This document shows, piece after piece, positions 1 to 64,000 of a stretch of 64,000 nt of DNA. Under the pieces are notes generated by a model. The model was not told where the DNA came from. It did not search any database and was given only the letters and a program-made list of their open reading frames with translations. This stretch comes from a virus. Its lineage: Duplodnaviria; Caudoviricetes. Every line of letters starts with the position of its first letter. Positions within the stretch are counted from its first letter, which is position 1. The stretch spans positions 2,566-66,565 of IMG/VR virus record IMGVR_UViG_3300021399_000014. The stretch is one strand, 5' to 3'. A program made the position numbers and the translations under genes.

Positions 1-2
1 GA

Positions 3-188
3 AAAATTCTCTATGCGATCCGGGATGATAGAATGAACTCTGTGACTGTTCTGTACAACGACGAAAAACTCGGAGGAGGGATAATCGTTGAGAACGGAAA
101 AGAGGAATGCTACATCTTCAAACCGGAAACAATAGACAAGATGATGGAGCTCATTGAAGAGATGAGAAAGAAAGGAGAAAAGATTTAA
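3..188 (+). CDS. 3' end of a hypothetical protein (5'-truncated by the window)
   Basis: Open frame from position 3 to TAA 186-188 (...ETIDKMMELIEEMRKKGEKI*), followed by a terminator hairpin. Confidence 0.5.
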   Translation, partial: KILYAIRDDRMNSVTVLYNDEKLGGGIIVENGKEECYIFKPETIDKMMELIEEMRKKGEKI

Positions 189-199
189 ATAACTAGAAG

Positions 200-229
200 G
201 AGGGCAGTATAAACAGCTGCTCTCTTTTT
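200..229 (+). terminator. Intrinsic terminator
   Basis: GAGGGCAG...CTGCTCTC stem followed by a T-run. Confidence 0.6.
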
Positions 230-335
230 ATTACACAATGTTTACAATTTATTAATTTTTTGTTAATCTATCACACGAAACGTGCCTACCGGTAGTGTGC
301 GTTCACGAATCTATGTCTAATTAGGAGGTAAGACA

Positions 336-578
336 ATGCGTGGACGTAAGAAACCAACTGACAACAGAGCTAACATCATCAAAGGGCGAGCAAGACTAAA
401 AGGATTAGGCGTATCTGATTTGGCAAAAAGATGCGGCTTATCCCAGAGTACGCTTTATCGTAAGTTAAACAGTCCAGGGGATATTTCACTACTAGAACTG
501 GAGCTTATGGATGAACTTGTGGGGTTTGATGATGCAGACCTTTTATATTTTGTTAGATGGCGGAGGTGCGAGAGATGA
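336..578 (+). CDS. XRE/Cro-like helix-turn-helix regulator
   Basis: GVSDLAKRCGLSQSTLYRKLNSPG HTH pattern; AGGAGG RBS upstream. Confidence 0.75.
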   Translation: MRGRKKPTDNRANIIKGRARLKGLGVSDLAKRCGLSQSTLYRKLNSPGDISLLELELMDELVGFDDADLLYFVRWRRCER

Positions 579-979
579 GTACCGTTATCCGCAATGAGGT
601 AAGCAAGAAGAATCCCTATTATATTTCTAAGCACAGAATGCTGGAGCTTAAACATTTTTGTTTGCAGTACGAAGAATGGAGAAAGGAACGAGCAAAGATT
701 ATGGTACTACAGAGTTACGGATATGAAAAAATTCCCGGGAAGAAAATTTCTGATAAAGTTCCAAAACTTGCAATGAGAGCTGCTATGCTTGACGGATATA
801 TGGATCTCGTGCTCAGGTGCTGTAAGGAGACTGATGCTTATATTTGGACGTGGCTGTTTGAGGCTGTAACCTGCGGGCTTAGCTATGGAACGATGGTTAC
901 GAGAGGTATTCCATGTGGTAAGGATTATTACTACGACAGGTATAGGAAGTTCTTTTGGCTGCTTGATAAAGAGAGATGA
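566..979 (+). CDS. Conserved phage protein, possible transcription regulator (LELKHFCLQY type)
   Basis: ORF track 557..979; ATG at 566 preceded by GGAGG; C-terminal GLSYGTM...YYDRYRKFFWLLD resembles ArpU/RinA-like regulators (recall). Confidence 0.5.
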   Translation: MREMSTVIRNEVSKKNPYYISKHRMLELKHFCLQYEEWRKERAKIMVLQSYGYEKIPGKKISDKVPKLAMRAAMLDGYMDLVLRCCKETDAYIWTWLFEAVTCGLSYGTMVTRGIPCGKDYYYDRYRKFFWLLDKER

Positions 980-986
980 TTATATT

Positions 987-1003
987 TTACAGCTCCTTTA
1001 GTG
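987..1003 (+). promoter_or_regulatory. Phage early promoter motif copy
   Basis: TTACAGCTCCTTTAGTG preceded by GATTATATT. Confidence 0.65.
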
Positions 1004-1033
1004 ACAATAGTGTCGCACAGTAAGGAGGTAAGC

Positions 1034-1285
1034 ATGAACTATAACATCAATGCAACGATCCCTGAGACTGAGGAAATGCCGGTTCCGGATGTATATGGAA
1101 TTGTGAGCAACGGTCACTGGGTTGATGTATTCAACAGCGGCTATGACAAAGAAAAGATCAGGCTGCATTTTGTGTCACCAAGTGGCAAACAGGTTTACGT
1201 AGACATTACGGTAAAAGAGGCGGCAGACCTCAGAAAGGAGTTGAAGGCGGCGACCACATTAGTTCTCATTGCTGAGGACTACTAA
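1034..1285 (+). CDS. Hypothetical protein
   Basis: AAGGAGG RBS then ATG 1034; own promoter and terminator. Confidence 0.7.
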   Translation: MNYNINATIPETEEMPVPDVYGIVSNGHWVDVFNSGYDKEKIRLHFVSPSGKQVYVDITVKEAADLRKELKAATTLVLIAEDY

Positions 1286-1373
1286 GTCAAAAAGGAGAGA
1301 AGGCCATCTACTACAGGTGGTCTTCCTTTTTACTTTGCTGTATACTTATTAAAAACTCAAGGAGGTCTACCAA

Positions 1374-1721
1374 ATGGAAAACGTTAAAATAGTACCTGCG
1401 ATTTGCCCTATGTGTGGAGCTAATATTACAGTAAAACCCGAAGAAGATGCTGCGGTTTGCGAATACTGTGGTAGGGCTTTTATTGTGGATAAAGCTATAG
1501 AGAAATACGATGCCAAATACCATGTCGATAAGATGGAGTACAAAGGAATAGGATATGGCTTAGGCAGAGCTAAGGAACTGGAGCAGCAGAGGAAACTGGA
1601 AGCTGAGAGATTTGACAGAGAGCACTACGAAGATAAGGCCAAGAGCAATACTAGATTCTTCATCTTATTTATGATATTTATTTTTGGGTTAATGATACTA
1701 CTGCACGTTATGATACCGTGA
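1374..1721 (+). CDS. Zinc-ribbon protein with C-terminal transmembrane helix
   Basis: CPMCGA...CEYCG motifs; hydrophobic tail FFILFMIFIFGLMILLHVMIP. Confidence 0.7.
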   Translation: MENVKIVPAICPMCGANITVKPEEDAAVCEYCGRAFIVDKAIEKYDAKYHVDKMEYKGIGYGLGRAKELEQQRKLEAERFDREHYEDKAKSNTRFFILFMIFIFGLMILLHVMIP

Positions 1722-1728
1722 TTAAGTA

Positions 1729-1746
1729 TTACAGCTCCTATAATAG
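1729..1746 (+). promoter_or_regulatory. Phage early promoter motif copy
   Basis: TTACAGCTCCTATAATAG (consensus). Confidence 0.75.
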
Positions 1747-1776
1747 CAATAATGCTGATTTAAAAGGAGGTAAATC

Positions 1777-2034
1777 ATGAAACTTTATTACGACCCGGCG
1801 GGGAATAAGCGCAAAATGAGCAACAAGTTTAGTATCATGAATATGGTAGAAGCGGAGGAATCTCGGATTATTGTGACCGGAAGTCCTGCCGACATTCGCA
1901 AAATGATGAGGGTCGCTGAACAGTATGGCTTTATCAGCTATCACTGCGGCAGACCGATCATGAGGGAAGGTAGGATTTACGAATTGCATGTCGTAGAGGG
2001 AGAGCCCTTCTACCATATCTACAGAGCAGTCTAA
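1777..2034 (+). CDS. Hypothetical protein, paralogue of 3895..4170
   Basis: Shared KKMSxxF...GSPxDIRKxxRV motif; RBS AGGAGG. Confidence 0.7.
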   Translation: MKLYYDPAGNKRKMSNKFSIMNMVEAEESRIIVTGSPADIRKMMRVAEQYGFISYHCGRPIMREGRIYELHVVEGEPFYHIYRAV

Positions 2035-2060
2035 ACGGCTGCTCATTTTTTGTTCATAAT

Positions 2061-2078
2061 TTACAGCTCCTATAATAG
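2061..2078 (+). promoter_or_regulatory. Phage early promoter motif copy
   Basis: TTACAGCTCCTATAATAG (consensus). Confidence 0.75.
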
Positions 2079-2114
2079 CAATAATGCTGATTCAAAAAAT
2101 AGGAGGAAACTATC

Positions 2115-2318
2115 ATGAAGATGAGCGAGATTATGAGGTACGCTATTTTGGGATATATTTGCGTTGCATTGGCTCTTACACTCATAGGAGTGTTTACGGA
2201 AACATTTGCATTCGCAGGATATCTTCTTGCGATAGCGCTGCCAATTACGATCTTTGGATCGGTAGCAATAATATTTGTAGAAGAGCATGAGGAGCGAAAG
2301 GAGAGCAAGGGTCTTTAA
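2115..2318 (+). CDS. Small two-TM membrane protein
   Basis: Two hydrophobic segments and a charged tail; RBS AGGAGG. Confidence 0.7.
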   Translation: MKMSEIMRYAILGYICVALALTLIGVFTETFAFAGYLLAIALPITIFGSVAIIFVEEHEERKESKGL

Positions 2319-2348
2319 CAGGCCCTTCTCTTTTTGCCTGTACCATTT

Positions 2349-2366
2349 TTACAATTCGTATAATAG
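2349..2366 (+). promoter_or_regulatory. Phage early promoter motif copy
   Basis: TTACAATTCGTATAATAG. Confidence 0.65.
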
Positions 2367-2397
2367 CAATAATGCTCATTATAAGGAGGATAACAAA

Positions 2398-2766
2398 ATG
2401 AGAAAAATGGTATATGTATTTGTAACAGTAGTTATGATGGTACTTAGCGGAATGCCGGTTATGGCAAAAGAGGCTAAGGTATCGGAAACAAAGGAAGCAA
2501 AAACATACACATTCTCGGACGTTGTGGACGAGATTGAGTATTATGGCATCGAAGAAGAGGAGACTGAGAAAATTGTCTCCGTGGTGAAGAACGTTAACTA
2601 TGACACCGAGAACTATACTCTCGTGATCACATACAGTGAGCCCACCGATGATGGATTCGAATGGATTTCCATTACAGTAGATAATGGAATGATCGAACTC
2701 CAGGCAAAGGGGCCCGGCTGCGTTGTGGCGGCAGAGTATACGTATCGGGAGTTCATGGAACAGTAA
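2398..2766 (+). CDS. Secreted or membrane-anchored acidic protein
   Basis: Signal-peptide-like MRKMVYVFVTVVMMVLSGMPVMA followed by an E/D-rich domain; RBS AAGGAGG. Confidence 0.7.
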   Translation: MRKMVYVFVTVVMMVLSGMPVMAKEAKVSETKEAKTYTFSDVVDEIEYYGIEEEETEKIVSVVKNVNYDTENYTLVITYSEPTDDGFEWISITVDNGMIELQAKGPGCVVAAEYTYREFMEQ

Positions 2767-2816
2767 TCGGCACGGAGTGAGGAGTAACAGCTCCTCCTCT
2801 TTTTTTTGCTTGTTTT

Positions 2817-2834
2817 TTACGACTCCTATAATAG
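2817..2834 (+). promoter_or_regulatory. Phage early promoter motif copy
   Basis: TTACGACTCCTATAATAG. Confidence 0.65.
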
Positions 2835-2862
2835 AAAAACTATTTTTCAAAGGAGGATTATC

Positions 2863-3162
2863 ATGAATAAAATTGATTATGAGGAACTCGTTGAAAAGCT
2901 TGAGGCTGATGGCTTTATTAAGAGAAAAGATAAAGAGGTCGTACCTCAGACGTATTTCAAGCAGGCAATCGAGCATATGAGCCAGAAGTATTCGGATAAC
3001 GACAGTGATGCTATTCACGGTGGTTGGGGTACTGCATGGGATCAGGTTCGTAAACTTGTGTTGTGGTCGTATGGGGCGCGGACTGTATCTTGGATGAAGA
3101 AAGAACAGCAGCAAGAAGCTAACGATAAGGCGATTGCATTGATCGATATCTTATTTGAGTGA
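2863..3162 (+). CDS. Hypothetical protein
   Basis: RBS AAGGAGG then ATG 2863; terminator follows. Confidence 0.7.
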   Translation: MNKIDYEELVEKLEADGFIKRKDKEVVPQTYFKQAIEHMSQKYSDNDSDAIHGGWGTAWDQVRKLVLWSYGARTVSWMKKEQQQEANDKAIALIDILFE

Positions 3163-3226
3163 TGGTTTAAAAGAAGATTCACTATCGCAGTGGGTCTTCT
3201 TTTTTCGACTTTTTGGTGTACATAAA

Positions 3227-3244
3227 TTACAGCTCTTATAATAG
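3227..3244 (+). promoter_or_regulatory. Phage early promoter motif copy
   Basis: TTACAGCTCTTATAATAG preceded by GTGTACATAAA. Confidence 0.7.
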
Positions 3245-3288
3245 AAAGATTAACTATTTATATAGTTCTTTATTATAGGAGGTAAATT

Positions 3289-3369
3289 ATGGCAATTATC
3301 ATGTTAATAGGTATCATCATCGTTCGTATTGGAATGGATGCAATTGACATCCAGGAAGGTAGAGCATGA
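3289..3369 (+). CDS. 26-aa hydrophobic peptide (not in ORF track)
   Basis: MAIIMLIGIIIVRIGMDAIDIQEGRA*, AGGAGG RBS, downstream of a promoter motif. Confidence 0.5.
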   Translation: MAIIMLIGIIIVRIGMDAIDIQEGRA

Positions 3370-3458
3370 TGAGAAGAATACTAGAAATGATATTTGGCAA
3401 AAAACTGAATAAGGAACAATTAGAATGGACTATATATCTTGAGGAATTTGGAGCATAA
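3366..3458 (+). CDS. 30-aa peptide coupled to the previous ORF
   Basis: ATGA overlap; MMRRILEMIFGKKLNKEQLEWTIYLEEFGA*. Confidence 0.4.
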   Translation: MMRRILEMIFGKKLNKEQLEWTIYLEEFGA

Positions 3459-3496
3459 CTTACGGCTCCTATTCCTTTTTGTTTTCTGATTATATT

Positions 3497-3514
3497 TTAC
3501 AGCTCCTATAATAG
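3497..3514 (+). promoter_or_regulatory. Phage early promoter motif copy
   Basis: TTACAGCTCCTATAATAG preceded by GATTATATT. Confidence 0.75.
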
Positions 3515-3547
3515 CTATAAATCTATATAAAAAAGGAGGATTTTAAA

Positions 3548-3823
3548 ATGAATAAACTTTGGAATGTTGTAATAAACCTAGTCGAGCTGAATGACGAAGA
3601 GCTATGGAAACTTTTCGCATTCTACGAGATCATAGGAGTAATCTTCTCAATAGGAGTAACGGCTATCATCGGATGGCTTGTCGGCTTAATCGTCGGCATG
3701 GCACCGTATGCTAGTGAGCTGTTCCTGGGATGGTTGATTATCTATCTCGTAGTAGAGAGGTGGTTCATAGTAGAAGTTCTGGCTGACTGGATCGAAGCGT
3801 TCAAAGGGGAATGGAAAATCTAA
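3548..3823 (+). CDS. Membrane protein
   Basis: Long hydrophobic stretches; RBS AGGAGG. Confidence 0.7.
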   Translation: MNKLWNVVINLVELNDEELWKLFAFYEIIGVIFSIGVTAIIGWLVGLIVGMAPYASELFLGWLIIYLVVERWFIVEVLADWIEAFKGEWKI

Positions 3824-3894
3824 CAAAAAGAAAGGAGTAGCGTTCAAAGAGCATCTTAACGGGTGCTCTTTGTTTTTTAAGAAAGGAGAAACAT

Positions 3895-4170
3895 ATGTAC
3901 GTACACTTATTAGGCAAGGGAACCTACAAAAAGAAGATGAGTAAGCAGTTCAAAGATGAGAGCTTCATTGATGAGGATGGTTACATCATATATTCGTTTC
4001 AGGGAAGTCCTTCAGACATTCGCAAGGTGGCCAGGGTATTCGAGAAATACTATGGAAAACGCGACGCGGACCCCCATTGGACTTATCAAGTCATGCAGCA
4101 TAACTTTTTAATGGAATACCCGATCGATATAGCTACTTGCGACGGCCGAAATTTTTATGACATTTTCTGA
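3895..4170 (+). CDS. Hypothetical protein, paralogue of 1777..2034
   Basis: Shared motif GSPSDIRKVARV; RBS GAAAGGAG. Confidence 0.7.
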   Translation: MYVHLLGKGTYKKKMSKQFKDESFIDEDGYIIYSFQGSPSDIRKVARVFEKYYGKRDADPHWTYQVMQHNFLMEYPIDIATCDGRNFYDIF

Positions 4171-4177
4171 TTATATT

Positions 4178-4194
4178 TTACAAGCCTTTTAGTG
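4178..4194 (+). promoter_or_regulatory. Phage early promoter motif copy
   Basis: TTACAAGCCTTTTAGTG preceded by GATTATATT. Confidence 0.6.
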
Positions 4195-4224
4195 ACAAAT
4201 TATGTCGCAGAGAAAGGAGAGTAT

Positions 4225-4557
4225 ATGATTGTTGAAATGTTTTGTGGAGCAGCGGCTGGAGCATACATCTATCATCATGCGAAGGGATTAGTAGAGGCGG
4301 TACGCGAGTACAAGGAGACTAAGAAGGAAACCGCTAGAAAACTTGTTGAGCTTGAGGAAGCAAAGAGGGACCTTGAGCGTTTCAAGGAACTCAAAGCTAG
4401 ACTCGAGCAGGAAAAAGAGAAAGCGGAATCCGACAGACGATTCTACAGGAACTTGTGTAAGCAAGCGGATCTGTTAATCTCGCCAGATGATAGCATAGAG
4501 GAGTTCAGCCGCAAGATGAAAAAAGACAATACTGTAATAGTATTCGACGAAGACTAA
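4225..4557 (+). CDS. Small N-anchored coiled-coil protein
   Basis: GAAAGAYIY hydrophobic start, then a K/E-rich heptad region; RBS GAAAGGAG. Confidence 0.7.
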   Translation: MIVEMFCGAAAGAYIYHHAKGLVEAVREYKETKKETARKLVELEEAKRDLERFKELKARLEQEKEKAESDRRFYRNLCKQADLLISPDDSIEEFSRKMKKDNTVIVFDED

Positions 4558-4612
4558 GTTGTCAGAAGAGGAGGTCTACATGGCCTCTTCTTTTTTTTCA
4601 AATGTTCGCGTT

Positions 4613-4630
4613 TTACAAGCTTTATTATAG
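4613..4630 (+). promoter_or_regulatory. Phage early promoter motif copy
   Basis: TTACAAGCTTTATTATAG. Confidence 0.6.
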
Positions 4631-4750
4631 AAACAATGCTTGAAGAGGACACTCGTGATGGGGGCGTGCTATGGCGTTAGTCGCAAGCAAAGTAAGCCAA
4701 TGGATTCTACGGAGACTGAATCTATGCTGAACATAGCAGTTTCTATTTAT
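4627..4750 (+). ncRNA. Candidate structured small RNA
   Basis: Promoter motif upstream, no RBS-linked ORF, ATAGAAAC pairs with GTTTCTAT at the far end, internal hairpins, T-rich end. Confidence 0.4.
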
Positions 4751-4774
4751 TTTTTATTTTTTGGTGTACATAAA

Positions 4775-4792
4775 TTACAGCCCGTATAGTAG
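4775..4792 (+). promoter_or_regulatory. Phage early promoter motif copy
   Basis: TTACAGCCCGTATAGTAG preceded by GTGTACATAAA. Confidence 0.65.
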
Positions 4793-4872
4793 AGAGAAAG
4801 GAGGTGAATTAGACTATTTCCCATCTGAGGCAAATCTATGGCACATCATTTTTCATATCTAAACACACAAGG

Positions 4873-4911
4873 AGAGGTCTTGGTAGAAATATCACGGCCT
4901 CTCTTCTTTTT
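4873..4911 (+). terminator. Intrinsic terminator (near-identical copy at about 6019-6056)
   Basis: GAGAGGTCTTGGTAGAAATATCACGGCCTCTC + T-run versus AAGAGGTCTTGATAGAAATATCAGGGCCTCTT + T-run. Confidence 0.65.
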
Positions 4912-4963
4912 TGCCGCACGTGGGTGACAACAGTAGCAATTATATTTGTAGAAAGGAGACAAT

Positions 4964-5212
4964 ATGAAAGAAGTGTACATGGTAATTTTTGATGGCTATC
5001 GTGGAGGGTACGGATCGTATTCTTATCTTCTTGGTATATACGAATCCGAAAAAGAAGCAAAAAAGGCAACAGAAGGAATTCCTGAAGAAATTAGATCTGA
5101 TGATACCGCCGTCTGCATTATGCCTATGACATTAAATAAAACGCTCGACATATACAAAGACAGATGGGGAGATTACCACACTGAGTGCTGTTTAGGAGGG
5201 TATTCGGAATAA
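4964..5212 (+). CDS. Hypothetical protein
   Basis: RBS GAAAGGAG; ORF track. Confidence 0.7.
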   Translation: MKEVYMVIFDGYRGGYGSYSYLLGIYESEKEAKKATEGIPEEIRSDDTAVCIMPMTLNKTLDIYKDRWGDYHTECCLGGYSE

Positions 5213-5466
5213 TGTTTAATTATCACATTCCTTTAATCATTGCAGTAATTTTGTGCTTGCTGTGTATACTGATCGGCTTTGGAATAGGGACGTTTATCAT
5301 ATGCCCGCCGAAGGAGATGACTGATGGGGATCTGGTTATCGAGGTAGATAAGCAGTCGAACCAGATAAATATGTATTTGGCGTTGAATACCAGCCCGGTT
5401 CAGATAATAAGAGAATACCATACAGGAGATCTGGCTCACTTGCGGATGCTTATCAAAGATGTCTGA
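5212..5466 (+). CDS. N-terminal TM protein
   Basis: TAATG coupling to the previous gene; hydrophobic N-terminus. Confidence 0.65.
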   Translation: MFNYHIPLIIAVILCLLCILIGFGIGTFIICPPKEMTDGDLVIEVDKQSNQINMYLALNTSPVQIIREYHTGDLAHLRMLIKDV

Positions 5467-5469
5467 CAA

Positions 5470-5487
5470 TTACAGCTCCTATAGTGG
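5470..5487 (+). promoter_or_regulatory. Phage early promoter motif copy
   Basis: TTACAGCTCCTATAGTGG. Confidence 0.65.
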
Positions 5488-5521
5488 TAACTGTCAATTA
5501 TATTTGTAGAAAGGAGTAAAT

Positions 5522-6004
5522 ATGACAGAAGCTGAAGAATTGAGGAATCTGATAGTGAGTGATGTCCTCAAGCAGTACAAGGAGGAAGAAGATACTGAAG
5601 TCAGGATCGACCTGAACACGCTCGATTGCTTGACCAATATCATATCGAGCAACAAGAAAGCGGAAGCCGAACTTGAGCGGATCAAGATGGAGCTGGAGAA
5701 GGCCGAGATGGAGAATCGTCTCGAGCTCGAAAAGCAGAAAATCGAAATCGAGGCCAGAATGGAACTCGAGAGACAGAAAGCTGAATTCGAGGTTGAGAAG
5801 ACCAAGATCGAAGCTGAGGCTGGTAACAAGAGATCAACCAAGGACGTCGTCCGCACTGTTATCGACGTGGCCGGCAAGCTGGTAGTGGCGGGGTTGACCC
5901 TATTCGGCATCTGGAAGCAGACTAGTACTGTGGAAAGGGCAGAGGAACAGGAAACATACGTTAGATCCGATTCGCAGAAATTCTGGATTAAACCCAGATT
6001 GTAA
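5522..6004 (+). CDS. Coiled-coil protein with near-C-terminal TM helix
   Basis: E/K-rich heptads then VAGKLVVAGLTLFGIW; RBS GAAAGGAG. Confidence 0.7.
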   Translation: MTEAEELRNLIVSDVLKQYKEEEDTEVRIDLNTLDCLTNIISSNKKAEAELERIKMELEKAEMENRLELEKQKIEIEARMELERQKAEFEVEKTKIEAEAGNKRSTKDVVRTVIDVAGKLVVAGLTLFGIWKQTSTVERAEEQETYVRSDSQKFWIKPRL

Positions 6005-6078
6005 TTGAGTTACCGAATAAGAGGTCTTGATAGAAATATCAGGGCCTCTTTGTTTTTCGACTTTTTGATGTACACAAT

Positions 6079-6096
6079 TTACAGTTTCTATAATAG
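6079..6096 (+). promoter_or_regulatory. Phage early promoter motif copy
   Basis: TTACAGTTTCTATAATAG. Confidence 0.65.
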
Positions 6097-6134
6097 AAAC
6101 TTATTATATTTGTTTTTAGGAAAGGAGGAGAACA

Positions 6135-6197
6135 ATGTCGTTTGGTATTGTGCTTATTTTACTTGGTGTTGCTTGGATCATATTCGTAGATAAGTAA
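6135..6197 (+). CDS. 20-aa single-TM peptide (not in ORF track)
   Basis: MSFGIVLILLGVAWIIFVDK*; AAGGAGGAG RBS; own promoter and terminator. Confidence 0.55.
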   Translation: MSFGIVLILLGVAWIIFVDK

Positions 6198-6272
6198 CAC
6201 CAAAAGAGGAGTACATGCGAAAAGTGTGACTCCTCTTTTCTTTTTGACTGATTATATTTTAGGAGGTACAAA

Positions 6273-6692
6273 ATGGGAGCCGTATATGATATTTATTTAA
6301 CTCTGCGCGGAATAGAGGACGAAGACGAGATTGTAAGAAAAACAGCGGAATTCGTAGCAAATCATCCTAGCTATCGATTTGTGGACGCAGCATATAAACT
6401 CGATGAGAATTCGACTTTACTTGATGCACTGGATTCGATCTTTGGCGGATATGTTACTTCGACCTATTACGAAGAGGACAATTTTGGAAGATGCATACCG
6501 GAGCCGGACGAGTTCACCGCGCAATTTGACGCTGGCTATGGCTGGGCCGATGCTATGACGGAATGGTTCGAGTATATTAATCCTGCGTTAGGGGTCACTT
6601 CGAGTCTTCGTATTTATCCAGACGAACATCCGATAAAGATGATCAAATGGAGTAATGGCGAGATTGTTGACGGTGATCTTGCTAAGCTCTGA
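6273..6692 (+). CDS. Acidic hypothetical protein
   Basis: RBS AGGAGG; strongly D/E-rich. Confidence 0.7.
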   Translation: MGAVYDIYLTLRGIEDEDEIVRKTAEFVANHPSYRFVDAAYKLDENSTLLDALDSIFGGYVTSTYYEEDNFGRCIPEPDEFTAQFDAGYGWADAMTEWFEYINPALGVTSSLRIYPDEHPIKMIKWSNGEIVDGDLAKL

Positions 6693-6699
6693 TTATATT

Positions 6700-6717
6700 T
6701 TACAGCCATTATTATAG
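6700..6717 (+). promoter_or_regulatory. Phage early promoter motif copy
   Basis: TTACAGCCATTATTATAG preceded by GATTATATT. Confidence 0.65.
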
Positions 6718-6748
6718 ACACTAAAAACTTGCCTAAAGGAGGTACAAA

Positions 6749-7006
6749 ATGGCAAAGAAAGTTATTGAAACTGTTGTGAAAGTAGCGTGCGGTCTTACTA
6801 AGATCGGAATCTTCGGCTATGCATTCGGGGCTGGCGTTACTGCGGTAGCTGGTGCATTTGCATCAACATTTGTCGCAGGAGCTGAGACCGGAATGCTGGT
6901 TGCGGATAAGGTCAAGAAGGACGGCACAGACACTGGCACTGACAGCGAAAACTCAGAGCCTGAAGATGAAGAGACTCAGGACAAGGTAACGTTTACTGAA
7001 GAGTGA
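6749..7006 (+). CDS. Small Gly/Ala-rich membrane protein with acidic tail
   Basis: GIFGYAFGAGVTAVAGAFA helix; tail DSENSEPEDEE. Confidence 0.7.
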   Translation: MAKKVIETVVKVACGLTKIGIFGYAFGAGVTAVAGAFASTFVAGAETGMLVADKVKKDGTDTGTDSENSEPEDEETQDKVTFTEE

Positions 7007-7100
7007 TCTATTCAGAGAGTCATCCATAATATTGGGTGACTCTCTTTTTTTCTTACCGTAGGAGGTATCGATTATATTCTGAAAGGAGACCAAATTGAGT

Positions 7101-8267
7101 ATGACCAGAGAAGAAAATATAAAAAGGCACAACGAACAGCAGACTATCCTGAAGGACAAGCGGCTTAACGAGTGCTATGAGATGGCTATAAATTCAGCAA
7201 ACGGAATCACAGTCAAAGAGGTCTGCATTACGTTTAAAGTTAGCAGCACATGCGCAAGAAGATATCTAAAAGAACTGATGGAGAAAGGACTCGTTCGAGA
7301 AGCAGGAAAAGACGGCCATACGGTTATATTTAAGGCAAACGATGGTCAGACCACAGATAGTAGCAAAGCGGTCATGGAAGTAGCAAATGACGGGAAAGAG
7401 TTTGAGCAGGACAGTTACATCCCGTGCACAGATAACTGCAAGCCAGGAGATATTATCTGGATCAGCTCTAGATCAGGCGGAGGAGCGTTCTTTAGATATC
7501 TCATCATTACTCCTTGGGAGCATAAAGCAATGGTTCTTGGGATATGCAGCGAGGAGCATCCTATGATCAATCTTAATGATCCTTATTATGTCTTTGTGGG
7601 CAACGATCCAGAAACCGGTAAGAAACTCTATGCGGACATTCGCAATAACTGCCAGAGAGGCTATAAGCAGTTCGGCGAAAGAGTCATGCATGTGGACCAG
7701 GACAGCTTTGATATTGTGAAGGCAAGACTTGCAAGAAGCATGGGTATCAGCACAGGAGGAACAAAGAGCGCAGATCCGCAGCTTCTTAGGGAAATCGAAG
7801 ACTGGAAGAAGCGATATAAGAAGCAGGCTGAAGAAGCTAGTCAGACTATTAATAAATTAACTTATGAAAGGGACCGCGATATACTGGATGAGCAGACTAA
7901 GCGGACAGAAGTTGAGGAGAAGTATGACGATCTGATGCGAGACTATAAGGCGGTTCTCCAGCGTGAAGAAGAAGCTAACAAGAGATGGCAGGAAGCTCAC
8001 GAGATGGTTGTTGAACTCGGAGAAGAACGGGATAGACTCTACGAGCAGCTTAACGCCACAACTGAGAAAACAAACGAGGTTGCTGTATCGGTGAATCAGG
8101 AGCTCGTGGTGGATCTTCAGAGCGAAAACGAGCGGCTTAAAGAACAACTCGTCGACCTTTCTATGCAGCTGGCGAGCGATTCCGCAAAGATAGCTGCGTA
8201 CGAGAAGCATGATGACACTCTCACGAAATTGTTATTCTGCATGATCAAGGGAGGAAAGAATGACTGA
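7101..8267 (+). CDS. N-terminal winged-HTH protein with long C-terminal coiled coil
   Basis: GITVKEVCITFKVSSTCARRYLKELMEKGLV wHTH pattern; C-terminal heptads. Confidence 0.65.
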   Translation: MTREENIKRHNEQQTILKDKRLNECYEMAINSANGITVKEVCITFKVSSTCARRYLKELMEKGLVREAGKDGHTVIFKANDGQTTDSSKAVMEVANDGKEFEQDSYIPCTDNCKPGDIIWISSRSGGGAFFRYLIITPWEHKAMVLGICSEEHPMINLNDPYYVFVGNDPETGKKLYADIRNNCQRGYKQFGERVMHVDQDSFDIVKARLARSMGISTGGTKSADPQLLREIEDWKKRYKKQAEEASQTINKLTYERDRDILDEQTKRTEVEEKYDDLMRDYKAVLQREEEANKRWQEAHEMVVELGEERDRLYEQLNATTEKTNEVAVSVNQELVVDLQSENERLKEQLVDLSMQLASDSAKIAAYEKHDDTLTKLLFCMIKGGKND

Positions 8268-8436
8268 GAAGAAATTAGGAAGACCTCCTCTCCCGGACGA
8301 AGATCGTAAAGGGACTTCTGTACGGGTTAGGCTTACTAATTCCGAGCTCGATGATGTTAAAAAGGAGGCTGAGGCTAACAAGGTCTCAGTCTCTGATTAT
8401 ATTCGAGAAAGGATTAAAGATAATGGAAAACACTAA
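8260..8436 (+). CDS. Ribbon-helix-helix (CopG/Arc-like) protein (not in ORF track)
   Basis: MTEKKLGRPPLPDEDRKGTSVRVRLTNSELDDVKKEAEANKVSVSDYIRERI; GGAGG RBS. Confidence 0.65.
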   Translation: MTEKKLGRPPLPDEDRKGTSVRVRLTNSELDDVKKEAEANKVSVSDYIRERIKDNGKH

Positions 8437-8584
8437 GTTTGTAAAATTTGACGAATACTGTAAGAAATGCGTGAATAAGGACACCGAGGAAAGCGATCCT
8501 TATAAGCCTTGTAACGACTGTTTGGCTGTACCAGCGAGAGAATATTCGGAAAGGCCAGTGAATTTTAAGGAGAAGACCAGGTAA
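8423..8584 (+). CDS. Small Cys-rich protein
   Basis: YCKKC...PCNDC putative Zn site; ATG 8423 after GAAAGGA. Confidence 0.55.
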   Translation: MENTKFVKFDEYCKKCVNKDTEESDPYKPCNDCLAVPAREYSERPVNFKEKTR

Positions 8585-8598
8585 CCGGTGATTATATT

Positions 8599-8616
8599 TT
8601 GCAGGTCCTAATATAG
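8599..8616 (+). promoter_or_regulatory. Degenerate phage promoter motif copy
   Basis: TTGCAGGTCCTAATATAG preceded by GATTATATT. Confidence 0.5.
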
Positions 8617-8651
8617 ATTAGTAAAAAGTCCAAATAAGAAAGGAGATTAAA

Positions 8652-9029
8652 ATGGACAAAACTATGCTGAAATTTAGGATTGAGGGACTCAAACGTAAGG
8701 CAAAAGAACTTGCGGAAAAAGTGGCGAAGGCAGTTAAGCAGGTCGCGCTCGCAGTCGTAGAGTTTGCTAAGAAGTACCCTCTTGAGTTTGCTACTATGTT
8801 GGTAGCAGCAGCTGGTGGAGGAATGAAGCTTATAAGGCGTCATGACAACCAGAAGGCTATCAAGGCAGAGGAAACCAAGAGAGAAAGGCAGATCTACGAC
8901 CGCAGCGAAGGTCACTACTGGACACTTAAGCGCAAGCCCAAAGCTGAAGAATGGGGCGAGATCAATTTCAGGAAGCGTAATGGTGAAGGCTATTACGAGA
9001 TCCTGACTGACATGGGACTTGTAGACTAA
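8652..9029 (+). CDS. Hypothetical protein with central hydrophobic helix
   Basis: RBS GAAAGGAG; FATMLVAAAGGG segment. Confidence 0.7.
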   Translation: MDKTMLKFRIEGLKRKAKELAEKVAKAVKQVALAVVEFAKKYPLEFATMLVAAAGGGMKLIRRHDNQKAIKAEETKRERQIYDRSEGHYWTLKRKPKAEEWGEINFRKRNGEGYYEILTDMGLVD

Positions 9030-9097
9030 TTATATTTAAGGAGTCATCCTACGTGGTGGCTCTTTTTATTTTTAGTGCTAGGAAAGGAGACATTTAA

Positions 9098-9370
9098 ATG
9101 AGGGCGTTTATTTGCGATTGGTGCGGGGACGCGTATAAACCTGAACCCATCTTAGTTTATGGTGGTTCACTGGCTGCTCAGCTTAAATTTAAGCAGGATA
9201 ACAAGCAGATAGAAGCTCCAATCGGCAGCGAAGCAATTCATATGAGTTGGAAAACGGAATATAGCGATTCGATTGCGGAACACTCGGGAAAAGTATATGA
9301 CATTTGTCCGAGTTGTGCCGAAGCGCTTAGAGATTTTATCAAAGGCAGGCAGAAAGGAGAACATAAATGA
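9098..9370 (+). CDS. Small Zn-finger protein (CxxC...CxxC)
   Basis: MRAFICDWCG...DICPSCA; same architecture as 16432..16701. Confidence 0.65.
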   Translation: MRAFICDWCGDAYKPEPILVYGGSLAAQLKFKQDNKQIEAPIGSEAIHMSWKTEYSDSIAEHSGKVYDICPSCAEALRDFIKGRQKGEHK

Positions 9371-10233
9371 AACTTAAAGACATTTTCACGCCTAAAGTAC
9401 TGAGCGGATTGGCAGTAGTTGGCGTAGTAGGAACAGCGGTATTGGCGGCTATGGAAGGAATGGCGTCCAAGGAAAAGATCCAGAAGATTAAGGAAGAGAT
9501 GCCCGAGGAGAAGAAAGAGAGTAAGCTGGCAGTATCCTCTTATTATGCTCCTCGTGTGGCCGGATGCTTCTGGAAGACGATCGTAGTAGGCGGAGTAACA
9601 ATTACTTGCATAGTCGCATCATGCTATCTTAGTGGACTTCAGCTTGCCGCTATGGCCGGTACAGTATCTTATCTTGTATCACAGAGGACAGCAATCGAGA
9701 AGGAGGTAAGTAAAATTCCGGGAGGCAAGGAGGCCCTGGATAAAGCTAAGAAGGAAGTAGCCAAGCTTACTGCCGAGAAGAAGATCGACGAAGCAGAAAA
9801 GAAGAAATCGCCATGGCTTATACAAACGATCGAAGAGACCGGCGAGGGAGAAGACATATTCATAGACGAATGGTCCGGGCGAGTCTTCAGATCGAGTCCT
9901 GAGGCGGTCAAAAAAGCCTGGGACAGTATAAACGCCAGAAGAGACGAGGGATTAGATCTTCCCTTTAGTGATGACGGCGACATGAATATTCCAGAAGCCA
10001 TACCCTATAATGATATTTTCATAGCGCTGAATCTCGAACCAAGCGGCATAGGCCATCAGTTTGGATACCCGGCAAATGATGATCTTTACAGCCATAGAGA
10101 AATCCCCTATGAGATTCAACGGCTTGAGTTCGACGACATGGACGAAAGTCAGAAAAAGAGATATGGCGAAGGAATCTATGTAGTACATATTCCGTCCGAC
10201 TACTATCCTATGGAGTGCTGGGCTGAATACTGA
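9367..10233 (+). CDS. DUF6353-like membrane-anchored protein, paralogue 1
   Basis: PKVLSGLAVVGVVGTAVLA N-terminal helix, second hydrophobic segment, soluble C-domain; family name from recall. Confidence 0.6.
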   Translation: MKLKDIFTPKVLSGLAVVGVVGTAVLAAMEGMASKEKIQKIKEEMPEEKKESKLAVSSYYAPRVAGCFWKTIVVGGVTITCIVASCYLSGLQLAAMAGTVSYLVSQRTAIEKEVSKIPGGKEALDKAKKEVAKLTAEKKIDEAEKKKSPWLIQTIEETGEGEDIFIDEWSGRVFRSSPEAVKKAWDSINARRDEGLDLPFSDDGDMNIPEAIPYNDIFIALNLEPSGIGHQFGYPANDDLYSHREIPYEIQRLEFDDMDESQKKRYGEGIYVVHIPSDYYPMECWAEY

Positions 10234-10240
10234 TCGAGAA

Positions 10241-10258
10241 ATACAGCTCCTATAATAG
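10241..10258 (+). promoter_or_regulatory. Phage early promoter motif copy
   Basis: ATACAGCTCCTATAATAG. Confidence 0.7.
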
Positions 10259-10299
10259 AAACTGATTATATTTGTTTTTATTAGAAAGGAGGAGAAATT

Positions 10300-10476
10300 A
10301 TGGTAACTTTATTGTCTATCTTGATGATAGCAGTTATAGTACTTGCTCTTGCCGGAGGGTTGATAGCATTCACCTTCGGAGCAATAGCGAGTTTTATTCC
10401 GCTAATGTTCAAATTAGGGACAATCGTGTTGCCTATATTACTGATTCTCGGCATTATAGGCGCTATGATCGGTTGA
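10300..10476 (+). CDS. 58-aa fully hydrophobic membrane protein (not in ORF track)
   Basis: MVTLLSILMIAVIVLALAGG...IIGAMIG*; GAAAGGAGG RBS. Confidence 0.6.
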   Translation: MVTLLSILMIAVIVLALAGGLIAFTFGAIASFIPLMFKLGTIVLPILLILGIIGAMIG

Positions 10477-10538
10477 TGCGACAAGAGGATTCGTATAGAG
10501 AGTACGGGTCCTCTTATATTTTTTAAAGGAGGTTTACT

Positions 10539-11342
10539 ATGAAATTTTCATGGCTTAAGAAAGCTGGTAATGTTATTAATGCCGGTGTGAAAGTAGTCGA
10601 TAAGTACGGACCGCAGATTATGGCTGTTGTAAGTACTGGCTGTTTCATCGGCTCGATTATATTCGCTGTAAAAGAGAGCCCTAAGGCAAGAGAGGCTCTT
10701 GAAGAGAAAGAAGAAGCTGGACAGGAGCTGAACATTCTTGAGAAGAGCGCAACAGTAGTATCCAACATGCCTTGGACGTTCGGTTTGGCCGGTGCTGGGC
10801 TTGGATTGCAGATCGGATGCTGGATTAAGGAATCGGCAAGAGTAGCGGCTATGACTGGCCTTATTGCTACTCAGGTTAAGGATAATGAGACCTTAATCGA
10901 AGCGGCCAAGCAGGTTGTAGGACCTGATAAGACCGAAGAGATCCTCCAGAAGAAAGAAGAGATCGTTATAGAGAACGATAAGAAGGAGCTGAGAGATACT
11001 TTCCTCAACTGGCAGTATTATCCGTTCCTCTTTCCTACTGGAGATGTTATCTGGATGACCTGGAGACAGTTCGACGAACGGCATCGAGACTGCATCAAAG
11101 ATCTGGCGTCGAATCAGGAGTTGTGTCTGTATGACTATATGTCTAACATGCACTCGCCTAATCCGGCACTTTTGGAACTCGGATGGTCGTGCGAAGGCTG
11201 CGGAACATCACCTGAAGATTATCTCAGATGGGCAGAGGAAGAACTCGATTATGACTATGACATGATTGAGTACAACGGCGATCCTAAGCTTCCCGGATTC
11301 AGAATTAGCTGGAAGAATAACCCGACTCCGCCTGTGGACTGA
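10539..11342 (+). CDS. DUF6353-like membrane-anchored protein, paralogue 2
   Basis: KYGPQIMAVVSTGCFIGSIIFAVKESPKA N-terminal motif. Confidence 0.6.
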   Translation: MKFSWLKKAGNVINAGVKVVDKYGPQIMAVVSTGCFIGSIIFAVKESPKAREALEEKEEAGQELNILEKSATVVSNMPWTFGLAGAGLGLQIGCWIKESARVAAMTGLIATQVKDNETLIEAAKQVVGPDKTEEILQKKEEIVIENDKKELRDTFLNWQYYPFLFPTGDVIWMTWRQFDERHRDCIKDLASNQELCLYDYMSNMHSPNPALLELGWSCEGCGTSPEDYLRWAEEELDYDYDMIEYNGDPKLPGFRISWKNNPTPPVD

Positions 11343-11357
11343 ACAGGTGTACGAGTT

Positions 11358-11375
11358 TTACAGGGTCTATAATAG
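11358..11375 (+). promoter_or_regulatory. Phage early promoter motif copy
   Basis: TTACAGGGTCTATAATAG preceded by GTGTACGAG. Confidence 0.65.
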
Positions 11376-11414
11376 GAACTTATGTTCAATGCCAAACGAA
11401 AGGAGAAAAAAATA

Positions 11415-11684
11415 ATGGCAACAATTATTGAAGATCTTAAAGGTAAAGTATCGGACATTAAGGACGCAAAGGATGAGGGCGAGAAGAACCCCACATCTGA
11501 GAATGGCGAAGGAACCGACAAGGAGGCCAAGAAGAAGGCAGCCGGAAAGATCGTTAAGAAAACGGTCGGGTATCTGCTTGCCGCACTCGCAGGAGCGGGA
11601 ACGGTATTTGTAGCTACCAGAGCGAAGAAAGACGATCAGGAGGCTGACGAAAGCGAGGCACCGGCGGAGGAAGAAGAAGCATAA
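11415..11684 (+). CDS. Small TM protein with acidic tail
   Basis: VGYLLAALAGAGTVFVA helix; tail DESEAPAEEEEA; RBS GAAAGGAG. Confidence 0.7.
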   Translation: MATIIEDLKGKVSDIKDAKDEGEKNPTSENGEGTDKEAKKKAAGKIVKKTVGYLLAALAGAGTVFVATRAKKDDQEADESEAPAEEEEA

Positions 11685-11742
11685 TCAGATGGAGGGAGTC
11701 AGACTTACTGGCTCTCTCCTTTTTTCTTTTTGGAGGTAGCGT

Positions 11743-12018
11743 ATGGCAGAACTGGACTTGGCAAGCCTGATTATATTTGTGCTTGGACTGATAGGCATTG
11801 TAATTGAACCGTGGAGCCCGCAGCCTATATGGATGGCTTGGTATGGCGGGTTATATTTCTGCATGCGTTTTACAGTCCATATTATAGTAACTGTAGTTAT
11901 GTCTAGAAAGGAGACAAAATATGTGGAACTTGAAAACAGTAAGAAAGGTCTGCGGAATCGTAGGCGCTATCTTCAGCGGAGTGATGGGAATCGCAGGAGG
12001 TTACATCGCCGGTTCTGA
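11743..12018 (+). CDS. Membrane protein (3' part overlaps the next gene)
   Basis: GGAGG RBS; two hydrophobic segments. Confidence 0.45.
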   Translation: MAELDLASLIIFVLGLIGIVIEPWSPQPIWMAWYGGLYFCMRFTVHIIVTVVMSRKETKYVELENSKKGLRNRRRYLQRSDGNRRRLHRRF

Positions 12019-12103
12019 AGCGGCACCTAAGGTACTTAAGGCCAAGAAGATCTGGGACGAGTTGAATTCCGAAGACGACTCTCCCGAAGATGTAACAGAG
12101 TAA
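11921..12103 (+). CDS. Small Gly-rich TM protein with acidic tail
   Basis: CGIVGAIFSGVMGIAGGYIAG; tail SEDDSPEDVTE; RBS GAAAGGAG. Confidence 0.65.
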   Translation: MWNLKTVRKVCGIVGAIFSGVMGIAGGYIAGSEAAPKVLKAKKIWDELNSEDDSPEDVTE

Positions 12104-12161
12104 CTGGATTAAAGGACTCGTGCTTAATGTGCGGGTCCTATTAAATTTTTAGGAGAAAAAT

Positions 12162-12809
12162 ATGGCTGAAGTAAAACTTGATGATGTGCTTGCCAACAAT
12201 AGCGATTCAGCAAGGCGAACTGAAGAGAACAAACCGCCGGCACCGACCGAAGAGTTCAATCCATATGTGGAAGAGCCTGTGTCCATGAGAAAGCCGAGTA
12301 TTATAGGACGCTTCATCGGTATGTTCGGGCTCGGAAGCAATTTTGAAGGCGCTGGTAGCATGGTTCTGCAGGAAGTAATCATTCCGACGATTATCGACGG
12401 ACTTAGAGACTCAATCTATGCAGCTACTGATTATATTCTTTATGGCGGTGGACAGAGAAGCATTGCTGGAGGCCGCAAAGGTAGTGGAAGGAAGAACGGG
12501 TATACAGCATACAGCCAGAAGAGCCAGCAGAGAGGTAACAACAGAAAAGGAAGCCCCTCAGCAAGCGCATATTACTTCACATTTGATATTCGGGCAGACG
12601 CTGAGAAGGTTCTTGAGCAGATGCGCGATGTATCGGACCAGAGAGACTTCGTAACGATCATGGACATGTTTGCGATCGCTAAGAGGCAGACCAGTAACTA
12701 TACCTATAACGATTGGGGATGGTACGATCTGCGGTCGGCTCTTGTGAGAAGAACTAATGACGGACGATATTATCTGGACCTCCCGAAACCGGTTCCGATC
12801 GAGGACTGA
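12162..12809 (+). CDS. Conserved hypothetical phage protein
   Basis: 215-aa ORF with RBS; C-terminal WGWYDL...YYLDLPKP pattern recalled from related phages. Confidence 0.7.
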   Translation: MAEVKLDDVLANNSDSARRTEENKPPAPTEEFNPYVEEPVSMRKPSIIGRFIGMFGLGSNFEGAGSMVLQEVIIPTIIDGLRDSIYAATDYILYGGGQRSIAGGRKGSGRKNGYTAYSQKSQQRGNNRKGSPSASAYYFTFDIRADAEKVLEQMRDVSDQRDFVTIMDMFAIAKRQTSNYTYNDWGWYDLRSALVRRTNDGRYYLDLPKPVPIED

Positions 12810-12812
12810 ATT

Positions 12813-12983
12813 ATGGTTTGCCCGTGTAAAGGCTGCGAAGTTAGAGAAGCTGGATGCCACGATAGGTGTCCAGCTTATTCTTTGTGGCGAGATGAACTTA
12901 AAGAAATAAAGGAGAAAATGGACTGGGAAAGAAAACTTGATTCTTTCTTCAGTGAACCCGAAAGATGGGTTGATCATATTTAG
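12813..12983 (+). CDS. Small Cys-rich protein (not in ORF track)
   Basis: MVCPCKGCEVREAGCHDRCPAY. Confidence 0.55.
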   Translation: MVCPCKGCEVREAGCHDRCPAYSLWRDELKEIKEKMDWERKLDSFFSEPERWVDHI

Positions 12984-12995
12984 GAGGTACACATA

Positions 12996-13769
12996 ATGTT
13001 TAATGCAAATAGAGTTAATGCAAAAACAATTAATAATCTGCGTGAGTTCGGCACTTCAATAAAAAACAAAACTTTCAACAATATTGAGGTTTTACGCAGT
13101 TCCTTTGACACATGTCGTTTTCGCAATATTCAAGCTATGGAACTGATGTTTGACTGGGACAGCTTTAACGACTGCTTTATCATCGATTGCTTTTTTCAAG
13201 AGTGTTACTTCGATAGATGCTCCTTCCATTTGTCTCATATAGTCAAAACGATTTTTAGAGGTGTGACATTTGAGAGCTGCAACTTCGCCGATAGCTGGCT
13301 CGGAGATATTGGAGAGTCGTTTTTTATAGGATGTCGCTTCGTGGACTGTATTTTTAGCAACGACTCGTCGATTGAAATGTTTCAAGAGTGCGAGTTCGTA
13401 CGTCCCCAAAAGTTGCCGTATATGTCAATGGCTTGTCCCGATGAAGGAGAGTTTATCGGATATAAAAAGGCGTACGCCAACGGAAAGTTCGTGATCGTAA
13501 CGCTTCGTATCCCAGCCGATGCAAAACGCTCTTCCGCTTTTGGGCGAAAATGCAGATGCAGCAAAGCTGAAGTTATAGCGATAGAAAGCGTAGATAACCC
13601 CGAATTATCAATAAACACCGCTTTCTCGTGTTATAGCGGTTCAGAAAATGAGATTGCCTATACTGTAGGCGAAACAGTGTACCCAGACCAGTTCGACGAA
13701 AACCGCTGGTTAGAGTGCAGTAGCGGAATACATTTCTTTATGAACAAAGAAGAAGCCATAAGGTACTAG
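12996..13769 (+). CDS. Pentapeptide-repeat protein with C-terminal DUF5758-like domain
   Basis: F-x4 periodic N-half (CFFQECYFDRCSF...); C-half GYKKA...LRIPADAKRSSAFGRKCRCSKAEV...CSSGIHFF. Confidence 0.7.
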   Translation: MFNANRVNAKTINNLREFGTSIKNKTFNNIEVLRSSFDTCRFRNIQAMELMFDWDSFNDCFIIDCFFQECYFDRCSFHLSHIVKTIFRGVTFESCNFADSWLGDIGESFFIGCRFVDCIFSNDSSIEMFQECEFVRPQKLPYMSMACPDEGEFIGYKKAYANGKFVIVTLRIPADAKRSSAFGRKCRCSKAEVIAIESVDNPELSINTAFSCYSGSENEIAYTVGETVYPDQFDENRWLECSSGIHFFMNKEEAIRY

Positions 13770-13778
13770 GAGGTAACT

Positions 13779-14063
13779 ATGGAAAGCGTATATGTCGGCA
13801 GGAAACTGTGCAGAGAAGTCATAAAAGCCGGGCGAGTGCTTCTTGACGTGGGCATTAACCCTAAAATCGGTTGCGAAGACAAGAACTATCAGCAGCTCGT
13901 AGAAGACGGGATGGATATGGAAACCGCTATGAAAGAAGCATCATTATATTCCAAGAACAAGAAAGCCTCTGATGGCGCAAAATACGCAGTTATATGCGAG
14001 ATCCTTGAACGGGCTAAGGCTCTTGTGGATGCTGGTATTAACCCGGAGATCGTGATGAGGTGA
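13779..14063 (+). CDS. Hypothetical protein
   Basis: AGGAGG RBS; internal repeat LxDxGINP twice. Confidence 0.65.
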   Translation: MESVYVGRKLCREVIKAGRVLLDVGINPKIGCEDKNYQQLVEDGMDMETAMKEASLYSKNKKASDGAKYAVICEILERAKALVDAGINPEIVMR

Positions 14064-14078
14064 GAAAGGAGACGACGA

Positions 14079-14744
14079 ATGACTAGAGAGGAAATGATAG
14101 AGACACTCAGTAACTATTGCCTGAATAGAAGTGACTGCGTGAGCTGTCCTATAAAGAAAATTACGGGAGTGATATGTAATAATGTCTTCAGCGAAATGAC
14201 GGATAAGGAACTTGAGGAACGGATGGCTCTTCTCGAAGCGGAAGAAAAAAGCGGTAAGCCCAAGGATGCATCGCATGATGAGGTTGCTAAGCAGATTATG
14301 AAATATCTGACAGGTACGGATAACCCTGAAGAAGCGGCCAAGCGGATTGTATTTGGAACAGACAATCAGCAAGCTAAAGCAGATGCAGGAAAAGCTCCTA
14401 TTAGTCTGGTGCCTATGGATATCGTGTGGGCAATCGCATGGATTCGCAAGTACGGCAACGAGAAATATGGCGATCCTGAAAACTGGAAGACCGTAGAACC
14501 GGAGAGGTATAGGGATGCTCTGATGAGACATCTTCTTCATTATATTTCCGATCCCAAGAGTATCGACGAAGAGTCCGGTTATCCTCACTTATGGCATGCG
14601 GCTTGCAACATGGCGTTTCTGATGAGTATGGATTACGGAGATCGCGTATATTCCGGAGATACATTTGAGTCGCTTAGATGGAATGGGATTGGCGAAACAC
14701 TAAGTCAAGGCTTTAAGGAGGGTCTCAGCAATGAAACTAACTAA
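14079..14744 (+). CDS. dATP/dGTP diphosphohydrolase-like (former DUF5664) domain fused to a Cys-rich N-terminus
   Basis: KADAGKAPISLVP...YGNEKYG..NW....YRDALMRHL...DEESGYPHLWHAACNMAFL signature. Confidence 0.75.
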   Translation: MTREEMIETLSNYCLNRSDCVSCPIKKITGVICNNVFSEMTDKELEERMALLEAEEKSGKPKDASHDEVAKQIMKYLTGTDNPEEAAKRIVFGTDNQQAKADAGKAPISLVPMDIVWAIAWIRKYGNEKYGDPENWKTVEPERYRDALMRHLLHYISDPKSIDEESGYPHLWHAACNMAFLMSMDYGDRVYSGDTFESLRWNGIGETLSQGFKEGLSNETN

Positions 14745-15183
14745 AGAGGAGGCCGTACGTTTGTTTCATGAGCAGTGGAGCGATATGCAGAAGGAGTTGG
14801 GAGATTGTCCGGACCCTTGCTCAAGACTAGAGTTCAAAAGGCACTGGTGCAAAACGCATTTTCCCGAGGAATCAATAAAAAATAATTGCTTTTTATGTGA
14901 GTATGCCTTCCATGTTGTTACTACCGACCGTTTTGAGTGCTATTCTTGTCCGATCGCTTGGCCTTTGGCCGGGGAGGGTATTATTCCTGATTGTGCTGTA
15001 CATATGTCGTATCTTTTGTCTCCTATTTCCGAGATCTTGGCGTTACCTGTTAGAGAGGAGGCGAGTTTTCTGTCCGCCAAGAATCCGGTAGATGTCGTGT
15101 ATCAAGAGCTCAAAAATATGCACGAAGAACTTAAGCAATATGAGGAAAAGGAGGTAGCAAATGACGCCAACAAGACTGTTTGA
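14731..15183 (+). CDS. Cys-rich hypothetical protein
   Basis: CFLCEY...CYSCPI motif; GGAGG RBS. Confidence 0.65.
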   Translation: MKLTKEEAVRLFHEQWSDMQKELGDCPDPCSRLEFKRHWCKTHFPEESIKNNCFLCEYAFHVVTTDRFECYSCPIAWPLAGEGIIPDCAVHMSYLLSPISEILALPVREEASFLSAKNPVDVVYQELKNMHEELKQYEEKEVANDANKTV

Positions 15184-15352
15184 AGTAGCTTGTGAGCAGG
15201 CGAAGGACATGATGGACCTTAAAGAGCTCACAGAAACGTATAAGAGAGTCGACTCAGGGGCTGTCGAGATGAAGCTCAAGAACGGGAACAAAGCCGTATT
15301 CCGAATCGACGGTAACAGCAAAAGAAAATATCTCATGTTTCAGTGGAAGTAG
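15161..15352 (+). CDS. Hypothetical protein
   Basis: AGGAGG RBS; ORF track. Confidence 0.6.
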   Translation: MTPTRLFEVACEQAKDMMDLKELTETYKRVDSGAVEMKLKNGNKAVFRIDGNSKRKYLMFQWK

Positions 15353-15360
15353 GAGAAAAA

Positions 15361-15603
15361 ATGAATAGCATAAAAGAATTATTTATGGCAACGGCCGAAG
15401 TTGTAGCTAGAATGGCGATAGCGATAGCAATGGTCGTTTGCATTATATTTTCTGTAGCCGTGATCGTAGCCTGCCCTATTCTTATAGTGGCGGGCTTATT
15501 TTTTGTAGTATGCCTGATAGCCCACATTACGTTCAGCTGGTATATTCCGGTGATGATAGGGTTAGCTATACTTGTATGCTTCGGACTGGCTACGTTGGAG
15601 TAG
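15361..15603 (+). CDS. Membrane protein
   Basis: Almost entirely hydrophobic after residue 15. Confidence 0.65.
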   Translation: MNSIKELFMATAEVVARMAIAIAMVVCIIFSVAVIVACPILIVAGLFFVVCLIAHITFSWYIPVMIGLAILVCFGLATLE

Positions 15604-15618
15604 AAAGGAGGATCTCTC

Positions 15619-15768
15619 GTGATGGGCGCAGAAGAGGCAATCGAAGTTCTGAAAGCATTAGAAGACTGGTTATATTTCAGTTCGATGAACGGAGGGTCAA
15701 AGATACAGAGAGAAGCCATTGAAGTGGCCATAACAGCTCTCGAGAAAAAAGTCGATAGGGAGGATTAG
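15619..15768 (+). CDS. Small helical protein (tandem pair with the next ORF)
   Basis: EEAIEVL...EAIEVAITALEKK; GAAAGGAGG RBS. Confidence 0.55.
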   Translation: MMGAEEAIEVLKALEDWLYFSSMNGGSKIQREAIEVAITALEKKVDRED

Positions 15769-15770
15769 AC

Positions 15771-15917
15771 ATGATGACTATAGAAGAGGCGATTGATCAG
15801 CTCGAAGAAGTGATGGATATCGCGCACGAAGGCAATCCGGTTTACATTAGCGAGGACGACGTCGAGGCAATCAGAATCGCCAAAGAAGCTCTTGAAGAGA
15901 AAGCGGGGTATAGATAA
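15771..15917 (+). CDS. Small helical protein (tandem pair with the previous ORF)
   Basis: EEAIDQL...EAIRIAKEALEEK; GGGAGG RBS. Confidence 0.55.
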   Translation: MMTIEEAIDQLEEVMDIAHEGNPVYISEDDVEAIRIAKEALEEKAGYR

Positions 15918-15918
15918 T

Positions 15919-16089
15919 ATGACTTGCATGGAATATTTGTTCGAAGTGAATGAGGTGATTACAGAAAATAATAATTTACTTCCCGAACAGCTGACCCAGC
16001 TATCCAATACGGCTTTTCTTAGGTCCATAGCCTATTCTCTTGCCGTGATCGCTGATAAGCTTGGCGAGTCGAAAGAAAATGAAAGCTGA
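15919..16089 (+). CDS. Hypothetical protein
   Basis: ATG 15919 one base after the previous stop; ORF track 15892..16089. Confidence 0.5.
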   Translation: MTCMEYLFEVNEVITENNNLLPEQLTQLSNTAFLRSIAYSLAVIADKLGESKENES

Positions 16090-16300
16090 CGAGCCTGATT
16101 ATGTCTACATGGCAATAACAAAAGACGAGTATGAACTTCCTATTGCAGTAGCTGACTCCGGGCCTGAGCTGTCAAGAATGCTTGGGCTCGAAGCAAACAC
16201 TGTTACACAACAGATATGGCATTGCGCTAAAAAGGGGTGGCGGTGTAAGTATAAGAAAGTTTATATCGGAGATGAAAGGAGCGATATATGTGGATCGTAA
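16079..16300 (+). CDS. Small phage protein, probable HTH
   Basis: YMAITKDEYELPIAVADSGPELSRMLG pattern common in Clostridia phages (recall). Confidence 0.6.
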   Translation: MKADEPDYVYMAITKDEYELPIAVADSGPELSRMLGLEANTVTQQIWHCAKKGWRCKYKKVYIGDERSDICGS

Positions 16301-16431
16301 CGCAGGACTACATTAAAGGTGAACTCTGGTACCTGGTAGTAAACACTAAAACCGGTGAGCAGAGGGGTAAGTTCGACTGGCAGGCCAGAGCACAGGAATT
16401 TGCGGATGAGCTGAATAGGGAGGCGGACTAG
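16288..16431 (+). CDS. Hypothetical protein (not in ORF track)
   Basis: GAAAGGAG RBS; MWIVTQDYIKGELWYLVVNTKTGEQRGKFDWQARAQEFADELNREAD*. Confidence 0.55.
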   Translation: MWIVTQDYIKGELWYLVVNTKTGEQRGKFDWQARAQEFADELNREAD

Positions 16432-16701
16432 ATGAAGGCGTATAAGTGCGGTATATGCGGAAGATATTTTGAGGACGAGCTGTTGCCTGCCGAAGAACGT
16501 ATTACGGCAAAAGGACATTATAGCATATGTTTATATTTGGAGACCAATACAGAAGACTATACGGTCATACACGACGACATATGTCCAGAATGCGCCGGAT
16601 ATATTACCACTGGGCTGATCGAAAAAGGCTGCTCCAATGAAAACGTGAGATATATATCTGCTGAATACCTTGCCGATCTTCGTAGCAAGATGCAAAAGTG
16701 A
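16432..16701 (+). CDS. Small Zn-finger protein (CxxC...CxxC)
   Basis: MKAYKCGICG...DICPECA; same architecture as 9098..9370. Confidence 0.65.
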   Translation: MKAYKCGICGRYFEDELLPAEERITAKGHYSICLYLETNTEDYTVIHDDICPECAGYITTGLIEKGCSNENVRYISAEYLADLRSKMQK

Positions 16702-16708
16702 TTATATT

Positions 16709-16726
16709 TTACAGGCCCTATAATAG
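16709..16726 (+). promoter_or_regulatory. Phage early promoter motif copy
   Basis: TTACAGGCCCTATAATAG preceded by GATTATATT. Confidence 0.7.
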
Positions 16727-16768
16727 AGTAGAAATGGGTCTACTCGGTTTTATTATAGGAGGTGTAAA

Positions 16769-16909
16769 ATGAAGGAATTCGTAATGGGAGCAGTTAAGAA
16801 CGTGGCTATGGCTGCATTAGGAGGCTTTGTTGTAGCAACAGGAATCTTCAATGTAGTGTACGGAACCATGATCTGTGCTCAGCCGTTTATGAATAATTCG
16901 GAAGATTAA
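16769..16909 (+). CDS. 46-aa hydrophobic peptide (not in ORF track)
   Basis: MKEFVMGAVKNVAMAALGGFVVATGIFNVVYGTMICAQPFMNNSED*; TAGGAGGTG RBS. Confidence 0.55.
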   Translation: MKEFVMGAVKNVAMAALGGFVVATGIFNVVYGTMICAQPFMNNSED

Positions 16910-17019
16910 TCCGAAAAAAACCGAGTAAAAACTGAATACTGAACAAAAAAGAGCTTTGGCAGGACGCTGGGGCTCTTTTTTCTTTTTCCTATTTATATTA
17001 AGAAGAAAGGAGATTAATT

Positions 17020-17313
17020 ATGAGGGAAGAGAATATGAGTTACGAATTCAAGAACATGGACGAAGCTAAAGGATTTGCCCTGCGGAGTATGCACGATCGG
17101 CATGGCGATGAGTACAAGAAGTCAGAGAGAACCAGCTTCGTCCTGTCATTAGCGTTCGAGGTTCTTACGTGTCTCAGTCTGGCCGGCGCTATGATCTTCA
17201 GCAATAGAGAAGGCTACTGGAGAGGCGTGAATACTCTTACCGGTGACAAATGGGAAGACGCAGTTCGCAGCGACGTCAAGGAAATGGGCGATACGATCAA
17301 GTACGACGACTGA
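17020..17313 (+). CDS. Single-TM hypothetical protein
   Basis: GAAAGGAG RBS; central hydrophobic helix. Confidence 0.65.
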   Translation: MREENMSYEFKNMDEAKGFALRSMHDRHGDEYKKSERTSFVLSLAFEVLTCLSLAGAMIFSNREGYWRGVNTLTGDKWEDAVRSDVKEMGDTIKYDD

Positions 17314-17320
17314 TTATATT

Positions 17321-17338
17321 TTACAGTTGCTCTAGTAG
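17321..17338 (+). promoter_or_regulatory. Degenerate phage promoter motif copy
   Basis: TTACAGTTGCTCTAGTAG preceded by GATTATATT. Confidence 0.5.
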
Positions 17339-17354
17339 AAAGGAGGTACTCAAG

Positions 17355-17573
17355 ATGAAAAAGAGGTTAAGTCTGCCGAATATGGTCAGCAAGCTTAGAC
17401 TTTGGTACCACGGTACTATGATCGACCTTGTTAATTCAGGCAATCAGCTTGGACTTATCAAGGATGACGCGGCCGAGGAGCTGAACAAGAAGCACTGCAT
17501 GATTATATTCAATGACATTTTCCCTAGACTTCATCCCGGAGTAGACCTGAGTAAAGTCTTAGGAGACAAGTAA
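17355..17573 (+). CDS. Hypothetical protein
   Basis: AGGAGG RBS then ATG 17355; terminator follows. Confidence 0.65.
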   Translation: MKKRLSLPNMVSKLRLWYHGTMIDLVNSGNQLGLIKDDAAEELNKKHCMIIFNDIFPRLHPGVDLSKVLGDK

Positions 17574-17671
17574 TAAGCAGAAGGCTTGTATGATTCTAAC
17601 GAGTTGTACAGGCCTTCTTATTTTTCCACGTGCGCAAAAAAATATATTTATATAAGGAAAGGAGACCAAAA

Positions 17672-18601
17672 ATGGGTTTCAAAAGAGGACTTATCAAGTT
17701 CGGTATGACAATTAAGAAGTATTCTCCACAGATTCTGGCTGTAGTGGGTACGGTCAGCACGATCGGAGGCGTTCTGTGGGCCTGCAAGTCAAGTATGGAC
17801 AGCGCCGAAGACATTAAAAAAACTCACGACGAGATCGAAGAGGTCAAGGCCAGCATGGAAAGCGGTGCGATCGAGGCTAAAGACGGTAAGAAGGCCATCT
17901 TTAACGCCCGAGTAGAGTGCTTTAAGGCTGTTGGTCCCAGGTTTATCGGTCCGGTTACCATGATCGGAGGCGGATTATATTCTCTGCTTAAGTCTGGAAT
18001 GATCTACGCACAGTGGCTCACCGCAACATCAGCAGCGCTCAACTCCGAGCATAACAGGAGAGAAATGCTGGAGGAGAACATCCGTCGAGAATACGGCCAG
18101 GAAGTCCTTGAGAGGCTCAAATACGGCCTTTACGACGATACTGCGGAGATCCGTACCACCGATGAGAACGGCATCGAGACGGCCCATATAGAGGGTTTTA
18201 ACGAGGTTGTAGATACGAATAAGCTGGGCCGCTTCACTTATATTTTCGACAAGACGTCCAATCGTTACCAGTCCGACGCCACTCATTGTGATAATTTCTT
18301 CGTTAATGCCGAGAGAGTCTTCACCCAAAAATTGCGTTCGAACGGCGTTTTGTGGCTTTGGGAGGTGCTGAGAGACCTGGACATCAAACCAGTAAGCAAG
18401 GAAGCCGCAGATTTTGCCCGTAGAGTGTGCTGGACTTACGATCCGAGCGACAAAAACAAGGATTGCTACGTCAATTTGAGGGCAAAACGGGTTTACGACG
18501 GCAATTCTCGCAACTTTGCAAGCGGATTTGACCCGGTTTACGTCATCGATCCCAACTACGACACCGCAGAAGACGGAAAATGGTTCGATTTCATGAGATA
18601 A
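17672..18601 (+). CDS. DUF6353-like membrane-anchored protein, paralogue 3
   Basis: KKYSPQILAVVGTVSTIGGVLWACKSS N-terminal motif; GAAAGGAG RBS. Confidence 0.65.
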   Translation: MGFKRGLIKFGMTIKKYSPQILAVVGTVSTIGGVLWACKSSMDSAEDIKKTHDEIEEVKASMESGAIEAKDGKKAIFNARVECFKAVGPRFIGPVTMIGGGLYSLLKSGMIYAQWLTATSAALNSEHNRREMLEENIRREYGQEVLERLKYGLYDDTAEIRTTDENGIETAHIEGFNEVVDTNKLGRFTYIFDKTSNRYQSDATHCDNFFVNAERVFTQKLRSNGVLWLWEVLRDLDIKPVSKEAADFARRVCWTYDPSDKNKDCYVNLRAKRVYDGNSRNFASGFDPVYVIDPNYDTAEDGKWFDFMR

Positions 18602-18769
18602 TGAGGTAAAATATGCTCAAAAAGACAGAAATTTGGGGCGATTGTCCGTACAGAAGGCTGGGCTGGGTCCGGAACGGCGGCGGTTGGAGTTATATTTGTG
18701 GCAAAACAGACGAAGGATGCGCTCCAGATTACTGTCTCGGGCCCGATGAAGACGCGAAAGGAGACAAAA

Positions 18770-19528
18770 ATGAACAAAAATGTAGCTAAAGCGCTTATAT
18801 TTATGGCTGGATCGGCTGTAGGAGCGGTCATTTCAGCGTTTGCAACCAAGAAAGTAGTGGAAAAAGCCTACTGGGACGAATGCGATAAGGAGCTGAACGA
18901 GGCTGCTCTACGTCATAAGGAGGAAATTAAGGCCTATAAGGACGAAATTGAGGAGCTTAAGGGCACAATTTCGCAGCAGAATGTGGCGATTTCGGTCCTC
19001 AGTAAGAAGGTTTCGGACGAAAAACAGAGTGAAAACGAGGAAAATAGCTCTGATGACTCGGAGGATGACCCACCAGGACGACGAAAAAGCGCTGGAAGAG
19101 GCCAAAATGAGGGTGAAAACGAGGCTTATGAGCGGGAAAGAAGGCCATATTGGAGGGAAAGTGAGATCGCTGAAGACTATTTTGACGAGGACGAAGGCGA
19201 TGATTCCGAAGATATTGAAGAGAGAATAGAGAGTCAGGAACCCTATATTATAGATGAATTGCTATACGAAACTACCGGCTTTGACTACCGTAAAGAGGAC
19301 GCTAAATATTATATTTATGACGGTAAAGTGGTCGATGCAGACGGTGAGTGGATGGGTAATTATGCCGGAATTTTGGGCGAAAAATGGCTCGAAGGAGACC
19401 ATAAAAACGGCGATATTGCCTATGTCAGGAACGAATATTATCAGGTTGATTATATGATTGAGTTCGTTGCTGACTACGGTGAAAGGCATATGAATGTGGG
19501 TGTTTCCGACTCTGAATGGGAGGACTAA
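18770..19528 (+). CDS. N-anchored coiled-coil / acidic protein
   Basis: ALIFMAGSAVGAVISAFATKK anchor, heptads, D/E-rich linker, C-terminal domain. Confidence 0.7.
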   Translation: MNKNVAKALIFMAGSAVGAVISAFATKKVVEKAYWDECDKELNEAALRHKEEIKAYKDEIEELKGTISQQNVAISVLSKKVSDEKQSENEENSSDDSEDDPPGRRKSAGRGQNEGENEAYERERRPYWRESEIAEDYFDEDEGDDSEDIEERIESQEPYIIDELLYETTGFDYRKEDAKYYIYDGKVVDADGEWMGNYAGILGEKWLEGDHKNGDIAYVRNEYYQVDYMIEFVADYGERHMNVGVSDSEWED

Positions 19529-20079
19529 TGAATAAGAGCGGTATTCAGAGAAGGTATTTTGAATGGCTCTGTAAGGTGGTAAAAGCGTCAAAAGAGTACT
19601 CCATGTTGTGGGATAAATTGCGTAGAACTGACTTCGTTTGGATCGTTGGAATGGACGAAAACAGGGCCAATGACGGGGTAACTTTGAGGTATAATTTTGC
19701 TGTTGAGTCAGGTTTTTTGGACGTAGACAGTCAGAAATTAGTAGAGGAATATCTCAGCGGACCGTGCTCTTTATTGGAGATGATGGTCGCTTTATCGATC
19801 AGAATTGAACGGGATATTATGAGTGATGTTGACCATGAAGACCGTACCTCCTTCTGGTTTTACAACATGCTTGAGAACCTTGGAGTATATCCTTCGTACG
19901 ATAATAAGCACTATGATGAGAACCAAGTTGACGAAATTTTGAACCGATTTATGAGCCGAAAATACGAGCAAAATGGGGTTGGAAACCTGTTTTTGGGTGG
20001 GCCAAAAAGTGGGCCATTTTTTCTGGAAAAAGAGATTTGGGCTCAGGCGAACTCCTACTTGCTCGAATTTTTTATCTAA
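19528..20079 (+). CDS. Conserved hypothetical phage protein
   Basis: TAATG coupling; YFEWLC...DENRANDG..LR...CSLLEMMVALS pattern. Confidence 0.7.
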   Translation: MNKSGIQRRYFEWLCKVVKASKEYSMLWDKLRRTDFVWIVGMDENRANDGVTLRYNFAVESGFLDVDSQKLVEEYLSGPCSLLEMMVALSIRIERDIMSDVDHEDRTSFWFYNMLENLGVYPSYDNKHYDENQVDEILNRFMSRKYEQNGVGNLFLGGPKSGPFFLEKEIWAQANSYLLEFFI

Positions 20080-20350
20080 AATGCCCATTTTTGAGGGGGG
20101 TGGGCCACTTTTGGCCCACTTTTGGCCCACTTTTTTTTGAAAAAATGGCCCACCCTAAAGGGCAAAAAAGTGCCTTTTTGGAGCATTTTTGGGGTAAAAT
20201 TGGCCGTTTTTGGGGGTTTTTAGGGCAAAATTAGGTAAAAATTAGGGGGGTGGGCCAAAAACCCACTTTTTTTCTCTACCTTTATATAGAAAAATTATTA
20301 TTTATAAAAAGTTTTTGGAAATGGGTTTGGCCCGGGCCAATGGCCCACCC
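19995..20350. repeat. Iteron-like repeats and AT-rich element: putative replication origin
   Basis: Eight copies of GTGGGCCA/TGGCCCAC in both orientations, homopolymer runs, AT-rich tract 20281-20320, directly upstream of the helicase-primase-polymerase gene. Confidence 0.65.
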
Positions 20351-20383
20351 TCTCACAACTAGCTAGGAGGTACGAAATGAACG

Positions 20384-23300
20384 ATGCTTGACTTCATCGA
20401 TATTATCGTAAAATTCAATAAAGACGGTTCAATCGAAGTTAGTCCTGACTTTATTAGCGGCGACAGAGTTACCGATCTCTTAATACGAGGAGGTGCTTTT
20501 CAAGCTGTATGGGACGCTGATAAAAGTATGTGGTCTACTAATGGACATGACGTTACCCGACTTGTGGATAATGAACTATGGCGTAAGGTCGATGAGCTAA
20601 AACTTAAATATGGCAGTGACCGTAATTATATTGTCAAGACCATGGCTAAGTTTTCATCAGGTAAGCTCACGGAATGGAATAAGTTCTTAAAGCAGAGTCC
20701 AGACCTTGCGCATTCATTAGACGACTATGTTACATTCAGTGACCAGAAAGTAACAAAGGAAGATTATGTCAGTAAGAGGCTGCCTTATTCTTTATCCGAT
20801 GGTCCTACTCCGTCATATGACACATTGGTTGGAACGTTATATTCTGACGAGGAACGCGACAAGATCGAATGGGCAGTTGGAGCAATAATGTCCGGCGATG
20901 CAAAAAAGATACAAAAGTTCATCGCTTTATACGGAGAAGGCGGAACCGGCAAATCCACAATTCTTAATATCATAAAGGATCTGTTCTCCGGATACTGTGT
21001 AACATTTAATGCCAAGGCACTAACGTCTAGTGGAAACCAGTTCCCTTTATCAAAGTTCAGGACCAATCCGCTAGTTGCTATACAGTACGACGGTAACCTA
21101 AGCCGTATCGAAGATAACTCAATACTTAACAGTTTGGTCGCTCATGAACCGATGACCGTCAACGAAAAATATAAAGCCGAGTACGATGCCGCGTTCTCGA
21201 CTTTTTTGTTTTTGGGCACAAATAAACCGGTTGCGATAACTGATGCTAAGTCTGGAGTTATTCGAAGGCTCATCGATGTTATTCCGTCTGGTAAACTTCT
21301 GCCTTACGATGTTTACGAACGGTGCATGAACGGCATACAGTTTGAGCTCGGTGCGATTGCTAAGCACTGCATTGACAAGTATAAGAGCATGGGACTCAAC
21401 TATTATGACAAGTACAAGCCAAATGCAATGTTTAGTGCGACAAACGATATGTATAACTTCGTCTACGACAACTATGACGAGTTCTGCAGCGAACCTTATA
21501 TTACTCTGAAGCATGCCTGGATGCTGTATAAGGATTACATGGAAGAAGGGCAATTTCAGTATCCGATGAACCAAAGAGCGTTTAAGTCAGAACTGGCAAA
21601 TTACTTTGAGCACTTCGACGAACGAGTTAGAACCGGCAACGGAGAAAGGCTCAGAAGTGTCTATCGAGGTTTCAAGAAAGACAAGTTCACGATCAGAGAG
21701 CATATCGAAGAAGAATATATTCCTATCGATGAGCTTGATTCTAAGGAAACGGCGGTTGAGGATGTAAGTGATTGGCTCGACCTTTGTAAGACAGAGAGCA
21801 TACTTGATTATATTCTTAAAGACTGCCCTGCTCAGTATGCCAAGGAGGACGGAACTCCGGAGAAATCGTGGGACCGGGTTACTACAACACTGAAAGACCT
21901 GGATACATCCAAGCTCCATTATATTTTGTTACCAGAGGGTCACATCATAATTGACCTTGATCTTAAAGACGAGTTTGGTAATAAATCTATGGACCTCAAT
22001 CTGGAATACGCCAGGAAGTTTCCACCTACATATGCCGAATTCAGTAAGAGTGGAGGAGGCATTCATCTGCATTATATTTATGACGGAGACGCAAGCAAGC
22101 TCAGTCGCATTTATGATGACAATGTAGAAATAAAAGTCTATAGCGGAAAAGCATCGCTCAGAAGGAGGCTGAGTTACTGCAACGATTCACCTATAGCAAC
22201 TATCAGCAGCGGATTACCGTTGAAAGGAGACAAAACAACTATGCTTAACGTAGATAGCATTCGAAGCGAGGTGCAACTGCGTAAGCTGATTAAGAACTGT
22301 TTGGCAAAGAAACACCACGGTCATACGGCTCCTGAAATTAATTATATTTTCAGCGAGCTGGACAAGGCATATAAGAATGGCATCCAATATGACGTCAGCG
22401 ACTTGTACAGACCGATTAAGGCATTTGCCATAAACAGCAGCAATCAGCCAAAGCAGTGTATGCGGCTTGTCGGGAAGATGAAGTTTAAGTCAAAAGAGTT
22501 TGAAAAGAATTCCGAAGGGAATCCAGAGGAACGAAATCAGATTATATTTGATCGAAGCGATCAGCCAGACGCATATGAAGAGAAGAAAGAAGATTCAGAT
22601 AAACCTTTGATTATATTTGATATCGAGGTTTTTCCGAATCTTCTTTTAATTTGTTGGAAAGAGCTCGGAGACAATAAACCCGTTTACACGATGATTAATC
22701 CGTCTCCTCAGGAAGTTAGCGACTTTGTCGAGAATCATCGGCTTATTGGCTTCAACTGCAGAGGATACGACAATCATATTCTCTATGCCAGGATTCTGGG
22801 GAAGAACAATGCTGAGATTTATAAGGTTTCACAAGACATCATCGGGAACAAGTTCGCTGGTTATGGTCCCGCATACAAGATTTCTGAAGCCGATATCTAT
22901 GACATCTGCAAGAAGAAGCAGGGTCTTAAGAAGTGGGAGATTGAGCTTGCTGAGAAAGGTCTGCTTGTTCACCATCAGGAGCTTGGCCTCAGATGGGATA
23001 AACCTGTGCCTGAAGATCAGTGGCATCTCGTCGGAGAATACTGTGCTAACGACGTTATTGCGACAGAAGCTGTTTGGAATGCCAATCAGGAAGACGTTAA
23101 GGCTAGAAGAGCACTGGCAAAAATTAGCGGTCTGAGCATTAACGAGCGTAACAGAGCGCATGCTGCCCGGATTATATTTGGCAACGATAAGCATCCTAAA
23201 CTGATATATACGGATTTAGCCACAGGAAAACGTAGCGATGGAACAATGGACGTTGCAGCGTTCCCTGGATACAAGTACAGCAGAGAAGGTATCGACAAAG

Positions 23301-24463
23301 AATTATATTCTGGCAAGGTTGTAACCGGTAAGTCCATTTACAAAGGGCAGGATCCGGGAGAAGGCGGCAGAGTGTTTGCGAAACCGGGAATGCATTACAA
23401 CGTTGCGCTTCTCGATATCGCGTCTATGCATCCGTCAAGTATCATTGCTCTGAATCTGTTCGGCGAGTATACGAAGCGGTTCAAGGAAATCGTAGACGCA
23501 AGACTGGCTATCAAGCATCGCGATATAGAGAAGCTCAAGACTCTTCTTGGCGGAGCCCTTATGGATGCTATCGGAAGTGACGAAGACATGGACATTTTGT
23601 CTGACGCACTGAAGCTCGTAATCAACAGTGTTTATGGATTCACTACTGCCACCTTCGACAATCCGTTTAAGGATCCCAGGAACGATGACAACATCGTGGC
23701 TAAGCGCGGTGCTCTCTTCATGATAGATCTTCAGGAAGAAGTAGAGAAACGCGGATTTACTGTTGCTCATATTAAGACAGACTCAATTAAGATTCCGAAT
23801 GCTACTCCGGAGATCATCGACTTCGTTATGGAGTTCGGTAAGAAGTACGGGTACAACTTTGAGCACGAAGCAACTTATGAACGCATGTGCTTGATGAACG
23901 ACGCTGTTTATATTGCTAAGTATGACGACAAAGGACAGCGTAATAAAGGCGGAAAGCATGCCGGTCAGTGGACTGCAACAGGAAAGCAGTTCCAGGTTCC
24001 TTATGTGTTCAAGAGCCTGTTCAGCCACGAAGCTATCGAGTTCAAGGATCTTTGTGAGACCAGATCGGTTTCTACAGCAATGCATCTCGATATGAACGAA
24101 GGACTTCCCGAGAACGAGCACAATTATATTTTCGTCGGAAGAGTCGGACAGTTCTGCCCTATCAAAGCTGGATGCGGTGGAGGAGAGCTTCTTCGTGAAG
24201 GCAAAGAAGAAGGCACTTTCGGAGCCGTTAACGGTACCAAGGGATATCGCTGGCTTGAGTCCGAAGTAGTGAGAACTCTCGGTAAAGAAGACGACATCGA
24301 CAGAAGTTACTATAAGGAGCTTGCTGACAGAGCTGTCGAAGATATTTCTAAACTTGGCGATTTCGAATCATTCGTTGGCGAGAGCGCTGATGCGTACGTT
24401 AATGCTGTGCCGTTTATGAATCCGCCAGTAGAAGCGGTTGGTGATGCGGCACAATTCAACTAA
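20384..24463 (+). CDS. SF3 helicase - AEP-type primase - family B DNA polymerase fusion
   Basis: Walker A GEGGTGKST; primase-like IIDLDLKD...SKSGGGIHLHY; exonuclease FDIEVF / GFNCRGYD; Pol motifs DIASMHPS, KLVINSVYG, IKTDS. Confidence 0.85.
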   Translation: MLDFIDIIVKFNKDGSIEVSPDFISGDRVTDLLIRGGAFQAVWDADKSMWSTNGHDVTRLVDNELWRKVDELKLKYGSDRNYIVKTMAKFSSGKLTEWNKFLKQSPDLAHSLDDYVTFSDQKVTKEDYVSKRLPYSLSDGPTPSYDTLVGTLYSDEERDKIEWAVGAIMSGDAKKIQKFIALYGEGGTGKSTILNIIKDLFSGYCVTFNAKALTSSGNQFPLSKFRTNPLVAIQYDGNLSRIEDNSILNSLVAHEPMTVNEKYKAEYDAAFSTFLFLGTNKPVAITDAKSGVIRRLIDVIPSGKLLPYDVYERCMNGIQFELGAIAKHCIDKYKSMGLNYYDKYKPNAMFSATNDMYNFVYDNYDEFCSEPYITLKHAWMLYKDYMEEGQFQYPMNQRAFKSELANYFEHFDERVRTGNGERLRSVYRGFKKDKFTIREHIEEEYIPIDELDSKETAVEDVSDWLDLCKTESILDYILKDCPAQYAKEDGTPEKSWDRVTTTLKDLDTSKLHYILLPEGHIIIDLDLKDEFGNKSMDLNLEYARKFPPTYAEFSKSGGGIHLHYIYDGDASKLSRIYDDNVEIKVYSGKASLRRRLSYCNDSPIATISSGLPLKGDKTTMLNVDSIRSEVQLRKLIKNCLAKKHHGHTAPEINYIFSELDKAYKNGIQYDVSDLYRPIKAFAINSSNQPKQCMRLVGKMKFKSKEFEKNSEGNPEERNQIIFDRSDQPDAYEEKKEDSDKPLIIFDIEVFPNLLLICWKELGDNKPVYTMINPSPQEVSDFVENHRLIGFNCRGYDNHILYARILGKNNAEIYKVSQDIIGNKFAGYGPAYKISEADIYDICKKKQGLKKWEIELAEKGLLVHHQELGLRWDKPVPEDQWHLVGEYCANDVIATEAVWNANQEDVKARRALAKISGLSINERNRAHAARIIFGNDKHPKLIYTDLATGKRSDGTMDVAAFPGYKYSREGIDKELYSGKVVTGKSIYKGQDPGEGGRVFAKPGMHYNVALLDIASMHPSSIIALNLFGEYTKRFKEIVDARLAIKHRDIEKLKTLLGGALMDAIGSDEDMDILSDALKLVINSVYGFTTATFDNPFKDPRNDDNIVAKRGALFMIDLQEEVEKRGFTVAHIKTDSIKIPNATPEIIDFVMEFGKKYGYNFEHEATYERMCLMNDAVYIAKYDDKGQRNKGGKHAGQWTATGKQFQVPYVFKSLFSHEAIEFKDLCETRSVSTAMHLDMNEGLPENEHNYIFVGRVGQFCPIKAGCGGGELLREGKEEGTFGAVNGTKGYRWLESEVVRTLGKEDDIDRSYYKELADRAVEDISKLGDFESFVGESADAYVNAVPFMNPPVEAVGDAAQFN

Positions 24464-24480
24464 GAAAGGAGATTATATTT

Positions 24481-25017
24481 ATGGCAACTAAGACTAATAT
24501 GACAATCAACAGAGAAGACGAGACTGTAGCATTCAACAACGCACAGATCCCTTATGGTGCGTGGAGAAACTTTGCAGGAGGGCCGACTCGTTTCGACCCC
24601 AAGAACACAAAGCGGTTCTTCGAGGTATTCTTGACTGAAGAAGAGGCTCAGCGTCTCTCCGATAAGGGATGGAACGTCAAGTGGCTCGAGCCTCGTAATC
24701 CCTCTGAGCCCAGACAGGCTCATATTAAGGTGTTCGTTAACTACGATGTGCCCAGAAGGTTCCAGCCTCGTATTTGGATGACCAGAAAGAAAGGTGATCC
24801 TATTCTGCTGGATGTCGAAGACCTTGCGCAGCTTGACGGCGATGATATCACGAGAGCTAAGCTCCAGATTCGTCCGTATGACTGGGAACTTCCTACAGGA
24901 GCTTGTGGCCGTAAGGCTATGCTGAAACAGATGTTCGTTACTATTGAGGAAGACGACTTCGGAGCTGAGTTCTTCGGTAATGATGAGGACGACGAAGATC
25001 TTCCGTTTGAGGAATGA
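24481..25017 (+). CDS. Single-stranded DNA-binding protein
   Basis: Position after the polymerase; OB-like core; acidic tail DEDDEDLPFEE. Confidence 0.7.
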   Translation: MATKTNMTINREDETVAFNNAQIPYGAWRNFAGGPTRFDPKNTKRFFEVFLTEEEAQRLSDKGWNVKWLEPRNPSEPRQAHIKVFVNYDVPRRFQPRIWMTRKKGDPILLDVEDLAQLDGDDITRAKLQIRPYDWELPTGACGRKAMLKQMFVTIEEDDFGAEFFGNDEDDEDLPFEE

Positions 25018-25028
25018 TTATATTTTAA

Positions 25029-26231
25029 ATGAGTTTTGAATTAAGAGAGCACCAGAAAGCGGCGCTTAAGAAGATGCGCAATGGATGCATCCTAAACGGT
25101 TCTGTCGGTTCTGGAAAGTCTCTTACTTCACTTGCCTATTACTATACTTTTGTGTGTAAAGGTTCTATGGCTAAGCGCACTATGAGCAAACCAAAGGACC
25201 TTTACATAATCACTACGGCAATGAAGAGAGATAAAAAAGAATGGCCATTAGAATGCGCTAGGTTTGGCTTGACTGAAGGCGATAATGATGTCGGCGTTAA
25301 AATCACGATCGACAGCTGGAATAATATCGCTAAGTATACTCAAGTCACTGGCGCATTCTTTATATTTGATGAACAACGAGTTGTAGGAAAAGGAGCTTGG
25401 GTCAAAGCGTTTCTATCTATAACTAAGCGAAACAAGTGGATACTTCTTACCGCAACTCCTGGAGACAACTTTATGGACTATTGTCCCGTGTTCATCGCTA
25501 ATGGCTTTTACAAGAACCGTACGGATTTTATCAGACAGCACGTCATACCTAAGCCATACGTTAAATATTGGGCAGTGGAACGATACGTCAATGTAAGAAA
25601 ATTATATTATTACAAAGACTTAATACTCGTCCCAATGGAGTATAAGCGAGACGTAGAATACCATCACATGGACGTTAAGGTGCCTTACTCATCAACAGCA
25701 TATAAACGAGCCATGAAAGATCGATGGAATATATTCGAGGACCGTCCAATTGCTAACGCCAGTGAGCTATGTTACGTGCTTAGGAGAATAGTGAACAGTG
25801 ACAGGCGGCGTGTCGACGCTGTAGGCGAACTTCTTGAAATGCATGGCAAGGCAATTATATTTTTTAACTTTACATACGAAGCGGAGATACTTGAAAAGCT
25901 GTGTAAAGATAAAAATATAGTATCAGCAAGATGGGACGGGCATAAACATGAGAAAATACCGGATGCTGAAAAGTGGGTATATCTTGTTCAGTACGCTGCC
26001 GGCGATAGTGGATGGAACTGCATAGAGACCGACACTATTATATTTTACTCACAGAACTATTCTTACAAGTCTACGGTTCAAGCGGCAGGACGAATAGACA
26101 GAATGAATACGCCGTTTAAGCATCTGTATTACTATCATGTCCGTTCACAGTCTGGAATTGACAATGCAATTCATAGAGCGCTGAAGCAGAAGAAGAAATT
26201 CAACGAGCGATCATATTTTAGCTCTTTTTAG
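25029..26231 (+). CDS. SNF2/SF2 helicase
   Basis: GSVGSGKS Walker A, FDEQ Walker B, LLTATP, QAAGRIDR motif VI. Confidence 0.85.
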   Translation: MSFELREHQKAALKKMRNGCILNGSVGSGKSLTSLAYYYTFVCKGSMAKRTMSKPKDLYIITTAMKRDKKEWPLECARFGLTEGDNDVGVKITIDSWNNIAKYTQVTGAFFIFDEQRVVGKGAWVKAFLSITKRNKWILLTATPGDNFMDYCPVFIANGFYKNRTDFIRQHVIPKPYVKYWAVERYVNVRKLYYYKDLILVPMEYKRDVEYHHMDVKVPYSSTAYKRAMKDRWNIFEDRPIANASELCYVLRRIVNSDRRRVDAVGELLEMHGKAIIFFNFTYEAEILEKLCKDKNIVSARWDGHKHEKIPDAEKWVYLVQYAAGDSGWNCIETDTIIFYSQNYSYKSTVQAAGRIDRMNTPFKHLYYYHVRSQSGIDNAIHRALKQKKKFNERSYFSSF

Positions 26232-26242
26232 GTGCACGTGTT

Positions 26243-26260
26243 TTACAATTCCTATAGTGA
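26243..26260 (+). promoter_or_regulatory. Phage promoter motif copy upstream of the nuclease-RNAP operon
   Basis: TTACAATTCCTATAGTGA preceded by GTGCACGTG. Confidence 0.55.
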
Positions 26261-26316
26261 GGAGAAAGAGAAGATATAAAAGTCGACTCTTTCTCTTTTT
26301 GTTTTTGGAGACAATT

Positions 26317-26604
26317 ATGCTTGAAAACAAATTTAAAACGAATCTGGTACAGACCATCAAAGATCGACTACCTGGTTCTATTATATTTCACCTAGATCCT
26401 AATGAACTTCAGGGTGCACCTGACTTACTCGTATTATATCGCGACAAGTGGGCGGCCCTTGAAGGAAAGAAAAACGCTAGTGCTTCCAAAAGACCTAATC
26501 AGGAGTACTACGTCAAACTGTTTAACAGTATGTCATTCGCAAGATTCATATATCCGGAAAACAGTAAGGAGGTTCTAGATGAGCTCATCGATTTTATGGA
26601 ATGA
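26317..26604 (+). CDS. VRR-NUC / PD-(D/E)xK nuclease (resolvase-like)
   Basis: GAPDLLVL...ALEGK...RPNQ motif. Confidence 0.75.
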   Translation: MLENKFKTNLVQTIKDRLPGSIIFHLDPNELQGAPDLLVLYRDKWAALEGKKNASASKRPNQEYYVKLFNSMSFARFIYPENSKEVLDELIDFME

Positions 26605-27157
26605 CCATCGCCGTCTTAAGGGACAGCATGCGTTGTTCAGTCCATCGAATCCGTCATGGATTAGATATGACGCAGACAAAGTTCGATCATATTTGCAATC
26701 TATTGAAGCTAGAGCTCTTGGTACTAGACTTCATGACTACGCTTGTCAAAGCATCGAACTAGGACGAAAACTTCCGAGCAGACCGGCGGACACAATATCC
26801 CTTTATGTGAACGATGCCATCAAACTCGGAATGACACCAGAGCAATGCTTATATTATTCGCAGTATTGCTATGGTCACGCAGATGCTATTAAATTCGATC
26901 GTGGCACGATCAGAATACATGATCTTAAAACCGGCTCGCTTCCTGGCAAAATGGATCAGCTATTGATCTATGACGCTCTGTTCTGTCTCGAATATGGATA
27001 CGATCCGCATAGCATCAAGCACAATCTCAGGATTTATCAGTATGACGACATTAACGAAGTCACGCCGCATCCTGATGATATTGCAGAGTATATGGATCAG
27101 ATTATCAAGGTAGACGAGATCAAAACTGGCGCAATGGGGGAAGCGAATTATGAGTGA
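26579..27157 (+). CDS. Cas4-like / DUF2800-type PD-(D/E)xK exonuclease
   Basis: HALFSPS...GTRLHD...GHADAI...IHDLKTG...QLLIY motifs. Confidence 0.7.
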   Translation: MSSSILWNDHRRLKGQHALFSPSNPSWIRYDADKVRSYLQSIEARALGTRLHDYACQSIELGRKLPSRPADTISLYVNDAIKLGMTPEQCLYYSQYCYGHADAIKFDRGTIRIHDLKTGSLPGKMDQLLIYDALFCLEYGYDPHSIKHNLRIYQYDDINEVTPHPDDIAEYMDQIIKVDEIKTGAMGEANYE

Positions 27158-29957
27158 ATTATATTCTATATGGGAAGGCGAGTTCCTATCACATGAGGGT
27201 AAAGCTCATGACGAGAACCCTCCTGGACGAGGTTCTGGTAGATATGGCTGGGGTACTGGTGAACGAAAGTACCAGCATCTTCCTTGGGCGACCAAGGCTG
27301 GTATGGAAATAAAGCAGCTTCAAGCTGAAGGTCTAAAGATGAAGCAAATCGCAGCTGCTCTCGGGACGAGTCAGGCTAATCTGCGAAGGTGCTTAAGCAT
27401 AGACAAAGAGGCTCGCGACATTCGCGACAGGAACGAGCTCATCAGACTCAGGGATATCGAAGGCGTTACGTCTATGCGAGAAATGTCCAGGCGCACAGGC
27501 ATTCCTCTCACTACCGTGGGCAATCTCTTGAGAGAAAACACCCAGGCTAAGATAGAACGTAATGCTAAGTATATGGAGATTCTGCGTAAGCAGATTGAAG
27601 AGAAAGGGCATATCGACGTCGGAGCTGGGACTGAACATAACTTAGGCGTTAGCTCCACAAAGATGAACCAGCTGGTTAAGTCCCTTGCTGAAGAAGGCTA
27701 TGTACTGTCTCATCCTAAAGTGCCGCAGGCCGGAACCAGCTATGATACAAATATGCTCGTTCTGTCCAAGAAAGGTACGCCGAAGAATTATATTTATAAC
27801 CACATAGAAGATATTAAGACATTAGACGATCTTCATGTGGTGGACGACGGTAACGGTCCAAAAGAAGCTAAGTTCCATGATCCTAAGAGTATTGACTCAT
27901 CGAGAGTAGCTGTTAAATACAATGAGGAAGGCGGACTCGCTAAAGATGGACTAATTCAGTTAAGGCGTGGAGTTCCTGAACTTAATCTCGGCAACAGCAA
28001 CTATGCGCAGGTTCGTATTGCCGTTGACGGTACACATTACATTAAGGGAATGGCCGTCTATGGTGACGACGAAGACTTCCCGAATGGTGTCGACGTTCTC
28101 TTTAACACCAATAAGAAACTCGGCACTCCCATGATGGGCGCTAAAGACAACACTGTGTTCAAGCCGATCAAAGGTGAAGGACTTCAGGCATTTGGCGCTA
28201 CAATCAGAGACCAGAACGACTGGACTGATGAGAACGGTAAACACCATGAGGGTCTCGTAAACATTGTTAAAGAGCAGGGTGTATGGCATGAGCAGCAAAG
28301 AACGCTTGCCTCACAATTCTTGGCTAAGCAATCACATCAGCTGGCCAAGAAACAGCTTGACCTTGCTTACGCCGATAAAGAGAACGAGTTCAAGGAAATT
28401 CAGGCACTTGACAATCCCGTTGTTAAACAGCGCATGCTCCGGTCTTTCGCTGAAGAATGCGACGCTGCTGCTGTACATCTCAAAGCTGCGGCAATTCCGA
28501 GACAGTCATGGAACGTTATTATTCCAATGACCACTCTTAAAGATAACGAAATCTATGCTCCCGCCTATAAAGATGGCGAAGAGGTGGTCTGCATTCGTTA
28601 TCCTCACGGCGGTAAATTTGAACTTGTACAGCTTAAGGTCAATAACCGTAACAAAGAGGGCAAGAAAGTACTGGGTTCGGACGCCTTTGACGCCGTAGGC
28701 ATAGGCAAATCGTCTGCTGACAAGCTCTCTGGTGCTGACTTTGATGGCGATACAGTTCTTGTTATACCTAACCCTAAGAAGCCCACTAAAAATGGGAAAT
28801 ACAAGTATGAGATTTCTGTTAGAGACTCGCTCGAAGGACTCAAAGACTTTGATCCTAAGATAACTTATGGTGGCGTAGCTGAAAAAGACAGGATGACGAG
28901 CAAAAACACTCAGCGCCAGATGGGCATCATATCTAATCTTATTAGTGATATGACGATCCTTGGGGCCGATGATGATGAACTTGCCAGAGCAGTAAGACAT
29001 AGCATGGTCGTTATCGACGCTGAGAAGCACGGGCTTGATTACAAGCGGTCGTATAAAGACAACAAGATCGCTGAGCTCAAGAAGAAGTACCAAGGCGGCG
29101 GAGGCGTAGCGACACTTCTGTCTAGAGCCAAGAACCCCAGGTACGTGCCTGCCCGAGTCACCAACAACCCCTATGATATCGATGAAGAGACTGGCGAACG
29201 CATCTGGAATAACCAGAAAGAACGTAAGTACATCGATAAGGACGGGGTAGAGCGTACTATCAAGCCCCGCAACATCAAGACGTACTGGATGGATACTGTA
29301 TCTGATGCTCGAGAATTAATCTCCGATCGGAACACGGTAATAGAGAACGTTTACGCTAACTTTGCTAATGAGTGTAAGGCTTTGGCTAATCGTGCGCGCA
29401 AAGAACTCGTTCGTTCTAGTAAAGAGGAGCACCTTGAATACAGCAAGGAAGCAGCCAAGACCTATGCAAAAGAAGTAGAGGAGCTTAATCGCAAGCTTTT
29501 GACCGCACAGAAGAACGCGCCCAGAGAGAGGGCGGCGCAAAGATTAGCCAACCTCAGGGTAAAGGATGCGGTAGAGAATGCAAAGCTGAACGGAACCGAG
29601 CTGACTGATAGCGAGGTACGTAAGCTCCTTGCTAAACAGATTGAACCTGCCCGCAGAGAGGTGGGAGCTAAGAAAGAGCGGGTCAAGTTCACCGAACGTG
29701 AGTGGGAAGCAGTGCAGAAGGGGGCTATTCATCAGACCACCCTGGCCAAGCTTCTAAGCAATGCGGATGAGAAGAACTATAAGACCCTGGCTACCCCTAG
29801 AGACCAGCGTGGGCTGTCACAGTACAAGATCAACCGGATAAAGGGTATGCTAGAGGCCGGGGTAGATACCCGTACCATGCAGTGGATAGCCGACTACATG
29901 GGAGTGTCCCTGTCAACTATTGCTGCAGTCAAGTCTGGTAAATACGACAAGAAGTAA
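27150..29957 (+). CDS. Single-subunit two-barrel RNA polymerase (YonO / RdRP-like) with fused HTH domains
   Basis: RYPH (28596-28607), catalytic LSGADFDGD (28731-28751), GIISNLI and VIDAEK motifs; two N-terminal and one C-terminal HTH-like segments. Confidence 0.8.
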   Translation: MSELYSIWEGEFLSHEGKAHDENPPGRGSGRYGWGTGERKYQHLPWATKAGMEIKQLQAEGLKMKQIAAALGTSQANLRRCLSIDKEARDIRDRNELIRLRDIEGVTSMREMSRRTGIPLTTVGNLLRENTQAKIERNAKYMEILRKQIEEKGHIDVGAGTEHNLGVSSTKMNQLVKSLAEEGYVLSHPKVPQAGTSYDTNMLVLSKKGTPKNYIYNHIEDIKTLDDLHVVDDGNGPKEAKFHDPKSIDSSRVAVKYNEEGGLAKDGLIQLRRGVPELNLGNSNYAQVRIAVDGTHYIKGMAVYGDDEDFPNGVDVLFNTNKKLGTPMMGAKDNTVFKPIKGEGLQAFGATIRDQNDWTDENGKHHEGLVNIVKEQGVWHEQQRTLASQFLAKQSHQLAKKQLDLAYADKENEFKEIQALDNPVVKQRMLRSFAEECDAAAVHLKAAAIPRQSWNVIIPMTTLKDNEIYAPAYKDGEEVVCIRYPHGGKFELVQLKVNNRNKEGKKVLGSDAFDAVGIGKSSADKLSGADFDGDTVLVIPNPKKPTKNGKYKYEISVRDSLEGLKDFDPKITYGGVAEKDRMTSKNTQRQMGIISNLISDMTILGADDDELARAVRHSMVVIDAEKHGLDYKRSYKDNKIAELKKKYQGGGGVATLLSRAKNPRYVPARVTNNPYDIDEETGERIWNNQKERKYIDKDGVERTIKPRNIKTYWMDTVSDARELISDRNTVIENVYANFANECKALANRARKELVRSSKEEHLEYSKEAAKTYAKEVEELNRKLLTAQKNAPRERAAQRLANLRVKDAVENAKLNGTELTDSEVRKLLAKQIEPARREVGAKKERVKFTEREWEAVQKGAIHQTTLAKLLSNADEKNYKTLATPRDQRGLSQYKINRIKGMLEAGVDTRTMQWIADYMGVSLSTIAAVKSGKYDKK

Positions 29958-29969
29958 GGAGGAACGAGT

Positions 29970-30248
29970 ATGGCTAAAGACTATTGGGTCACTACCTCGA
30001 AGAATCCTTATGACCCCTTTACCCAGTGGGCTGACTGGTATCATTATGACGAGTATGAGAAGCGCTACTGTACAACTGGTTTGATGGCGCGTTTTTCATC
30101 GTGTAGTGACGATGACCCGGAAAGCTGGAAAAGGGAATCTGATTTACGGGCAGCTACCATAATTATTAACGAAATACCTCTCCTGTCAGACGACGAAGAG
30201 TATGTGCTTGTTACAAGAGATGTCCCTGATGAAGACGAAGATTCATAG
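29970..30248 (+). CDS. Small acidic protein following the RNAP gene
   Basis: AAGGAGG RBS; TTSKNPYDPFTQWADWY motif. Confidence 0.65.
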   Translation: MAKDYWVTTSKNPYDPFTQWADWYHYDEYEKRYCTTGLMARFSSCSDDDPESWKRESDLRAATIIINEIPLLSDDEEYVLVTRDVPDEDEDS

Positions 30249-30249
30249 G

Positions 30250-30830
30250 CTTGACCTCCTCCTTTAATACAAGACATAGTGTGATTATTATAGCTTTGTA
30301 TGCACTTGCTTTTACACATCTGTATGCAAAGCTATTGATTCACACTATAACGATCTTAACGTGTCTTTACAACACCATACTCACTGCACAAACCTTATTG
30401 TTATGCATACAGTTGCTTAAAGATATAGAATCAAACAAATTAATTTAGTTTCTTTTAGTATTTTAGTTATTAACAAACAGAATAAAAAGTATTTGACTTT
30501 GTTTTAATCTATTCAAAACAAAACTTTTTAACTAATTTAAACTATTTGTTTAATGTTTTTAAGTATTTTTGTTATATTGAATGGATTTTGTTTGTTTTTA
30601 ATCTCATTTAAAGGCAGAAATAGGTATAAACATGCTTAAAAACGAAGAAATTAAAAGATTTTCAATCAAAAATCCTTTTGCAGGCTTCAAAAAGCATACA
30701 AAACGCTCACCACTCTGGTCTATTTCGACAAAAAGAGGGTAGAGGGGGGTCCAAAAAATGCACACCCCCACCCATATCGCGCCCATCTTTATTTTTCCCC
30801 CGGAGGATTATATTTTCAAAACTTTCTAGT
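30250..30830. other. Non-coding AT-rich / G-C tract region, candidate genome end (cos/pac)
   Basis: No credible gene; very AT-rich 30420-30660; GGGTAGAGGGGGGT...CACCCCCACCC symmetry; lies just upstream of the terS/HNH/terL operon. Confidence 0.4.
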
Positions 30831-30991
30831 CCCGCTTTCTGCGCCCCGTAAGCCAAGGACGGCATTTTTTCTAAGTCGCTACTGCTTAGGGTAAGTGTCT
30901 GTCTCCTTTCTGCCGTTCATAGTACCTCCTAATTTACTATAAAAGTCTATCGGGACGCAGAAAGAGGTATTAGAAAAGAAAGGAAAGTCTA

Positions 30992-31342
30992 ATGAAAAGC
31001 AAAGAATCTCCTCCGATTTCTTCTAGAAAGTCTCGTGGAAGAGCGAGGTCGCCTGAAGAACGGGAGGCTCAGTTAATTTCTTTGGCTATGGACCGTGTCG
31101 AAGAGCGTATGATGAACGGTACTGCGTCTTCACAAGAGTATGTACACTTCCTCAGAGCGGCTTCAACCAAAGAAAGATACGAAACTGAAAAGGTAGCACT
31201 AGAACTGGAACTCGTTAAGGCTAAAACAGAGAATCTGCGCCTGCAACAGAAGAACGAAGAGCTATATGCTAATGCTCTTAAGGCGTTCAAACGCTATACA
31301 GGAGCGGACGACGAGGACGAAGACGATGAGGACCTATACTGA
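30992..31342 (+). CDS. Probable terminase small subunit
   Basis: First gene of the packaging operon; helical, EEREAQLISLAMD...ASSQEYVHFLR; position-based call. Confidence 0.5.
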   Translation: MKSKESPPISSRKSRGRARSPEEREAQLISLAMDRVEERMMNGTASSQEYVHFLRAASTKERYETEKVALELELVKAKTENLRLQQKNEELYANALKAFKRYTGADDEDEDDEDLY

Positions 31343-31757
31343 TCTGCTCAAAATCTCTTCGTTTGAAGAGCGTCTAAAATATCTGATGCTTTACGGTAAA
31401 GTTGGTCATGATACATTTGGCTATGACCGGTATCTTAACCAGTACCTATATCAGCGATCAGAAGACTGGAAACGAATTCGTAAATACGTTATTAATCGTG
31501 ATAACGCTTGTGACTTGGCGCATCCAGATTACGAAATTCATCCTGACGGCAGAAGATACATTATATTAGTTCATCACATGAACCCAATTACCAAAGAGGA
31601 TCTTCTGAACCGCTCTGACATTGTGCTTGACCCAGAGTTCCTAATTACAACAACTAGAGACACACACAACATTATTCACTATGGCTTCACCAAGTCCAAA
31701 CGTCCGACACTGATTGAACGGACGCCTAACGATACTTGCCCTTGGAGAAAGAGGTAA
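31326..31757 (+). CDS. HNH endonuclease (packaging-associated)
   Basis: WKRIRKYVINRDNACD...VHHMNP...THNIIHYG. Confidence 0.8.
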   Translation: MRTYTDLLKISSFEERLKYLMLYGKVGHDTFGYDRYLNQYLYQRSEDWKRIRKYVINRDNACDLAHPDYEIHPDGRRYIILVHHMNPITKEDLLNRSDIVLDPEFLITTTRDTHNIIHYGFTKSKRPTLIERTPNDTCPWRKR

Positions 31758-31762
31758 ATGCT

Positions 31763-32116
31763 ATGGCCGTAAACGACAGCATCTTAACTAGTGTAAAACT
31801 TTACAGTCTGGTCCCTAAAGAGACCACAATTTACGATGCTCAGATCATCGACCATATCAATGCGCAGTTTAATACTGTGAAGCAGCTTCTCAAGGGCTTC
31901 AAAGGCTACGTGATCGTAGACGAGCATGACACTTGGGAAGATATAGGAATCAGCGATCCGACACTGCTATCGGCAATAATCGATTACGTGAAGATTGCTG
32001 TTAATTTAAAATTTGACCCGCCAACGAATTCCTACCTGGTTACACTCCGTAAGGAGCAGCTGGCAGAAGCGGAATGGCGGATCTGCAACGACTATTCATG
32101 CGTGGAGGAAACGTGA
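31763..32116 (+). CDS. Putative head-tail connector (gp6-like)
   Basis: SILTSVK...DAQIIDHIN...LKFDPP...EAEWR pattern recalled from related phages. Confidence 0.5.
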   Translation: MAVNDSILTSVKLYSLVPKETTIYDAQIIDHINAQFNTVKQLLKGFKGYVIVDEHDTWEDIGISDPTLLSAIIDYVKIAVNLKFDPPTNSYLVTLRKEQLAEAEWRICNDYSCVEET

Positions 32117-32526
32117 GTACGACTTTAGTGATCGGGCTTCCTGGCACCGGTAAAACTACTTATGCGAAAGAGAATCGTGGTGATGCGCTAGTCTACGACT
32201 TGGACTATCTCAAAGCGGCTCTTACATATTCGGATGTTCACAGCCCAGACGACGAGGACGCAAGAAAGGTGGCTAACGCTTTTCTGGCATCTTTTTGTTT
32301 ATTTGCGCCTCTTCAGCGTAGGGACTGCTTTATCATTCGAACGGCTCCTAAGTTGGACGAACTTAAAGTATTAAAACCGGACAAACTTGTCGTTATGACT
32401 AAAGAATACGACATTTCCAACCGTGCAGATTTTCATGATGTCGACAAAGAACTCTATAACATTCGCATCACAGCATGCATCAAATGGTGCGACAAGAACG
32501 GAGTCGATATTGAAATTAAGGAGTAA
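32113..32526 (+). CDS. Small P-loop NTPase/kinase
   Basis: GTG start; LVIGLPGTGKTTYA Walker A. Confidence 0.7.
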   Translation: MSTTLVIGLPGTGKTTYAKENRGDALVYDLDYLKAALTYSDVHSPDDEDARKVANAFLASFCLFAPLQRRDCFIIRTAPKLDELKVLKPDKLVVMTKEYDISNRADFHDVDKELYNIRITACIKWCDKNGVDIEIKE

Positions 32527-32528
32527 CT

Positions 32529-33671
32529 ATGGCTTACAACAGATGGCTATCACCAGTTTATTATCGTGGTATTGAACTAGCGTCAGACCATCTTGAGCAT
32601 CATGGAGTTTTAGGACAACGAAAAGGCAAACGTAATGGTCCTCCTTATCCTCTGGACCGCTCAGTATCTAATGGGCATAAACTTCTTAAAGGAGACGGTT
32701 CGCCTCAGGGAAAGAAGAAACGAAAACAGAAAACGGTTTTTGTCTCTGGTTCTTCTAAAACACAAGACGAAGCTTCTGGTTATTACCGTAAAGAACTCCC
32801 TAAAGATATTCAGAAGCAGCTCGATGACCATATCAGAAAAGGTAATCGTATCATCGTAGGCGATGCTCCTGGCATTGATAGGCAGGTTCAAGACTATCTG
32901 AACGCTAAGAAATACAGAAATGTGGAAGTCTATGGACCAGGGAAAGAAGTTCGATACTCTGCAAATTCCAAGTGGAAAACCAATCCGATTGACGATCCTG
33001 ATCATGAACCTGGGTCCAAAGAATGGCTAGCTAAGAAAGACATAGCCATGACTGAAGCAGCCGATGAGGGGCTAGCAATTGTATTGGACGAAGGTGCAAA
33101 AGCCACGAGAAAAAACGTTCAACGTCTGTCTGACAGCGGTAAGGGTGTTAAGGTCTATTCTCTTAATAAAGACGGAACTGATAACTGGGAAGACGATTGG
33201 GATAGAAAATGGAATACGACGTACGCTAGTAAGGACATTAAGAAAGCTAACGATATCTATAATACGTTATCCAAACAGGAAAAGTATTTCTTGACGGCCG
33301 AAGAAAATTCAAAGCGATACGTTAGTCGTGAAGAATATGGTAAAAAAGGGACCAACGCCTATTCATTAATAGAACAATATAAAGATACGCCGATTTCGGT
33401 TATCGACATATGGAAAAATGATCGTGGTGGCGCAGACGTATCTATCGCAGTCAGAAATGATAGCAAATATAGGCATAAAGGATATGCAAGCCGTGCCTTA
33501 GAGAATGGCATTAAGTATTTTTACGATCACCCGGAAATCGAGTATTTAATATGGGGCGTTAATCATAAAAACAGACCTAGTATTGAATTAGCGAAGAAAT
33601 ATGGATTTTATCTATACGATAGCCGAGACGACGGCTGGGATATCTATACGTTAGATCAAAAGAAGAGGTAA
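32529..33671 (+). CDS. HHG-leader protein with SLOG (YspA-like) and GNAT acetyltransferase domains
   Basis: Leader LEHHGVLGQRKG; VFVSGSS...IIVGDAPGIDRQVQ...KDIAMTEAAD SLOG pattern; YRHKGYAS...NRPSIELAKKYGF GNAT pattern. Confidence 0.7.
   Translation: MAYNRWLSPVYYRGIELASDHLEHHGVLGQRKGKRNGPPYPLDRSVSNGHKLLKGDGSPQGKKKRKQKTVFVSGSSKTQDEASGYYRKELPKDIQKQLDDHIRKGNRIIVGDAPGIDRQVQDYLNAKKYRNVEVYGPGKEVRYSANSKWKTNPIDDPDHEPGSKEWLAKKDIAMTEAADEGLAIVLDEGAKATRKNVQRLSDSGKGVKVYSLNKDGTDNWEDDWDRKWNTTYASKDIKKANDIYNTLSKQEKYFLTAEENSKRYVSREEYGKKGTNAYSLIEQYKDTPISVIDIWKNDRGGADVSIAVRNDSKYRHKGYASRALENGIKYFYDHPEIEYLIWGVNHKNRPSIELAKKYGFYLYDSRDDGWDIYTLDQKKR
32598..32653 (+). repeat. 56-bp leader-coding repeat, copy 1 (copy 2 at 33713-33768)
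   Basis: Near-identical DNA encoding HHGVLGQRKGKRNGPPYPL in two adjacent genes. Confidence 0.85.
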
Positions 33672-33676
33672 TCATA

Positions 33677-34636
33677 ATGTACAACAGATGGACTTATAGT
33701 GACGAGTTGTACCATCATGGAGTTCTGGGACAGCGAAAAGGCAAACGTAATGGTCCTCCATATCCTCTTTACAGGCAGGAGCGATTCAAATCCCAACGCC
33801 CTGACGGTAGCCCTATCACGTCTAAAAAAGCCTATAAAAAGGCCATGCAGGTAGAGCGGGCTCAGAAAAAAGAGGAGCGCAGCAGTCACCCTAAAGGGAC
33901 AGCAGAGGACCGTAAAGAGCGAGACAGTGTAGCGGCAAGATTTAAGCGCGCTTATCGCCAGTATCGTAATGAACAAAAAGAGACAGTAGAGAGAAACAGA
34001 GTTCGTAAGGAAGCATATGATAAGGCTAAAGACCGCCTTGATAAGTCTTATCTTCCAGAGGATCGAAAAAAGAAGCTTCTCGAGGATACAAAGAACTGGA
34101 AAAGTAATGACGATAGCGCCAAGAAGATTAACGATGCTATCGACAAGTACGAAACAGAGGAGAGAGAAGCGGCTAAGTCCCATGGAACTGCTGAAGAGGT
34201 TATGAAGTTCCGAGAATCGTTTTCTAAAGACGAATGGAAGGAAATCGCAGATCGCCTTGAACAGGAAAACCGCGTTAGAAAACTTACATCGGACACGACT
34301 TCCGGTCAGCAGAATCAGAACAATAAAGGTGGCAATCAGCAAGGGACAAGCTTTGTACCTGAGAAGTTTAACGACAAGAAAACTCAGAAGATTTATGACC
34401 GAGGACGTGCTACTACTGTTTGGAAAAATAGAGACAAGTTTACACCCGAACAGCTAAACTCTATTGCCGCCAGAATCGAAGCGGAAGATAAAATAGCAAA
34501 ATACGCTAATAACTCCGTGGATCCCAAAGGCAACGCTGCTTTGAGATTTGAAAAAATAGTCGATATTCTTTCTACAATGGGGAAAGGAGCCGAGGCCATC
34601 AGCAAGATCAAGAAGCTATTCCCCGAGGACAAATAA
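33677..34636 (+). CDS. HHG-leader basic helical protein
   Basis: Leader ELYHHGVLGQRKG; K/R-rich; internal repeat G.A..V.K.R..F...E...I..R.E.E twice. Confidence 0.7.
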   Translation: MYNRWTYSDELYHHGVLGQRKGKRNGPPYPLYRQERFKSQRPDGSPITSKKAYKKAMQVERAQKKEERSSHPKGTAEDRKERDSVAARFKRAYRQYRNEQKETVERNRVRKEAYDKAKDRLDKSYLPEDRKKKLLEDTKNWKSNDDSAKKINDAIDKYETEEREAAKSHGTAEEVMKFRESFSKDEWKEIADRLEQENRVRKLTSDTTSGQQNQNNKGGNQQGTSFVPEKFNDKKTQKIYDRGRATTVWKNRDKFTPEQLNSIAARIEAEDKIAKYANNSVDPKGNAALRFEKIVDILSTMGKGAEAISKIKKLFPEDK

Positions 34637-36384
34637 TGAGCTTATCTAATACAGCGACGCCAAAGTATTACGGTATGTTCCGAGACAAGGTTCTTCGAGG
34701 TGAGATTCCAGTCTGTCGAGAGATTGAGATGCAGATGAACCTTATCGACAAGCTCATCGAAGACCCACAATACTATTACGATGACAAGGCCGTAGAAGGC
34801 TGGATTGCGTTTTGCGAGGAAGAGCTTACTCTTACTGACGGCGCGGATCTGCATCTACTGGATTCGTTTAAACTATGGGCTGAAGATGTATGGGGCTGGT
34901 ACTATTTTGTCGATAAGAAAGTCTGGAAACCAGGACTCCATGGTACAAAAGGACGCTATATTCATAAGCGAGTAAAGATGCGCTTACGCAACAAGCAGTA
35001 TCTTATCGTCGGACGAGGCGCTTCTAAATCCCTTTATGCCACATGTCATCAGGCTTTTGAACTTACCTGCGACGGCGCAACAACATATCAACTTACAACA
35101 GCCCCGACTATGAAGCAGGCTGATGAAATTCTGTCACCTTTCCGCACAGCTATCGTCCGTTCTAAAGGACCATATTTCCAATTCTTAACAGATGGCTCTC
35201 TCCAGAACACAACTGGTTCTAAAGCCAATCGAGTACGTCTCACCTCAACCAAAAAAGGCATTGAAAATTTCATGACGGGGTCTCTTCTTGAGATTCGTCC
35301 TATGTCTATACCGAAGCTTCAGGGAATGAGACCGAAGATGGCAACAGTTGACGAATGGCTTTCTGGCGATATTCGAGAAGATCCTATAGGTGCTATCGAA
35401 CAGGGCGCGGCTAAGGTTAAGGATTGGCTTATTATAGCCACAAGCTCAGAGGGAACAATACGAAACGGCTGTGGCGATACCATCAAACTGGAGCTGATGA
35501 AAATTCTCAAGGGGGATTACGTCAACCCGCATGTATCGATTTGGTGGTATAAACTTGACGATATTTCGGAAGTAGCCGATCCAGATATGTGGATAAAAGC
35601 TAATCCGAATCTCGGCATAACGGTGTCATATGAAACATATCAGACCGAAGTCGAAAGAGCCGAGAATGCTCCAGCGGCTAGAAACGATATTCTGGCTAAA
35701 AGATTCGGTCTGCCTATGGAAGGATATACTATATTCTTCACATATGACGAGATACAACGCCATAAGCGCAAAAGAGATTATTGGCAAATGGCTTGTGCTA
35801 TGGGCGCTGACTTATCACAGGGCGATGACTTCTGTGCATTTACTTTTATGTTCCCTCTCCCCGGCGGCAAGTATGGTATTAAGACAAGAAGTTATATCTC
35901 TGATCTTACTTATCATAACTTGCCGCTTGCTATGCGCCTCAAATACGATGAATTCCAGAAAGAAGGAAGCTTGGTCGTAATGGAAGGCGCTGTTCTTGAT
36001 TTAAACGACGTCTACGATGACTTAGACGCATATATTCAGGAACACGAGTACGACGTCAGATGCTTTGGCTATGACCCGTACAATGCTAAAGAATTTGTCA
36101 ATCGATGGGAGCTTGAAAACGGTCCTTTCGGTATTGTCAAAGTTATACAGGGTTCCAGAACAGAGTCTGTTCCCCTTGGCGAGTTGAAGAAGCTTGCTGG
36201 GGAGCGGATGCTTTTGTTTGACGAGGCCCTGATGGAGTTTGCGATGGGTAACTGTGTAACTATCGAAGACACTAACGGAAACCGCAAACTCCTTAAGATG
36301 CACCGTGAACAAAAAATCGACAATGTGTCTGCAATGATGGACGCTTTTGTCGCTTACAAACTGAATAAGGATGCTTTTGAATAA
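34636..36384 (+). CDS. terL: Terminase large subunit
   Basis: Walker A-like VGRGASKS, Walker B ATVDEW, nuclease GADLS..DDF, C-terminal KIDNVSAMMDA. Confidence 0.9.
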   Translation: MSLSNTATPKYYGMFRDKVLRGEIPVCREIEMQMNLIDKLIEDPQYYYDDKAVEGWIAFCEEELTLTDGADLHLLDSFKLWAEDVWGWYYFVDKKVWKPGLHGTKGRYIHKRVKMRLRNKQYLIVGRGASKSLYATCHQAFELTCDGATTYQLTTAPTMKQADEILSPFRTAIVRSKGPYFQFLTDGSLQNTTGSKANRVRLTSTKKGIENFMTGSLLEIRPMSIPKLQGMRPKMATVDEWLSGDIREDPIGAIEQGAAKVKDWLIIATSSEGTIRNGCGDTIKLELMKILKGDYVNPHVSIWWYKLDDISEVADPDMWIKANPNLGITVSYETYQTEVERAENAPAARNDILAKRFGLPMEGYTIFFTYDEIQRHKRKRDYWQMACAMGADLSQGDDFCAFTFMFPLPGGKYGIKTRSYISDLTYHNLPLAMRLKYDEFQKEGSLVVMEGAVLDLNDVYDDLDAYIQEHEYDVRCFGYDPYNAKEFVNRWELENGPFGIVKVIQGSRTESVPLGELKKLAGERMLLFDEALMEFAMGNCVTIEDTNGNRKLLKMHREQKIDNVSAMMDAFVAYKLNKDAFE

Positions 36385-36396
36385 ACGGAGGTAATA

Positions 36397-37680
36397 ATGC
36401 CAACGATAATGCAACGCATCCAGCACGCCTGGAACGCATTCAGAAACCCTAGGGACCCGACTTATACAAGTATTGGACCGTCATACTCATACAGACCTGA
36501 TCGGTTCCATTTTACCAGAGGCAACGAACGCTCAATTGTGACTACTGTATTCAACCGAATTGCTGTAGACGCGGCAGCGGTTGGTATCGAACACGTAAAG
36601 CTTGATCAAAATGGAAGATATAAAGACACATTAGCGACCGGACTTAATACGTGTTTGACGCTTAGCGCTAACGAGGATCAGACAGGACGAAGTTTTATAC
36701 AGGATGTAGTCCACTCGATGTTTGACGAGGGATGTGTCGCGATTGTTCCGGTTGTTACCGACTCCGATCCTCTATTTACGCAGACATACGATGTATACAG
36801 CGTGAGGACCGGAAAAATTGTCCAGTGGTATCCGCATCATGTAAAAGTGCGAGTATACAACGAAGATACTGGGCAGCAGCAGGACGTACTGTTACCCAAA
36901 TCTATGGTTTGTATCATAGAAAACCCATTCTATGCGATCATGAACGAACCGAACAGTACGCTTCAAAGACTCATCAGAAAATTGAATCTTCTGGACTATG
37001 TTGATGAACAGTCTTCGTCCGGAAAGATCGATCTTATCATACAGCTACCGTACGTCATTAAGTCTGATGCTCGTAAGAGACAGGCCGAAGAGAGACGTCA
37101 AGCCATCGAAGACCAGTTGGCCGGATCCAAATACGGTATCGCTTACACCGATGGCACTGAGAAAGTTACCCAGCTCAACCGATCAATAGAAAACAATATA
37201 TGGACCGAAGTCAAGGACCTGCAAGCCATGCTGTACAATCAGTTAGGCATTACTGAAGCGGTTTTGAATGGTACTGCGGACGAACAGACGATGATTAATT
37301 ATTACAACAATACCATCGAACCTATTCTGTCTGCGATTGCTCTGGAAATTCAGCGCAAATTCCTTACCCCGAATGCTCGGACAAGAGGACAGGCCATCCG
37401 TTTCTATAGAGACGCATTCAAACTCGTATCTGCAACAACGTTTGCTGAGCTCGCAGACAAGCTTACCAGAAACGAGATTGCTACGTCTAACGAACTTAGG
37501 ACATCTATTGGCTGGAAACCGTCCGACGACCCCAAAGCAGATATGTTAATCAATGCAAACCTCAATCATACAAACGAGGACCTCGGACTTGGTGTAGTTG
37601 GTAACAATGAAGGTAGCAGAGTACAGTCCATCGTTGACCGTTTTCGCGATCAGCCATTAGGACGACGAACAACTAAATAG
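36397..37680 (+). CDS. Portal protein
   Basis: Follows terL; 427 aa; NRIAVD...GCVAIVP...IENPFYA...YYNNTIEPI HK97-like portal pattern. Confidence 0.85.
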   Translation: MPTIMQRIQHAWNAFRNPRDPTYTSIGPSYSYRPDRFHFTRGNERSIVTTVFNRIAVDAAAVGIEHVKLDQNGRYKDTLATGLNTCLTLSANEDQTGRSFIQDVVHSMFDEGCVAIVPVVTDSDPLFTQTYDVYSVRTGKIVQWYPHHVKVRVYNEDTGQQQDVLLPKSMVCIIENPFYAIMNEPNSTLQRLIRKLNLLDYVDEQSSSGKIDLIIQLPYVIKSDARKRQAEERRQAIEDQLAGSKYGIAYTDGTEKVTQLNRSIENNIWTEVKDLQAMLYNQLGITEAVLNGTADEQTMINYYNNTIEPILSAIALEIQRKFLTPNARTRGQAIRFYRDAFKLVSATTFAELADKLTRNEIATSNELRTSIGWKPSDDPKADMLINANLNHTNEDLGLGVVGNNEGSRVQSIVDRFRDQPLGRRTTK

Positions 37681-37694
37681 AGGAGATGATCAAA

Positions 37695-39524
37695 ATGGTG
37701 AAAAATTACGATTTTCGTGGCTGGGCCACACGTAATGATTTGCTATGCGCCGACGGCAGGACGATCAGGAAAGACGCTTTTAAGGAGTGCGATGGAAAGA
37801 AAGTACCACTTGTATACAACCATCAGCGGTCCAGCGTTCATGACGTTCTTGGCCACGCTATTCTGGAGAATAATCCGGAGGGCGTAATAGCATATGGTTA
37901 TTTCAATGACACAGAAGAGGGTCGAAACGCTAAAGCAAAAGTTCTGCACGGCGATATCGACTCTCTTTCTATTTGGGCAAATCAGCTCAAACAGGTCGGC
38001 GGAGACGTTCTACACGGCGTTATCAGAGAAGTCAGTCTCGTGCTCGCTGGCGCAAATCCCGGAGCTTTTATCGACGACGTGATCTCTCATGCTGGATCTG
38101 AGTATTTCGAAGGCGAGATTTTCACAGGCGAATCCATCGAGCTGTATCACGCCGACGACGAGGAAGACAGCAAGACCGATGGCAAAGACGCCGAGGACAG
38201 CGCGCCTAAAACTATCGGAGCCGTTCTGGACACTATGAATGATGAACAGAAAGAGGCTGTCTTGCAACTGATCGGACTCGTAACCGAAGACCAGGGAGCC
38301 GACGAGGACGACGATAAAAACGACAAAGACGAAGCTCCCGATAAAACTGAAAATTCCGAAGGAGGAAAAACTATGAAGCACAACATCTTTGACCAGGCTT
38401 CTGGCGGTGTGTACGCTGGTGCGCCTGTTGACGCCCTTACAATGAATGCGATTAAAGAAGACGCTAAGAGACTTGGCTCCATGAGAGCTGCCGTTAAGTC
38501 CAGGATCGAGAGCGGCGAACTCACTCATGCTCTGACCGTCCCTATGGATGGCATGGAAGGCCCCTCTGCCGAGACAGCAGATCAGACTTACGGTTTCCGT
38601 GATCCCGATATGCTCTTCCCTGAGTATAAGAGTCTGAACACCCCGCCCGAATGGATCAAGAGAGATACCGGCTGGGTGAGCACTTTCCTGAACGGCGCTC
38701 ATCATACACCCTTCTCCCGCATCAAGTCTATGTTCGCTGACCTTACAGAGGACGAGGCTCGTGCAAGAGGTTACATCAAGGGCAAGCTGAAGAAAGAGCA
38801 GGTCTTCACTCTGCTGAAGAGAACTACTGATCCTCAGACTGTTTACAAAAAGCAGAAGATCGACAGAGATGACACTATCGACATCGTTGATTTCGACGTC
38901 GTTGCATGGATCAAGGGCGAGATGAGAGGTCAGCTGGATGAGGAGATTGCAAGAGCAGGTCTTATCGGCGACGGCAGACTCGCTTCTTCCGACGACAAGA
39001 TCCAGGAAGCTCACATCAGACCTATTGCTACAGATGTTCCGCTCTTCACTATCCGTTCTGAGGTTGATCCCGGCAAGAACGAGCAGGAGATGGCTAAGAA
39101 CTTCATCGTTGCTGCTATCAGAGCGCGCAAAGATTACAAGGGTTCCGGCAATCCGATTCTCTTCACTACCGAGGATATGCTCACTTCCATGCTGCTGATC
39201 GAGGACGGTATCGGCCACTTCCTGTATGCTTCCGAGCAGGAACTTTGCACCAGACTTCGTGTCAGAAGCATTGTTACTGTTGAGGTTATGGAAGGCTTCC
39301 ATGTCGACACTACAGACGGCGATCAGTCCACCGGCGTTGAGCTTCTGGGTCTTATTGTCAATCCTGCGGACTACACCTACGGTGCTGACAAGGGCGGTGC
39401 AGTCAACATGTTCGACGACTTCGATATCGACTACAACCAGATGAAGTATCTGATCGAGACCAGATGCTCCGGCGCGCTGACCAAGCCTTTCAGCGCAATC
39501 AGATTCACTAAGAAGGCTGCCTGA
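37695..39524 (+). CDS. Prohead protease - scaffold - major capsid fusion
   Basis: N-terminal HK97 protease (YNHQ...LGHA...LSIWAN...EVSLVLAGANPGA), acidic linker, C-terminal capsid domain. Confidence 0.85.
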   Translation: MVKNYDFRGWATRNDLLCADGRTIRKDAFKECDGKKVPLVYNHQRSSVHDVLGHAILENNPEGVIAYGYFNDTEEGRNAKAKVLHGDIDSLSIWANQLKQVGGDVLHGVIREVSLVLAGANPGAFIDDVISHAGSEYFEGEIFTGESIELYHADDEEDSKTDGKDAEDSAPKTIGAVLDTMNDEQKEAVLQLIGLVTEDQGADEDDDKNDKDEAPDKTENSEGGKTMKHNIFDQASGGVYAGAPVDALTMNAIKEDAKRLGSMRAAVKSRIESGELTHALTVPMDGMEGPSAETADQTYGFRDPDMLFPEYKSLNTPPEWIKRDTGWVSTFLNGAHHTPFSRIKSMFADLTEDEARARGYIKGKLKKEQVFTLLKRTTDPQTVYKKQKIDRDDTIDIVDFDVVAWIKGEMRGQLDEEIARAGLIGDGRLASSDDKIQEAHIRPIATDVPLFTIRSEVDPGKNEQEMAKNFIVAAIRARKDYKGSGNPILFTTEDMLTSMLLIEDGIGHFLYASEQELCTRLRVRSIVTVEVMEGFHVDTTDGDQSTGVELLGLIVNPADYTYGADKGGAVNMFDDFDIDYNQMKYLIETRCSGALTKPFSAIRFTKKAA

Positions 39525-39545
39525 TCAAAATGAAAGGATTCGGCA

Positions 39546-39866
39546 ATGAAATTTTATGATGACGTTATGTTCTCTATGCCTAATGAAATCCGTCCTGGAG
39601 TCTGGGGTCCGGATAGAGTAATCGTAAAAAAGTATCCAGGCGACATGAACCGGATGATATCCAAATGGACGCGTGACGGTGACAAGGTAAACGAGGACAA
39701 GCGCGTAAACAATCAGCTGAAAATCATTGCCGATGAATTTCTCGACATGAACTGGACGCGTATACGAAGCATTAGATACAAGGGGGTCGAATGGGCTGTT
39801 AACACGGTTACATACGAACCCCCTCATTTAATTCTGGAAATCGGAGAAATCTACAATGGTGCGTGA
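39546..39866 (+). CDS. Head-tail adaptor / head closure protein
   Basis: Position after the capsid gene; size 106 aa. Confidence 0.55.
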   Translation: MKFYDDVMFSMPNEIRPGVWGPDRVIVKKYPGDMNRMISKWTRDGDKVNEDKRVNNQLKIIADEFLDMNWTRIRSIRYKGVEWAVNTVTYEPPHLILEIGEIYNGA

Positions 39867-40176
39867 GAGAAGAAGACTAGAGCTTCACGAGAAACTTTGC
39901 GAGCTCCTTGGTAGCAGATATGTGTACTACCAGCCGCCCGACAACGTTCAAATGCATTATCCGTGCATAGTATATCACCCAAATCCGGCAGAGGATCGCT
40001 ATGCCGATAACCGGAGGTATCTTGTCTACTATTCCTACAATGTCCAAATCATTGCTCACGATCCTGAATACCCGTTATTCGATTCATTTCCGGACAACTT
40101 TATGCACTGCACCGAAAACGCTCCCCGGTTCGAAAAAGACAACCTTAACCACACCAACTACAAACTCTACTACTAG
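39856..40176 (+). CDS. Tail terminator-like protein
   Basis: VYYQPP...MHYPCIVY pattern; precedes the major tail gene. Confidence 0.6.
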   Translation: MVRERRRLELHEKLCELLGSRYVYYQPPDNVQMHYPCIVYHPNPAEDRYADNRRYLVYYSYNVQIIAHDPEYPLFDSFPDNFMHCTENAPRFEKDNLNHTNYKLYY

Positions 40177-40188
40177 GAGGATAAATAT

Positions 40189-40872
40189 ATGCTTACATGG
40201 GATGACAGCGGAAAACATCTTTATGAAACCGGTATCGACCATATGGTCCTTTATCTGCCCGACGAGAATGGTGACTACACTGACGGCGTAGCCTGGAATG
40301 GTATTACCGCCTTCACTGAGGCACCTTCTGGAGCAGACTCCAACCCGATTTATGCTGACAATATCAAGTACCTCGATCTGAGAGCTGCTGAGGAATTCGG
40401 TGCTACCCTTGAGTGCCTGTTCACTCCTGCCGAATTCGCTGCTTGCGATGGCGTTAAGGAGATTGCTCCCGGCATCTACGTAAACCTGCAGTCTCGTTCT
40501 GCGTTCGGCCTGTCTTACAGAACGCTGGTCGGCAATGAGATCAAACAGAACGATTACGGCTACAGGCTGCACCTTCTCTACAATGCTACGGCATCTCCGT
40601 CCGAGAAGAATTACAACACGGTCAACGACAGCCCTGAGACGTCCAACCTGAGTTACGAGCTTACAACAACTCCCGTTGCGGCTCCTGGTCTGAAGAACAC
40701 CGCTCTGATCACTATCGATTCTACGATCGTAGCTAAGGAGAAGCTGAAAGCTCTGGAGGACGTTCTGTACGGCGCAGGCGAGAACACGAAGGCCCGTCTG
40801 CCCAAGCCCCAGGAAGTATTTACTCTGCTTGGCCTTACACAGGGCTCTGACGGCACATGGCAGGCTGCCTGA
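40189..40872 (+). CDS. Major tail protein
   Basis: LTWDDSGKHLYETGIDH...GVAWNG...YADNIKY pattern; strong terminator downstream. Confidence 0.8.
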   Translation: MLTWDDSGKHLYETGIDHMVLYLPDENGDYTDGVAWNGITAFTEAPSGADSNPIYADNIKYLDLRAAEEFGATLECLFTPAEFAACDGVKEIAPGIYVNLQSRSAFGLSYRTLVGNEIKQNDYGYRLHLLYNATASPSEKNYNTVNDSPETSNLSYELTTTPVAAPGLKNTALITIDSTIVAKEKLKALEDVLYGAGENTKARLPKPQEVFTLLGLTQGSDGTWQAA

Positions 40873-40891
40873 TCAAAATGATCGAACATAT

Positions 40892-40923
40892 GAGGCTCTA
40901 GCTAAGCGCTGGGGCCTCCTTTA
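40892..40923 (+). terminator. Intrinsic terminator
   Basis: GAGGCTC...GGGGCCTC stem followed by T-run. Confidence 0.6.
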
Positions 40924-40940
40924 TCTGAAAGGAGACAAAT

Positions 40941-41378
40941 ATGCTTAGAAAGATGATTACCTACACAGACTATAATGGTCAGACCAGAACGGAGGCTTTT
41001 TACTTCAATCTGTCCAAAGCCGAGCTTGTTGAGATGCAGATGACCACAGACGGTGGTATGGATCGTTTTCTGCAGAGAATCGCTGAGACAAAGGACAACC
41101 GCGATCTGTTCAATCTCTTTAAGACCATGATCGAGAAATCCTATGGCGAGAAAACAGTAGACGGTAAGCGGTTTGTTAAGTCTCCAGAGCTCTCCAAGGC
41201 TTTCATGGAGACCGAGGCTTACACAGAACTGCTTCTGGAGCTCATGGGCGATGATTCGGCAAATAAGGTCGCTGAATTTGTAAAGGGAATTATGCCTCTT
41301 GACGGAGTACCGGAAGAAGAGATCGAGAAAGTTATGAAGGAAGCCACAGCCGATGTGATTCCGATTCCTGCACCGTAA
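40941..41378 (+). CDS. Tail assembly chaperone
   Basis: Position after the major tail gene; ITYTDYNG...FYFNLSKAEL. Confidence 0.65.
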   Translation: MLRKMITYTDYNGQTRTEAFYFNLSKAELVEMQMTTDGGMDRFLQRIAETKDNRDLFNLFKTMIEKSYGEKTVDGKRFVKSPELSKAFMETEAYTELLLELMGDDSANKVAEFVKGIMPLDGVPEEEIEKVMKEATADVIPIPAP

Positions 41379-41383
41379 TTGCT

Positions 41384-41953
41384 ATGCCTATAAAAATTTT
41401 CGTTCCCGAATGCGAGCTATTTGATCCGACTACGGAAGAATTCTATACGGTTAAGCCGGTAACGCTTATTATGGAGCACTCCCTTATTTCGGTTTCGAAA
41501 TGGGAAGAAACATGGAAAGTCCCTTTTATCGAAGGCCCAAACCCAAAGTCTAAGAAAAAGACAACTACCATGTGGAACGACTATTATCGCTGTATGGTAA
41601 TCAGCCCGAAAGAGGTCGACCCCAAGGTTTTCAGTGCAATTCCGGCTAAAGAAAGGCGACGCATTGACTCTTACATATCGGAGCAGCGAACCGCATCCTA
41701 CGTTAGCGACGACGGTAAAAAAGGAGGCGCAGGAGAACAGATCACGTCTGAACTCATTTACTTCTGGATGATAAATTACAACGTTCCGGAAAGCTTCGAA
41801 AAGTGGCATTTGAGCCGACTGCTGATGCTTATTCGGATCTGTCAGAGAAAGACGGCTACTCCTAACAAAAAGAGCACCAAGGATAAGAGTCTTGAGTACG
41901 CCCGGATTAGTGCGGCGAGAAGAAAAGCGGCAGCGGCAAAGAGGAAGACATAG
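41384..41953 (+). CDS. Tail assembly chaperone 2 (GT-like)
   Basis: EHSLISVSKWE...ITSELIYFWMI...EKWHLSRLLMLI; position. Confidence 0.55.
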   Translation: MPIKIFVPECELFDPTTEEFYTVKPVTLIMEHSLISVSKWEETWKVPFIEGPNPKSKKKTTTMWNDYYRCMVISPKEVDPKVFSAIPAKERRRIDSYISEQRTASYVSDDGKKGGAGEQITSELIYFWMINYNVPESFEKWHLSRLLMLIRICQRKTATPNKKSTKDKSLEYARISAARRKAAAAKRKT

Positions 41954-41955
41954 TT

Positions 41956-42378
41956 ATGGCACAGATGAGAATACTTCAGGGAGAAGTAAAAGGCGATTTT
42001 CGCAAGACTGATACGTGGCTTCGAAAACTATTAAAACTTGATGTTCAAAATGTATTGAATAAATACGGAAAAATAGGAGTCGAAGCGCTAAGTCGGGCTA
42101 CGCCTAAGGAGACAGGTAGAACGGCTGCTTCTTGGACTTACACCACCAAAGTTAACAGAGGTCCTAACGGGATTACTGGCGCTACCATTACGTGGAGTAA
42201 TACCAATACAACAAGCAGCAATTCTACAAAGAATATCCCGATCGTAATTCTCATTGAATGCGGACATGGAACTAGAAACGGCGGATACGTACCTCCAAAT
42301 CCATTTGTTGGAGATACGTTGAAGCCGATTTTTGATGATATAGCTAAGTCCTTGTGGAAGGAGGTGAAAAGTCTATGA
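41956..42378 (+). CDS. HK97 gp10-like neck/tail component
   Basis: ATPKETGRTAASW...LIECGHGTRNGGYVPPNPF. Confidence 0.7.
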   Translation: MAQMRILQGEVKGDFRKTDTWLRKLLKLDVQNVLNKYGKIGVEALSRATPKETGRTAASWTYTTKVNRGPNGITGATITWSNTNTTSSNSTKNIPIVILIECGHGTRNGGYVPPNPFVGDTLKPIFDDIAKSLWKEVKSL

Positions 42379-45300
42379 ATGCTGATCGCAGTACGGTTAT
42401 CGATGAAGCCATTGCCAGACTTAAGTTTGACAATGAGCAGTTCGAAAGCGGAGTATCCCAGTCTTTAAGTACTCTAGACAAGCTTAAAGCTGCGGTTGGC
42501 GGGGCTTTTATAGGCTTTAACGTAAAGGCCTTTGATACAATCAAGCACTCGTTAGCCTCTTTGAACACTAAAGGAATGGAGAAGTCTGTTAGTACCATTT
42601 CCGATCGCTTTACCAATCTTGGTATCGTTGGTACTACAATTCTTCAGGAAATAACAAGAAAAGCTCTGTCGCTTGGATCTAGCTTAACGCATAAGGTATT
42701 GTCTCCAATCAATAGCATCTGGGGAATCATTACCAATAAGGGCTGGGCCAGAGCAACTAACGTCAAGCAGGCGGAGTTCATGATTAAGAATCTCGGCTTG
42801 TCTTGGAAAAAGGCTTATGATGATATCGAACCGGCCGTAAGAGGTACAAGATTCGGTTTCGATGAGGCTGCTACGGCGGCTGCACAGTTAGCTACTTCTG
42901 GAATCAAGTTTGGCGAAGAGATGCCTGCTGTGCTAAAGGCCATCGGTAACGCCGCTTCTATGGCTAACGTCGAATATAGCGATATGGCTCACATCTTCAC
43001 TACGATGGCGAGTAACGGTCGTGTGTACGGCGAACAGCTTCAGCAGATGTCTTATAGGGGCCTGAACGCTACTAAAGCTCTTGCCGACTACTTAGGCAAA
43101 TCAGAAGCAGAAGTTAAGGAGCTCGTGTCTAAGGGCAAAGTTAGTTTCGCTGACTTCTATAATTCGATGAATAAGATGTTTGGCGACGCTGCTCATAAGG
43201 CTAACGAAACGTTCAGCGGTGTCTTGGCAAACAATAAGGCAGTCTTTGCAAGAATCGGTCAGGTATACGCTACCGGTTTTATGGATGCTTCGCTTAAGGT
43301 CCTTCAGCATACGTTACCTAAGCTTCAAGAGTTCGAGAAAGCGATTAAGCCGATTGGAGAATTAGCATCATCCGCTATGGGCGTTGTTGCGGATCGTCTG
43401 GTTCCCCTTATCGATCGGATTGATTTTACCCCCATTACTAAGTTCATAGATACATACGTTAAGCCTCTTAAGGAGCAGATAAGCGGCGTTGTTGCTCCAA
43501 TACAGGATGTTCAAAATGCGGTAGAAGAAGCCGTCAAGCCTGCAGAAGATCTCCTTGAGCTCGCCAATAAAGTTATCCGAGGCGACTTCGGAAACGGCAA
43601 GGCAAGAAAAGATAAACTGGAAGAGCTTGGCTACTCTTATGAACTGGTCCAAAATAAGGTTAACGAACTTCTCGGATGCAATTTCCGTTACGAAGTTCAG
43701 GCAAAAGAGACAGCTAAAGTGGAAAGCCATGTTGCACAGGTTACAACCCAGCACACTGCGGCTCTGTCCTCTATGTCAGACGTAGTAACTAATCTTACAA
43801 GATTCCTCGGAGGCCTTCAGTCGGCATGGAAACTGGTCAAGCAGGCTGGTAAAGCTGTATACGACATAGTTATTGTTCCGTTCTTAAGGTATCTTCCTAC
43901 TCTTATCGGAATTATATCTAAGTGGCTTGGCGACGCTGGAGCTCTATTCAGTAAATTTGCAGACTGGGTAGAACGATTAGATCCGGTCCGAAAGATTCTT
44001 GGCGGAATCGTTGGAATCAGCAAGATGTTTTTTAGTGCTATCGCGACCATTGCAGGCGGCTTAGCTAATTTCTTCGCTACTATTGCACGATATGACGAGC
44101 CTCAGCAGTTCCTTGCTAGTATCGGAGATAACATCGAATTCCTGCTTAGACGTTTCTCTAAACTCCACGTCTTCGCTCAGCGGACCTTTAACCAGATCTC
44201 CAACTTATCGGGAGTCAAGAGGCTTACTGCAATCCTTTCTAAGCAATTCAAGTTACTTAGAAATAGTTTAATTAAGCAGATTGTTCAGATCTTCAAAGGC
44301 CTCAATTTCATTTTCAATAAAGATAGCGACATTGATATCTTTAGTAAAATCGGAGAGATCCTTATCGGTGACGGCGGAGTCATTGATACGGTTGCTAATA
44401 AACTGGCTGACTTTGCGGAATTAATAGGGCGTGCCGGCGATCTTGTCTACACAGCCATCTGGGGCAAATATGGCATCGGAACGCTTGCTACTACTTTTGG
44501 CGATAAGATTTCCGATACGTTTAAGAACACAGATGTGATTCCTGCTTCTATTAAGAACCTGTTCAACAACTCGCTGATTCAGAACGTAAAGAATTTCGGA
44601 GAAATTGTTATCGGCTTCTTCTCCGGTCTGATCGATAAGTTCAAAGAAGCGTCCAAGCTTGAAGGCGTACAGAAACTCGTAGCTGCCCTAAGCAACCTGT
44701 TCGAAATTCTTAAAGGAGGAGCTCTTGATCTTCTAGCAAAGGCATTAGAGCAGATCGATAAACTTCTTAATTCGAATATGTTCAAGGATAGCGAGTTTAT
44801 TAACTTCTTTGGCGAAGGCGGCGTTATCGATACTGTATCAGGTGTACTTGCTACTTTTGTCGAACAGTTGCAGAACGCGCCCGGATATATCGAGAATTTT
44901 ATCGGCAAGTTAACCAATCTCCCTTCTAAATTTGGCGACATTGGAGAAATGATTCAGGGAGCAATCGACACATTCGCTAAGTTTTTCAAGGAAGCATCTA
45001 AGGGAGTACCGAACTTCATTGAGTACCTGTTCGTTAATATGCTGGATCCAAGTGCTGCCAAAGGCGCAATCGGTACTACGGCAAAAGACGTTCTGGAAAT
45101 GCTGCGCGACCGAATCGTTTCAGATTTCATAAGCGCACTTCCCATTAAGCCAGAACAGTTAAAGAGCATAGGCGAGTGGATTGGCGAGCTGTTTAGCGGT
45201 GCTCTGTCTGGAAGTAAAGCTAGTCTTATTGAGAGCGCTAGCGGATTTGGAGATGTTCTGTCTGTCTTAAAGAGATTATTCGTTGAGAATCTGTCGGCAA

Positions 45301-48300
45301 TCATCAATCCAAATCTTTTGAGTGCGTTTGATCACTTTAAAGACTCTCTTGACTCGACAAGAGGATCTGTTGATGGAGTAGTTGAAAGCGGACAGGACCT
45401 TTCTGGAGTTCTTGAAGCGATTCAGAAGTACGGAAAACCGGTACTGGATTGGCTCGCTAAAGCCGCATCTGAGGCAGGTAATTGGTCTTTCGCAGAGTGG
45501 ATTGGCAATCTTACTGGCGTCGCCAATTTGAATATCCTGTTCAAAATCGGAGGTCTTATTAAGGCAATCACCAACGATATCAAAGACTTCGGTACGATAC
45601 TTCAAAACGTTGCGCTGGTGCCTAAAGAGTTTGCTGGTGTGTTTACGGCGTTAAAAGACGGTTTCAGCAGTTTTGGTACATTAGCTAAGAACTGGAGCGA
45701 CGTCGAGAACGTGTTCAAACAGTGGCGCAAGAAGGCGTTTACTACGGCGCTCAGAGATTTTGCTATTTCTGTAGCTTTAGTCGCCGGTTCGATCGCTTTG
45801 CTTGGCTCTGACTTTGTCAACTACGATCGCATCCGTGACAATGCTGATGTGCTGTTGACATTCGTTGGGGTCTTAGGTGCGTTCTATTACGTAGCAGCCT
45901 CGACTCCTCCTACCGTGTTGGATTCTGTAGCTAATGCGTTCGTAAAGATTGGCGGCGGACTGTTCCTCCTTTCAGCAGCAGTCTTCTTGTTCGGTAAGAT
46001 GAATCCGGAAGTGCTGATTCAGGGCGGAGAAGCGGTGCTCATCTTTATGACTTTCATGGCTGGCGCAGCGGCGATCGCGGGAAAGGCAAATGCTAAGGGA
46101 TTTGTCGGTATGGCTGCGGCTATACTGCTTCTTGTTCCAAGCGTGTGGCTATTAGGGCACATGGATCCCGCGACTCTGATTCAGGGCGGATTTGCAATTG
46201 CTACATTTATGGGCGCTATGGCAGGCGCCATGAAACTTGCGGATACAGCTAAACCGCGTGGCTTCGTTGCCATTGCTGCGGCTTTGCTTCTTCTTGTACC
46301 TAGCGTTTGGCTCCTTGGCACTATGAAGTTTGAGAAGCTCGTCATCGGTGGTTCCGCTATATTGATATTCATCACGTATATGGCGGCGGCAGCGAGGGTA
46401 GCCGGAAATGTCGAGCATTCTTTGACCGCGTTTGGCGGAGTGGCCCTCGCAGTAGCAGCCATTACCGCATCTCTGTTCTTACTGTCGCTGATGAAGCCTA
46501 GTAAGTTGATAGCGTCGGCTCTGGCGTTGAGCGCGGTTATGTCTGCGTTGATCGCGGCGATGATTGTTGCTAAGTCTGTCGGAGACGTTCAGACTCTAGG
46601 CCTTACTATAGGAGCTATGGTTGCTATGTTGGCTGTAATTTCTCTGGTGTTAACTGAGCTTGCTAGTATGGATAACATTGGCTCTCTCGTGGCCGTTGCA
46701 GTTACTCTCGGCTTGGTGATCGGAGCTCTTACGCTGTCGTTAAAGATGCTGTCTGGACTCGATCCGGCTATAGCTCTTAAAGCAGGTTTAGCTTTTGATG
46801 CTTTTGCTGTTTGTATCGGAGTGCTGTTGAGCCTTGCGGGTGCTCTTGGCCAGTTGGAGGCAGTTCAGAAAGCCGCTGAAGGACTCGGCAAATTAGTCGG
46901 TTCGTTCTTCAAAGGGATGGAAGAAGCTAATCCCAAGAGAGCAGATGAACTTAATCAGACCGCAGATAAGATGTCTTTGTTCAGCGAGAAGATTAAGGGC
47001 TTTATTGAGATGCTTACCAGCGTTGACGAGACGACCGCTCGCGCTGCTAACATACTCGCGTCAGCACTGATCAAAATGACAGCAGCTGAACTAATAGATT
47101 CTTTGTCCGGTTTCGTTTCCAAGTTCGGTAAAGACAATTCGCTTGGCGGCCAGCTCGAATCGTTTGGCGTTTCGCTTAAGAATTTCCTGGAAACGGTCAA
47201 AGATATCGACACGGGAGACGATTCCAAGCTTGCGAGTATTGTTAGAGCCATAGACTTTATGGTTGAAGTAGCCAATAAGCTAAAGCCATCCGGTGGTTTT
47301 GTCCAGAAAATAACTGGTCTCCCGGATCTTGGCGACTTCGGTAAGAAATTATCCGCGTTCGCAGACGGTTTCAATCCGTTCAACACCAAAGTCAATCTGA
47401 TGCAGAATGTCGATGACGGCAAAATGGAGCAGATTGGTAAAGGCGCTGGGTATATGGCTGACGTTGCTGGAAAGCTTCAGAACAGCGGCGGAAAGATCGA
47501 TTGGCTTGTCGGACAGAAGAATCTTGGCGATTTCGGTGCTAAATTGGCAGCGTTCGCAAACGGCTTTGACAGCTTCAACGACAAGGTTAACCGCTTAGAG
47601 GATATCGATAAAGAAAAGATTAGCAAGGTTACTTCTGTTACGGAAGAACTAATCAAGATGTCTGGTAAACTCAAAAGCGGAGATGGCTTTGTTCAGTGGG
47701 TTATTGGCCAGCAAGATCTCGGAGAGTTCGGTAAGAAATTAACTAAACTCGCAGCAGGACTGGTTGAATACTCAGCAGCGACGGCAGAACTTAACACCGA
47801 AAAGATGTCTAAGGTTACATCGCTGTTGATGTATATGGCTTCGTTTGACGGAATGGGTGATATTATTAATGCCGATACTGTTCCGATGATCGATGCTGTA
47901 ACTAGACTTGCCACATCTCTTAGCGCATGGACTCAATACACATCAGACTTTAACCCCGAGCAGTTCGTTACTGCAGTAGGGGCGCTTAAGAAGCTTGGAG
48001 AGTTCTTTGCCGAGATTGACGGAATTAACGTAGGAACAGCAGATACTTTCGGTTCAGCTATGATAAAACTGGCGATGACCGATACTGCGGCCTTCTGCAG
48101 CGCTTTCGTCAATGCGGCAGCCGACGCTAAAGTTGCGGTTCAAATATTCCTTGAAGGTGCGGCAGCTGGTCTTAGCGATCCAGAAGGAAACTTCGAGCAT
48201 TATGGCGTTACGCATGCTACAAAGTATGGTGATGGCGTGACTTCAATGACCGAAGGTGTAAAAGGTCGCATCATAGCTTTCGTCAACATAATATTAGCCG

Positions 48301-49073
48301 CCATTCTGGCCAAGAATAAAGAATTTATTGCCAGAGGTACAATTGCGGCACACTCCTATGCCAAAGGAATTACTGATAACTCTGGAGCAGCTAAAAAAGC
48401 TGCTAGTGGCATGGCTGACCAAGCAGTTAGCGGACTCGATGGGGTTAAGGGCAAATTCTTTGACAAGGGTAACGATGCAGCAGAAGGGTTTGCGGAAGGT
48501 ATTCGTGATAAGGCTGACGATGCTGCTAGAGAAGCTTCCGATATGGTTACTAACGCTATTGAAGCGGCTAGACGAGCTCAGGATTCAGCGTCACCTTCTA
48601 AGATTACTCGCGGCTTAGGTCACGACTATGATGACGGTTACGCGCTTGGTATCGACGACAACGCGTATAAGGCATCTGATGCTGTTGACGATATGATCGC
48701 GGCTACGATGCTTACAATGATGGGCGGTATGCAGCAGTTATCCGAGCTTATCGACAATGAGCTGGAAACTGAGCCTGTTATACGTCCGGTGTTTGATCCG
48801 TCAGGTGTCACCTACGGAATCGGACAGGCTAATGCGATGCTTAGTAACATGAACACGGACGTAACTGGTGGTGTTGGCGCAATAATTTCCAATGCTCAAA
48901 ATGGTGAAGCCGCTAAGAAACTCCAGCTATCTGAACTCGATTATACTGGAGACATAGCACGACTCATCGAGAACACGTCAACCATGATTAGCGCTATACG
49001 TGAGAACCGTTACGCAATAATTGATGGCGAGTATGTGTTTGACTTTGTTGACACCAGAATGGGCATGGCATAA
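42375..49073 (+). CDS. Tape measure protein
   Basis: About 2230 aa; tape-measure N-domain (GTRFGFDEAATAAAQL), hydrophobic central repeats, one CW_7-like repeat. Confidence 0.9.
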   Translation: MNADRSTVIDEAIARLKFDNEQFESGVSQSLSTLDKLKAAVGGAFIGFNVKAFDTIKHSLASLNTKGMEKSVSTISDRFTNLGIVGTTILQEITRKALSLGSSLTHKVLSPINSIWGIITNKGWARATNVKQAEFMIKNLGLSWKKAYDDIEPAVRGTRFGFDEAATAAAQLATSGIKFGEEMPAVLKAIGNAASMANVEYSDMAHIFTTMASNGRVYGEQLQQMSYRGLNATKALADYLGKSEAEVKELVSKGKVSFADFYNSMNKMFGDAAHKANETFSGVLANNKAVFARIGQVYATGFMDASLKVLQHTLPKLQEFEKAIKPIGELASSAMGVVADRLVPLIDRIDFTPITKFIDTYVKPLKEQISGVVAPIQDVQNAVEEAVKPAEDLLELANKVIRGDFGNGKARKDKLEELGYSYELVQNKVNELLGCNFRYEVQAKETAKVESHVAQVTTQHTAALSSMSDVVTNLTRFLGGLQSAWKLVKQAGKAVYDIVIVPFLRYLPTLIGIISKWLGDAGALFSKFADWVERLDPVRKILGGIVGISKMFFSAIATIAGGLANFFATIARYDEPQQFLASIGDNIEFLLRRFSKLHVFAQRTFNQISNLSGVKRLTAILSKQFKLLRNSLIKQIVQIFKGLNFIFNKDSDIDIFSKIGEILIGDGGVIDTVANKLADFAELIGRAGDLVYTAIWGKYGIGTLATTFGDKISDTFKNTDVIPASIKNLFNNSLIQNVKNFGEIVIGFFSGLIDKFKEASKLEGVQKLVAALSNLFEILKGGALDLLAKALEQIDKLLNSNMFKDSEFINFFGEGGVIDTVSGVLATFVEQLQNAPGYIENFIGKLTNLPSKFGDIGEMIQGAIDTFAKFFKEASKGVPNFIEYLFVNMLDPSAAKGAIGTTAKDVLEMLRDRIVSDFISALPIKPEQLKSIGEWIGELFSGALSGSKASLIESASGFGDVLSVLKRLFVENLSAIINPNLLSAFDHFKDSLDSTRGSVDGVVESGQDLSGVLEAIQKYGKPVLDWLAKAASEAGNWSFAEWIGNLTGVANLNILFKIGGLIKAITNDIKDFGTILQNVALVPKEFAGVFTALKDGFSSFGTLAKNWSDVENVFKQWRKKAFTTALRDFAISVALVAGSIALLGSDFVNYDRIRDNADVLLTFVGVLGAFYYVAASTPPTVLDSVANAFVKIGGGLFLLSAAVFLFGKMNPEVLIQGGEAVLIFMTFMAGAAAIAGKANAKGFVGMAAAILLLVPSVWLLGHMDPATLIQGGFAIATFMGAMAGAMKLADTAKPRGFVAIAAALLLLVPSVWLLGTMKFEKLVIGGSAILIFITYMAAAARVAGNVEHSLTAFGGVALAVAAITASLFLLSLMKPSKLIASALALSAVMSALIAAMIVAKSVGDVQTLGLTIGAMVAMLAVISLVLTELASMDNIGSLVAVAVTLGLVIGALTLSLKMLSGLDPAIALKAGLAFDAFAVCIGVLLSLAGALGQLEAVQKAAEGLGKLVGSFFKGMEEANPKRADELNQTADKMSLFSEKIKGFIEMLTSVDETTARAANILASALIKMTAAELIDSLSGFVSKFGKDNSLGGQLESFGVSLKNFLETVKDIDTGDDSKLASIVRAIDFMVEVANKLKPSGGFVQKITGLPDLGDFGKKLSAFADGFNPFNTKVNLMQNVDDGKMEQIGKGAGYMADVAGKLQNSGGKIDWLVGQKNLGDFGAKLAAFANGFDSFNDKVNRLEDIDKEKISKVTSVTEELIKMSGKLKSGDGFVQWVIGQQDLGEFGKKLTKLAAGLVEYSAATAELNTEKMSKVTSLLMYMASFDGMGDIINADTVPMIDAVTRLATSLSAWTQYTSDFNPEQFVTAVGALKKLGEFFAEIDGINVGTADTFGSAMIKLAMTDTAAFCSAFVNAAADAKVAVQIFLEGAAAGLSDPEGNFEHYGVTHATKYGDGVTSMTEGVKGRIIAFVNIILAAILAKNKEFIARGTIAAHSYAKGITDNSGAAKKAASGMADQAVSGLDGVKGKFFDKGNDAAEGFAEGIRDKADDAAREASDMVTNAIEAARRAQDSASPSKITRGLGHDYDDGYALGIDDNAYKASDAVDDMIAATMLTMMGGMQQLSELIDNELETEPVIRPVFDPSGVTYGIGQANAMLSNMNTDVTGGVGAIISNAQNGEAAKKLQLSELDYTGDIARLIENTSTMISAIRENRYAIIDGEYVFDFVDTRMGMA

Positions 49074-49082
49074 CGATATTTT

Positions 49083-49116
49083 GGGCGGCTTCGTTTCATA
49101 GCGAGGTCGCCTTTTT
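49083..49116 (+). terminator. Intrinsic terminator
   Basis: GGGCGGCTTCG...CGAGGTCGCC + T-run. Confidence 0.6.
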
Positions 49117-49133
49117 ACTGTTAAGGAGACGAT

Positions 49134-50075
49134 ATGCGGTATTTTAAGCTATTAACCGATTCGCCAAATCCTAAGGAACTGGATATTACAACGACTAAGA
49201 TTCTGTTTCATGATATTTCGGGTCTCGGGTTTGATGAAGACAACACGTTCAGAGCATTGGGAGACGTATGGTGGCTTGATAAAACCGCCTATCAGCAAAC
49301 CCCGGTCAGCGGAAAGATAGTATTCACCGAAGAAGGAAATACAAGTCCTTACGCTAAGTATCAGGAGTTTGTGCGTTTCATATCGGACCCTCCGCTTATT
49401 CTTTTGTACTATCCTTTTGGTCCGGACAGTAAGGTCTATAGACGAAGAATACGTGTAGGGAAAATCGGTAAGACTGAGATCAACCAGTATGGCGTATTGG
49501 ATATAGATGTCGAGTTTGTACCCTATACGCCTTGGTATGAGGTATTTACTCGTGACATTGATCCCGGCGAGCAAGAGGAATCGTTCGATGAAGGATGGAT
49601 CTGGGGCGGCTCATCGAATCCTCCGCTTAAATTTGAACCTACGAAAGCAGAGGTCGATGGCGGTCTTGCTAGAAGGGCTAAGTTTAGAGGGGAAGCTCTA
49701 AAACGGGTAACATTTGAAGGCGTAACAACCAGCAGAGACAATCCCGTAAAGCTTACCATCTATGGGCCGGTAACCAAACCTGAATGGATTCAATACGTGA
49801 ATGGCGAACGGTATGCTTCCGGCGGTTTCATCGGTACTTTTATCTTGGAAGCCGGCGAGTATCTTGTTGTCGATAATACATCGGGCCAATATGTAATGAA
49901 GGTTTATGACGAAGGAACCGGGGCCGAAAAGCGAAACGTTTACCCGATAAGAGACTTTGATAAGGAATGCTTTCTCAATCTGAAAAAAGGTAACAACGCG
50001 ATTTCTATCTCAACTTCAGACGGCAAGGGCGTTCGATTTAGTGTAGAAGGACACATCTATTATGCAACCGTATAA
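49134..50075 (+). CDS. Distal tail (Dit)-like protein
   Basis: Immediately after the tape measure gene; C-terminal FLNLKKGNNAISI. Confidence 0.7.
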   Translation: MRYFKLLTDSPNPKELDITTTKILFHDISGLGFDEDNTFRALGDVWWLDKTAYQQTPVSGKIVFTEEGNTSPYAKYQEFVRFISDPPLILLYYPFGPDSKVYRRRIRVGKIGKTEINQYGVLDIDVEFVPYTPWYEVFTRDIDPGEQEESFDEGWIWGGSSNPPLKFEPTKAEVDGGLARRAKFRGEALKRVTFEGVTTSRDNPVKLTIYGPVTKPEWIQYVNGERYASGGFIGTFILEAGEYLVVDNTSGQYVMKVYDEGTGAEKRNVYPIRDFDKECFLNLKKGNNAISISTSDGKGVRFSVEGHIYYATV

Positions 50076-51171
50076 CGTTAATTTCTTTGACCGTTCTATG
50101 ACGTATGTGCACCATGATAGCGTAGCCAATATTCTTATCGATGATGATTATGTTTCTGCGGTTGCTAACTCAATCGAAATAAGCCCTACCGATCTGGTAA
50201 AAACTGGGCAGTTTCTTCATATTACCAGAGATGATATGTCCTTCTTTGGCGTTGTAACAGATGCCGTACCCGGAGAAGAGAAGACGACCGTTACATACAA
50301 GCCGTTTATTACGATATTTGACGAGGACTTTTTATTCGATACAAGCACCCAAGGAACGAGTTCCCAAAAAGAGCATCCGACGCTCGAGGCAACCATTAAG
50401 CGCTATTTGGAGGAACTGTACGTACATAATTCCGACACCAAGCAAAGGCTTCCTATTAGCGTTCTAATCGACGATAACATTACGCAAACGGTAAACTGGA
50501 GCCTTAATGTTACCCCAGAGACAGAAGGAAGTCATTACTGCATCATGGGACTATATACGTCTCTTATTGTGAACGCTTGCAAGAAGTATGGAGTAACTAT
50601 TATCGCCGAGCCTAGCTTCAGAGGTAAGACAATATATCTCACAATTACCAAATCTTCAGCAGTGTTCAACATAGACGGCGATTTAAACAATGTAAAAGTT
50701 GTCGCGCTTAAATACAACGACAGACCCAACGGTACGAATAAGTTAGTTGTCTATAACACGGAGAACTATTCGCAATTCGTCAGCTTTTACGTGCATACAG
50801 ACCGAAGCTGGGACACGGACGGAGAGAACAACAGAATAGTACCTGTTATAAGAGAGACGAGAAGCACTGCACCAGATACAGAATTCGAAGACCCTACCCA
50901 AGGTTTTCTTGCTTCGGCACTTGATATCGCTTATAGCACTTTGTCTGGGCTTGATTGGGATAACTATATAGAACTTGAAACTATGACGAGAGATCCGATT
51001 ATTACTCCTATGGACCTTAAGATAGGGCAAAAGATTTCTCTTCGATATAAAGATGGAGTTTATACCAGCATCTTGACTGGCAGGAAACTGAGAACCGACG
51101 GAGTAAGCTTACTGCTTGGCTCTGATCGTATTCAGTACTCCAAACGCATTAAGAGAAGCGGAGGAAAATAA
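50062..51171 (+). CDS. Tail hub / Tal-like baseplate protein
   Basis: Position after Dit; LKIGQKISL...ILTG C-terminal pattern. Confidence 0.6.
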   Translation: MQPYNVNFFDRSMTYVHHDSVANILIDDDYVSAVANSIEISPTDLVKTGQFLHITRDDMSFFGVVTDAVPGEEKTTVTYKPFITIFDEDFLFDTSTQGTSSQKEHPTLEATIKRYLEELYVHNSDTKQRLPISVLIDDNITQTVNWSLNVTPETEGSHYCIMGLYTSLIVNACKKYGVTIIAEPSFRGKTIYLTITKSSAVFNIDGDLNNVKVVALKYNDRPNGTNKLVVYNTENYSQFVSFYVHTDRSWDTDGENNRIVPVIRETRSTAPDTEFEDPTQGFLASALDIAYSTLSGLDWDNYIELETMTRDPIITPMDLKIGQKISLRYKDGVYTSILTGRKLRTDGVSLLLGSDRIQYSKRIKRSGGK

Positions 51172-52236
51172 ATGGACGCTGATATTCGCATTTATCCAGA
51201 TAAAGAAATGATGGCTCTGGATATGGCCGAACTGATGAAAAAAGCTATTCCAGGAAACGGTATTATCCAGGGTTGTAAAATTAGTGTTGCTAGCGGAGCA
51301 CTGAAAATTACTGCAGGGCGACTCGTGATTGGAGGAAGGCTTGGGGTCGTGGTAGAAGATTCAACGATCGAAATTCCTTCTTCTATTACAGGAACAGGAC
51401 GAGCTACTTGTTATCTTGCTGCTGTTTGCGATCTGCAGGCTCCTTCAGCTCCGTTCTTCATCAGGATCTACACTGCATCTGAATTCCAGGCGCTTGAGAC
51501 TTCCGCTAGTGACAGCGAAACATTTAACGTCGAAAACGGTCAGGAATATATTCATCTTGGCGATGTAGTCGTGGATCTCGTTAATCGCGTCGTTATTAGC
51601 TTTACGGCGAACCCCAGCGCTAGAAGTATCGGCTCGGAAGCAGGCATCGAAGAGTTGAGAAGGAGCATTGCTAGCACTGATCAGTCCCTGCTGAACTACG
51701 AAACCTCTAATGATAAGGCAATAGCTGACCTTTCCGGCGAGCTAATATCTTGGATCAATTATCTTAGAAAACGAGTTCATGCATCGTCAAAGAACCGCAC
51801 CTATTCAAACGTATTTAGCGGCGTTGTAGTACCTGCCGGTGTAACCAGAACTTTTAACGTGCGCAAGGAGTATGATGCTGAGACAATAGTTGAAACCGGT
51901 AGTGGCGGTGGAAGCGTTCTTCCCTCTGATAAGGCGTATCTTATCATGAGCACTAACGGTAATATCGTAACCGAAGCTGGATCGCAAGATGCAACGCCCT
52001 CTAGTCCAGTTGATAAATACGGCGTTCCAACTGACATAGATACTAGGCTCGTGGCTGTAGGAATAGGCGGAATTAACATCGCTAACGCGTCTTCTGGAGG
52101 AGCCAACGCAGCGAATTGTACAATCCAGTCGTTTGGTATTTCCGGAGATCATGCCTATGTATCGGTCAGAAACAACGGAACGGCTCAGGCAGTTCTTAAG
52201 ATCGGCATCAGAATCGAATACTCTCAGAGAGAATAA
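51172..52236 (+). CDS. Baseplate / tail fibre-associated protein
   Basis: GIIQGCKI...LKITAGRLVIGGR N-terminal pattern, coiled coil, beta-rich C-terminus. Confidence 0.55.
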   Translation: MDADIRIYPDKEMMALDMAELMKKAIPGNGIIQGCKISVASGALKITAGRLVIGGRLGVVVEDSTIEIPSSITGTGRATCYLAAVCDLQAPSAPFFIRIYTASEFQALETSASDSETFNVENGQEYIHLGDVVVDLVNRVVISFTANPSARSIGSEAGIEELRRSIASTDQSLLNYETSNDKAIADLSGELISWINYLRKRVHASSKNRTYSNVFSGVVVPAGVTRTFNVRKEYDAETIVETGSGGGSVLPSDKAYLIMSTNGNIVTEAGSQDATPSSPVDKYGVPTDIDTRLVAVGIGGINIANASSGGANAANCTIQSFGISGDHAYVSVRNNGTAQAVLKIGIRIEYSQRE

Positions 52237-52248
52237 GGAGGAACACTA

Positions 52249-52878
52249 ATGGCTTTAGAAAAGATAGTATCGAATCTTATTCTTGACGTATACGATCACG
52301 ATACTACTCCTACAACTATTAAGTCCATCGCCTGTGACGACGAGACTAGATATGCCTTTGCAGAACTTAATTATAGAGGCGTACCGTACTATATCACGTC
52401 TAATGCAAAAGTTACGCTAACTGTTCTTAGGCCGGATGGTGCTGGAGTATCGATCGACGGACGCCCCGAAGGCTTTACAGTAACTGAGGATGGCGGAGAC
52501 GTTACTAAGTACGGTCCTTATGCTGAACTCGACGCGGCTGCTATATGCGTGTCTGGTACTCTCCTTGCACAGTTCAAAATAGAAGACGGACAGCAGATTC
52601 TCCGTACTGAGATTTTTAGGATAAAAAATGGCAGAGCTCTCGACGCTGAAATTTCTGATTGGGCTGGCAAGTATCAGGGGTATGATCTTGATGACTTAGT
52701 TAAGAAGGTTGACGCTATAGGCATGGGGGCGGTCAGAATCGACGGTGACGTTCTGGCTATAACCACGCTGGATTCTACCGTCGAGGCTTACCATGCATAC
52801 GTTGATCAGAAGGTAGCTGGGCTCGTAATACCTGTAGTAACTGCCGACACAGCGATCCATATTGATGACGGGAGGTGA
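52249..52878 (+). CDS. BppU-like baseplate upper protein
   Basis: LILDVY...IACDDETRY...TLTVLRPDG pattern. Confidence 0.55.
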   Translation: MALEKIVSNLILDVYDHDTTPTTIKSIACDDETRYAFAELNYRGVPYYITSNAKVTLTVLRPDGAGVSIDGRPEGFTVTEDGGDVTKYGPYAELDAAAICVSGTLLAQFKIEDGQQILRTEIFRIKNGRALDAEISDWAGKYQGYDLDDLVKKVDAIGMGAVRIDGDVLAITTLDSTVEAYHAYVDQKVAGLVIPVVTADTAIHIDDGR

Positions 52879-52883
52879 TATAA

Positions 52884-53801
52884 ATGGCCTATAAGCATTT
52901 AGAAAAAATTACAATAGACGGCGAACAGGTCAAATTCCCTGCCGCCAATGTGCTGGAAGAAGAACTTGCGTCACTCAAATACGTCAAAGACGGAGCTTCT
53001 GACAACGGCGGCGTGATCGAGGGCGACGTAGAGTACAATGTGGCGAGTGGCATATACTCCCATGCAGAGGGCAGCGAAACAACGGCGAGCGGAGAGAAGT
53101 CCCATGCAGAAGGCGGCATGTCCGTGGCGACAATGAGCTGTGCCCATGCGGAAGGCTGCGCGGCAAAGGCTAAAGGGGCAAACTCTCATGCGGAGGGGAA
53201 CGCTACAGAAGCAAGCGGACCGTGCGCCCATGCGGAAGGTAATTTGGCCATCGCAAGCGGAGCAAGTGCACACGCTGAAGGAACGAGTACGACCGCAAGC
53301 GCAAACGATACCCATGCAGAAGGCGGGAATACAAAAGCAACCGGGAATCAGTCACACGCTGAGGGATCTGGAACGACAGCCAGCGGCGCATCGTCTCATG
53401 CAGAAGGTGCAATGACCAATGCTATAGGGGCAGACTCTCACGCAGAAGGAGGCGGCACAAAGGCAATCGGGACAGTATCTCATGCCGAAGGTGGTGCTAC
53501 AGAAGCAAGCGGACAGAGCTCTCACGCAGAAGGTGGTGGTACAATCGCAAGTGGTGACTGTTCTCATGCAGGAGGGAGTGGTACGATTGCTCGTGGATAT
53601 GCACAGCACGCCATCGGAAAATTCAACGTAGAAAATGGAACGAATGCGACAAGTGACTACGCGTTTATTGTTGGCAATGGTAGTGCCAATGATCACCGCT
53701 CCAACGCCTTTGCTATCAAATGGGATGGCACTCTCGTCTTTGCCAACGGCACGGAGATAGCTCCTGCACAATTTGCGGCACTTCTGGCTCTTTTGTCGTA
53801 A
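52884..53801 (+). CDS. Tail fibre / adhesin with YadA-head-like SHAEG repeats
   Basis: About 14 tandem 14-aa repeats (SGxxSHAEGxxTxA), then HAIGKFN...VGNG...SNAF. Confidence 0.75.
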   Translation: MAYKHLEKITIDGEQVKFPAANVLEEELASLKYVKDGASDNGGVIEGDVEYNVASGIYSHAEGSETTASGEKSHAEGGMSVATMSCAHAEGCAAKAKGANSHAEGNATEASGPCAHAEGNLAIASGASAHAEGTSTTASANDTHAEGGNTKATGNQSHAEGSGTTASGASSHAEGAMTNAIGADSHAEGGGTKAIGTVSHAEGGATEASGQSSHAEGGGTIASGDCSHAGGSGTIARGYAQHAIGKFNVENGTNATSDYAFIVGNGSANDHRSNAFAIKWDGTLVFANGTEIAPAQFAALLALLS

Positions 53802-53966
53802 CATTGCGTTTAGAAAAACAACAGAGCGAAGAGAAAATAGAGCAATGATTGTGAAAACTATACTTGCGTTTATTACGCCATTATTGATTGCGTTGCCGTC
53901 TTGCATATTAGCTGTTATAGACCTGTGACGCCAAACTCATAAAATAGATAATAAGGAGCGTTCAAA

Positions 53967-55172
53967 ATGGGACTGATTTGGCATGTACCTGGCTTCTCCA
54001 AATACGAGAATGATACTCGTTACGGAGATTGCCAGTTTTTTATTTACACATATCCAAAGACGGGCCATAAACTCTTCTTTGCGATTGACGGTTACGATAA
54101 AGATGGGGACGACAGATTCATTGAAGATCTGTATCTCTTTAAGGCCAACAAAGATTCTGAAATTTGGGTAGAGATCTCCCATGGGCATTACGACCACCTT
54201 AAGGGTATCCGTACGGCCATTAATCACAAGACAAACGGCAAGTATACCTTTAACATAACGCGCCTTTACATGCAGGATCCGGCTTCTCTTAAGGTTGGCC
54301 TTAGAGATAATAAGGGCTCTGGCTATGTTAGGAATGCTATCAATACGCTTTACGAGATTAAAGCCGAGGCTGAAGCAAGAGGAATCAAGGTTATTTTCGT
54401 TAAGAACATGCAAAAGATTAAGTTCGGCGATACGACTATTCAATTCTTCAGAGAGCAGCCAACGAGAGTAGAAGATAGTGACCGCTACGGAGACACTTAC
54501 CTCAATCACGGCTCTATCATCACGTGGTTTCCTGACCTTAGTTACATCACCTCTGGCGACGGCCCCAAGAGACTAGACCAAATCTGTGATAAGTACGGCC
54601 TCGATCCTATATTTGTCAAAGGTCCTCATCACGGCAACATCCTTATCAGGGTCTGTGCTACCTGGCTTAAGAATCACGGATGTCTTTACTATTGGGACAA
54701 CGACCTGTCTAAGGATATTACAGGCTTCCTTGAGACGGGAAGAGAAGATGCAATTGCTGTCGGCATGGAGGTTCTTAACTGTATTGGTGACATCAATGGC
54801 GTAGCTCATAACGGCAAGTTCTATGTATACAAGAACGGTAAGCTCGCATTCAGCTATGACTGCTCTTACAAAGGACCGAAGACCCTCATCCAGAAGCCTA
54901 CAGTCACTCTTGTAAGGATGATCTTAAGAGGCAAGTACAGCACCGGTGACCGCAGGATTTCTAAGATTCTGGCTATCGGTTATGCTCCTCTTGAAGCTCA
55001 GAAGTATGTCGACCGGGTCATCAATACGGCGAAAGGTATACTAAGCGGACGCCTCGACTATGGCCAGAACAAAGAGCGCATCAAAAAGATCGATGAGGTT
55101 TTCGGCGGAAACTACGGCCAGCTCGTGCAGGATTATATTAATGTACTCGCTGGAGTAAAGGAGAACGTATGA
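53967..55172 (+). CDS. Metallo-beta-lactamase-fold hydrolase with C-terminal CW_7-like cell-wall-binding repeats
   Basis: SHGHYDH (HxHxDH), GPHHG; tail VRMILRGKYSTGDRR...GY / AKGILSG...YGQNKER...VQDYIN. Confidence 0.7.
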   Translation: MGLIWHVPGFSKYENDTRYGDCQFFIYTYPKTGHKLFFAIDGYDKDGDDRFIEDLYLFKANKDSEIWVEISHGHYDHLKGIRTAINHKTNGKYTFNITRLYMQDPASLKVGLRDNKGSGYVRNAINTLYEIKAEAEARGIKVIFVKNMQKIKFGDTTIQFFREQPTRVEDSDRYGDTYLNHGSIITWFPDLSYITSGDGPKRLDQICDKYGLDPIFVKGPHHGNILIRVCATWLKNHGCLYYWDNDLSKDITGFLETGREDAIAVGMEVLNCIGDINGVAHNGKFYVYKNGKLAFSYDCSYKGPKTLIQKPTVTLVRMILRGKYSTGDRRISKILAIGYAPLEAQKYVDRVINTAKGILSGRLDYGQNKERIKKIDEVFGGNYGQLVQDYINVLAGVKENV

Positions 55173-56698
55173 GTTTAAACGGCTGTGACGGTGCTAGTTA
55201 TCAGTGGGACATCGAACCCGCAAAGATGACTACTACCGACTTTTTTATATTCAAGGTCTCTCAGGGTAAGTGGTATGTGAATCCCTATTTCGAGAAGCAA
55301 TACGCGAAAGCCAAAAAAGCAGGTAAACTTCTCGGTGCATATTGCTATGGCGAAGGTAAAGATCCTGTCGGCGAGGCACGGTACTTCGTCAAACTGCTCG
55401 GGAATAAAATAGGAGAGTGTATCCTGGCTTTTGATCATGAAGGCAGAGACAACCGCATATTTGGCAAGGTAGAAGAGGTCGAGTACGTAAGGAAATTTGT
55501 GGAAGAAGTTCACAGACTTACCGGCGTATGGCCTCTTCTTTATGTCTCTAAGGGAGTTACCCGTCGTCGAGATTGGTCTTCCGTAGCAAAGAATGTCAAG
55601 CTCTGGTGCGCTCAATACGCAAGCGACCGTAATACCAATTACCAATCAGAACCTTGGACAGATGACTATGGCTTTGGCGCGTGGAAGAAAGACACTATCA
55701 GACAGTATTCTTCTCACGGCAGAGTAAGAGGATATTCGCGAGATCTTGATGTCGACCTTGCATACCTTACGGCGGAAGAGTGGATGAAGCTTGCAAGACC
55801 TGAGTCTATGGGCGCAGTCGTTGAGTCCAATATTCCTGTCGTGACGGATGCTGTGCCTACTACCGAGTGGTCTGATTATATTTACAAAGTCACATCTCCT
55901 GTTCTCATCTCAAACAGCGGCTCTGATGAGAGAGGAGCTTACAAGGGCGGACAGGCAGGAGATCAGACCGGTAAAGAATGGCGCATAAGAGACTGGTACA
56001 ACAGGCCATGGAACTGCGTGCTCCGTCATCCATTAGCCGAGGTCAGGGCATGCATTGCTACAATGGCAGTTAAAGCGGCTAAGAACGACCGCATCGGCTA
56101 TGACCAGTCGCAGAGGGACAGCTATGGCGAGGCTCTTGCTAAGGCTGACTACGACCCCAGTAAGATCACAAAGAACGTAGAGTCGGACTGCTCTAAAGGC
56201 GTTATCGACAATGTTAGGGCAACCGGCAACGTTCTAGGCATCGATAAGCTTAAGAAACTGGACGCTACATATACGGGTAATATGCGTGCTGCCTTCAAAG
56301 CTGCTGGCTTCCAGGTCCTTACCGATCCTAAGTACCTTACAAGTGGCGACTATTTGCTTGCTGGAGATATTCTGCTCAACGATGCTCACCATACCTGCAC
56401 GGTAATTACCAATGGTTCAAAATCAGCAGGACAACAGGCCACACCTTATGAAGAGAATATGGAGGAATACGAGATGCTGCCTCTTCTTAAGAAAAATCGC
56501 AAAGGCAATGCGGTAAGTCATCTTCAGTGGATGCTTAATCATGCCTCGTATAAGGATAAAAAGACACTGACTGAGGACGGGGAGTTCGGCTACAAGACCC
56601 TCAATCAGGTTATTTATTTCCAGAAGTCACACGGTCTGTCTCCCGATGGTGAAGTAGGTCCTAAGACCTGGAAGAAGCTTTATGATGTAGTATTCTAA
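55169..56698 (+). CDS. Endolysin: GH25 muramidase + Cys/His peptidase-like domain + PG-binding domain
   Basis: DGASYQ...KVSQG...DHE...QYSS..G...DLD GH25; SDCS...GDILL...HHT second domain; GNAVSHLQWML...DGEFG...FQKSHGLSPDGEVGPKTW. Confidence 0.85.
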   Translation: MSLNGCDGASYQWDIEPAKMTTTDFFIFKVSQGKWYVNPYFEKQYAKAKKAGKLLGAYCYGEGKDPVGEARYFVKLLGNKIGECILAFDHEGRDNRIFGKVEEVEYVRKFVEEVHRLTGVWPLLYVSKGVTRRRDWSSVAKNVKLWCAQYASDRNTNYQSEPWTDDYGFGAWKKDTIRQYSSHGRVRGYSRDLDVDLAYLTAEEWMKLARPESMGAVVESNIPVVTDAVPTTEWSDYIYKVTSPVLISNSGSDERGAYKGGQAGDQTGKEWRIRDWYNRPWNCVLRHPLAEVRACIATMAVKAAKNDRIGYDQSQRDSYGEALAKADYDPSKITKNVESDCSKGVIDNVRATGNVLGIDKLKKLDATYTGNMRAAFKAAGFQVLTDPKYLTSGDYLLAGDILLNDAHHTCTVITNGSKSAGQQATPYEENMEEYEMLPLLKKNRKGNAVSHLQWMLNHASYKDKKTLTEDGEFGYKTLNQVIYFQKSHGLSPDGEVGPKTWKKLYDVVF

Positions 56699-56725
56699 AT
56701 TTTCCCCGGTAGGATTTTTCGAAAA

Positions 56726-57094
56726 ATGTTTATAAACTACAATGCAAATCCTTCGGGCAAGGCTACGGGGGACTGTGTAATAAGGGCTATTTCCACGATT
56801 ACTGGTCTTCCGTGGCGAACCGTTCACTGGGAACTTGCCATGCTTAGCAATGACGTATACCAGATGATGGACGATAATCCGGTCTGGCACGAATATTTGC
56901 GCAGGCTAGGTTTTAATATTCGTATGGTGGAATGGCCTTGCTCGAGGATTAAAGATTTTTGCAAGTGCTTTCCTTATGGCTGTTATATTCTCGGCACCGG
57001 GAAGCACGTTGTAGCAGTAATTGACGGCGACTATTACGATACCTGGGATTCCGGTAACGAGCTCGCCGTCTTTTATTGGAAATTGGAGGGATAG
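56726..57094 (+). CDS. Papain-like (C39-type) peptidase-like protein
   Basis: GDCVIRAI...HVVAVIDG...DTWDS giving a Cys-His-Asp order. Confidence 0.55.
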   Translation: MFINYNANPSGKATGDCVIRAISTITGLPWRTVHWELAMLSNDVYQMMDDNPVWHEYLRRLGFNIRMVEWPCSRIKDFCKCFPYGCYILGTGKHVVAVIDGDYYDTWDSGNELAVFYWKLEG

Positions 57095-57109
57095 AAAGGA
57101 GAATTCAAA

Positions 57110-57442
57110 ATGCCTACAAATTATGGACAGTATCAGGCGCCGCAGACAATTACTATGTTTACGGTGCATGGAGAAGAAGGGGCAAATGCGTTTCCCATCG
57201 GTCCAGGCCAGAAAGTTACCCTGATCGACGCTGACAACGCTGTTATTTACGTAAAAAGCGCTAATAACTTTGGCCAGACACTCCCGCTCGAAGTATACGA
57301 CATGGTCTACAGACAGCCTCCTCAGCCTGAAGTGCCTAACGCGGCTCCTTCGATGAGTAAGGACGAGATTGTCACTACTGTGAACGATGCTGTTAAGGCA
57401 GCTATGCAGAAGTATTTTCCACAGATTAACTTTGGCGAGTAA
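57110..57442 (+). CDS. Uncharacterised protein, module gene A
   Basis: GAAAGGAG RBS; VHGEEGANAFPI...IYVKS pattern. Confidence 0.7.
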   Translation: MPTNYGQYQAPQTITMFTVHGEEGANAFPIGPGQKVTLIDADNAVIYVKSANNFGQTLPLEVYDMVYRQPPQPEVPNAAPSMSKDEIVTTVNDAVKAAMQKYFPQINFGE

Positions 57443-57453
57443 GGAGGTAGAGT

Positions 57454-57693
57454 ATGGGTAATCCTTTATTTGGTAATGGCGGTTTTGGTGGAGGTATGCC
57501 TCAGAACAATATGTTTGGCGCGTTCGGCGGGATGATGAACTTCATGAACCAGTTCAATCAGTTCAGAAGCGGCCTTCAAGGTAATCCTCAACAAATGGTA
57601 CAAAGTATGATTCAAAATGGACAAATGAGCAATGAGCAGTTTAACCAGCTCAGCAATATGGCCAATCAGATCATGCCGTTCATAAAGAGATAA
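57454..57693 (+). CDS. Gly/Met/Gln/Asn-rich low-complexity protein, module gene B
   Basis: MGNPLFG...NPQQMVQSMIQNGQMSNEQFNQL. Confidence 0.7.
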   Translation: MGNPLFGNGGFGGGMPQNNMFGAFGGMMNFMNQFNQFRSGLQGNPQQMVQSMIQNGQMSNEQFNQLSNMANQIMPFIKR

Positions 57694-57697
57694 GGAG
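57674..57697 (+). repeat. 24-bp direct repeat, copy 1 (copy 2 at 59714-59737)
   Basis: TGCCGTTCATAAAGAGATAAGGAG exact in both places. Confidence 0.85.
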
Positions 57698-57704
57698 GTA
57701 ATAT

Positions 57705-57866
57705 GTGAATACTTCCAATGTTATTGTAGGCGTAGTCAGTAACGGTGATTACGGTAATACTTCTAACGCATTTGGCATAAAGTGGGACGGCACCTTTGTG
57801 TTTGCGAATGGTATAGAGATCACACCGGCACAGTTTGCGAAGCTACTGGCTCTGCTAGGCAACTAG
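57705..57866 (+). pseudogene. Orphan copy of the C-terminus of the SHAEG fibre
   Basis: SNAFGIKWDGTFVFANGIEITPAQFAKLLALL versus SNAFAIKWDGTLVFANGTEIAPAQFAALLALL in 52884..53801. Confidence 0.65.
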
Positions 57867-57888
57867 AAAAAGACTAGGAGAATTAATT

Positions 57889-59646
57889 ATGGCTATATTA
57901 GACGAACTTAAAGCAAAAGCTAATGGCGCTGCTGATCAGGCTAACAACATCCAGGAAGCCGTGTCCATGATGGAGTTTGGTGGTGGAAGCTCTGGCGGTG
58001 GAGCAGGCTTGGAAGAGATTACCTATGCCGAGCTGAAAGTAAAGCGTGACGGCGGTCAGCTGACACCTGGCGGTCAATATCGTATCACGGACTATGTTTG
58101 TACAACTACGCAAGCTGAATCTCAGGCAGTATCGCATCCGTTCGACATAATCGTAGTTGCTGACAGTGCATCCGTCCTCAATGAGAATGCCAGAGCATGT
58201 CTGCATGACGGGGATGACTACTACTCTGCGCAAGACCATCAGGCAAACCTTGAGGCGTGGGAGCTGAAGTACTGTATCGACAATGATGATAATCGGTTCG
58301 CATGGGCAGATACTGTAAATGGTAAGGGCGTCATCTATTACATGAAAGACGATCGGAACAACGAATGCCCGTATGACTTCAAACAGATCCAGTTCAAGAG
58401 ATATCCGATCACGGAATGTGCAAAAGTTCCGAGTCTTGTCGGGAAATATGCAGCAATTAACCGAAGCGAGGATATAACCGGCATTGATGAGCAGAACCCG
58501 GTCTGGTGTTATACCTTCTCTGTGAGTGATCAGGAGGCTACATCTGTTATTTATGATGGGACAATTGCACCACTTAGCGATGATGGGTTAGATCACGGTT
58601 GTTTTGTGTTAGACAATAAAATAAACCCGTTGTTTGACTATAAAGATTTAGAAGAAGGCTATGGACAAAAGGTTTTATATTTAAACAATATTGTTTTTAC
58701 CTGTTATTTTGGATCCAGCTGCTCCATTAATACCTTTGGAGATAACTGCGGCTCCAATACATTCGGAGATAGCTGCGGCTCCAATACCTTTGGAGATAAC
58801 TGCTACTCCAATACCTTTGGATATGGCTGCGGCTCCAATACATTCGGAGATAACTGCGGCTCCAATACATTCGGAGATAACTGCGGCTCCAATACATTCG
58901 GAGATAGCTGCGGCTCCAATACCTTTGGAGATAGCTGCGGCTACAATACCTTTGGAGATAGCTGCGGCTACAATACCTTTGGAGATAGCTGCGGCTCCAA
59001 TACCTTTGGATATGGCTGCGGCTCCAATACCTTTGGATATGGCTGCTACTCCAATACCTTTGGAGATAACTTCGGCTCCAATACCTTTGGAAATGGCTGT
59101 AACGAAAACACCTTTGGAAATAACTGCGGCTCTAACACCTTTGGGGATAACTGCGCCTCTAACACCTTTGGAAATAGCTGCGGCTCTAACACCTTTGGGG
59201 CTAACTGCTTATCTAACACCTTTGGAAATGGCTGTCACGAAAACACCTTTGGAAATAACTGCTACTCTAACACCTTTGGGGCTAACTGCTTCTCTAACAC
59301 CTTTAGGGATGACTACTCCTTTAACACCTTTGGGGATAATTGCGCCTTTAACACCTTTGGGGATAACTGCTACTCTAACACCTTTGGAAATAGCTGCGGC
59401 TCTAACACCTTTGGGGCTAACTGCTTCTCTAACACCTTTGGGGATGACTGCAAGTATGTCGACCTTGCAGCGGGGCTAAGCTCAGCGAATTCAAAACGAT
59501 ACTACCATGTTCTTGACGGCGTACATGGAACGCAAAACTCTCACATTTCCATCACAGGCACAAACGGAAACAATTTCGAGACCTATGTCGGCATGAACAG
59601 CAGTGGTGTACTCAAGACTTGGGTACCGGCGGACCTTGCAACGTAA
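57889..59646 (+). CDS. Fibre/receptor-binding-like protein with 27 x 9-aa beta-helix repeats
   Basis: ITYAELK...GGQYRITDY N-domain; xxCxxNTFG repeats. Confidence 0.7.
   Translation: MAILDELKAKANGAADQANNIQEAVSMMEFGGGSSGGGAGLEEITYAELKVKRDGGQLTPGGQYRITDYVCTTTQAESQAVSHPFDIIVVADSASVLNENARACLHDGDDYYSAQDHQANLEAWELKYCIDNDDNRFAWADTVNGKGVIYYMKDDRNNECPYDFKQIQFKRYPITECAKVPSLVGKYAAINRSEDITGIDEQNPVWCYTFSVSDQEATSVIYDGTIAPLSDDGLDHGCFVLDNKINPLFDYKDLEEGYGQKVLYLNNIVFTCYFGSSCSINTFGDNCGSNTFGDSCGSNTFGDNCYSNTFGYGCGSNTFGDNCGSNTFGDNCGSNTFGDSCGSNTFGDSCGYNTFGDSCGYNTFGDSCGSNTFGYGCGSNTFGYGCYSNTFGDNFGSNTFGNGCNENTFGNNCGSNTFGDNCASNTFGNSCGSNTFGANCLSNTFGNGCHENTFGNNCYSNTFGANCFSNTFRDDYSFNTFGDNCAFNTFGDNCYSNTFGNSCGSNTFGANCFSNTFGDDCKYVDLAAGLSSANSKRYYHVLDGVHGTQNSHISITGTNGNNFETYVGMNSSGVLKTWVPADLAT
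58714..59442 (+). repeat. Tandem array of 27 units of 27 bp
   Basis: Unit consensus GATAACTGCGGCTCCAATACCTTTGGA; unit ends fall at 58740+27n. Confidence 0.9.
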
Positions 59647-59743
59647 TTGAAACACAAAAACGGCGCCGACAATGCCATGGTGTGAGGCTTAATGTTTGGG
59701 GCGATAATACGAGTGCCGTTCATAAAGAGATAAGGAGCAGAAT

Positions 59744-59956
59744 ATGGCAGAATTTGATACTCCTCAGAGCAGAGTAGAAGCCCTACTTCAAAATGCTCTT
59801 GGCGGAACTAACGAGGTTAATCCTGAGAGTAGAGTGGAAGAACTCCTCGAAAAACTAGACAAGACTCTGGAAGACATGGGTATCGGCACTAGAACTAATG
59901 TTGATACCGTTATAGCGGACAATAAAATTCAGTTCTTCACGAAAGGAGGCGACTGA
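59744..59956 (+). CDS. Small protein upstream of the esterase fibre
   Basis: AAGGAG RBS; internal repeat PQSRVEALL / PESRVEELL. Confidence 0.65.
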   Translation: MAEFDTPQSRVEALLQNALGGTNEVNPESRVEELLEKLDKTLEDMGIGTRTNVDTVIADNKIQFFTKGGD

Positions 59957-59958
59957 GT

Positions 59959-61674
59959 ATGGCTACGATGGAAGGTCTTTATATTAATGGCGAAAAAGCC
60001 AAATTCCTTCCGGAAAACATCATCGAAGGCGACGTCGGCGCTTATGCAGAGGCTGTAGGAGCTGGTGTTGAAGCTTGGATGGACGAGCATCTCGATCCAG
60101 CAGGAAGCGTCGTAATCGATAAAAACCTGTCTATTGAAGGCGCTGCGGCTGACGCTAAAGCTACTGGCGATGCAGTTAATGAGTTAAAGAGTGCCTTAAA
60201 TAACAGAACAGGAATCGCATTTACAGAGACGGAAGGCAAATACGTATCAGGTACAGGACACTTTTATGACAATACTAATTATAATTGTACCAATTATATT
60301 TCGGTACATAATCTTTCGGATGTATATGTAAAAGCGTATTCAGGTAGTGGGTGCAACTATGAATTTTATGACTCAGATCATATCTTTATTAGCGGCGGTC
60401 ATACACCTGACAACAACAATAATCTTGTTTCTCTCCCTGTCCCAAATGGTGCATATTATTTTAGAATATCGTACTACGCAAATAGAGGAATGCAGGTATT
60501 TGTCGGAAACATACCTAACACCATAACAAAAATCAACGATGCTATATCAGAAAGAAAAAGCAAGTATATCACGCTTAATGATTTAGATTGGATTGATGGG
60601 TATTATCTGGCAGTTTCGGCAGATATAAAGTATGAAAATACAGGCTTCAAATATTCCGAAAAAATACCGCTTGAATACATGAATTTGCATAGCATCTCTT
60701 TGCACGGCAGAGCAAGTGGTGTAGCATCTATTGTATTTTATGATGAACGTCAGATGTTTATATCTTCTGTTGTAGGGGTATTTATTGAAAGTGTGGAAAT
60801 TCCATCTAACGCAAAATATATGGCTATATGCGTTGAAAAATCAAAAACGAATGACCACGCAGAATTTATAGTAGATGACTTCACAATAACTAATTTTGTA
60901 GGGCTTTTAAAAGAAAAACAGCTTGATAACGTGCCATTGGAGCAAATCATACAGACGGGCGGTATGTGCAAAATATTCCGCACTATCGGTGTTGTGGGGG
61001 ATAGTCTTTCAAGCGGTGAAATGGCATATGGAAACGCTTCTGATGAATCCACAACACAATTTGTTGACATGTATGAATATAGTTGGATTCAGTACATGGC
61101 GAGATACTGCGGAAATGAAGCATATAATTTTTCAGCAGGTGGATTAAGCACAAGAACATTTTTCACAGCACAAAGCGGAAAGTTTTACAACGAATTAATG
61201 GATGGTCAGCATAAATGTCAGGCATATTTTATTGCATTGGGACACAATGACAAAAACCAGAATGTTCCAATAGGCTCTATCAATGATATTAATCTAAGCA
61301 ATCCTGATTTAAACAATGATACATATTATGGAAATTATGGGAAAATTATTTCAAAAATAAAGACTGTTCAGCCAAACGCAAAGATTTTCTGTGTTTGCAT
61401 GAAAAACAAAACCCAGTTCGGGGCATACAATGTGGCGATTAAAAACATTGCCAATCTTTTTGCGACAAATGTGTATGTGCTTGACATGGAAGCGTATGCT
61501 CCACCATTGGAATCATGGGAATACACTCAAGGGCACGGCAATACTATGGGGTACTTAAATTATTCATATCAAATTTCATCGTATGTTGATTTTTTGATTA
61601 GGAAAAATCCTTCTGAATTTAAGTATGTGCAGTTTATTGGCACAGAATATGACGGATATATCCCGAACGCATAA
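59959..61674 (+). CDS. Fibre-like N-terminal anchor fused to carbohydrate-binding-like domains and an SGNH/GDSL hydrolase
   Basis: AADAKATGDAVNELKSAL junction; GDSLS (block I), LGHND (block III), terminal GHGN; sharp GC drop after about 60190. Confidence 0.7.
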   Translation: MATMEGLYINGEKAKFLPENIIEGDVGAYAEAVGAGVEAWMDEHLDPAGSVVIDKNLSIEGAAADAKATGDAVNELKSALNNRTGIAFTETEGKYVSGTGHFYDNTNYNCTNYISVHNLSDVYVKAYSGSGCNYEFYDSDHIFISGGHTPDNNNNLVSLPVPNGAYYFRISYYANRGMQVFVGNIPNTITKINDAISERKSKYITLNDLDWIDGYYLAVSADIKYENTGFKYSEKIPLEYMNLHSISLHGRASGVASIVFYDERQMFISSVVGVFIESVEIPSNAKYMAICVEKSKTNDHAEFIVDDFTITNFVGLLKEKQLDNVPLEQIIQTGGMCKIFRTIGVVGDSLSSGEMAYGNASDESTTQFVDMYEYSWIQYMARYCGNEAYNFSAGGLSTRTFFTAQSGKFYNELMDGQHKCQAYFIALGHNDKNQNVPIGSINDINLSNPDLNNDTYYGNYGKIISKIKTVQPNAKIFCVCMKNKTQFGAYNVAIKNIANLFATNVYVLDMEAYAPPLESWEYTQGHGNTMGYLNYSYQISSYVDFLIRKNPSEFKYVQFIGTEYDGYIPNA

Positions 61675-61730
61675 ATGGACTTAAAGCACCATTTAAACCA
61701 GTAACGCATCAGCTAAAAAGAGGTTACGAG

Positions 61731-62009
61731 ATGGACTGGATTTTCTGCCATTTAATCGGTGACTATGTTTTGCAAATAGATTACATCGCAAAAACAAAAG
61801 GCGAGAACTGGTATCATCTGCTCGTCCACTGTTTGCTTTACATACTGCCGTTTCGCATTGTATACGGTGCGGATTGGAGACTTGTTATATTGCTTGTCTC
61901 TCACATCGTCATCGATGCGCTCAAGGCAAGATATAAAAAGCTAACATACATACAAGACCAAGCGTTACATTATGTGACCGTGTTTTGGCTTTATGTGTTC
62001 GTTAAATAA
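61731..62009 (+). CDS. DUF3307-like membrane protein
   Basis: HLIGDYVLQ...LLVHCLLY...HIVID...DQALH. Confidence 0.7.
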   Translation: MDWIFCHLIGDYVLQIDYIAKTKGENWYHLLVHCLLYILPFRIVYGADWRLVILLVSHIVIDALKARYKKLTYIQDQALHYVTVFWLYVFVK

Positions 62010-62027
62010 AGAACATTTCAATCAACT

Positions 62028-62056
62028 AGAGGACTCTATCACAGGGTCCTCTTTTT
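62028..62056 (+). terminator. Intrinsic terminator
   Basis: AGAGGAC...GTCCTCT + T-run. Confidence 0.6.
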
Positions 62057-62171
62057 AATGCAGAAAGAAGGTGATTCCATTGGGCTAGTTTCACCTACTG
62101 CTGGATTATATTTATTAAAACTTAATAAGGAATAACAACTATGAATATTTACATTAAGAGGAGGATAGATT

Positions 62172-62972
62172 ATGTCTCTTATGGATTCTAACAACAACGG
62201 AATGGTAATGCCTGTTTCTCCTATGTATGGTGGTGGACAGGGCGGATTTGGTTACGGCTCGTATGGCGATGGCCTTTTCTGGATTATTATTCTGTTCCTC
62301 TTCGCTGCGATGAACGGCAACGGCTGGGGTAACAACGCTGGAAACGGCTATAACGGCATCCTTCCATTCATGATGAATCAGAATACCAATAACGATGTCC
62401 AGCGCGTGGTCGATCAGCAGTCTGTTATGAATGGTATCTCTGCTCTGTCTGCGGCTCAGGCTAATGGCTTTGCGAATGCCGAGATTTCTAGATGCAACAT
62501 GCTTTCCGGTCTTACAGGCCAGCTCAATAGCATCGCCATGACTCAGCAGAATTGCTGCTGTGAGAACAGACAGGCAGTTGCAGATCTTAAGTACACCATG
62601 GCCCAGGAAGCGGCAGCGACAAGAGCTAATACCGACGCCAAGGTTCAGGGCGTAATGGATAAACTCTGCCAGCTTGAGATGGATGGTATGAGACAGAACT
62701 ATGAGAATCGCATCGCAACTCTTACAGCCAATTACGACAATCGTATCTCCGGCATGCAGAACACGATCGATTCCCTTCGCACCATGAATTCCGACGCGAG
62801 ATTCGATGCTTCTCAGAATGCTCAGACAGCAGCGATCCAGGCCGGTCAGAGAACCCTCGCCAATGAGATCGAGCAGTACGTTCTTCCGACAGCAAAGCCT
62901 GCATACATCGTTCAGAACCCTAACTGCTGCGCTCCTCAGACATTCGGCTGTGGCTGCGGCGCTGTAGCATAA
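62172..62972 (+). CDS. Gly-rich TM + coiled-coil Cys-rich protein (QNCCCE), module gene C
   Basis: GG..GDGLFWIIILFLFA; N/Q-rich heptads; QNCCCEN; C-terminal NCC...GCGCG. Confidence 0.75.
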   Translation: MSLMDSNNNGMVMPVSPMYGGGQGGFGYGSYGDGLFWIIILFLFAAMNGNGWGNNAGNGYNGILPFMMNQNTNNDVQRVVDQQSVMNGISALSAAQANGFANAEISRCNMLSGLTGQLNSIAMTQQNCCCENRQAVADLKYTMAQEAAATRANTDAKVQGVMDKLCQLEMDGMRQNYENRIATLTANYDNRISGMQNTIDSLRTMNSDARFDASQNAQTAAIQAGQRTLANEIEQYVLPTAKPAYIVQNPNCCAPQTFGCGCGAVA

Positions 62973-62981
62973 GGAGGCCCA

Positions 62982-63374
62982 ATGGAAGATATCTATCAGT
63001 TAATCTCGCAGTTTCATTTTCGTAACGAACTGTGGGTGTTGTTCATTCCGCTCGGGCTTATGGCCATCGACGTTTTGACCGGCATCGTTAAAGCATGGGC
63101 TCATAACGATTTCCAGTCTGCGATCATGAGATCTGGTCTTGCTAAAAAAGCTGGTGAGATCATGATTCTTGTGGTTGGAGAGCTGATGTCTTATGGCCTT
63201 ATGCTCCCCAACATCATCATGAACTGTGTGAGTTTCTACATTATATTTATGGAAGTCATGTCTATTCTGGAAAATGCAGACGAACTTGGTATCCCCGTTC
63301 CTAAGTTTGTTAAGGACGTTATCAACAACGTGGACGATACACTCCAGCATGGCGACAAGAAAGATGAGGAATAA
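62982..63374 (+). CDS. Holin (Cph1/TcdE-like, phage holin 4 type)
   Basis: DVLTGIVKAW...SAIMRSGLAKK...EVMSILENADELGIPVPKF. Confidence 0.8.
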   Translation: MEDIYQLISQFHFRNELWVLFIPLGLMAIDVLTGIVKAWAHNDFQSAIMRSGLAKKAGEIMILVVGELMSYGLMLPNIIMNCVSFYIIFMEVMSILENADELGIPVPKFVKDVINNVDDTLQHGDKKDEE

Positions 63375-63377
63375 AAT

Positions 63378-63815
63378 ATGGCAGCAGAATATGGAAACGT
63401 TCAGGACCAGACTGTTGAAGATAACCAGAACGTGCTCTTCGATAATATTATTTCTTGCGCCAGAGGCTTAATTCTTCACGGTAATGGTTCTGGTATATTT
63501 ACCATTAAGCCTCAGGTCACAAACCCGTGCGCGAGATACGTGAGGCTTCTTGTACTGTTTCACGGCAACGTAAGTATACCTGAAGGCGGCACACCAGGAC
63601 CCATTTCGTTTGCAATTTCCATCAACGGAGAGGCCGACCAGACAGTTGTAGCTACGACAACTCCTACTGTGGCGGAAGCCCTGTTTAATATCGGACTTGC
63701 AAAGCTTATAACGATTCCGGTTGGTTGCTGCACGCAGATCGCGGTGAAGAATATTTCTGGGGTGGCGGTCGATGTCAACAAACCTCACTTGATTATCATG
63801 CCGCCTACCAACTAA
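63378..63815 (+). CDS. Beta-rich BclA-CTD / C1q-like protein, module gene D
   Basis: Jelly-roll-like alternating strands, FAISINGE, VGCC..IAVKN. Confidence 0.55.
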   Translation: MAAEYGNVQDQTVEDNQNVLFDNIISCARGLILHGNGSGIFTIKPQVTNPCARYVRLLVLFHGNVSIPEGGTPGPISFAISINGEADQTVVATTTPTVAEALFNIGLAKLITIPVGCCTQIAVKNISGVAVDVNKPHLIIMPPTN

Positions 63816-63830
63816 GGGAGGGATTATATT

Positions 63831-64000
63831 ATGTCGATGACACAGGAACAGATGAGAACAATCAAAGAATTCGGCGAGATGCTGTGCAAACAGATTGATA
63901 AGATCAACAAGAAAGGCGACATCACTCCTGACGAGCTCCAGAGAATGGATAAAGCCGTTGATATTATCAAGGACATCTCGGTGATCTGCGCTATGGAGGA
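63831..64000 (+). CDS. Helical protein, module gene E (3'-truncated by the window)
   Basis: GGGAGG RBS; MSMTQEQMRTIKEFGEMLCKQIDKINKKGDITPDELQRMDKAVDIIKDI, open to the window end. Confidence 0.6.
   Translation, partial: MSMTQEQMRTIKEFGEMLCKQIDKINKKGDITPDELQRMDKAVDIIKDISVICAME

Follow-up and report, generated by a model that had tools for sequence, protein, structure and literature searches.

Strand-polar oligomers that run across coding sequence, as the word described here does, are known as Chi, KOPS and the one-way EcoP15I sites of phage T7. Chi and KOPS, however, are G-rich words specific to their hosts and occur far more sparsely, and the EcoP15I sites differ in having an orientation bias without enrichment. 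The -10-like pause elements, such as the sigma-70-dependent pauses of lambdoid late promoters and the NusG-dependent TTNTTT pauses of Bacillus and Mycobacterium, resemble the present word as short AT-rich non-template words oriented with transcription; to our knowledge, however, they are single and promoter-proximal or loosely scattered, and none is selected at one per 130–670 nt through coding sequence. The class II pause/termination signal of T7 RNA polymerase, which is ATCTGTT followed by a U-run, is likewise a sequence-specific, orientation-dependent and hairpin-free signal of 7–8 nt followed by T and read by a phage polymerase, but each genome has one or a few such signals rather than a saturating array. 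The stoperators of Cluster A mycobacteriophages (L5 gp71 sites) are also dozens of asymmetric, transcription-oriented sites, several of which overlap stop codons; they are, however, 13–14 bp long, almost only intergenic, lineage-private and found in temperate phages, whereas here two thirds of the copies are intragenic, no repressor or integrase was found in this phage, and the core is common across phyla. The localized single-strand nicks of phages T5 and tf are similarly confined to one strand, but at few sites per genome (PMC3517423). The four-in-one replicase GP55 of Lactococcus phage 1706, an ortholog of which is encoded in the DNA under study, primes at the five-base template word 5'-CCAAC-3'; synthesis begins at the second base, and the three bases at the 3' end are not copied (PMC12205980).

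We analysed a 64-kb window (bases 2566–66565 of a 66,565-bp contig with ends overlapping by 122 bp) from an uncultured gut phage, the host of which is probably a Firmicute. The word ATTATATT, with a full form of TGATTATATT(T) and a core of ATATT, is strand-exclusive, under strong nucleotide-level selection, spaced and regional, with a family-conserved core and a fixed register beside a promoter-like element (P; TG-N9-TACAG-N4-TATAAT). What reads the word, and to what effect, is inferred. A literature search found no paper describing a one-way ATTATATT or ATATT word.

Distribution of the word along the genome

An exact search of the window found 51 copies of ATTATATT on the + strand, which carries the genes, and 0 on the - strand, and the whole 66.4-kb genome gave 54:0, whereas dinucleotide shuffles of the window gave 3.9 ± 1.9 copies with both strands summed (maximum, 9). 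The word is about 10–25 times over its expected frequency. The one-strand enrichment in the original prediction was therefore stronger than claimed (51:0 vs approximately 4 expected), and its polarity was supported, the copies being wholly strand-asymmetric. All 36 coordinates that it listed before 31 kb are true copies, although it missed those at 618, 10656, 13943, 14539, 17974, 19308, 20625, 23302, 31560 and 60293 and displaced two real ones (about 55134 for 55132, and 62104 for 62105). Because all genes lie on one strand, orientation cannot separate transcription, RNA and DNA readings. The copies of ATTATATT and the features that bound their zones are as follows.

618–625, +, within CDS 575–979, frame 1
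979–986, +, first A is last base of TGA stop of CDS 575–979; then TTACAG (degenerate P)
3489–3496, +, intergenic, after T-run; adjoins full P (TTACAGCTCCTATAATAG)
4170–4177, +, overlaps stop of 3895–4170; adjoins degenerate P
4939–4946, +, intergenic; 6 nt 5' of ribosome-binding site, 25 nt before ATG 4964
5497–5504, +, intergenic; 11 nt after P (5471), 25 nt before ATG 5522
6103–6110, +, leader of 6273; 8 nt after P (6080)
6251–6258, +, intergenic; 22 nt before ATG 6273
6692–6699, +, overlaps stop of 6273–6692; adjoins P
7071–7078, +, intergenic; 24 nt before start 7095
8396–8403, +, CDS 8260–8436, frame 1; 27 nt before ATG 8423
8591–8598, +, intergenic; adjoins P variant (TTGCAGGTCCTAATATAG)
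9029–9036, +, overlaps TAA stop of 8652–9029
10265–10272, +, intergenic; 8 nt after P (10242)
10656–10663, +, CDS 10539–11342, frame 0 (Ile-Ile-Phe)
11770–11777, +, CDS 11743–12018, frame 0
12430–12437, +, CDS 12162–12809, frame 1
13943–13950, +, CDS 13779–14063, frame 2
14539–14546, +, CDS 14079–14744, frame 1
15442–15449, +, small CDS near 15438–15722, frame 1
16701–16708, +, overlaps stop of 16432–16701; adjoins P
17313–17320, +, overlaps stop of 17020–17313; adjoins degenerate P
17502–17509, +, CDS 17355–17573, frame 0
17974–17981, +, CDS 17630–18601, frame 2
19308–19315, +, CDS 18698–19528, frame 1
20625–20632, +, replicase CDS, frame 1; relative has word at same position
21807–21814, +, replicase CDS, frame 1
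21918–21925, +, replicase CDS, frame 1
22071–22078, +, replicase CDS, frame 1
22341–22348, +, replicase CDS, frame 1
22541–22548, +, replicase CDS, frame 0
22610–22617, +, replicase CDS, frame 0
23171–23178, +, replicase CDS, frame 0
23302–23309, +, replicase CDS, frame 2; word displaced 3 nt in relative
24123–24130, +, replicase CDS, frame 1
24472–24479, +, intergenic; between ribosome-binding site and ATG 24481
25017–25024, +, overlaps stop of 24481–25017; 12 nt before ATG 25029
25601–25608, +, helicase CDS, frame 2
25854–25861, +, helicase CDS, frame 0
26037–26044, +, helicase CDS, frame 0
26380–26387, +, CDS 26257–26604, frame 0
27158–27165, +, RNA polymerase CDS, 5' end, frame 2
27787–27794, +, RNA polymerase CDS, frame 1; last of the densely packed copies
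30807–30814, +, non-coding stretch 30448–30992, site of genome ends in linear relatives
31560–31567, +, CDS 31266–31757, frame 0
31568–55131, +, word-free stretch, 23.5 kb without ATTATATT or TTATATT
49083–49112, +, terminator-like hairpin, 13-bp stem, directly 3' of tape-measure gene
55132–55139, +, CDS 53967–55172, frame 1; opens sparse zone in distal tail genes
55875–55882, +, CDS 55169–56698, frame 1
60293–60300, +, CDS 59959–61674, frame 1
62028–62052, +, terminator-like hairpin, 10-bp stem, directly 5' of dense zone
62105–62112, +, intergenic; 53 nt after hairpin 62028–62052, 67 nt before ATG 62172; dense zone begins; copy conserved in relative
63240–63247, +, holin-like CDS 62982–63374, frame 0
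63823–63830, +, intergenic; abuts ATG 63831

By zone, 45 copies lie in 1–31567, 3 in 55–61 kb and 3 in 62.1–64 kb, and since the 2.5 kb outside the window hold 3 further + copies, the dense zone runs unbroken from 62.1 kb across the contig junction to 31.6 kb. The word-free stretch, which begins just beyond the long non-coding stretch 30448–30992, spans the genes for terminase, portal, capsid, tail and tape measure plus 6 kb beyond them, and across 35–45% of the genome the word is at chance level. Codon usage outside the sites is alike in early and late genes (0.23 vs 0.19 for ATA and 0.11 vs 0.12 for TTA), indicating that the gap reflects an absence of selection for the word, not codon cost. 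The placement of the signal in an early/replication half was correct in that the copies are asymmetric between genome halves as well as strands, but imprecise, as the zone also takes in lysis genes and, more sparsely, distal tail genes, and in relatives it covers different gene sets. Furthermore, the copies are never closer than 66 nt, and gaps shorter than 60 nt are absent among the 80 copies of TATATT in the window, whereas 10 were expected. The original prediction took the copies as putative binding sites of a phage factor acting in antitermination or processivity, genome internalisation or nucleoid tethering. A transcription-linked role (processivity or pausing) is the reading that we tentatively favour, whereas nucleoid tethering would have no requirement for sites on a single strand only.

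Selection at the nucleotide level and register with P

A synonymous-codon shuffle preserving every protein and the codon usage of each gene gave 6.25 ± 2.15 in-gene copies (maximum, 12) compared with the 34 present, so that the enrichment persisted under a codon-preserving null. About two thirds of the copies are intragenic, in all three reading frames, and codon choice is bent to keep them: 30 of the 36 peptide sites in early genes that are compatible with the word actually hold it, and a relative with 50% conservation elsewhere retains 97% at the synonymous positions of the word. This near saturation and conservation support selection on DNA or RNA, not on proteins, as had been predicted. 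Because the ATATT core is kept in relatives from two bacterial phyla, ATTATATT is a real selected signal. We regard as hardly credible the view that it has no positive function and reflects either the avoidance of head-to-head Type III restriction sites or a codon or peptide by-product. Co-oriented sites do escape Type III enzymes, as is known for CAGCAG of T7, but such evasion needs no enrichment, yet the word is 10–25 times too frequent, and the codon shuffle, the 97% conservation and the 30 of 36 filled sites contradict this view.

The word is also tied to P. TTACAG directly follows six copies of ATTATATT, and the ATATT-N1-TACA register was seen in the window, in a relative with 65% identity and in the Gordonia phage Secretariat, with a spacer of 1 in all 7 close pairs. 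The TG that flanks the word falls on the conserved TG of P, and further copies lie in leaders, 8–11 nt after P. TATATT and the TATAAT box of P differ at a single base, and ATATT, as read from sequence, retains the A and T that a -10 box has at positions -11 and -7; this is, together with the position of some copies a few bases after P, a likeness to -10-like pauses. P is conserved among phages of Lactococcus, Gordonia and Arthrobacter and this gut phage, and no -35 was found at sigma-A spacing.

The leader copies bear on the possibility, which we consider unlikely, that the word acts in the mRNA as AUAUU, being an endoribonuclease cleavage site or a landing site of an RNA-binding protein that would make non-core transcripts shorter-lived or adjust their translation. 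The word invariably reads in the mRNA sense, is preceded by G in 27 of the 51 copies and, in many intergenic cases, lies 0–8 nt 5' of the ribosome-binding site or between that and the ATG; the word-free block, moreover, comprises the virion genes expected to be expressed most. However, its predicted RNA accessibility equals that of other AT-only 7-mers, with no downstream structure, and neither the even spacing nor the fixed register beside P would be expected. A core common to phages of two phyla also needs a shared reader, yet no RNase or RNA-binding protein exclusive to word-bearers was found.

Relatives and candidate readers

The ATATT core, with variable 5' flanks, runs one-way in many phages of the same family, of which a single-chain RNA polymerase and a four-in-one replicase are common features, and word-bearers include cultured phages of Gordonia, Rhodococcus, Streptomyces, Microbacterium, Curtobacterium and Arthrobacter. 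Throughout the approximately 20 genomes and loci examined, the copies are co-oriented with genes. The 5' flank depends on lineage (TG-ATATT, TGATT-ATATT or [C/G/T]-ATATT), whereas the 3' part of the core is invariant. Some relatives have one word per 130 nt; in dense lineages the gaps, of about 130 nt, have a CV of 0.57, and Secretariat has no gaps shorter than 60 nt among 107 TATATT copies, compared with 19 expected. The word zone differs by lineage and follows gene modules, which fits expression units better than whole-genome replication. Its start in Secretariat lies within the tape-measure gene, the first P being 7 kb further downstream, and Streptomyces phage Rainydai is almost without the word in its final 17 kb (40–57.6 kb), which includes the polymerase gene. 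Circum and P078, which have the same family polymerase, carry no one-way word.

Copies are few in the last 1–3 kb before the right end of linear relatives, as in the matching stretch of the window, which is unfavourable to the idea of a DNA site handled on one strand, either nicked site-specifically, as in T5 and Pseudomonas phage tf, or Chi-like, taming a helicase-nuclease that enters from one genome end. Strand exclusivity is a hallmark of phage nick sites (phage tf, PMC3517423), and among the genes that the family retains are those for a helicase, an exonuclease and an ssDNA-binding or annealing protein. However, neither a nickase nor an HUH/HNH gene was detected here, and in phages known to be nicked the sites number a handful rather than 50–300. 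Chi words are host-specific, whereas this core is common to Actinobacteria phages and a gut, probably Firmicute, phage. We thus consider such a site improbable.

Two gene products are candidate readers, and a candidate origin precedes the second.

27150–29957, +, single-chain two-barrel RNA polymerase with HTH modules (phrog_4291), candidate reader
20101–20247, strand unassigned, iteron-like tandem repeats, unit lengths 11 nt and 31 nt, in the non-coding gap 5' of the replicase gene, candidate origin
20384–24463, +, replicase (helicase + AEP primase + PolB), ortholog of phage 1706 GP55, candidate reader

The replicase, 37% identical to its P078 homolog, underlies the main rival explanation, which we hold to be doubtful, namely that the AEP primase recognises the word in its template. 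Priming would begin opposite the second base of 5'-ATATT-3', the variable 5' flank would be copied, and selection would retain sites at intervals of a few hundred bases along the strand exposed as single-stranded DNA. As with GP55, the core is a five-base word read on one strand, and its invariant 3' part would be recognised but uncopied. The copies are frequent yet spaced, with no gaps shorter than 60 nt in the window or in Secretariat, and the replicase is present in all word-bearing records checked. On the other hand, the sequence differs from CCAAC, which is neither enriched nor one-way in the 1706-like phage P078; the word is absent from more than one third of the genome, which codon cost does not explain, and the exempt region is a gene module that differs among lineages. 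The word also does not switch strand at the candidate origin, lying on the + strand to either side, and its fixed register with P is unaccounted for. Some replicase-bearing relatives lack any word, and no replicase domain tracks its presence; the specificity of GP55, described as less stringent, could account for word-less lineages.

No polymerase domain was closer among word-bearers than to word-less relatives. In the GenBank record of ReqiPepy6, phage 1706's homolog of the polymerase is labelled 'structural protein', which would fit a polymerase that enters with the virion to transcribe early genes. In vitro, little pausing is seen with YonO, a distant homolog (PMC5467207).

A possible transcription signal

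Our tentative explanation, to which we give a probability of about 0.3, is that the word is a signal read during transcription, being a pause or attenuation site for the phage polymerase. The gene-wise orientation, the word-free block, the terminator-like hairpins after the tape-measure gene and before the dense zone, the register with P and the -10 resemblance point to this pause reading. Several observations point the other way: the even spacing is more natural for priming sites, Circum and P078 have the same polymerase but no one-way word, and no polymerase domain tracks the word. The first 6 kb after the tape-measure terminator also lack the word in the window, and neither the start of the Secretariat zone nor the almost word-free polymerase region of Rainydai is in keeping with it. 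Moreover, we know of no transcription signal at such a density (one per 130 nt). Unlike the readers of known -10-like pauses, the proposed reader is a single-chain phage polymerase, and a candidate only.

If the pause reading is correct, TGATTATATT(T) would be a polar cis-signal on the sense side, read as non-core genes are transcribed, most likely as a non-template-strand word resembling a -10 box, which appears in the transcript as AUAUU. The single-chain polymerase, in which promoter-reading modules are permanently fused, may re-recognise the word during elongation, and at each copy, every few hundred bases, transcription could pause briefly or be partially attenuated. Such pauses would keep a fast, little-pausing polymerase in step with ribosomes and limit the output of early, replication, lysis and distal-tail genes, while the packaging-head-tail-tube operon would be kept word-free for maximal output.

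The one-way word and the selection on it

By exact search, the word ATTATATT, an 8-mer with an ATATT core, was found in 51 copies in the window, all on the + strand, compared with 3.9 ± 1.9 copies (maximum 9) for both strands together in 100 dinucleotide-preserving shuffles. The 2.5 kb outside the window held three further + copies and zero − copies; the viral contig of 66,565 bp, of which the window represents bases 2566-66565, has an end overlap of 122 bp and is a circular assembly of ~66.4 kb. All genes are oriented on the + strand. Two shorter forms were also one-way, TTATATT with a ratio of 73:3 in the window and TATATT with one of 98:19 in the whole genome, and the word with its flanks reads T(-2) G(-1) ATTATATT T/C(+8) T(+9). 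The original prediction, in which copies had been listed by eye, was confirmed as an observation: every listed coordinate was real, and ten copies had been missed. Its interpretation, that the copies are polar sites selected as DNA or RNA and bound by a phage factor, was supported in part: the selection at the nucleotide level held, and the copies would at most be candidate sites for such a factor. Among sequencing runs, the phage was matched only by contigs assembled from four DNA runs, all of the same animal-gut study, with no RNA run listed.

The copies occupied all three reading frames (Ile-Ile-Phe, x-Tyr-Ile, and x-Leu-Tyr-x), and 34 of the 51 were located within genes, compared with 6.25 ± 2.15 when synonymous codons were shuffled within each gene, so that the enrichment persisted against a codon-preserving null. 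The symmetry between strands or genome halves that had been named as evidence against the word was absent. In early genes, peptide sites were spelt as the word in 11 of 11 cases for IIF/IIL, 13 of 15 for [DHNY]YI, and 6 of 10 for xLY[..]; in late genes, this was so at 3 of 12 compatible sites. The relative, an IMG/VR contig of 66,153 bp with an RNA polymerase 65% identical to that of the window, carried 49 copies on the + strand and 0 on the − strand, flanked as in the window and confined to its right half. For 30 TATATT sites of the window in orthologous genes, the alignment placed 19 at an identical position in the relative, and one was re-created 3 nt off. Where the amino acid was identical between the two phages, the codon was also identical at 56 of 58 positions within sites, compared with 50% in the rest of the same genes and 51% in late genes. 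Thus, the codon shuffle, the filling of peptide sites, and the synonymous conservation rule out the word as a by-product of codons or peptides, and we give next to no credence to a word without positive function. Evasion of Type III restriction, which would leave one orientation without enrichment, was also rejected because, although the orientation bias was present, the word was enriched (z 16.6 against the codon shuffle) and conserved. The word is genuine, under strong selection, and widely distributed within one phage family.

The copies were frequent yet well separated. In the early arm of the window, the 80 TATATT copies had zero gaps of less than 60 nt, compared with 10 expected, and a smallest gap of 66 nt; in Gordonia phage Secretariat, the 107 ATATT copies also had none, compared with 19 expected, and a smallest gap of 73 nt. 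The coefficient of variation (CV) of the gaps was 0.57-0.59 in dense lineages, compared with ~1 under random placement. Because the background rate is low, this spacing points to a lack of selection for a further copy close by, rather than to a ban on one, and selection therefore favours coverage, not clusters.

The word beside a promoter-like element and across the family

A promoter-like element, P, with the form TTACAG-N4-TATAAT-AG, occurs ~20 times in the early arm (window 988-26260), and nearly every P of the window has a TG nine bases 5′ of TACAG. The layout TACA-N5-TATAAT was also found in Lactococcus phage P078, Secretariat, and Arthrobacter phage Circum. A −35 at the sigma-A spacing is absent from P, which may be a promoter of the phage polymerase. 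About half of the P copies come after a hairpin and T-run, with GGTGTACA upstream. At six copies of the word (979, 3489, 4170, 6692, 16701, and 17313), TTACAG follows directly and the TG flank of the word is also that of P. In most of these six, the first A is at the same time the last base of the stop codon of the preceding gene, an overlap seen in seven copies in all. Three others (5497, 6103, and 10265) are in the leader, 8-11 nt after P. Both the relative and Secretariat show the register ATATT-N1-TACA again, with a spacer of 1 in 7 of 7 close pairs.

The placement of copies beside ribosome-binding sites would fit a site acting in RNA, recognised by an RNase or an RNA-binding protein. This reading has no candidate reader, and both a downstream hairpin and special accessibility were absent at the word; the 60 nt upstream were slightly more structured, probably owing to terminators. 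We consider an RNA-level site rather unlikely.

In Secretariat (52.8% G+C), ATATT occurred 116 times on the + strand and twice on the − strand (z 18.8 against the codon shuffle), preceded by two bases other than A and followed by C/T, with nearly all copies in 23-55 kb. Other AT-only 5-mers are rare on both Secretariat strands, and a low count on the − strand is therefore unremarkable taken alone. In five further cultured actinophages, the + to − counts of ATATT were 176:6 in ReqiPepy6 (Rhodococcus), 297:93 in Qui, 51:5 in Rainydai (Streptomyces), 61:3 in DizzyRudy (Microbacterium), and 43:15 in Eevee. Many of 80 IMG/VR loci of the family also had one-way words with the common core and a lineage-specific 5′ flank, namely, (T)GATATT, TTATATT/ATTATATT, or [C/G/T]ATATT, and the densest had one copy per ~130 nt; TGATTATATT is a longer variant in an animal-gut phage lineage. 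The core is common to phages of Gordonia, Rhodococcus, Streptomyces, Microbacterium, Curtobacterium, and Arthrobacter and to the animal-gut phage. In Circum, P078, and MT835495, codon-shuffle z-scores and the spacing statistic revealed neither a one-way nor another hidden word.

In a polymerase tree (FastTree), word-bearers of all flavours were interleaved with word-less lineages, the trait being scattered with many changes. No gene exclusive to word-bearers was found, a BLAST candidate at 18698-19528 having a homolog in word-less Circum as well, and no replicase or polymerase domain was closer among word-bearers. No real reverse gene block was found in word-bearing genomes or loci; the sole candidate ORF, in Qui, was spurious by annotation. 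Other roles in DNA, as a nicking site or a Chi-like word, are quite unlikely: they lack a supporting gene, the proteins scanned with Pfam and PHROG having no nickase domain, and the same core across phages of many hosts argues against a Chi-like word specific to host RecBCD/AddAB.

Genome layout, the word-free late block, and the replicase

Genes were assigned from Pfam and PHROG scans.

Features of the window (all genes on the + strand)
9367-10233, 10539-11342, and 17630-18601: three DUF6353/phrog_2152 paralogs of the early arm, a family of unknown function
12996-13769: 257-aa protein, weak pentapeptide-repeat matches and a C-terminal DUF5758 domain
14079-14744: 221-aa protein, dATP/dGTP diphosphohydrolase N-terminal domain PF18909 (E 1e-23)
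20101-20247: iteron-like tandem repeats (11-nt TGGCCCACTTT x3, 31-nt unit x2.3, 11-nt unit x2.5)
20384-24463: helicase/primase/polymerase of 1359 aa (the replicase)
24481-25017: ssDNA-binding or annealing protein
25029-26231: helicase
26579-27157: exonuclease
27150-29957: 935-aa protein, phrog_4291 (E 3.7e-291), HTH matches and a weak RdRP match (the polymerase)
34636-36384: terminase large subunit
36397-37680: portal
37686-39524: protease/capsid
42354-49073: tape measure
49083-49112: terminator-like hairpin directly 3′ of the tape-measure gene
62028-62052: terminator-like hairpin just ahead of the dense zone
62982-63374: holin-like

PF18909 belongs to nucleotide-pool editing in phages with modified bases. 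Neither an integrase nor a repressor was found in the scans of the larger genes, and a megablast of 12 kb against GenBank phages gave only short weak matches. The distal tail or fibre-like gene at 57889-59646 (585 aa, no Pfam match) contains a head-to-tail array of a 27-bp unit (x26.8, 58729-59451) that translates into a repeat of nine residues and is the source of the one-way words ACCTTTGG and CTGCGGCT, and the tail-region gene at 52884-53801 has a 42-nt (14-residue) repeat ~9 times at 53037-53584. A late-half word in the original prediction, TCAAAATG (window 36606-57619), includes start codons in several copies and stands out in relatives as TCAAAAT(G) (MT835495, 11:0; L067, 16:0; L102, 19:1).

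When the window was linearised at the non-coding stretch of 30.4-31.0 kb, where linear relatives have their ends, the first 24.2 kb contained one TTATATT, followed by one per kb to 31 kb and then by a dense zone reaching the 5′ portion of the polymerase gene; the copy-free stretch was 23.5 kb. Codon usage outside sites was equal in early and late genes, which excludes codon cost as the reason for the word-free late block. In nine genomes compared, the free block always contained the packaging, head, and tail-tube genes and ended inside the tape-measure gene or at most 6 kb beyond, 13-26 kb from the left end. A fixed physical distance was thus a poor predictor of the boundary, as was the tape-measure gene, relative to whose end the boundary ranged from −4.7 to +5.9 kb. 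One genome (G002) had a drop of only two-fold, and Rainydai was almost without the word over its final 17 kb (40-57.6 kb), including the polymerase gene. At the two strong terminator-like hairpins, the late region of the window is split into two units, one running from packaging to tape measure and the other comprising the distal tail.

The replicase is an ortholog of phage 1706 GP55, a characterised helicase, AEP primase, and PolB enzyme, the primase of which prefers the template word 5′-CCAAC-3′ and starts at its second base (PMC12205980). The word could possibly be a template recognition site of this primase, a reading that we rank second and hold to be less likely than not. It is the sole reading with a biochemical precedent, a five-base word read by an orthologous enzyme, and it gives the best account of why the spacing is even and the 5′ flank varies. 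The word has a core of 5 nt in which the 3′ part is invariant, and a 5′ flank that depends on the lineage; in this its likeness to the GP55 site is formal only. However, the primase reading gives no reason for a third or more of the genome to do without sites, for the exemption to follow a gene module that is not the same in every lineage, or for the word to keep a fixed register beside P. Nor does it explain the lack of a strand change at the iteron-like repeats, a candidate replication origin. These repeats fill the non-coding gap directly 5′ of the replicase gene, and the word is on the + strand at either side of them (20.1-20.25 kb); with this and the 23.5 kb free of copies, coverage of the whole lagging-strand template with a switch at the putative origin was not found. 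The replicase was present in all word-bearers checked and also in word-less Circum and P078, and CCAAC was not a one-way word in P078.

A proposed signal read during transcription and its significance

A phage group comprising an actinophage supercluster and the Lactococcus 1706-like and Faecalibacterium phages has the 935-aa phrog_4291 protein as its signature "putative RNA polymerase" (bioRxiv 10.1101/842583). This protein was found in 250 GenBank phage records, being the last large gene of the genome in the records listed. In the record of ReqiPepy6 (gp106; L123, GenBank GU580941), a depositors' note labels the polymerase homolog of phage 1706 (gp75) a "structural protein", which hints that the family polymerase is carried in the virion.

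We place first the reading that the word is a signal read during transcription, with a probability of about 0.3. This would explain why the copies point with the genes, why coverage goes by modules, and why the word is tied to P and resembles its TATAAT box. The GenBank note counts in its favour, as does the fact that YonO, a distant polymerase homolog, pauses little (PMC5467207). The word also resembles −10-like elongation pause signals, in that ATATT corresponds to −11 to −7 with one mismatch, A(-11) and T(-7) match, and all copies are on the non-template strand. On the other hand, a transcription signal at this density is without precedent, and word-less relatives retain the enzyme, a problem that the primase reading has too. 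A promoter, whether of sigma-A or of a minimal kind such as T4 late TATAAATA, was rejected because no −35 was conserved, the TG is two bases, not one, before TATATT, two thirds of the copies are in genes, and copies reach one per 130 nt in relatives. Like stoperators, the copies are all co-oriented with transcription, seven of them at stop codons; unlike these intergenic repressor-bound sites of temperate phages, they are mostly inside genes.

In the mechanism that we propose for a transcription signal, a single-chain two-barrel polymerase, possibly delivered by the virion, would be unable to shed its promoter-reading modules and would be slowed or attenuated at a −10-like word recurring at intervals of 130-670 bases along the coding strand, with the virion core operon kept free of it. 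That the ATATT-core word is, in this full form, an elongation code of the whole family is a tentative and rather improbable proposal. The probability not taken up by these readings belongs to something not yet thought of.

The word is akin to the known "polar genome words". Neither it nor its reader was named or described in the literature searched, in which the 8-mer itself retrieved unrelated matches only; work on YonO promoters, the Arthrobacter-phage polymerase, and ReqiPepy6 did not describe it, and the search found no paper on phage 1706 promoters. Because the word overrides codon choice ~50 times per genome, is conserved amid divergence, and has its core in phages of two bacterial phyla, its reader must be something important. 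The family has two unusual enzymes, a putative single-chain relative of cellular RNA polymerase and a helicase-primase-polymerase fusion, and the best means at hand of learning how one of them functions in vivo is probably this word. Since one-way ATATT is present in cultured SEA-PHAGES relatives (Secretariat, ReqiPepy6, DizzyRudy, Rainydai, Qui, and Eevee), mapping of pauses, primers, and nicks is directly feasible. Synonymous recoding or synthetic redesign of word-bearing phages would silently destroy the signal. If the elongation code is true, the word would represent a new class of cis-element and the first known regulatory logic for the single-chain polymerase family.

Follow-up and report, generated by a model that had tools for sequence, protein, structure and literature searches.

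A repeated promoter-like element in the early region of a temperate phage, probably read by the phage's own two-barrel RNA polymerase

The DNA analysed here, referred to as the window, is a stretch of 64,000 nucleotides from a gut phage of the class Caudoviricetes (positions 2,566 to 66,565 of IMG/VR record IMGVR_UViG_3300021399_000014), and coordinates are those of the window. An integrase is present, and the phage is temperate, as are its prophage relatives. The phage RNA polymerase presumed in the original prediction was found at 27150-29957 as a single-chain two-barrel enzyme of 935 residues, encoded by the last gene of the early region. It matched the profile PHROG 4291 (E 3.7e-291) and, weakly, the Pfam RdRP family, and its DFDGD loop is invariant. 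Residues 47-206 form three well-predicted helix-turn-helix (HTH) or winged-HTH modules, and a fourth HTH lies at the C-terminus. Assignment of the N-terminal HTH to sigma region 4 was rejected (Pfam 23.3 bits, cut-off 25.7), and a Foldseek comparison of the HTH modules with sigma region 4 gave no match at E below 0.001. The N-terminus of the polymerase resembles the DUF7211 tag by eye only; Pfam did not detect the tag there or on two neighbouring proteins. The left end codes for several small HTH proteins, and 7095-8267 for an HTH-bearing protein of 390 residues. Behind the host-type promoter at 241..269, palindromes are followed by a small repressor-like HTH gene (336-578), the one gene likely to need the host polymerase. 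The features are listed below; the promoter copies are candidates, named by site.

241..269, + strand: putative ordinary host-type promoter, for contrast (TTTACA, 17 nt, TG-extended TAATCT; read from the sequence)
977..1004, + strand: promoter copy, site 987; class 1, GATTATATT upstream; hexamer TTTAGT
1719..1746, + strand: promoter copy, site 1729; exact TTACA-N5-TATAATAG
2051..2078, + strand: promoter copy, site 2061; exact; terminator 17 nt before
2339..2366, + strand: promoter copy, site 2349; exact; behind terminator 2307-2327
2807..2834, + strand: promoter copy, site 2817; TTACG variant; behind terminator 2779-2796
3217..3244, + strand: promoter copy, site 3227; class 2, GTGTACA upstream
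3487..3514, + strand: promoter copy, site 3497; class 1
4168..4195, + strand: promoter copy, site 4178; class 1; hexamer TTTAGT
4603..4630, + strand: promoter copy, site 4613; hexamer TATTAT; behind a terminator
4765..4792, + strand: promoter copy, site 4775; class 2; TATAGT
5460..5487, + strand: promoter copy, site 5470; TATAGT
6069..6096, + strand: promoter copy, site 6079; class 2; behind terminator 6019-6050
6690..6717, + strand: promoter copy, site 6700; class 1; TATTAT
8589..8616, + strand: promoter copy, site 8599; class 1; TTGCA, TAATAT; weakest match
10231..10258, + strand: promoter copy, site 10241; ATACA variant
11348..11375, + strand: promoter copy, site 11358; class 2
11860..11887, + strand: promoter copy, site 11870; TATTAT; not in the earlier list
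16699..16726, + strand: promoter copy, site 16709; class 1, exact
17311..17338, + strand: promoter copy, site 17321; class 1; TCTAGT; ribosome site begins 3 nt past the hexamer
26233..26260, + strand: promoter copy, site 26243; before the endonuclease-exonuclease-polymerase operon
26259..26306, + strand: leader hairpin and T-run, terminator-like attenuator (-21.4 kcal/mol), directly past the 26243 promoter
26317-26604, + strand: endonuclease gene, co-oriented, in front of the polymerase gene
26579-27157, + strand: exonuclease gene, co-oriented, in front of the polymerase gene
27150..29957, + strand: single-chain two-barrel RNA polymerase, PHROG 4291; three N-terminal and one C-terminal HTH modules

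The motif TTACA-N5-TATAATAG had been listed at 19 places, and all 19 coordinates carry it. The exact pattern was matched eight times, always on the + strand, where none was expected; the other 11 listed sites deviate from it at one to four positions, for instance TTTAGTGA at 987 and 4178, TCTAGTAG at 17321 and TTGCA..TAATATAG at 8599. With one mismatch allowed, the core gave 23 matches against 1.6 expected. A weight-matrix scan of the whole genome (66,565 bp) returned 21 copies, namely the 19 listed, the copy at 11870 and one located 73 nt before the start of the window. The claims that the copies occupy only the + strand, lie in intergenic positions and are missing late in the genome were all borne out. 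All 21 copies are on the + strand and between reading frames, the sole copy within a possible frame (92 codons) being 11870, and neither the weight matrix nor a broader family matrix found any after 26243 (about 26.3 kb). The best weight-matrix score on the - strand was at the level of shuffled sequence, and the family matrix gave a single look-alike on that strand, at 16767-16752.

Alignment of the copies revealed a longer motif than first described, TG-N8-TTACA-N5-TATAAT-RR. All 21 copies have the TG, 10 and 9 nt ahead of TTACA, and the hexamer is followed by two purines. The hexamer is a perfect TATAAT in ten copies; its position 2 is A in 18 and another base in three. The proposed division into two upstream classes was correct in part: both classes exist, with nine GATTATATT-like and six GTGTAC/GTGCAC-like copies, but six copies belong to neither. 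No inverted repeat was seen inside the conserved boxes of the aligned copies. A near-identity search of the phage collection with this DNA gave no match.

The position of the motif upstream of ribosome binding sites, as originally described, holds for 20 of the 21 copies, which have a Shine-Dalgarno sequence and start codon 8-58 nt past the hexamer (judged by eye for site 6079). Copies often sit directly behind terminators and in front of the ribosome sites of unrelated genes; 37 intrinsic terminators were counted in total, against 11.8 expected. Strand specificity, the frequent position behind terminators and the position directly before ribosome sites support the view that the element behaves as a promoter. 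Among 191 non-redundant copies, 170 have a Shine-Dalgarno sequence and a start codon no more than 120 nt away. The core of the ribosome site begins at or before +7, counted from the hexamer, in 38 of the 170, and the start codon lies at or before +22 in 46. Because ribosome sites begin so close behind the hexamer in those 38 copies, RNA would have to start at the adjoining purines, and the first purines directly past the hexamer are thus the probable transcription start. The same start point had been proposed from leader hairpins. That argument failed, since hairpins starting exactly at the first base past the hexamer occur at four of the 21 copies, no more often than by chance (random mean 3), and the spacing of the ribosome sites is what supports the proposed start. 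The hairpin was rejected as a marker of +1; across the family, leader stems may reach back into the hexamer, which prevents them from fixing the start.

The recommended motif scan of the full genome and relatives showed that the motif recurs on the strand of the polymerase gene across the lineage. Its family-wide form is CGCR-N4-WWACA-N5-TWTWAT-GR, and the same core, spacing, strand and early location were found in relatives from two bacterial phyla; the flanks differ between the phyla while the geometry is kept. Exact copies number 11 in Lactococcus phage P078 and 12 in Lactococcus phage 1706; Arthrobacter phage Mudcat has 8 copies and Gordonia phage Secretariat 10, Streptomyces phage RavenPuff also carries the motif, and an IMG/VR relative gave 13 versus 1. 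In 80 polymerase-bearing prophage loci of Clostridia the family matrix gave 133 forward matches versus one reverse; 70 of the loci have at least one match, and 73 of the matches fall 500-1500 nt before the polymerase gene. The position of site 26243, about -950 from the polymerase start, is likewise conserved across the family, as is the terminator-like leader past the promoter in front of the polymerase operon. The motif was found in every polymerase-bearing relative checked. MT835495.1, considered as an exception without the motif, was rejected as such, as two copies precede its polymerase operon. The phage collection holds no polymerase-less relative that could serve as a control, and effects of lineage and of the enzyme are therefore inseparable. 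A primase-polymerase fusion has the same distribution as the polymerase (254 versus 250 records, same genera).

Strict matches in five host genomes (18.9 Mb) numbered 33, of which 32 fall within or next to polymerase-bearing prophages. Of 151 genomes of the Lachnospiraceae family, just two show clustered matches, and these two are also the only ones with the polymerase gene; matches in the other 149 are at control level. By this distribution the motif is not a host promoter type.

The anatomy of the element was compared with that of sigma-70 and sigma-A promoters. TTACA had been judged not to be a -35 element, and this is upheld by its distance of only 5 bp from the hexamer and a geometry unlike that of sigma-70. 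The conserved boxes nearest the hexamer are separated from it by spacers of 5 and 14 bp, and no -35 element is found at 16-18 bp. A TG extension at -15/-14 is present in none of the 21 copies, the positions before the hexamer being mostly C/C. A consensus scan found canonical -35/-10 pairs at chance level (36 versus 33.8 and 29 versus 30.9) and recovered only one of the 21 motif sites. A nested host promoter, with TTTACA as -35 and a -10 hexamer 16-18 bp downstream, was considered and rejected, being present at three of the 21 sites only. Bacillota promoters lacking both a -35 element and a TG extension are weak, and sigma-70 needs A at -11. In 120 distinct copies from prophages, the hexamer has T (57%) more often than A (36%) at position 2; TTTTAT is the commonest form, and T1, T3, A5 and T6 are invariant.

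The 21 elements are, on balance, probably promoters of the early, replication and polymerase genes that are read by the phage's own polymerase, their most likely reader, and not by host sigma-A. The three boxes share one face of the DNA at a spacing of about 10 bp and are followed by a purine run. The tandem HTH modules of the polymerase would bind the upstream boxes, the A/T hexamer would serve as the melting region and RNA would begin at the first purines directly behind it. The early units are short, each ending at a terminator. The copy at 26243, the last one, combines a terminator-like leader with the lack of any terminator further on, and transcription from it may also reach the late genes on the other side of the packaging site; in the window and in 33 loci, the interval from the polymerase gene to the first late gene showed no degenerate copy of the motif that could act as a late promoter. 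As the polymerase gene is the last of the early region and itself under the motif, another source must supply the first polymerase molecules, which could be carried in the virion or arise from host read-through. For a temperate phage with prophage relatives, induction cannot rely on a virion enzyme. A precedent is Thermus phage P23-45, which has two single-chain two-barrel polymerases, each with its own promoter motif (PMC10770324).

Some observations count against reading by the phage polymerase. Abundant intrinsic terminators are classic signals for host polymerase, and YonO-type enzymes have no flap domain (PMC5467207). Given 18 hexamers with A at position 2, ten of them perfect, weak use by the host is possible in this phage. 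The principal alternative is that host sigma-A reads the elements as strong early promoters driven by the -10 hexamer, with the upstream boxes as a lineage-specific extension or a site for a phage regulator, and that the phage polymerase acts elsewhere, e.g. on the late genes. Such a scheme would need no virion enzyme, which suits a temperate phage, and it agrees with the hexamers of this phage, with early units closed by intrinsic terminators and with a polymerase gene placed last before the late genes; host polymerase also transcribes the early genes of most phages. YonO transcribes late genes of SPbeta (PMC5467207), an extended motif conserved throughout the lineage of crAss-like phages proved to be a host promoter (10.1101/2020.03.07.982082), and notes on Gordonia cluster DJ phages take the motif as a sigma-70 -10 element (PMC9671010, PMC10868162). 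The alternative is nevertheless unlikely, in view of the missing -35 element and TG extension, the prevalence of T at position 2 throughout the family, the ribosome sites beginning 3-7 nt past the hexamer in 38 copies, the nested -35 promoter at just three sites and the absence of the motif from host genes. Nor was any alternative conserved late promoter found behind the polymerase gene.

The original prediction had also allowed for a host polymerase modified by the phage. A phage protein binding the TTACA and CGC boxes could redirect host polymerase, as MotA/AsiA of T4 do, with sigma-A still reading the -10-like hexamer. T4 middle promoters likewise combine a -10-like hexamer with conserved upstream boxes at a non-canonical distance, and the phage encodes the small HTH proteins of the left end and the 390-residue HTH-bearing protein at 7095-8267. 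This was considered highly improbable. Since the motif already stands ahead of the earliest genes, such a factor would have to come in with the virion; no sigma factor, AsiA-like or MotA-like protein was detected among the early genes, which leaves this part of the prediction without a candidate factor, and TTTTAT hexamers are poor targets for sigma-A. In addition, the polymerase is the only transcription protein conserved throughout the lineage (10.1101/842583). A role other than promoter, be it as an operator present in many copies, a site for RNA processing or stability, or a mini-cassette that moves along with small genes, can practically be dismissed: long identical leaders shared by some copies (e.g. 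AGCAATAATGCTGATT at 1729, 2061 and 2349) suggest cassette duplication, but the conserved part stops at the purines ahead of variable leaders, copies stand between terminators and the ribosome sites of genes unrelated to one another, the same geometry recurs in both phyla with differing flanks, and flanking repeats typical of mobile elements are lacking.

A bolder version of reading by the phage polymerase is a self-contained programme, in which the HTH-fused polymerase is carried in the head by means of a conserved disordered N-terminal tag, enters with the DNA, places one HTH module on each box, starts RNA directly past the hexamer and drives its own gene. This version is conceivable, though rather doubtful. 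If true, lytic growth would be a positive-feedback switch and the prophage would be silent simply for want of polymerase, in phages that are common gut and soil siphophages. In the record of phage 1706 the polymerase is not flagged as a structural protein.

To our knowledge, promoters have been described neither for HTH-fused two-barrel polymerases nor for YonO. The closest known system is P23-45, where a phage-encoded single-chain two-barrel polymerase likewise has a repeated motif of its own ahead of pre-early and early genes, and where the assignment also rests partly on co-occurrence among relatives. In P23-45, the virion enzyme gp96 uses an AT-rich motif and the non-virion enzyme gp64 a GC-rich motif (PMC10770324). 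Start sites, ChIP-seq and enzyme activity were measured there, whereas the present motif comes from sequence analysis; the motif sequences are unrelated, and the polymerase described here has fused HTH modules and three boxes in 10-bp phase. Promoters of T7, T3 and SP6 are similar: they too are compact and contiguous, span about 30 bp, have an A/T melting block that adjoins +1 on its upstream side (a position deduced here), lead into a purine-rich initial transcribed sequence and occur many times on a single strand. Their enzymes are of an unrelated, Pol A-like class, and the T7 polymerase gene is expressed first, from host promoters, while the gene described here is last and under its own motif. 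YonO of the Bacillus prophage SPbeta is also a prophage-borne, single-chain relative of the cellular polymerase core from Bacillota, but it is not fused to HTH modules, its promoter sequence is undefined, and a single start serves the one late operon that it transcribes (PMC5467207). Sigma-70 and sigma-A promoters, including the extended -10 type, share the TATAAT-like hexamer, and the TTTACA box resembles TTGACA; the present element differs in its spacing of 5 bp instead of 17, the lack of TG at -15/-14, the family-wide variability of hexamer position 2, a start placed directly past the hexamer and its absence from host genes. Promoters of the N4 virion polymerase are short hairpins with a 3-nt loop just before +1, unlike the boxes described here, which contain no inverted repeat.

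A literature search on the motif, on YonO promoters and on promoters of clusters AU and BI gave nothing beyond notes on two Gordonia cluster DJ phages, Vardy and Conley, which describe intergenic motifs of 50 bp and 43 nt, possibly regulating expression (PMC9671010, PMC10868162). Judged by description, as TATAAT-bearing intergenic repeats before small genes, these are probably the same element as that of Gordonia phage Secretariat. Both papers adopt the sigma-70 -10 reading without a link to a phage polymerase, and mention neither the upstream boxes and cross-phylum conservation nor a copy before the polymerase gene. The PHROG 4291 polymerase family is already predicted in print, and a search of the accessible literature gave no experiment on it. 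With a delimited promoter of some 30 bp whose invariant bases are clear, the polymerase becomes directly testable, and the element could provide a small orthogonal expression pair for use in Gram-positive species and gut bacteria. If the proposed reading is true, it shows promoter finding without a sigma factor by a minimal relative of cellular polymerase. For annotation, the motif marks early transcription units across a large group of phages and prophages; members of the PHROG 4291 family include orf75 of Lactococcus phage 1706, FP_oengus, hundreds of actinophages and many prophages of gut Clostridia.

The element TG-N8-TTACA-N5-TATAAT-RR was present at all 19 sites, from 987 to 26243, where the original prediction had placed it. 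The exact form TTACA-N5-TATAATAG gave eight matches, all on the + strand, against none expected, and the core with one mismatch gave 23 against 1.6 expected. A weight matrix applied to the whole genome found 21 copies on the + strand, which were the 19 sites and two others, at window position 11870 and 73 nt ahead of the window; no - strand score exceeded shuffle level. All 21 lie between reading frames and none beyond 26243, in agreement with the predicted intergenic, + strand location and the absence of copies after 31 kb. A Shine-Dalgarno site and a start codon follow 8-58 nt downstream of 20 of the 21 copies (site 6079 was judged by eye). The motif was found to extend beyond its first description. 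It includes an invariant TG, located 10 and 9 nt ahead of TTACA, a 5-nt spacer with a bias towards GCTCC and, after the hexamer, a pair of purines. A terminator precedes many copies, and 37 terminator-like + strand hairpins were counted in the first 18 kb, compared to 11.8 expected. Two upstream classes had been proposed and both exist, but six copies belong to neither.

Other sequences were observed around the copies. The 8-mer ATTATATT occurs 54 times on the + strand of the whole genome (window 618-63823) and never on the - strand, mostly in the early/replication half and in some cases inside genes; nine of them serve as the upstream arm in promoters of class 1, one of the two upstream types. 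On the - strand, near-perfect host-type promoters (TTGTCA, 17 nt, TATAAT; 11/12) at 1007-979 and 4198-4170 overlap motif copies 987 and 4178, the two with the TTTAGTGACAA variant, and could be antisense or leftward host promoters. A strong look-alike of the motif on the - strand, 16767-16752 (family score 29.3), corresponds to the ribosome site of the gene at 16769 read in reverse complement; it faces promoter 16709.

The ends of the 66,565-bp contig, of which the window is bases 2566-66565, overlap each other, and the contig is thus a complete, circularly assembled phage genome. Nearly all genes are on the + strand. The integrase is followed by about 27 kb of small early and replication genes, then by an endonuclease, an exonuclease and an RNA polymerase of 935 residues, and, after a non-coding stretch, by packaging, head, tail and lysis genes. 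Before the window, one motif copy separates the start of the integrase from the first + strand gene. The main features are as follows.

Genome 1320-2475, just 5' of the window, - strand: tyrosine integrase, adjoining a tRNA 3'-end-like attachment core
241-330 region: ordinary host-type promoter (TTTACA, 17 nt, TG-extended TAATCT) before the repressor-like HTH gene 336-578
20384-24463: helicase-primase-PolB fusion, within the early/replication region
26259-26306, + strand: terminator-like hairpin and T-run (-21.4 kcal/mol), immediately 3' of the endonuclease-exonuclease-polymerase operon promoter
27150-29957: RNA polymerase
30250-30990: A/T-rich non-coding stretch of 740 nt with short repeats and G/C-rich blocks, between the small gene 3' of the polymerase and the first late gene; probably a packaging or origin region

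The promoter of the HTH gene comes after the terminator behind the first gene and is followed by palindromes (CACGAAACGTG and others).

Relatives of the polymerase, with 35-45% identity, were found in 250 phage records from Arthrobacter, Gordonia, Streptomyces, Lactococcus, Faecalibacterium, Rhodococcus, Curtobacterium, Microbacterium and human oral and gut contigs. A preprint that is silent on promoters names the polymerase as the signature gene of an Actinobacteria-Firmicutes supercluster (10.1101/842583). All relatives examined have the motif core, with its 5-bp spacing unchanged, on the gene strand of the early region.

Motif copies in relatives
Lactococcus P078: 11 exact copies, TTACATACCCTATAATGAAAGG
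Lactococcus 1706: 12 copies, TTACA-N5-TATAGT-AGAAAG
Arthrobacter Mudcat: 8 copies
Gordonia Secretariat: 10 copies, TTACA-N5-TATAAT-GAGACCCCTA
Streptomyces RavenPuff: at least 1 copy
IMG/VR relative with 65% polymerase identity: 13 forward, 1 reverse

In bacterial genomes, 80 prophage loci with the polymerase were identified, mostly in gut Clostridia (Lachnospiraceae, Ruminococcus, Oscillospiraceae, Hungatella, Blautia and [Ruminococcus] torques). With a phage-weighted matrix these loci contained 133 forward matches and one reverse match, and 70 of the 80 had a match. The matches include 73 located 500-1500 nt before the polymerase start, with a peak at -950, and sub-threshold copies are found at the same position in most of the remaining loci and in the gut phage MT835495.1. 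Taken together, 120 distinct copies yield the family consensus CGC(A/G)-N4-(A/T)(A/T)ACA-N4-C-T(A/T)T(A/T)AT-G-purines; in the present phage and its closest relative the CGC box is replaced by TG two bases further upstream.

The polymerase belongs to PHROG 4291 (E 3.7e-291). A weak match to the Pfam RdRP family and an invariant DFDGD loop indicate a YonO/QDE-1-like single-chain two-barrel enzyme. Weak HTH matches were seen at residues 59-79, 105-128 and 165-185, and AlphaFold predicted three helical HTH or winged-HTH modules at 47-206 (pLDDT 80-93), preceded by 46 residues that are predicted to be disordered despite being highly conserved. A fourth HTH is located at the C-terminus. With starts 10 bp apart, the three promoter boxes would lie on one face of the helix, which suits tandem HTH modules in a putative pairing of boxes with modules. 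A kinship of the HTH modules to sigma region 4 was searched for with Foldseek, which returned generic winged-helix similarities only. The disordered N-terminus (LSHEG..GRGSGRYGWGTG, 27150-27290) resembles, by eye, the N-termini of two proteins (LEHHGVLGQRKGKRNGPPYPL; 32529-32650 and 33677-33770) encoded directly 5' of the terminase gene, and Pfam detected no family in any of the three.

Recognition of the motif by the host sigma-A was considered in view of its TATAAT hexamer. In the first 36 kb canonical -35/-10 pairs were about as frequent as expected by chance, the conserved boxes have spacers of 5 and 14 bp, and the motif has no TG extension. Only 3 of the 21 sites contain a nested host promoter with TTTACA as -35. 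Sigma-70 recognition rests most on the A at -11. Across the family, 57% of copies have T and 36% have A at position 2 of the hexamer, which points to a different reader. T1, T3, A5 and T6 are invariant and TTTTAT is the most frequent hexamer, although the sets used to train the family matrix were rich in TATAAT. A Shine-Dalgarno site and start codon lie within 120 nt of 170 of the 191 non-redundant copies. In 38 of these 170 the ribosome-site core begins at or before +7 after the hexamer, as in TATAGT-AGAAGGAGGACACTAACATG of phage 1706, and in 46 the start codon is at or before +22. Since the ribosome site would be truncated if transcription began 7 nt downstream, the start is probably at the purines adjoining the hexamer. 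Leader hairpins beginning exactly at the base after the hexamer, earlier taken as a hint of such a start, were not more frequent than by chance.

The motif does not belong to the promoter types of the hosts. A strict pattern matched 33 times in five host genomes (18.9 Mb); 32 of these matches were in or beside polymerase prophages, on the strand of the polymerase, and the reversed control pattern matched once. Among 151 Lachnospiraceae-family genomes, clustered matches were found in two, exactly the two with a polymerase gene; the other 149 had 13 single matches, compared to 15 for the control.

The primase-polymerase fusion and the RNA polymerase are distributed alike (254 versus 250 records), so the motif is a lineage trait, and what ties it to the polymerase is anatomy and not a natural knockout. 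In crAss-like phages an extended motif shared by a whole lineage can serve as a host promoter (10.1101/2020.03.07.982082). On balance, the element is very probably a promoter, and the phage polymerase appears to be its likelier reader; recognition by sigma-A is unlikely. Host polymerase aided by a phage factor is a still more doubtful reader, and no sigma factor was found among the early genes.

P23-45 polymerases have private promoters, as measured (PMC10770324), and the YonO promoter is undefined (PMC5467207). Literature on the motif, on YonO promoters and on cluster AU/BI promoters yielded nothing beyond two Gordonia DJ announcements, which describe an intergenic motif, 50 bp or 43 nt long, "with a TATAAT -10 sigma-70 sequence" and draw no link to a polymerase (PMC9671010, PMC10868162). 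Compared by description only, that motif is probably the same element.

The polymerase gene is the last in the early region and is itself downstream of the motif. The leader hairpin is kept family-wide, at the same position in 69 prophage leaders (mean z -2.6), with a conserved purine arm GAAGAGAGAG and a variable inner stem. Delivery with the virion is one possible source of the first polymerase molecules. The likeness of the N-terminal tag to those of the two enzymes encoded just 5' of the terminase gene is in favor of this, as is the adjoining endolysin gene in Lactococcus phages. However, the 1706 record marks other proteins as structural and not the polymerase, and prophage induction cannot draw on a virion enzyme. 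Alternatively, the first molecules could result from host read-through. From the polymerase gene to the late genes neither a motif copy nor another conserved promoter was found, and the late genes may thus be transcribed by read-through that crosses the packaging site.

In phage 1706, the 448-nt gap (41629-42050) before the polymerase gene orf75 has no motif copy; three to four CACGAAAAAACTTCGGGA repeats are located there. Three DUF6353 (PHROG 2152) paralogues are present in the early region of the present phage (9367-10233, 10539-11342 and 17630-18601). The most frequent 10- to 12-mers of MT835495.1 are AAATCAAAATG-type start contexts and not Shine-Dalgarno sites, and TCAAAATG was noted in the late half of the present window.

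Follow-up and report, generated by a model that had tools for sequence, protein, structure and literature searches.

In phage T4, the internal proteins IPI-III and Alt bear an N-terminal capsid-targeting sequence that the prohead protease gp21 removes at L/I-x-E, and in the HK97 paradigm the prohead protease acts inside assembled procapsids. RNA polymerases of virions include N4 vRNAP and gp66 of the crAss-like phage phi14:2; we know of no N-terminal loading tag reported for either, or for YonO-type RNA polymerases. MuF (SPP1 gp7-like) polymorphic toxins were reportedly treated by Jamet et al. in 2017. MuF-VIP2 toxin fusions have been described (PMC7302621), and in giant phages (SPN3US and phiKZ-like) the prohead protease cleaves the propeptides of ejection proteins (PMC5694885, PMC10052503); papers on the T4 sequence include PMC3012670 and PMC9026906. 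The Pfam family DUF7211 (PF23847), whose motif core L-x-H-x-G-x-x-G-x-K-W-G lies near the N-termini of phage proteins, has no function assigned in its entry. A literature search revealed no publication mentioning DUF7211, tag motif strings only in unrelated papers, and no experiment on the tag; the primary descriptions of phages 1706 and ReqiPepy6 lay outside that search.

We analyzed a 64,000-nt stretch of DNA (the window) from a gut-type phage. Gene order on the + strand was connector, P-loop gene, cargo gene 1 (32529), cargo gene 2 (33677), terL (34636), portal and protease-capsid fusion, so that both cargo genes directly precede terL in the packaging gene cluster, as the original prediction had stated. 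The features are as follows, a slash standing after the His of hydrophobic-x-His motifs.

27150-29957, + strand: single-chain two-barrel (YonO/RdRP-like) RNA polymerase (RNAP) with fused HTH modules and a DFDGD motif; phrog_4291, E 4e-291.
27180-27260, + strand: N-terminal half-tag of the RNAP, residues 11-37; EFLSH/EG, an insert, then SGRYGWGTG.
30992-32526, + strand: upstream synteny block of phrog_4259 gene, HNH endonuclease, head-tail connector and untagged P-loop (AAA_33) gene, in the same order in related loci.
32529-33671, + strand: cargo gene 1 (380 aa), tag, K-rich linker, SLOG-fold domain and GNAT acetyltransferase; tag HMM 43.0 bits, E 6e-13; pI 9.3.
32529-32663, + strand: tag of cargo 1, residues 1-45; M-A-YNRW, a 10-residue insert, then SDHLEH/HGVLGQRKGKRNGPPYPL; AF2 pLDDT <50 over residues 1-64.
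32598-32653, + strand: DNA repeat copy 1, encoding HHGVLGQRKGKRNGPPYPL.
32724-33191, + strand: SLOG-fold (YpsA/LOG-like) domain of cargo 1, residues 66-221; aligned to YpsA and TM1055 by VIA-align.
33276-33668, + strand: GNAT acetyltransferase domain of cargo 1, residues 250-380, with the R-x-x-G-x-A acetyl-CoA motif (RHKGYA); PF13302, Foldseek/VIA.
33677-34636, + strand: cargo gene 2 (319 aa), tag and basic all-helical body; tag HMM 60.1 bits, E 2.7e-18; pI 9.7, net charge +21.
33677-33769, + strand: tag of cargo 2, residues 1-31; MYNRWTYSDELYH/HGVLGQRKGKRNGPPYPL.
33713-33768, + strand: DNA repeat copy 2.
34636-36384, + strand: large terminase (terL); Pfam TerL_nuclease, E 7e-35.
36397-37680, + strand: portal; Pfam Phage_portal, E 1e-21.
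37686-39524, + strand: prohead protease (S78), acidic spacer and HK97-type capsid protein in one chain; phrog_3270, E 7e-206; Pfam S78 at 22 bits, cut-off 21.
38058-38582, + strand: acidic spacer of the fusion, residues 125-299, pI 4.2; four His, all in hydrophobic-x-His (VISH135/A, ELYH155/A, TMKH232/N, ELTH281/A).

Among the 85 putative genes of the window, only 32529, 33677 and the RNAP gene encoded hydrophobic-x-H-x-G within the first 50 residues. BLASTP between the two cargo proteins aligned residues 3-62 of cargo 1 with residues 2-49 of cargo 2 at E 2e-15 and gave E >8 for all other segments; the claim of one leader on two unrelated bodies was thus confirmed, as was its conservation in the DNA, where the copies of the 56-nt direct repeat were 93% identical. 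Identical codons were found at 15 of 19 positions against 7.0 expected (P 1e-4), which points to recent exchange between the two leader copies. The same codon identity would fit a shared N-terminus that is a functionless leftover of recent duplication or gene conversion, a reading that is hardly credible and already contradicted by the distribution of the tag, which in phages of Actinobacteria and Firmicutes stands at the front of unrelated proteins numbering in the tens of thousands, its L, H and G positions invariant.

The bodies behind the two leaders were as different as predicted, an SLOG-GNAT enzyme and a basic helical protein. Residues 250-380 of cargo 1 belong to the GNAT family by Pfam score (PF13302 at 43.9 bits, cut-off 25.4), by fold (protein acetyltransferase structures matched at Z 16 with Foldseek and VIA) and by motif. 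Residues 66-221 were Rossmann-like in the AF2 model, with a domain pLDDT >90, and fall within the SLOG superfamily by fold, since the matched structures, YpsA (2nx2; Z 13.4, 149 aligned) and TM1055 (1rcu; Z 13.6), have SLOG/LOG folds. This domain had no Pfam match, and PADLOC yielded just a weak ThsA STALD match (E 0.009); G-S-S-K-T and G-D-A-P-G-x-D were invariant in its 37 homologues. The AF2 model of cargo 2 showed helices throughout and disorder over residues 1-36, the leader being disordered in the models of both proteins. A helix motif present in two copies in cargo 2 (S-D-E-E-L...R-L-x-x-E) was considered as a general second module and rejected, with only 6 of 114 tagged ORFs containing it.

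The leader, some 30 residues of disordered, basic peptide, is a divergent relative of the DUF7211 tag family. We call it divergent, rather than a Pfam-defined member, because both window tags fell below the DUF7211 gathering cut-off of 27 bits (10.7 bits, E 0.36, for the 33677 tag; no match for the 32529 tag). Homology through intermediates was nevertheless evident: an HMM built from 101 non-window tags, mostly with the canonical KWGVRR, gave the bit scores listed above, and relatives with the same bodies carry PF23847. Compared with the Pfam family, the window copies share the motif core, with the invariant L, H and three G in both, while the near-invariant Trp is replaced by Lys, forming an NGPPYPL sub-variant. 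By tblastn against GenBank phages, the window's own leader had no match, whereas the canonical tag from L016 hit 158 records; a related-loci search with the multi-tag protein P0264 also had no match.

The search for domains attached to the leader, proposed as a check, was run with a 67-tag profile and returned 53,248 cluster representatives at E<=1e-3, often with 2-5 tags per protein; Pfam scanning of its top matches revealed DUF7211 in 57 of 57. Behind the tag lay GNAT, ADP-ribosyltransferase, papain-fold deamidase, transglutaminase-like and P-loop bodies, and many without a known domain. Tag genes were situated beside terL, between connector and portal, in all 36 viral loci and 53 of 77 genome loci, with the same RNAP upstream wherever this was in range. 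Where the flanks were informative, the tag genes flanked terL and belonged to one phage lineage (Lactococcus 1706, Streptomyces BI, Faecalibacterium FP_oengus). The number and content of tag genes varied between syntenic loci, close relatives included.

Most tagged ORFs were small (median 230 aa), basic and without a known domain, the long-helix basic protein of cargo 2 resembles scaffolds and core proteins, and the lineage (window and related loci) lacks a separate scaffold gene. These features would suit tagged proteins that enter the procapsid to assist assembly or form internal structure, as a scaffold-like core or by condensing DNA, and are then degraded or retained rather than delivered to the host as effectors. 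We regard this as unlikely, since many bodies are of enzyme or toxin type (GNAT, ADP-ribosyltransferase, glutamine deamidase) and gene content so free to vary among close relatives is unusual for essential assembly factors.

The tag comprises two halves, (D/E)-(D/E)-L-x-H and a family-specific module, G-x-x-G-x-(K/R)-(W)-G with a basic tail. The first half resembles sites in the acidic spacer of the protease-capsid fusion, such as ELYH/A compared with DELYH/HG in the tag. In 12 fusion spacers, whose net charge ranged from -23 to -54, L/I/V/M/F/Y occupied position -2 of 63 of 73 His, against a background of 24%, and hydrophobic-x-His was enriched relative to the remaining protein (Fisher P 1e-8). 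In 150 multi-tag proteins, the motif density over the 30 residues preceding each internal tag was 2.58 per 100 aa against 0.28, a 9-fold enrichment (P 1e-101). Because it both studs the acidic spacer and marks the boundaries of multi-tag modules, hydrophobic-x-His is probably the site of the head protease, as judged from sequence; we know of no precedent for cleavage after His in the S78 family. The residue after the tag His was H or Y, whereas spacer and boundary sites were followed by S, A, G, D or N, so the tag's own L-x-H may bind without being cut. Comparison of the fusion with PDB sequences for a mature N-terminus gave no match, and an actinobacteriophage capsid preprint gave no cleavage sites.

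Tagged ORFs were almost all basic, with pI >8 in 98% of 114 (median 9.9) compared with 21% of neighbour ORFs. The K/R-rich second half, the genes flanking terL and portal, and the portal-bound precedents of SPP1 gp7 and MuF proteins could indicate that this half binds DNA, terminase or portal, so that cargo is carried in by the DNA or held at the portal and the likeness to the spacer motif is incidental. This is very unlikely: the invariant L and H are located in the first half, not the basic one, and both spacers and the boundaries within polyproteins contain the motif far more often than chance would allow.

Virion association is annotated in database records. In the record of phage 1706 (EU081845), 'structural protein' is the depositors' label for both ORF7, which is tagged, and ORF75, which is homologous to the RNAP, most other ORFs being 'unknown' or 'putative'; gp75 of ReqiPoco6 is likewise annotated as structural. 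The 1706 record makes head loading of tagged proteins likely. It also speaks against the tag being a processing signal only, by which the phage protease would mature or activate proteins and polyproteins in the late cytoplasm without packaging. Such a role would accommodate the sites at module boundaries of multi-tag proteins and those tags that are internal, behind a DUF5662 domain, in replication-module genes far from terL; we nevertheless consider it quite unlikely, a shade more so than a structural role, as the protease forms one chain with the capsid protein and, on the HK97 model, works within assembled procapsids, and as neither the constant terL/portal position nor the uniform basic charge would be explained.

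The reading we prefer, at a probability of roughly 0.55, is that the leader is a DUF7211-type tag whose first half copies the spacer motif and docks cargo in the procapsid for trimming and retention in the head. Tagged proteins, here the SLOG-GNAT enzyme and the basic helical protein, would be made late together with the packaging genes and dock in the assembling procapsid on the protease and its acidic spacer. The capsid-tethered S78 protease would trim them at hydrophobic-x-His while cutting the spacer, and they would remain in the head as basic internal proteins beside the DNA; that they leave for the host together with the DNA is an assumption from analogy alone. The idea of a portable address tag for swappable effectors thus stands as regards portability and swappability, given the many bodies and the varying number of tag genes, and the evidence for head association (terL/portal position, spacer-motif match, basic charge and the 1706 annotation) is indirect.

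The RNAP matched phrog_4291 over residues 27-930 and contained the DxDGD catalytic loop, which places it among the two-barrel RdRP/YonO-like enzymes; its Pfam RdRP score was 20.8 bits, under the 23.8 cut-off, and GenBank phages contained 250 homologues. The original prediction had staked the polymerase's share in the leader on a score against a leader HMM, and here it failed: the N-terminus of the window RNAP reached only -0.6 to 0.9 bits with the 101-tag HMM, which is not significant. The looser leader attributed to it was borne out for the first half. Hydrophobic-x-H-x-G was N-terminal in all 119 homologues, hence our term half-tag, and an SGRY-like motif followed in 118; the cargo-tag HMM matched the first half at >5 bits in 41 of the 119, and hhalign gave P 6e-5 over 12 columns, the shared part being the first half at family level only. 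A second candidate site at Y-Q-H43 was dropped, as position -2 was often N or G in homologues. With the same first half and a second half of its own (SGRYxWG), the RNAP is probably loaded into the head by a route related to that of the cargo tags.

The tag, then, probably marks changeable cargo and, in its half-form, the RNAP for loading into the virus head. We put forward tentatively, and with more doubt than belief, a wider reading. In it, DUF7211 would serve a very large siphophage lineage of Gram-positive bacteria as its universal, portable tag for head loading. As a pseudo-substrate of the protease fused to the capsid protein, the tag would imitate the hydrophobic-x-His sites of the capsid precursor and so dock cargo in the procapsid, and through it these phages would load and then inject fast-changing enzymes and toxins; a sister half-tag would load the RNAP for early transcription from phage-specific promoters. 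If true, a 30-residue peptide would suffice to address any protein to the head in widespread gut, rumen, dairy and soil phages and could be used as an easy means of packing proteins into phage particles. The unannotated 'DUF7211' proteins, which number in the tens of thousands, would find an explanation as virion cargo and supply many candidates for injected enzymes of anti-defence or host takeover. Whether a YonO-type RNA polymerase is delivered from the virion could then be tested directly. It would also be a second, sequence-unrelated case of the T4 capsid-targeting principle, in phages with protease, scaffold and capsid as one chain.

As in T4, a short N-terminal peptide precedes unrelated cargo and would follow a hydrophobic-x-(charged) protease-site logic, and the cargo would be basic, packed with the DNA and inclusive of modifying enzymes, as predicted for the window phage from its genes. 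Whereas the T4 peptide is removed, the conserved module of the window tag lies after the putative cut; no sequence similarity is known, the putative site ends in His, and the capsid protein shares its chain with an S78 protease and a scaffold-like spacer. DUF7211 tags also repeat inside polyproteins, and the setting is a siphovirus-type virion and Gram-positive hosts; the likeness to T4 is one of working alike, by analogy, not of membership. As in SPN3US and phiKZ-like phages, where many head-internal proteins including RNAP subunits are processed at a shared short motif, cargo would be processed at a motif also present in the capsid precursor, but with a different motif, protease family and virion scale; to our knowledge, descriptions of those phages include no portable tag of some 30 residues. 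As with MuF toxins, changeable toxin or enzyme domains are joined to a putative module for head association whose coding sequence neighbours the portal gene, but MuF folds into a domain of about 250 residues, and Phage_Mu_F was absent from both window cargo proteins in Pfam and PHROG. The window RNAP compares with the virion RNA polymerases of N4 and crAss-like phages and with YonO-type enzymes in being an RdRP/YonO-like two-barrel enzyme whose 1706 homologue is annotated as structural; its own packaging is a prediction.

The window covers nearly the whole of an IMG/VR virus record that is 66.6 kb long and carries direct terminal repeats. On its + strand, an intergenic gap separates the RNA polymerase (RNAP) gene from the packaging operon that carries the two cargo genes.

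27150–29957, + strand: YonO/RdRP-like RNA polymerase (phrog_4291, E 4e-291), with a DFDGD loop and fused HTH modules
3' of the gap, + strand: tight operon of a phrog_4259 gene, HNH endonuclease, head-tail connector, small P-loop gene, ORF 32529, ORF 33677, terL, portal and protease-spacer-capsid fusion

The gap between the two operons contains three copies of an A/T-rich 25-nt repeat (30437–30604). The P-loop gene (AAA_33, 150 aa, 32074–32526), directly 5' of the tagged genes, is itself without the tag; tag-plus-AAA_18 proteins are known in relatives (P0019 and P0196).

BLASTP comparison of ORF 32529 (380 aa) with ORF 33677 (319 aa) revealed a common N-terminal leader, hereafter the tag (E 2e-15), but no similarity beyond about residue 60, bearing out the original prediction that one leader precedes unrelated bodies. 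The 56-nt repeat said to encode it is real and present in both ORFs; the two copies agree in 15 of 19 codons, compared with 7.0 expected from synonymous usage (P 1e-4), which suggests recent sequence exchange between the two window tags. The bodies, first described as SLOG plus GNAT and as a basic helical protein, were also correctly assigned. In the AF2 model of ORF 32529 (mean pLDDT 80.5), disordered residues 1–64 are followed by a Rossmann-like domain (residues 66–221) whose structural matches, YpsA (Z 13.4) and TM1055 (Z 13.6), are SLOG/LOG folds, and by a GNAT domain matched by structure (Z 16) and by Pfam (43.9 bits). In the model of ORF 33677, the disordered tag is followed by helices throughout, and the protein is strongly basic (pI 9.7). 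Among relatives, the SLOG domain is a conserved adaptor fused to differing C-terminal domains. This domain (32724–33191) also weakly matches Thoeris ThsA at the latter's STALD domain (E 0.009); binding of nucleotide signals by the phage-borne domain is a conceivable but unsupported role. In ORF 33677 (33677–34636), the helix motif G-(T/A)-A-x-E-V-x-K-x-R-x-x-F-(S/T)-x-(D/E)-(E/Q)...R-(L/I)-E-x-E appears twice, at residues ~170–205 and ~243–278; stretches resembling it (S-D-E-E-L...R-L-x-x-E) are present in 6 of 114 tagged ORFs, one from FP_oengus among them.

A search with the leader retrieved 24 proteins that match it at the N-terminus but differ in their bodies, and Pfam DUF7211 is present in two of them; the window copies score below the cut-off of that family. 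An HMM of 101 tags taken from other phages gave 60 and 43 bits for the two cargo ORFs and at most 2.2 bits for all other window ORFs. When a profile of 67 tags was searched against 1.84 billion cluster representatives, it matched 53,248 proteins at E ≤ 1e-3, of which 13,059 reach E ≤ 1e-10; the best 150 of the 53,248 contain 2–5 tags per protein, ~220 residues apart, and DUF7211 was found in 57 of 57 scanned proteins among the best matches. L, H and three G are invariant in the tag and Trp is near-invariant (at least 90% conserved); both window tags (32598–32653 and 33713–33768) have Lys in place of this Trp. The GQRKG variant, with the same Lys, also occurs in several metagenomic relatives (P0005, P0007, P0009 and P0012). 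Bodies behind the tag include GNAT, ADP-ribosyltransferase exoenzyme, papain-fold glutamine deamidase, transglutaminase-like domain, P-loop kinases, DUF5662, Barstar and 2'-5' RNA ligase fold, and the majority are without a known domain. The leader is portable and its cargo swappable, as proposed: it precedes many unrelated bodies, and the cargo changes freely. A literature search found no paper on the tag.

All 36 viral loci showed one synteny, namely phrog_4259, HNH, connector, terL, portal and protease-capsid fusion, with 1–7 tag genes per locus placed on either side of terL, between connector and portal; their terL is 64–91% identical to that of the window, and the RNAP lies upstream wherever in range. 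The same markers were present in 53 of 77 bacterial-assembly loci, chiefly in Clostridia MAGs together with isolates such as Butyrivibrio sp. INlla21 and Clostridiales bacterium CCNA10, and five of the loci without adjacent markers are on contigs with markers elsewhere. In GenBank phage records, 158 matches to the canonical tag and 250 to the RNAP share the genus labels Streptomyces, Gordonia, Arthrobacter, Microbacterium, Curtobacterium, Rhodococcus and Faecalibacterium. The lineage was defined, with the RNAP as its signature gene and the tag unmentioned, in a preprint (10.1101/842583).

Tags also occur internally: gp10 of Streptomyces phage TaidaOne (5956–6951) reads tag-GNAT-tag-body, ORF7 of phage 1706 has two to three tags, and a tag lies at residue 336 of ReqiPoco6 gp015. 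As judged by eye, the GNAT core of gp10 resembles that of a rumen protein (P0013), so one cargo domain may be passed on together with the tag between phages of Actinobacteria and those of Firmicutes. In loci L112, L116, L117, L120, L122 (about 5461–6441), L068 and L073, a DUF5662 domain (HRNPHHWQHW motif) is followed by an internal NGPPYP-type tag and a variable C-terminus; in prophage-like relatives this gene adjoins a SNF2-like helicase in the replication module, away from terL.

The leader had also been proposed for the RNAP, where the first half of the tag (hydrophobic-x-H-x-G) was found but the whole tag was not, the window N-terminus yielding no score against the tag HMM (−0.6 to 0.9 bits). 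This half-tag opens 119 of 119 RNAP homologues (median His position, 15; 7.6% of shuffles) and is followed by SGRY(P)WG in 118 of them; a typical N-terminus is ELYHYG-T-(P/K)-RH-SGRYPWGSG, and the window RNAP is an insert-bearing form (LSHEG...PPGRGSGRYGWGTG). On the first half, the cargo-tag HMM exceeded 5 bits in 41 of the 119 homologues (maximum, 17.1; shuffles, ≤5.9; internal pieces, ≤2.5), and profile-profile comparison aligned 12 columns of the cargo tag with the RNAP N-terminus (P 6e-5). From these matches and this alignment we infer that the RNAP has the putative site half (D/E-L-x-H) in common with the cargo tag and a second half of its own. Within the first 50 residues, hydrophobic-x-H-x-G is found in only 3 of 85 window genes: ORF 32529, ORF 33677 and the RNAP.

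The window also contains 23 copies of TTACA-N5-TATAAT at ≤1 mismatch (1.6 expected), mostly on the + strand and located at 1729–26258, the early/replication half, with the sole exception of 40961. The last early-half copy (26243) lies upstream of the operon ending with the RNAP, and TTACA is too near the −10 box to be an ordinary −35 element. Reading of these sites by the phage RNAP would require the virion to bring the enzyme in.

In the window fusion protein, the spacer linking protease to capsid domain (residues 125–299) is acidic (pI 4.2), and its four His all lie in hydrophobic-x-His (VISH|A, ELYH|A, TMKH|N and ELTH|A). In 12 such fusions from the lineage, spacer net charge ranges from −23 to −54, and 63 of 73 spacer His have L/I/V/M/F/Y at −2 (background, 24%), compared with a hydrophobic residue there in 57 of 124 His outside the spacer (Fisher P 1e-8). 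The spacer site ELELYH|AE is close to DELYH|HG of the tag. In 150 multi-tag proteins, the 30-residue stretch preceding each internal tag was 9-fold enriched for hydrophobic-x-His (2.58 vs 0.28 per 100 aa, P 1e-101), and the next residue at these boundaries was mostly S, D, A or G. Since the spacer must go for capsid maturation and polyproteins are cut at module boundaries, the motif is most simply read as a putative site of the head protease. The tag's own His is followed by H or Y rather than a small residue, so the tag may dock uncut.

In the record of Lactococcus phage 1706 (EU081845), the depositors labelled ORF6, 7, 11, 12, 13, 17, 71 and 75 structural, predicted functions "putative" and the remaining ORFs "unknown". 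Of these, ORF7 carries the tag and precedes terL, and ORF75 is homologous to the RNAP at 37% identity; the label "gp75 structural protein" recurs in the ReqiPoco6 record. The structural labels of 1706 reportedly derive from virion mass spectrometry by Garneau et al. in 2008. Loading of the tagged proteins into the head is the best-supported reading, at a probability slightly above one half (about 0.55). A pI above 8 was found in 98% of 114 tagged ORFs (median, 9.9) vs 21% of neighbouring ORFs, and the window cargo proteins and RNAP have pI 9.1–9.7. Basic tagged proteins packed with DNA, together with a very acidic internal spacer, would fit the pattern of internal head proteins.
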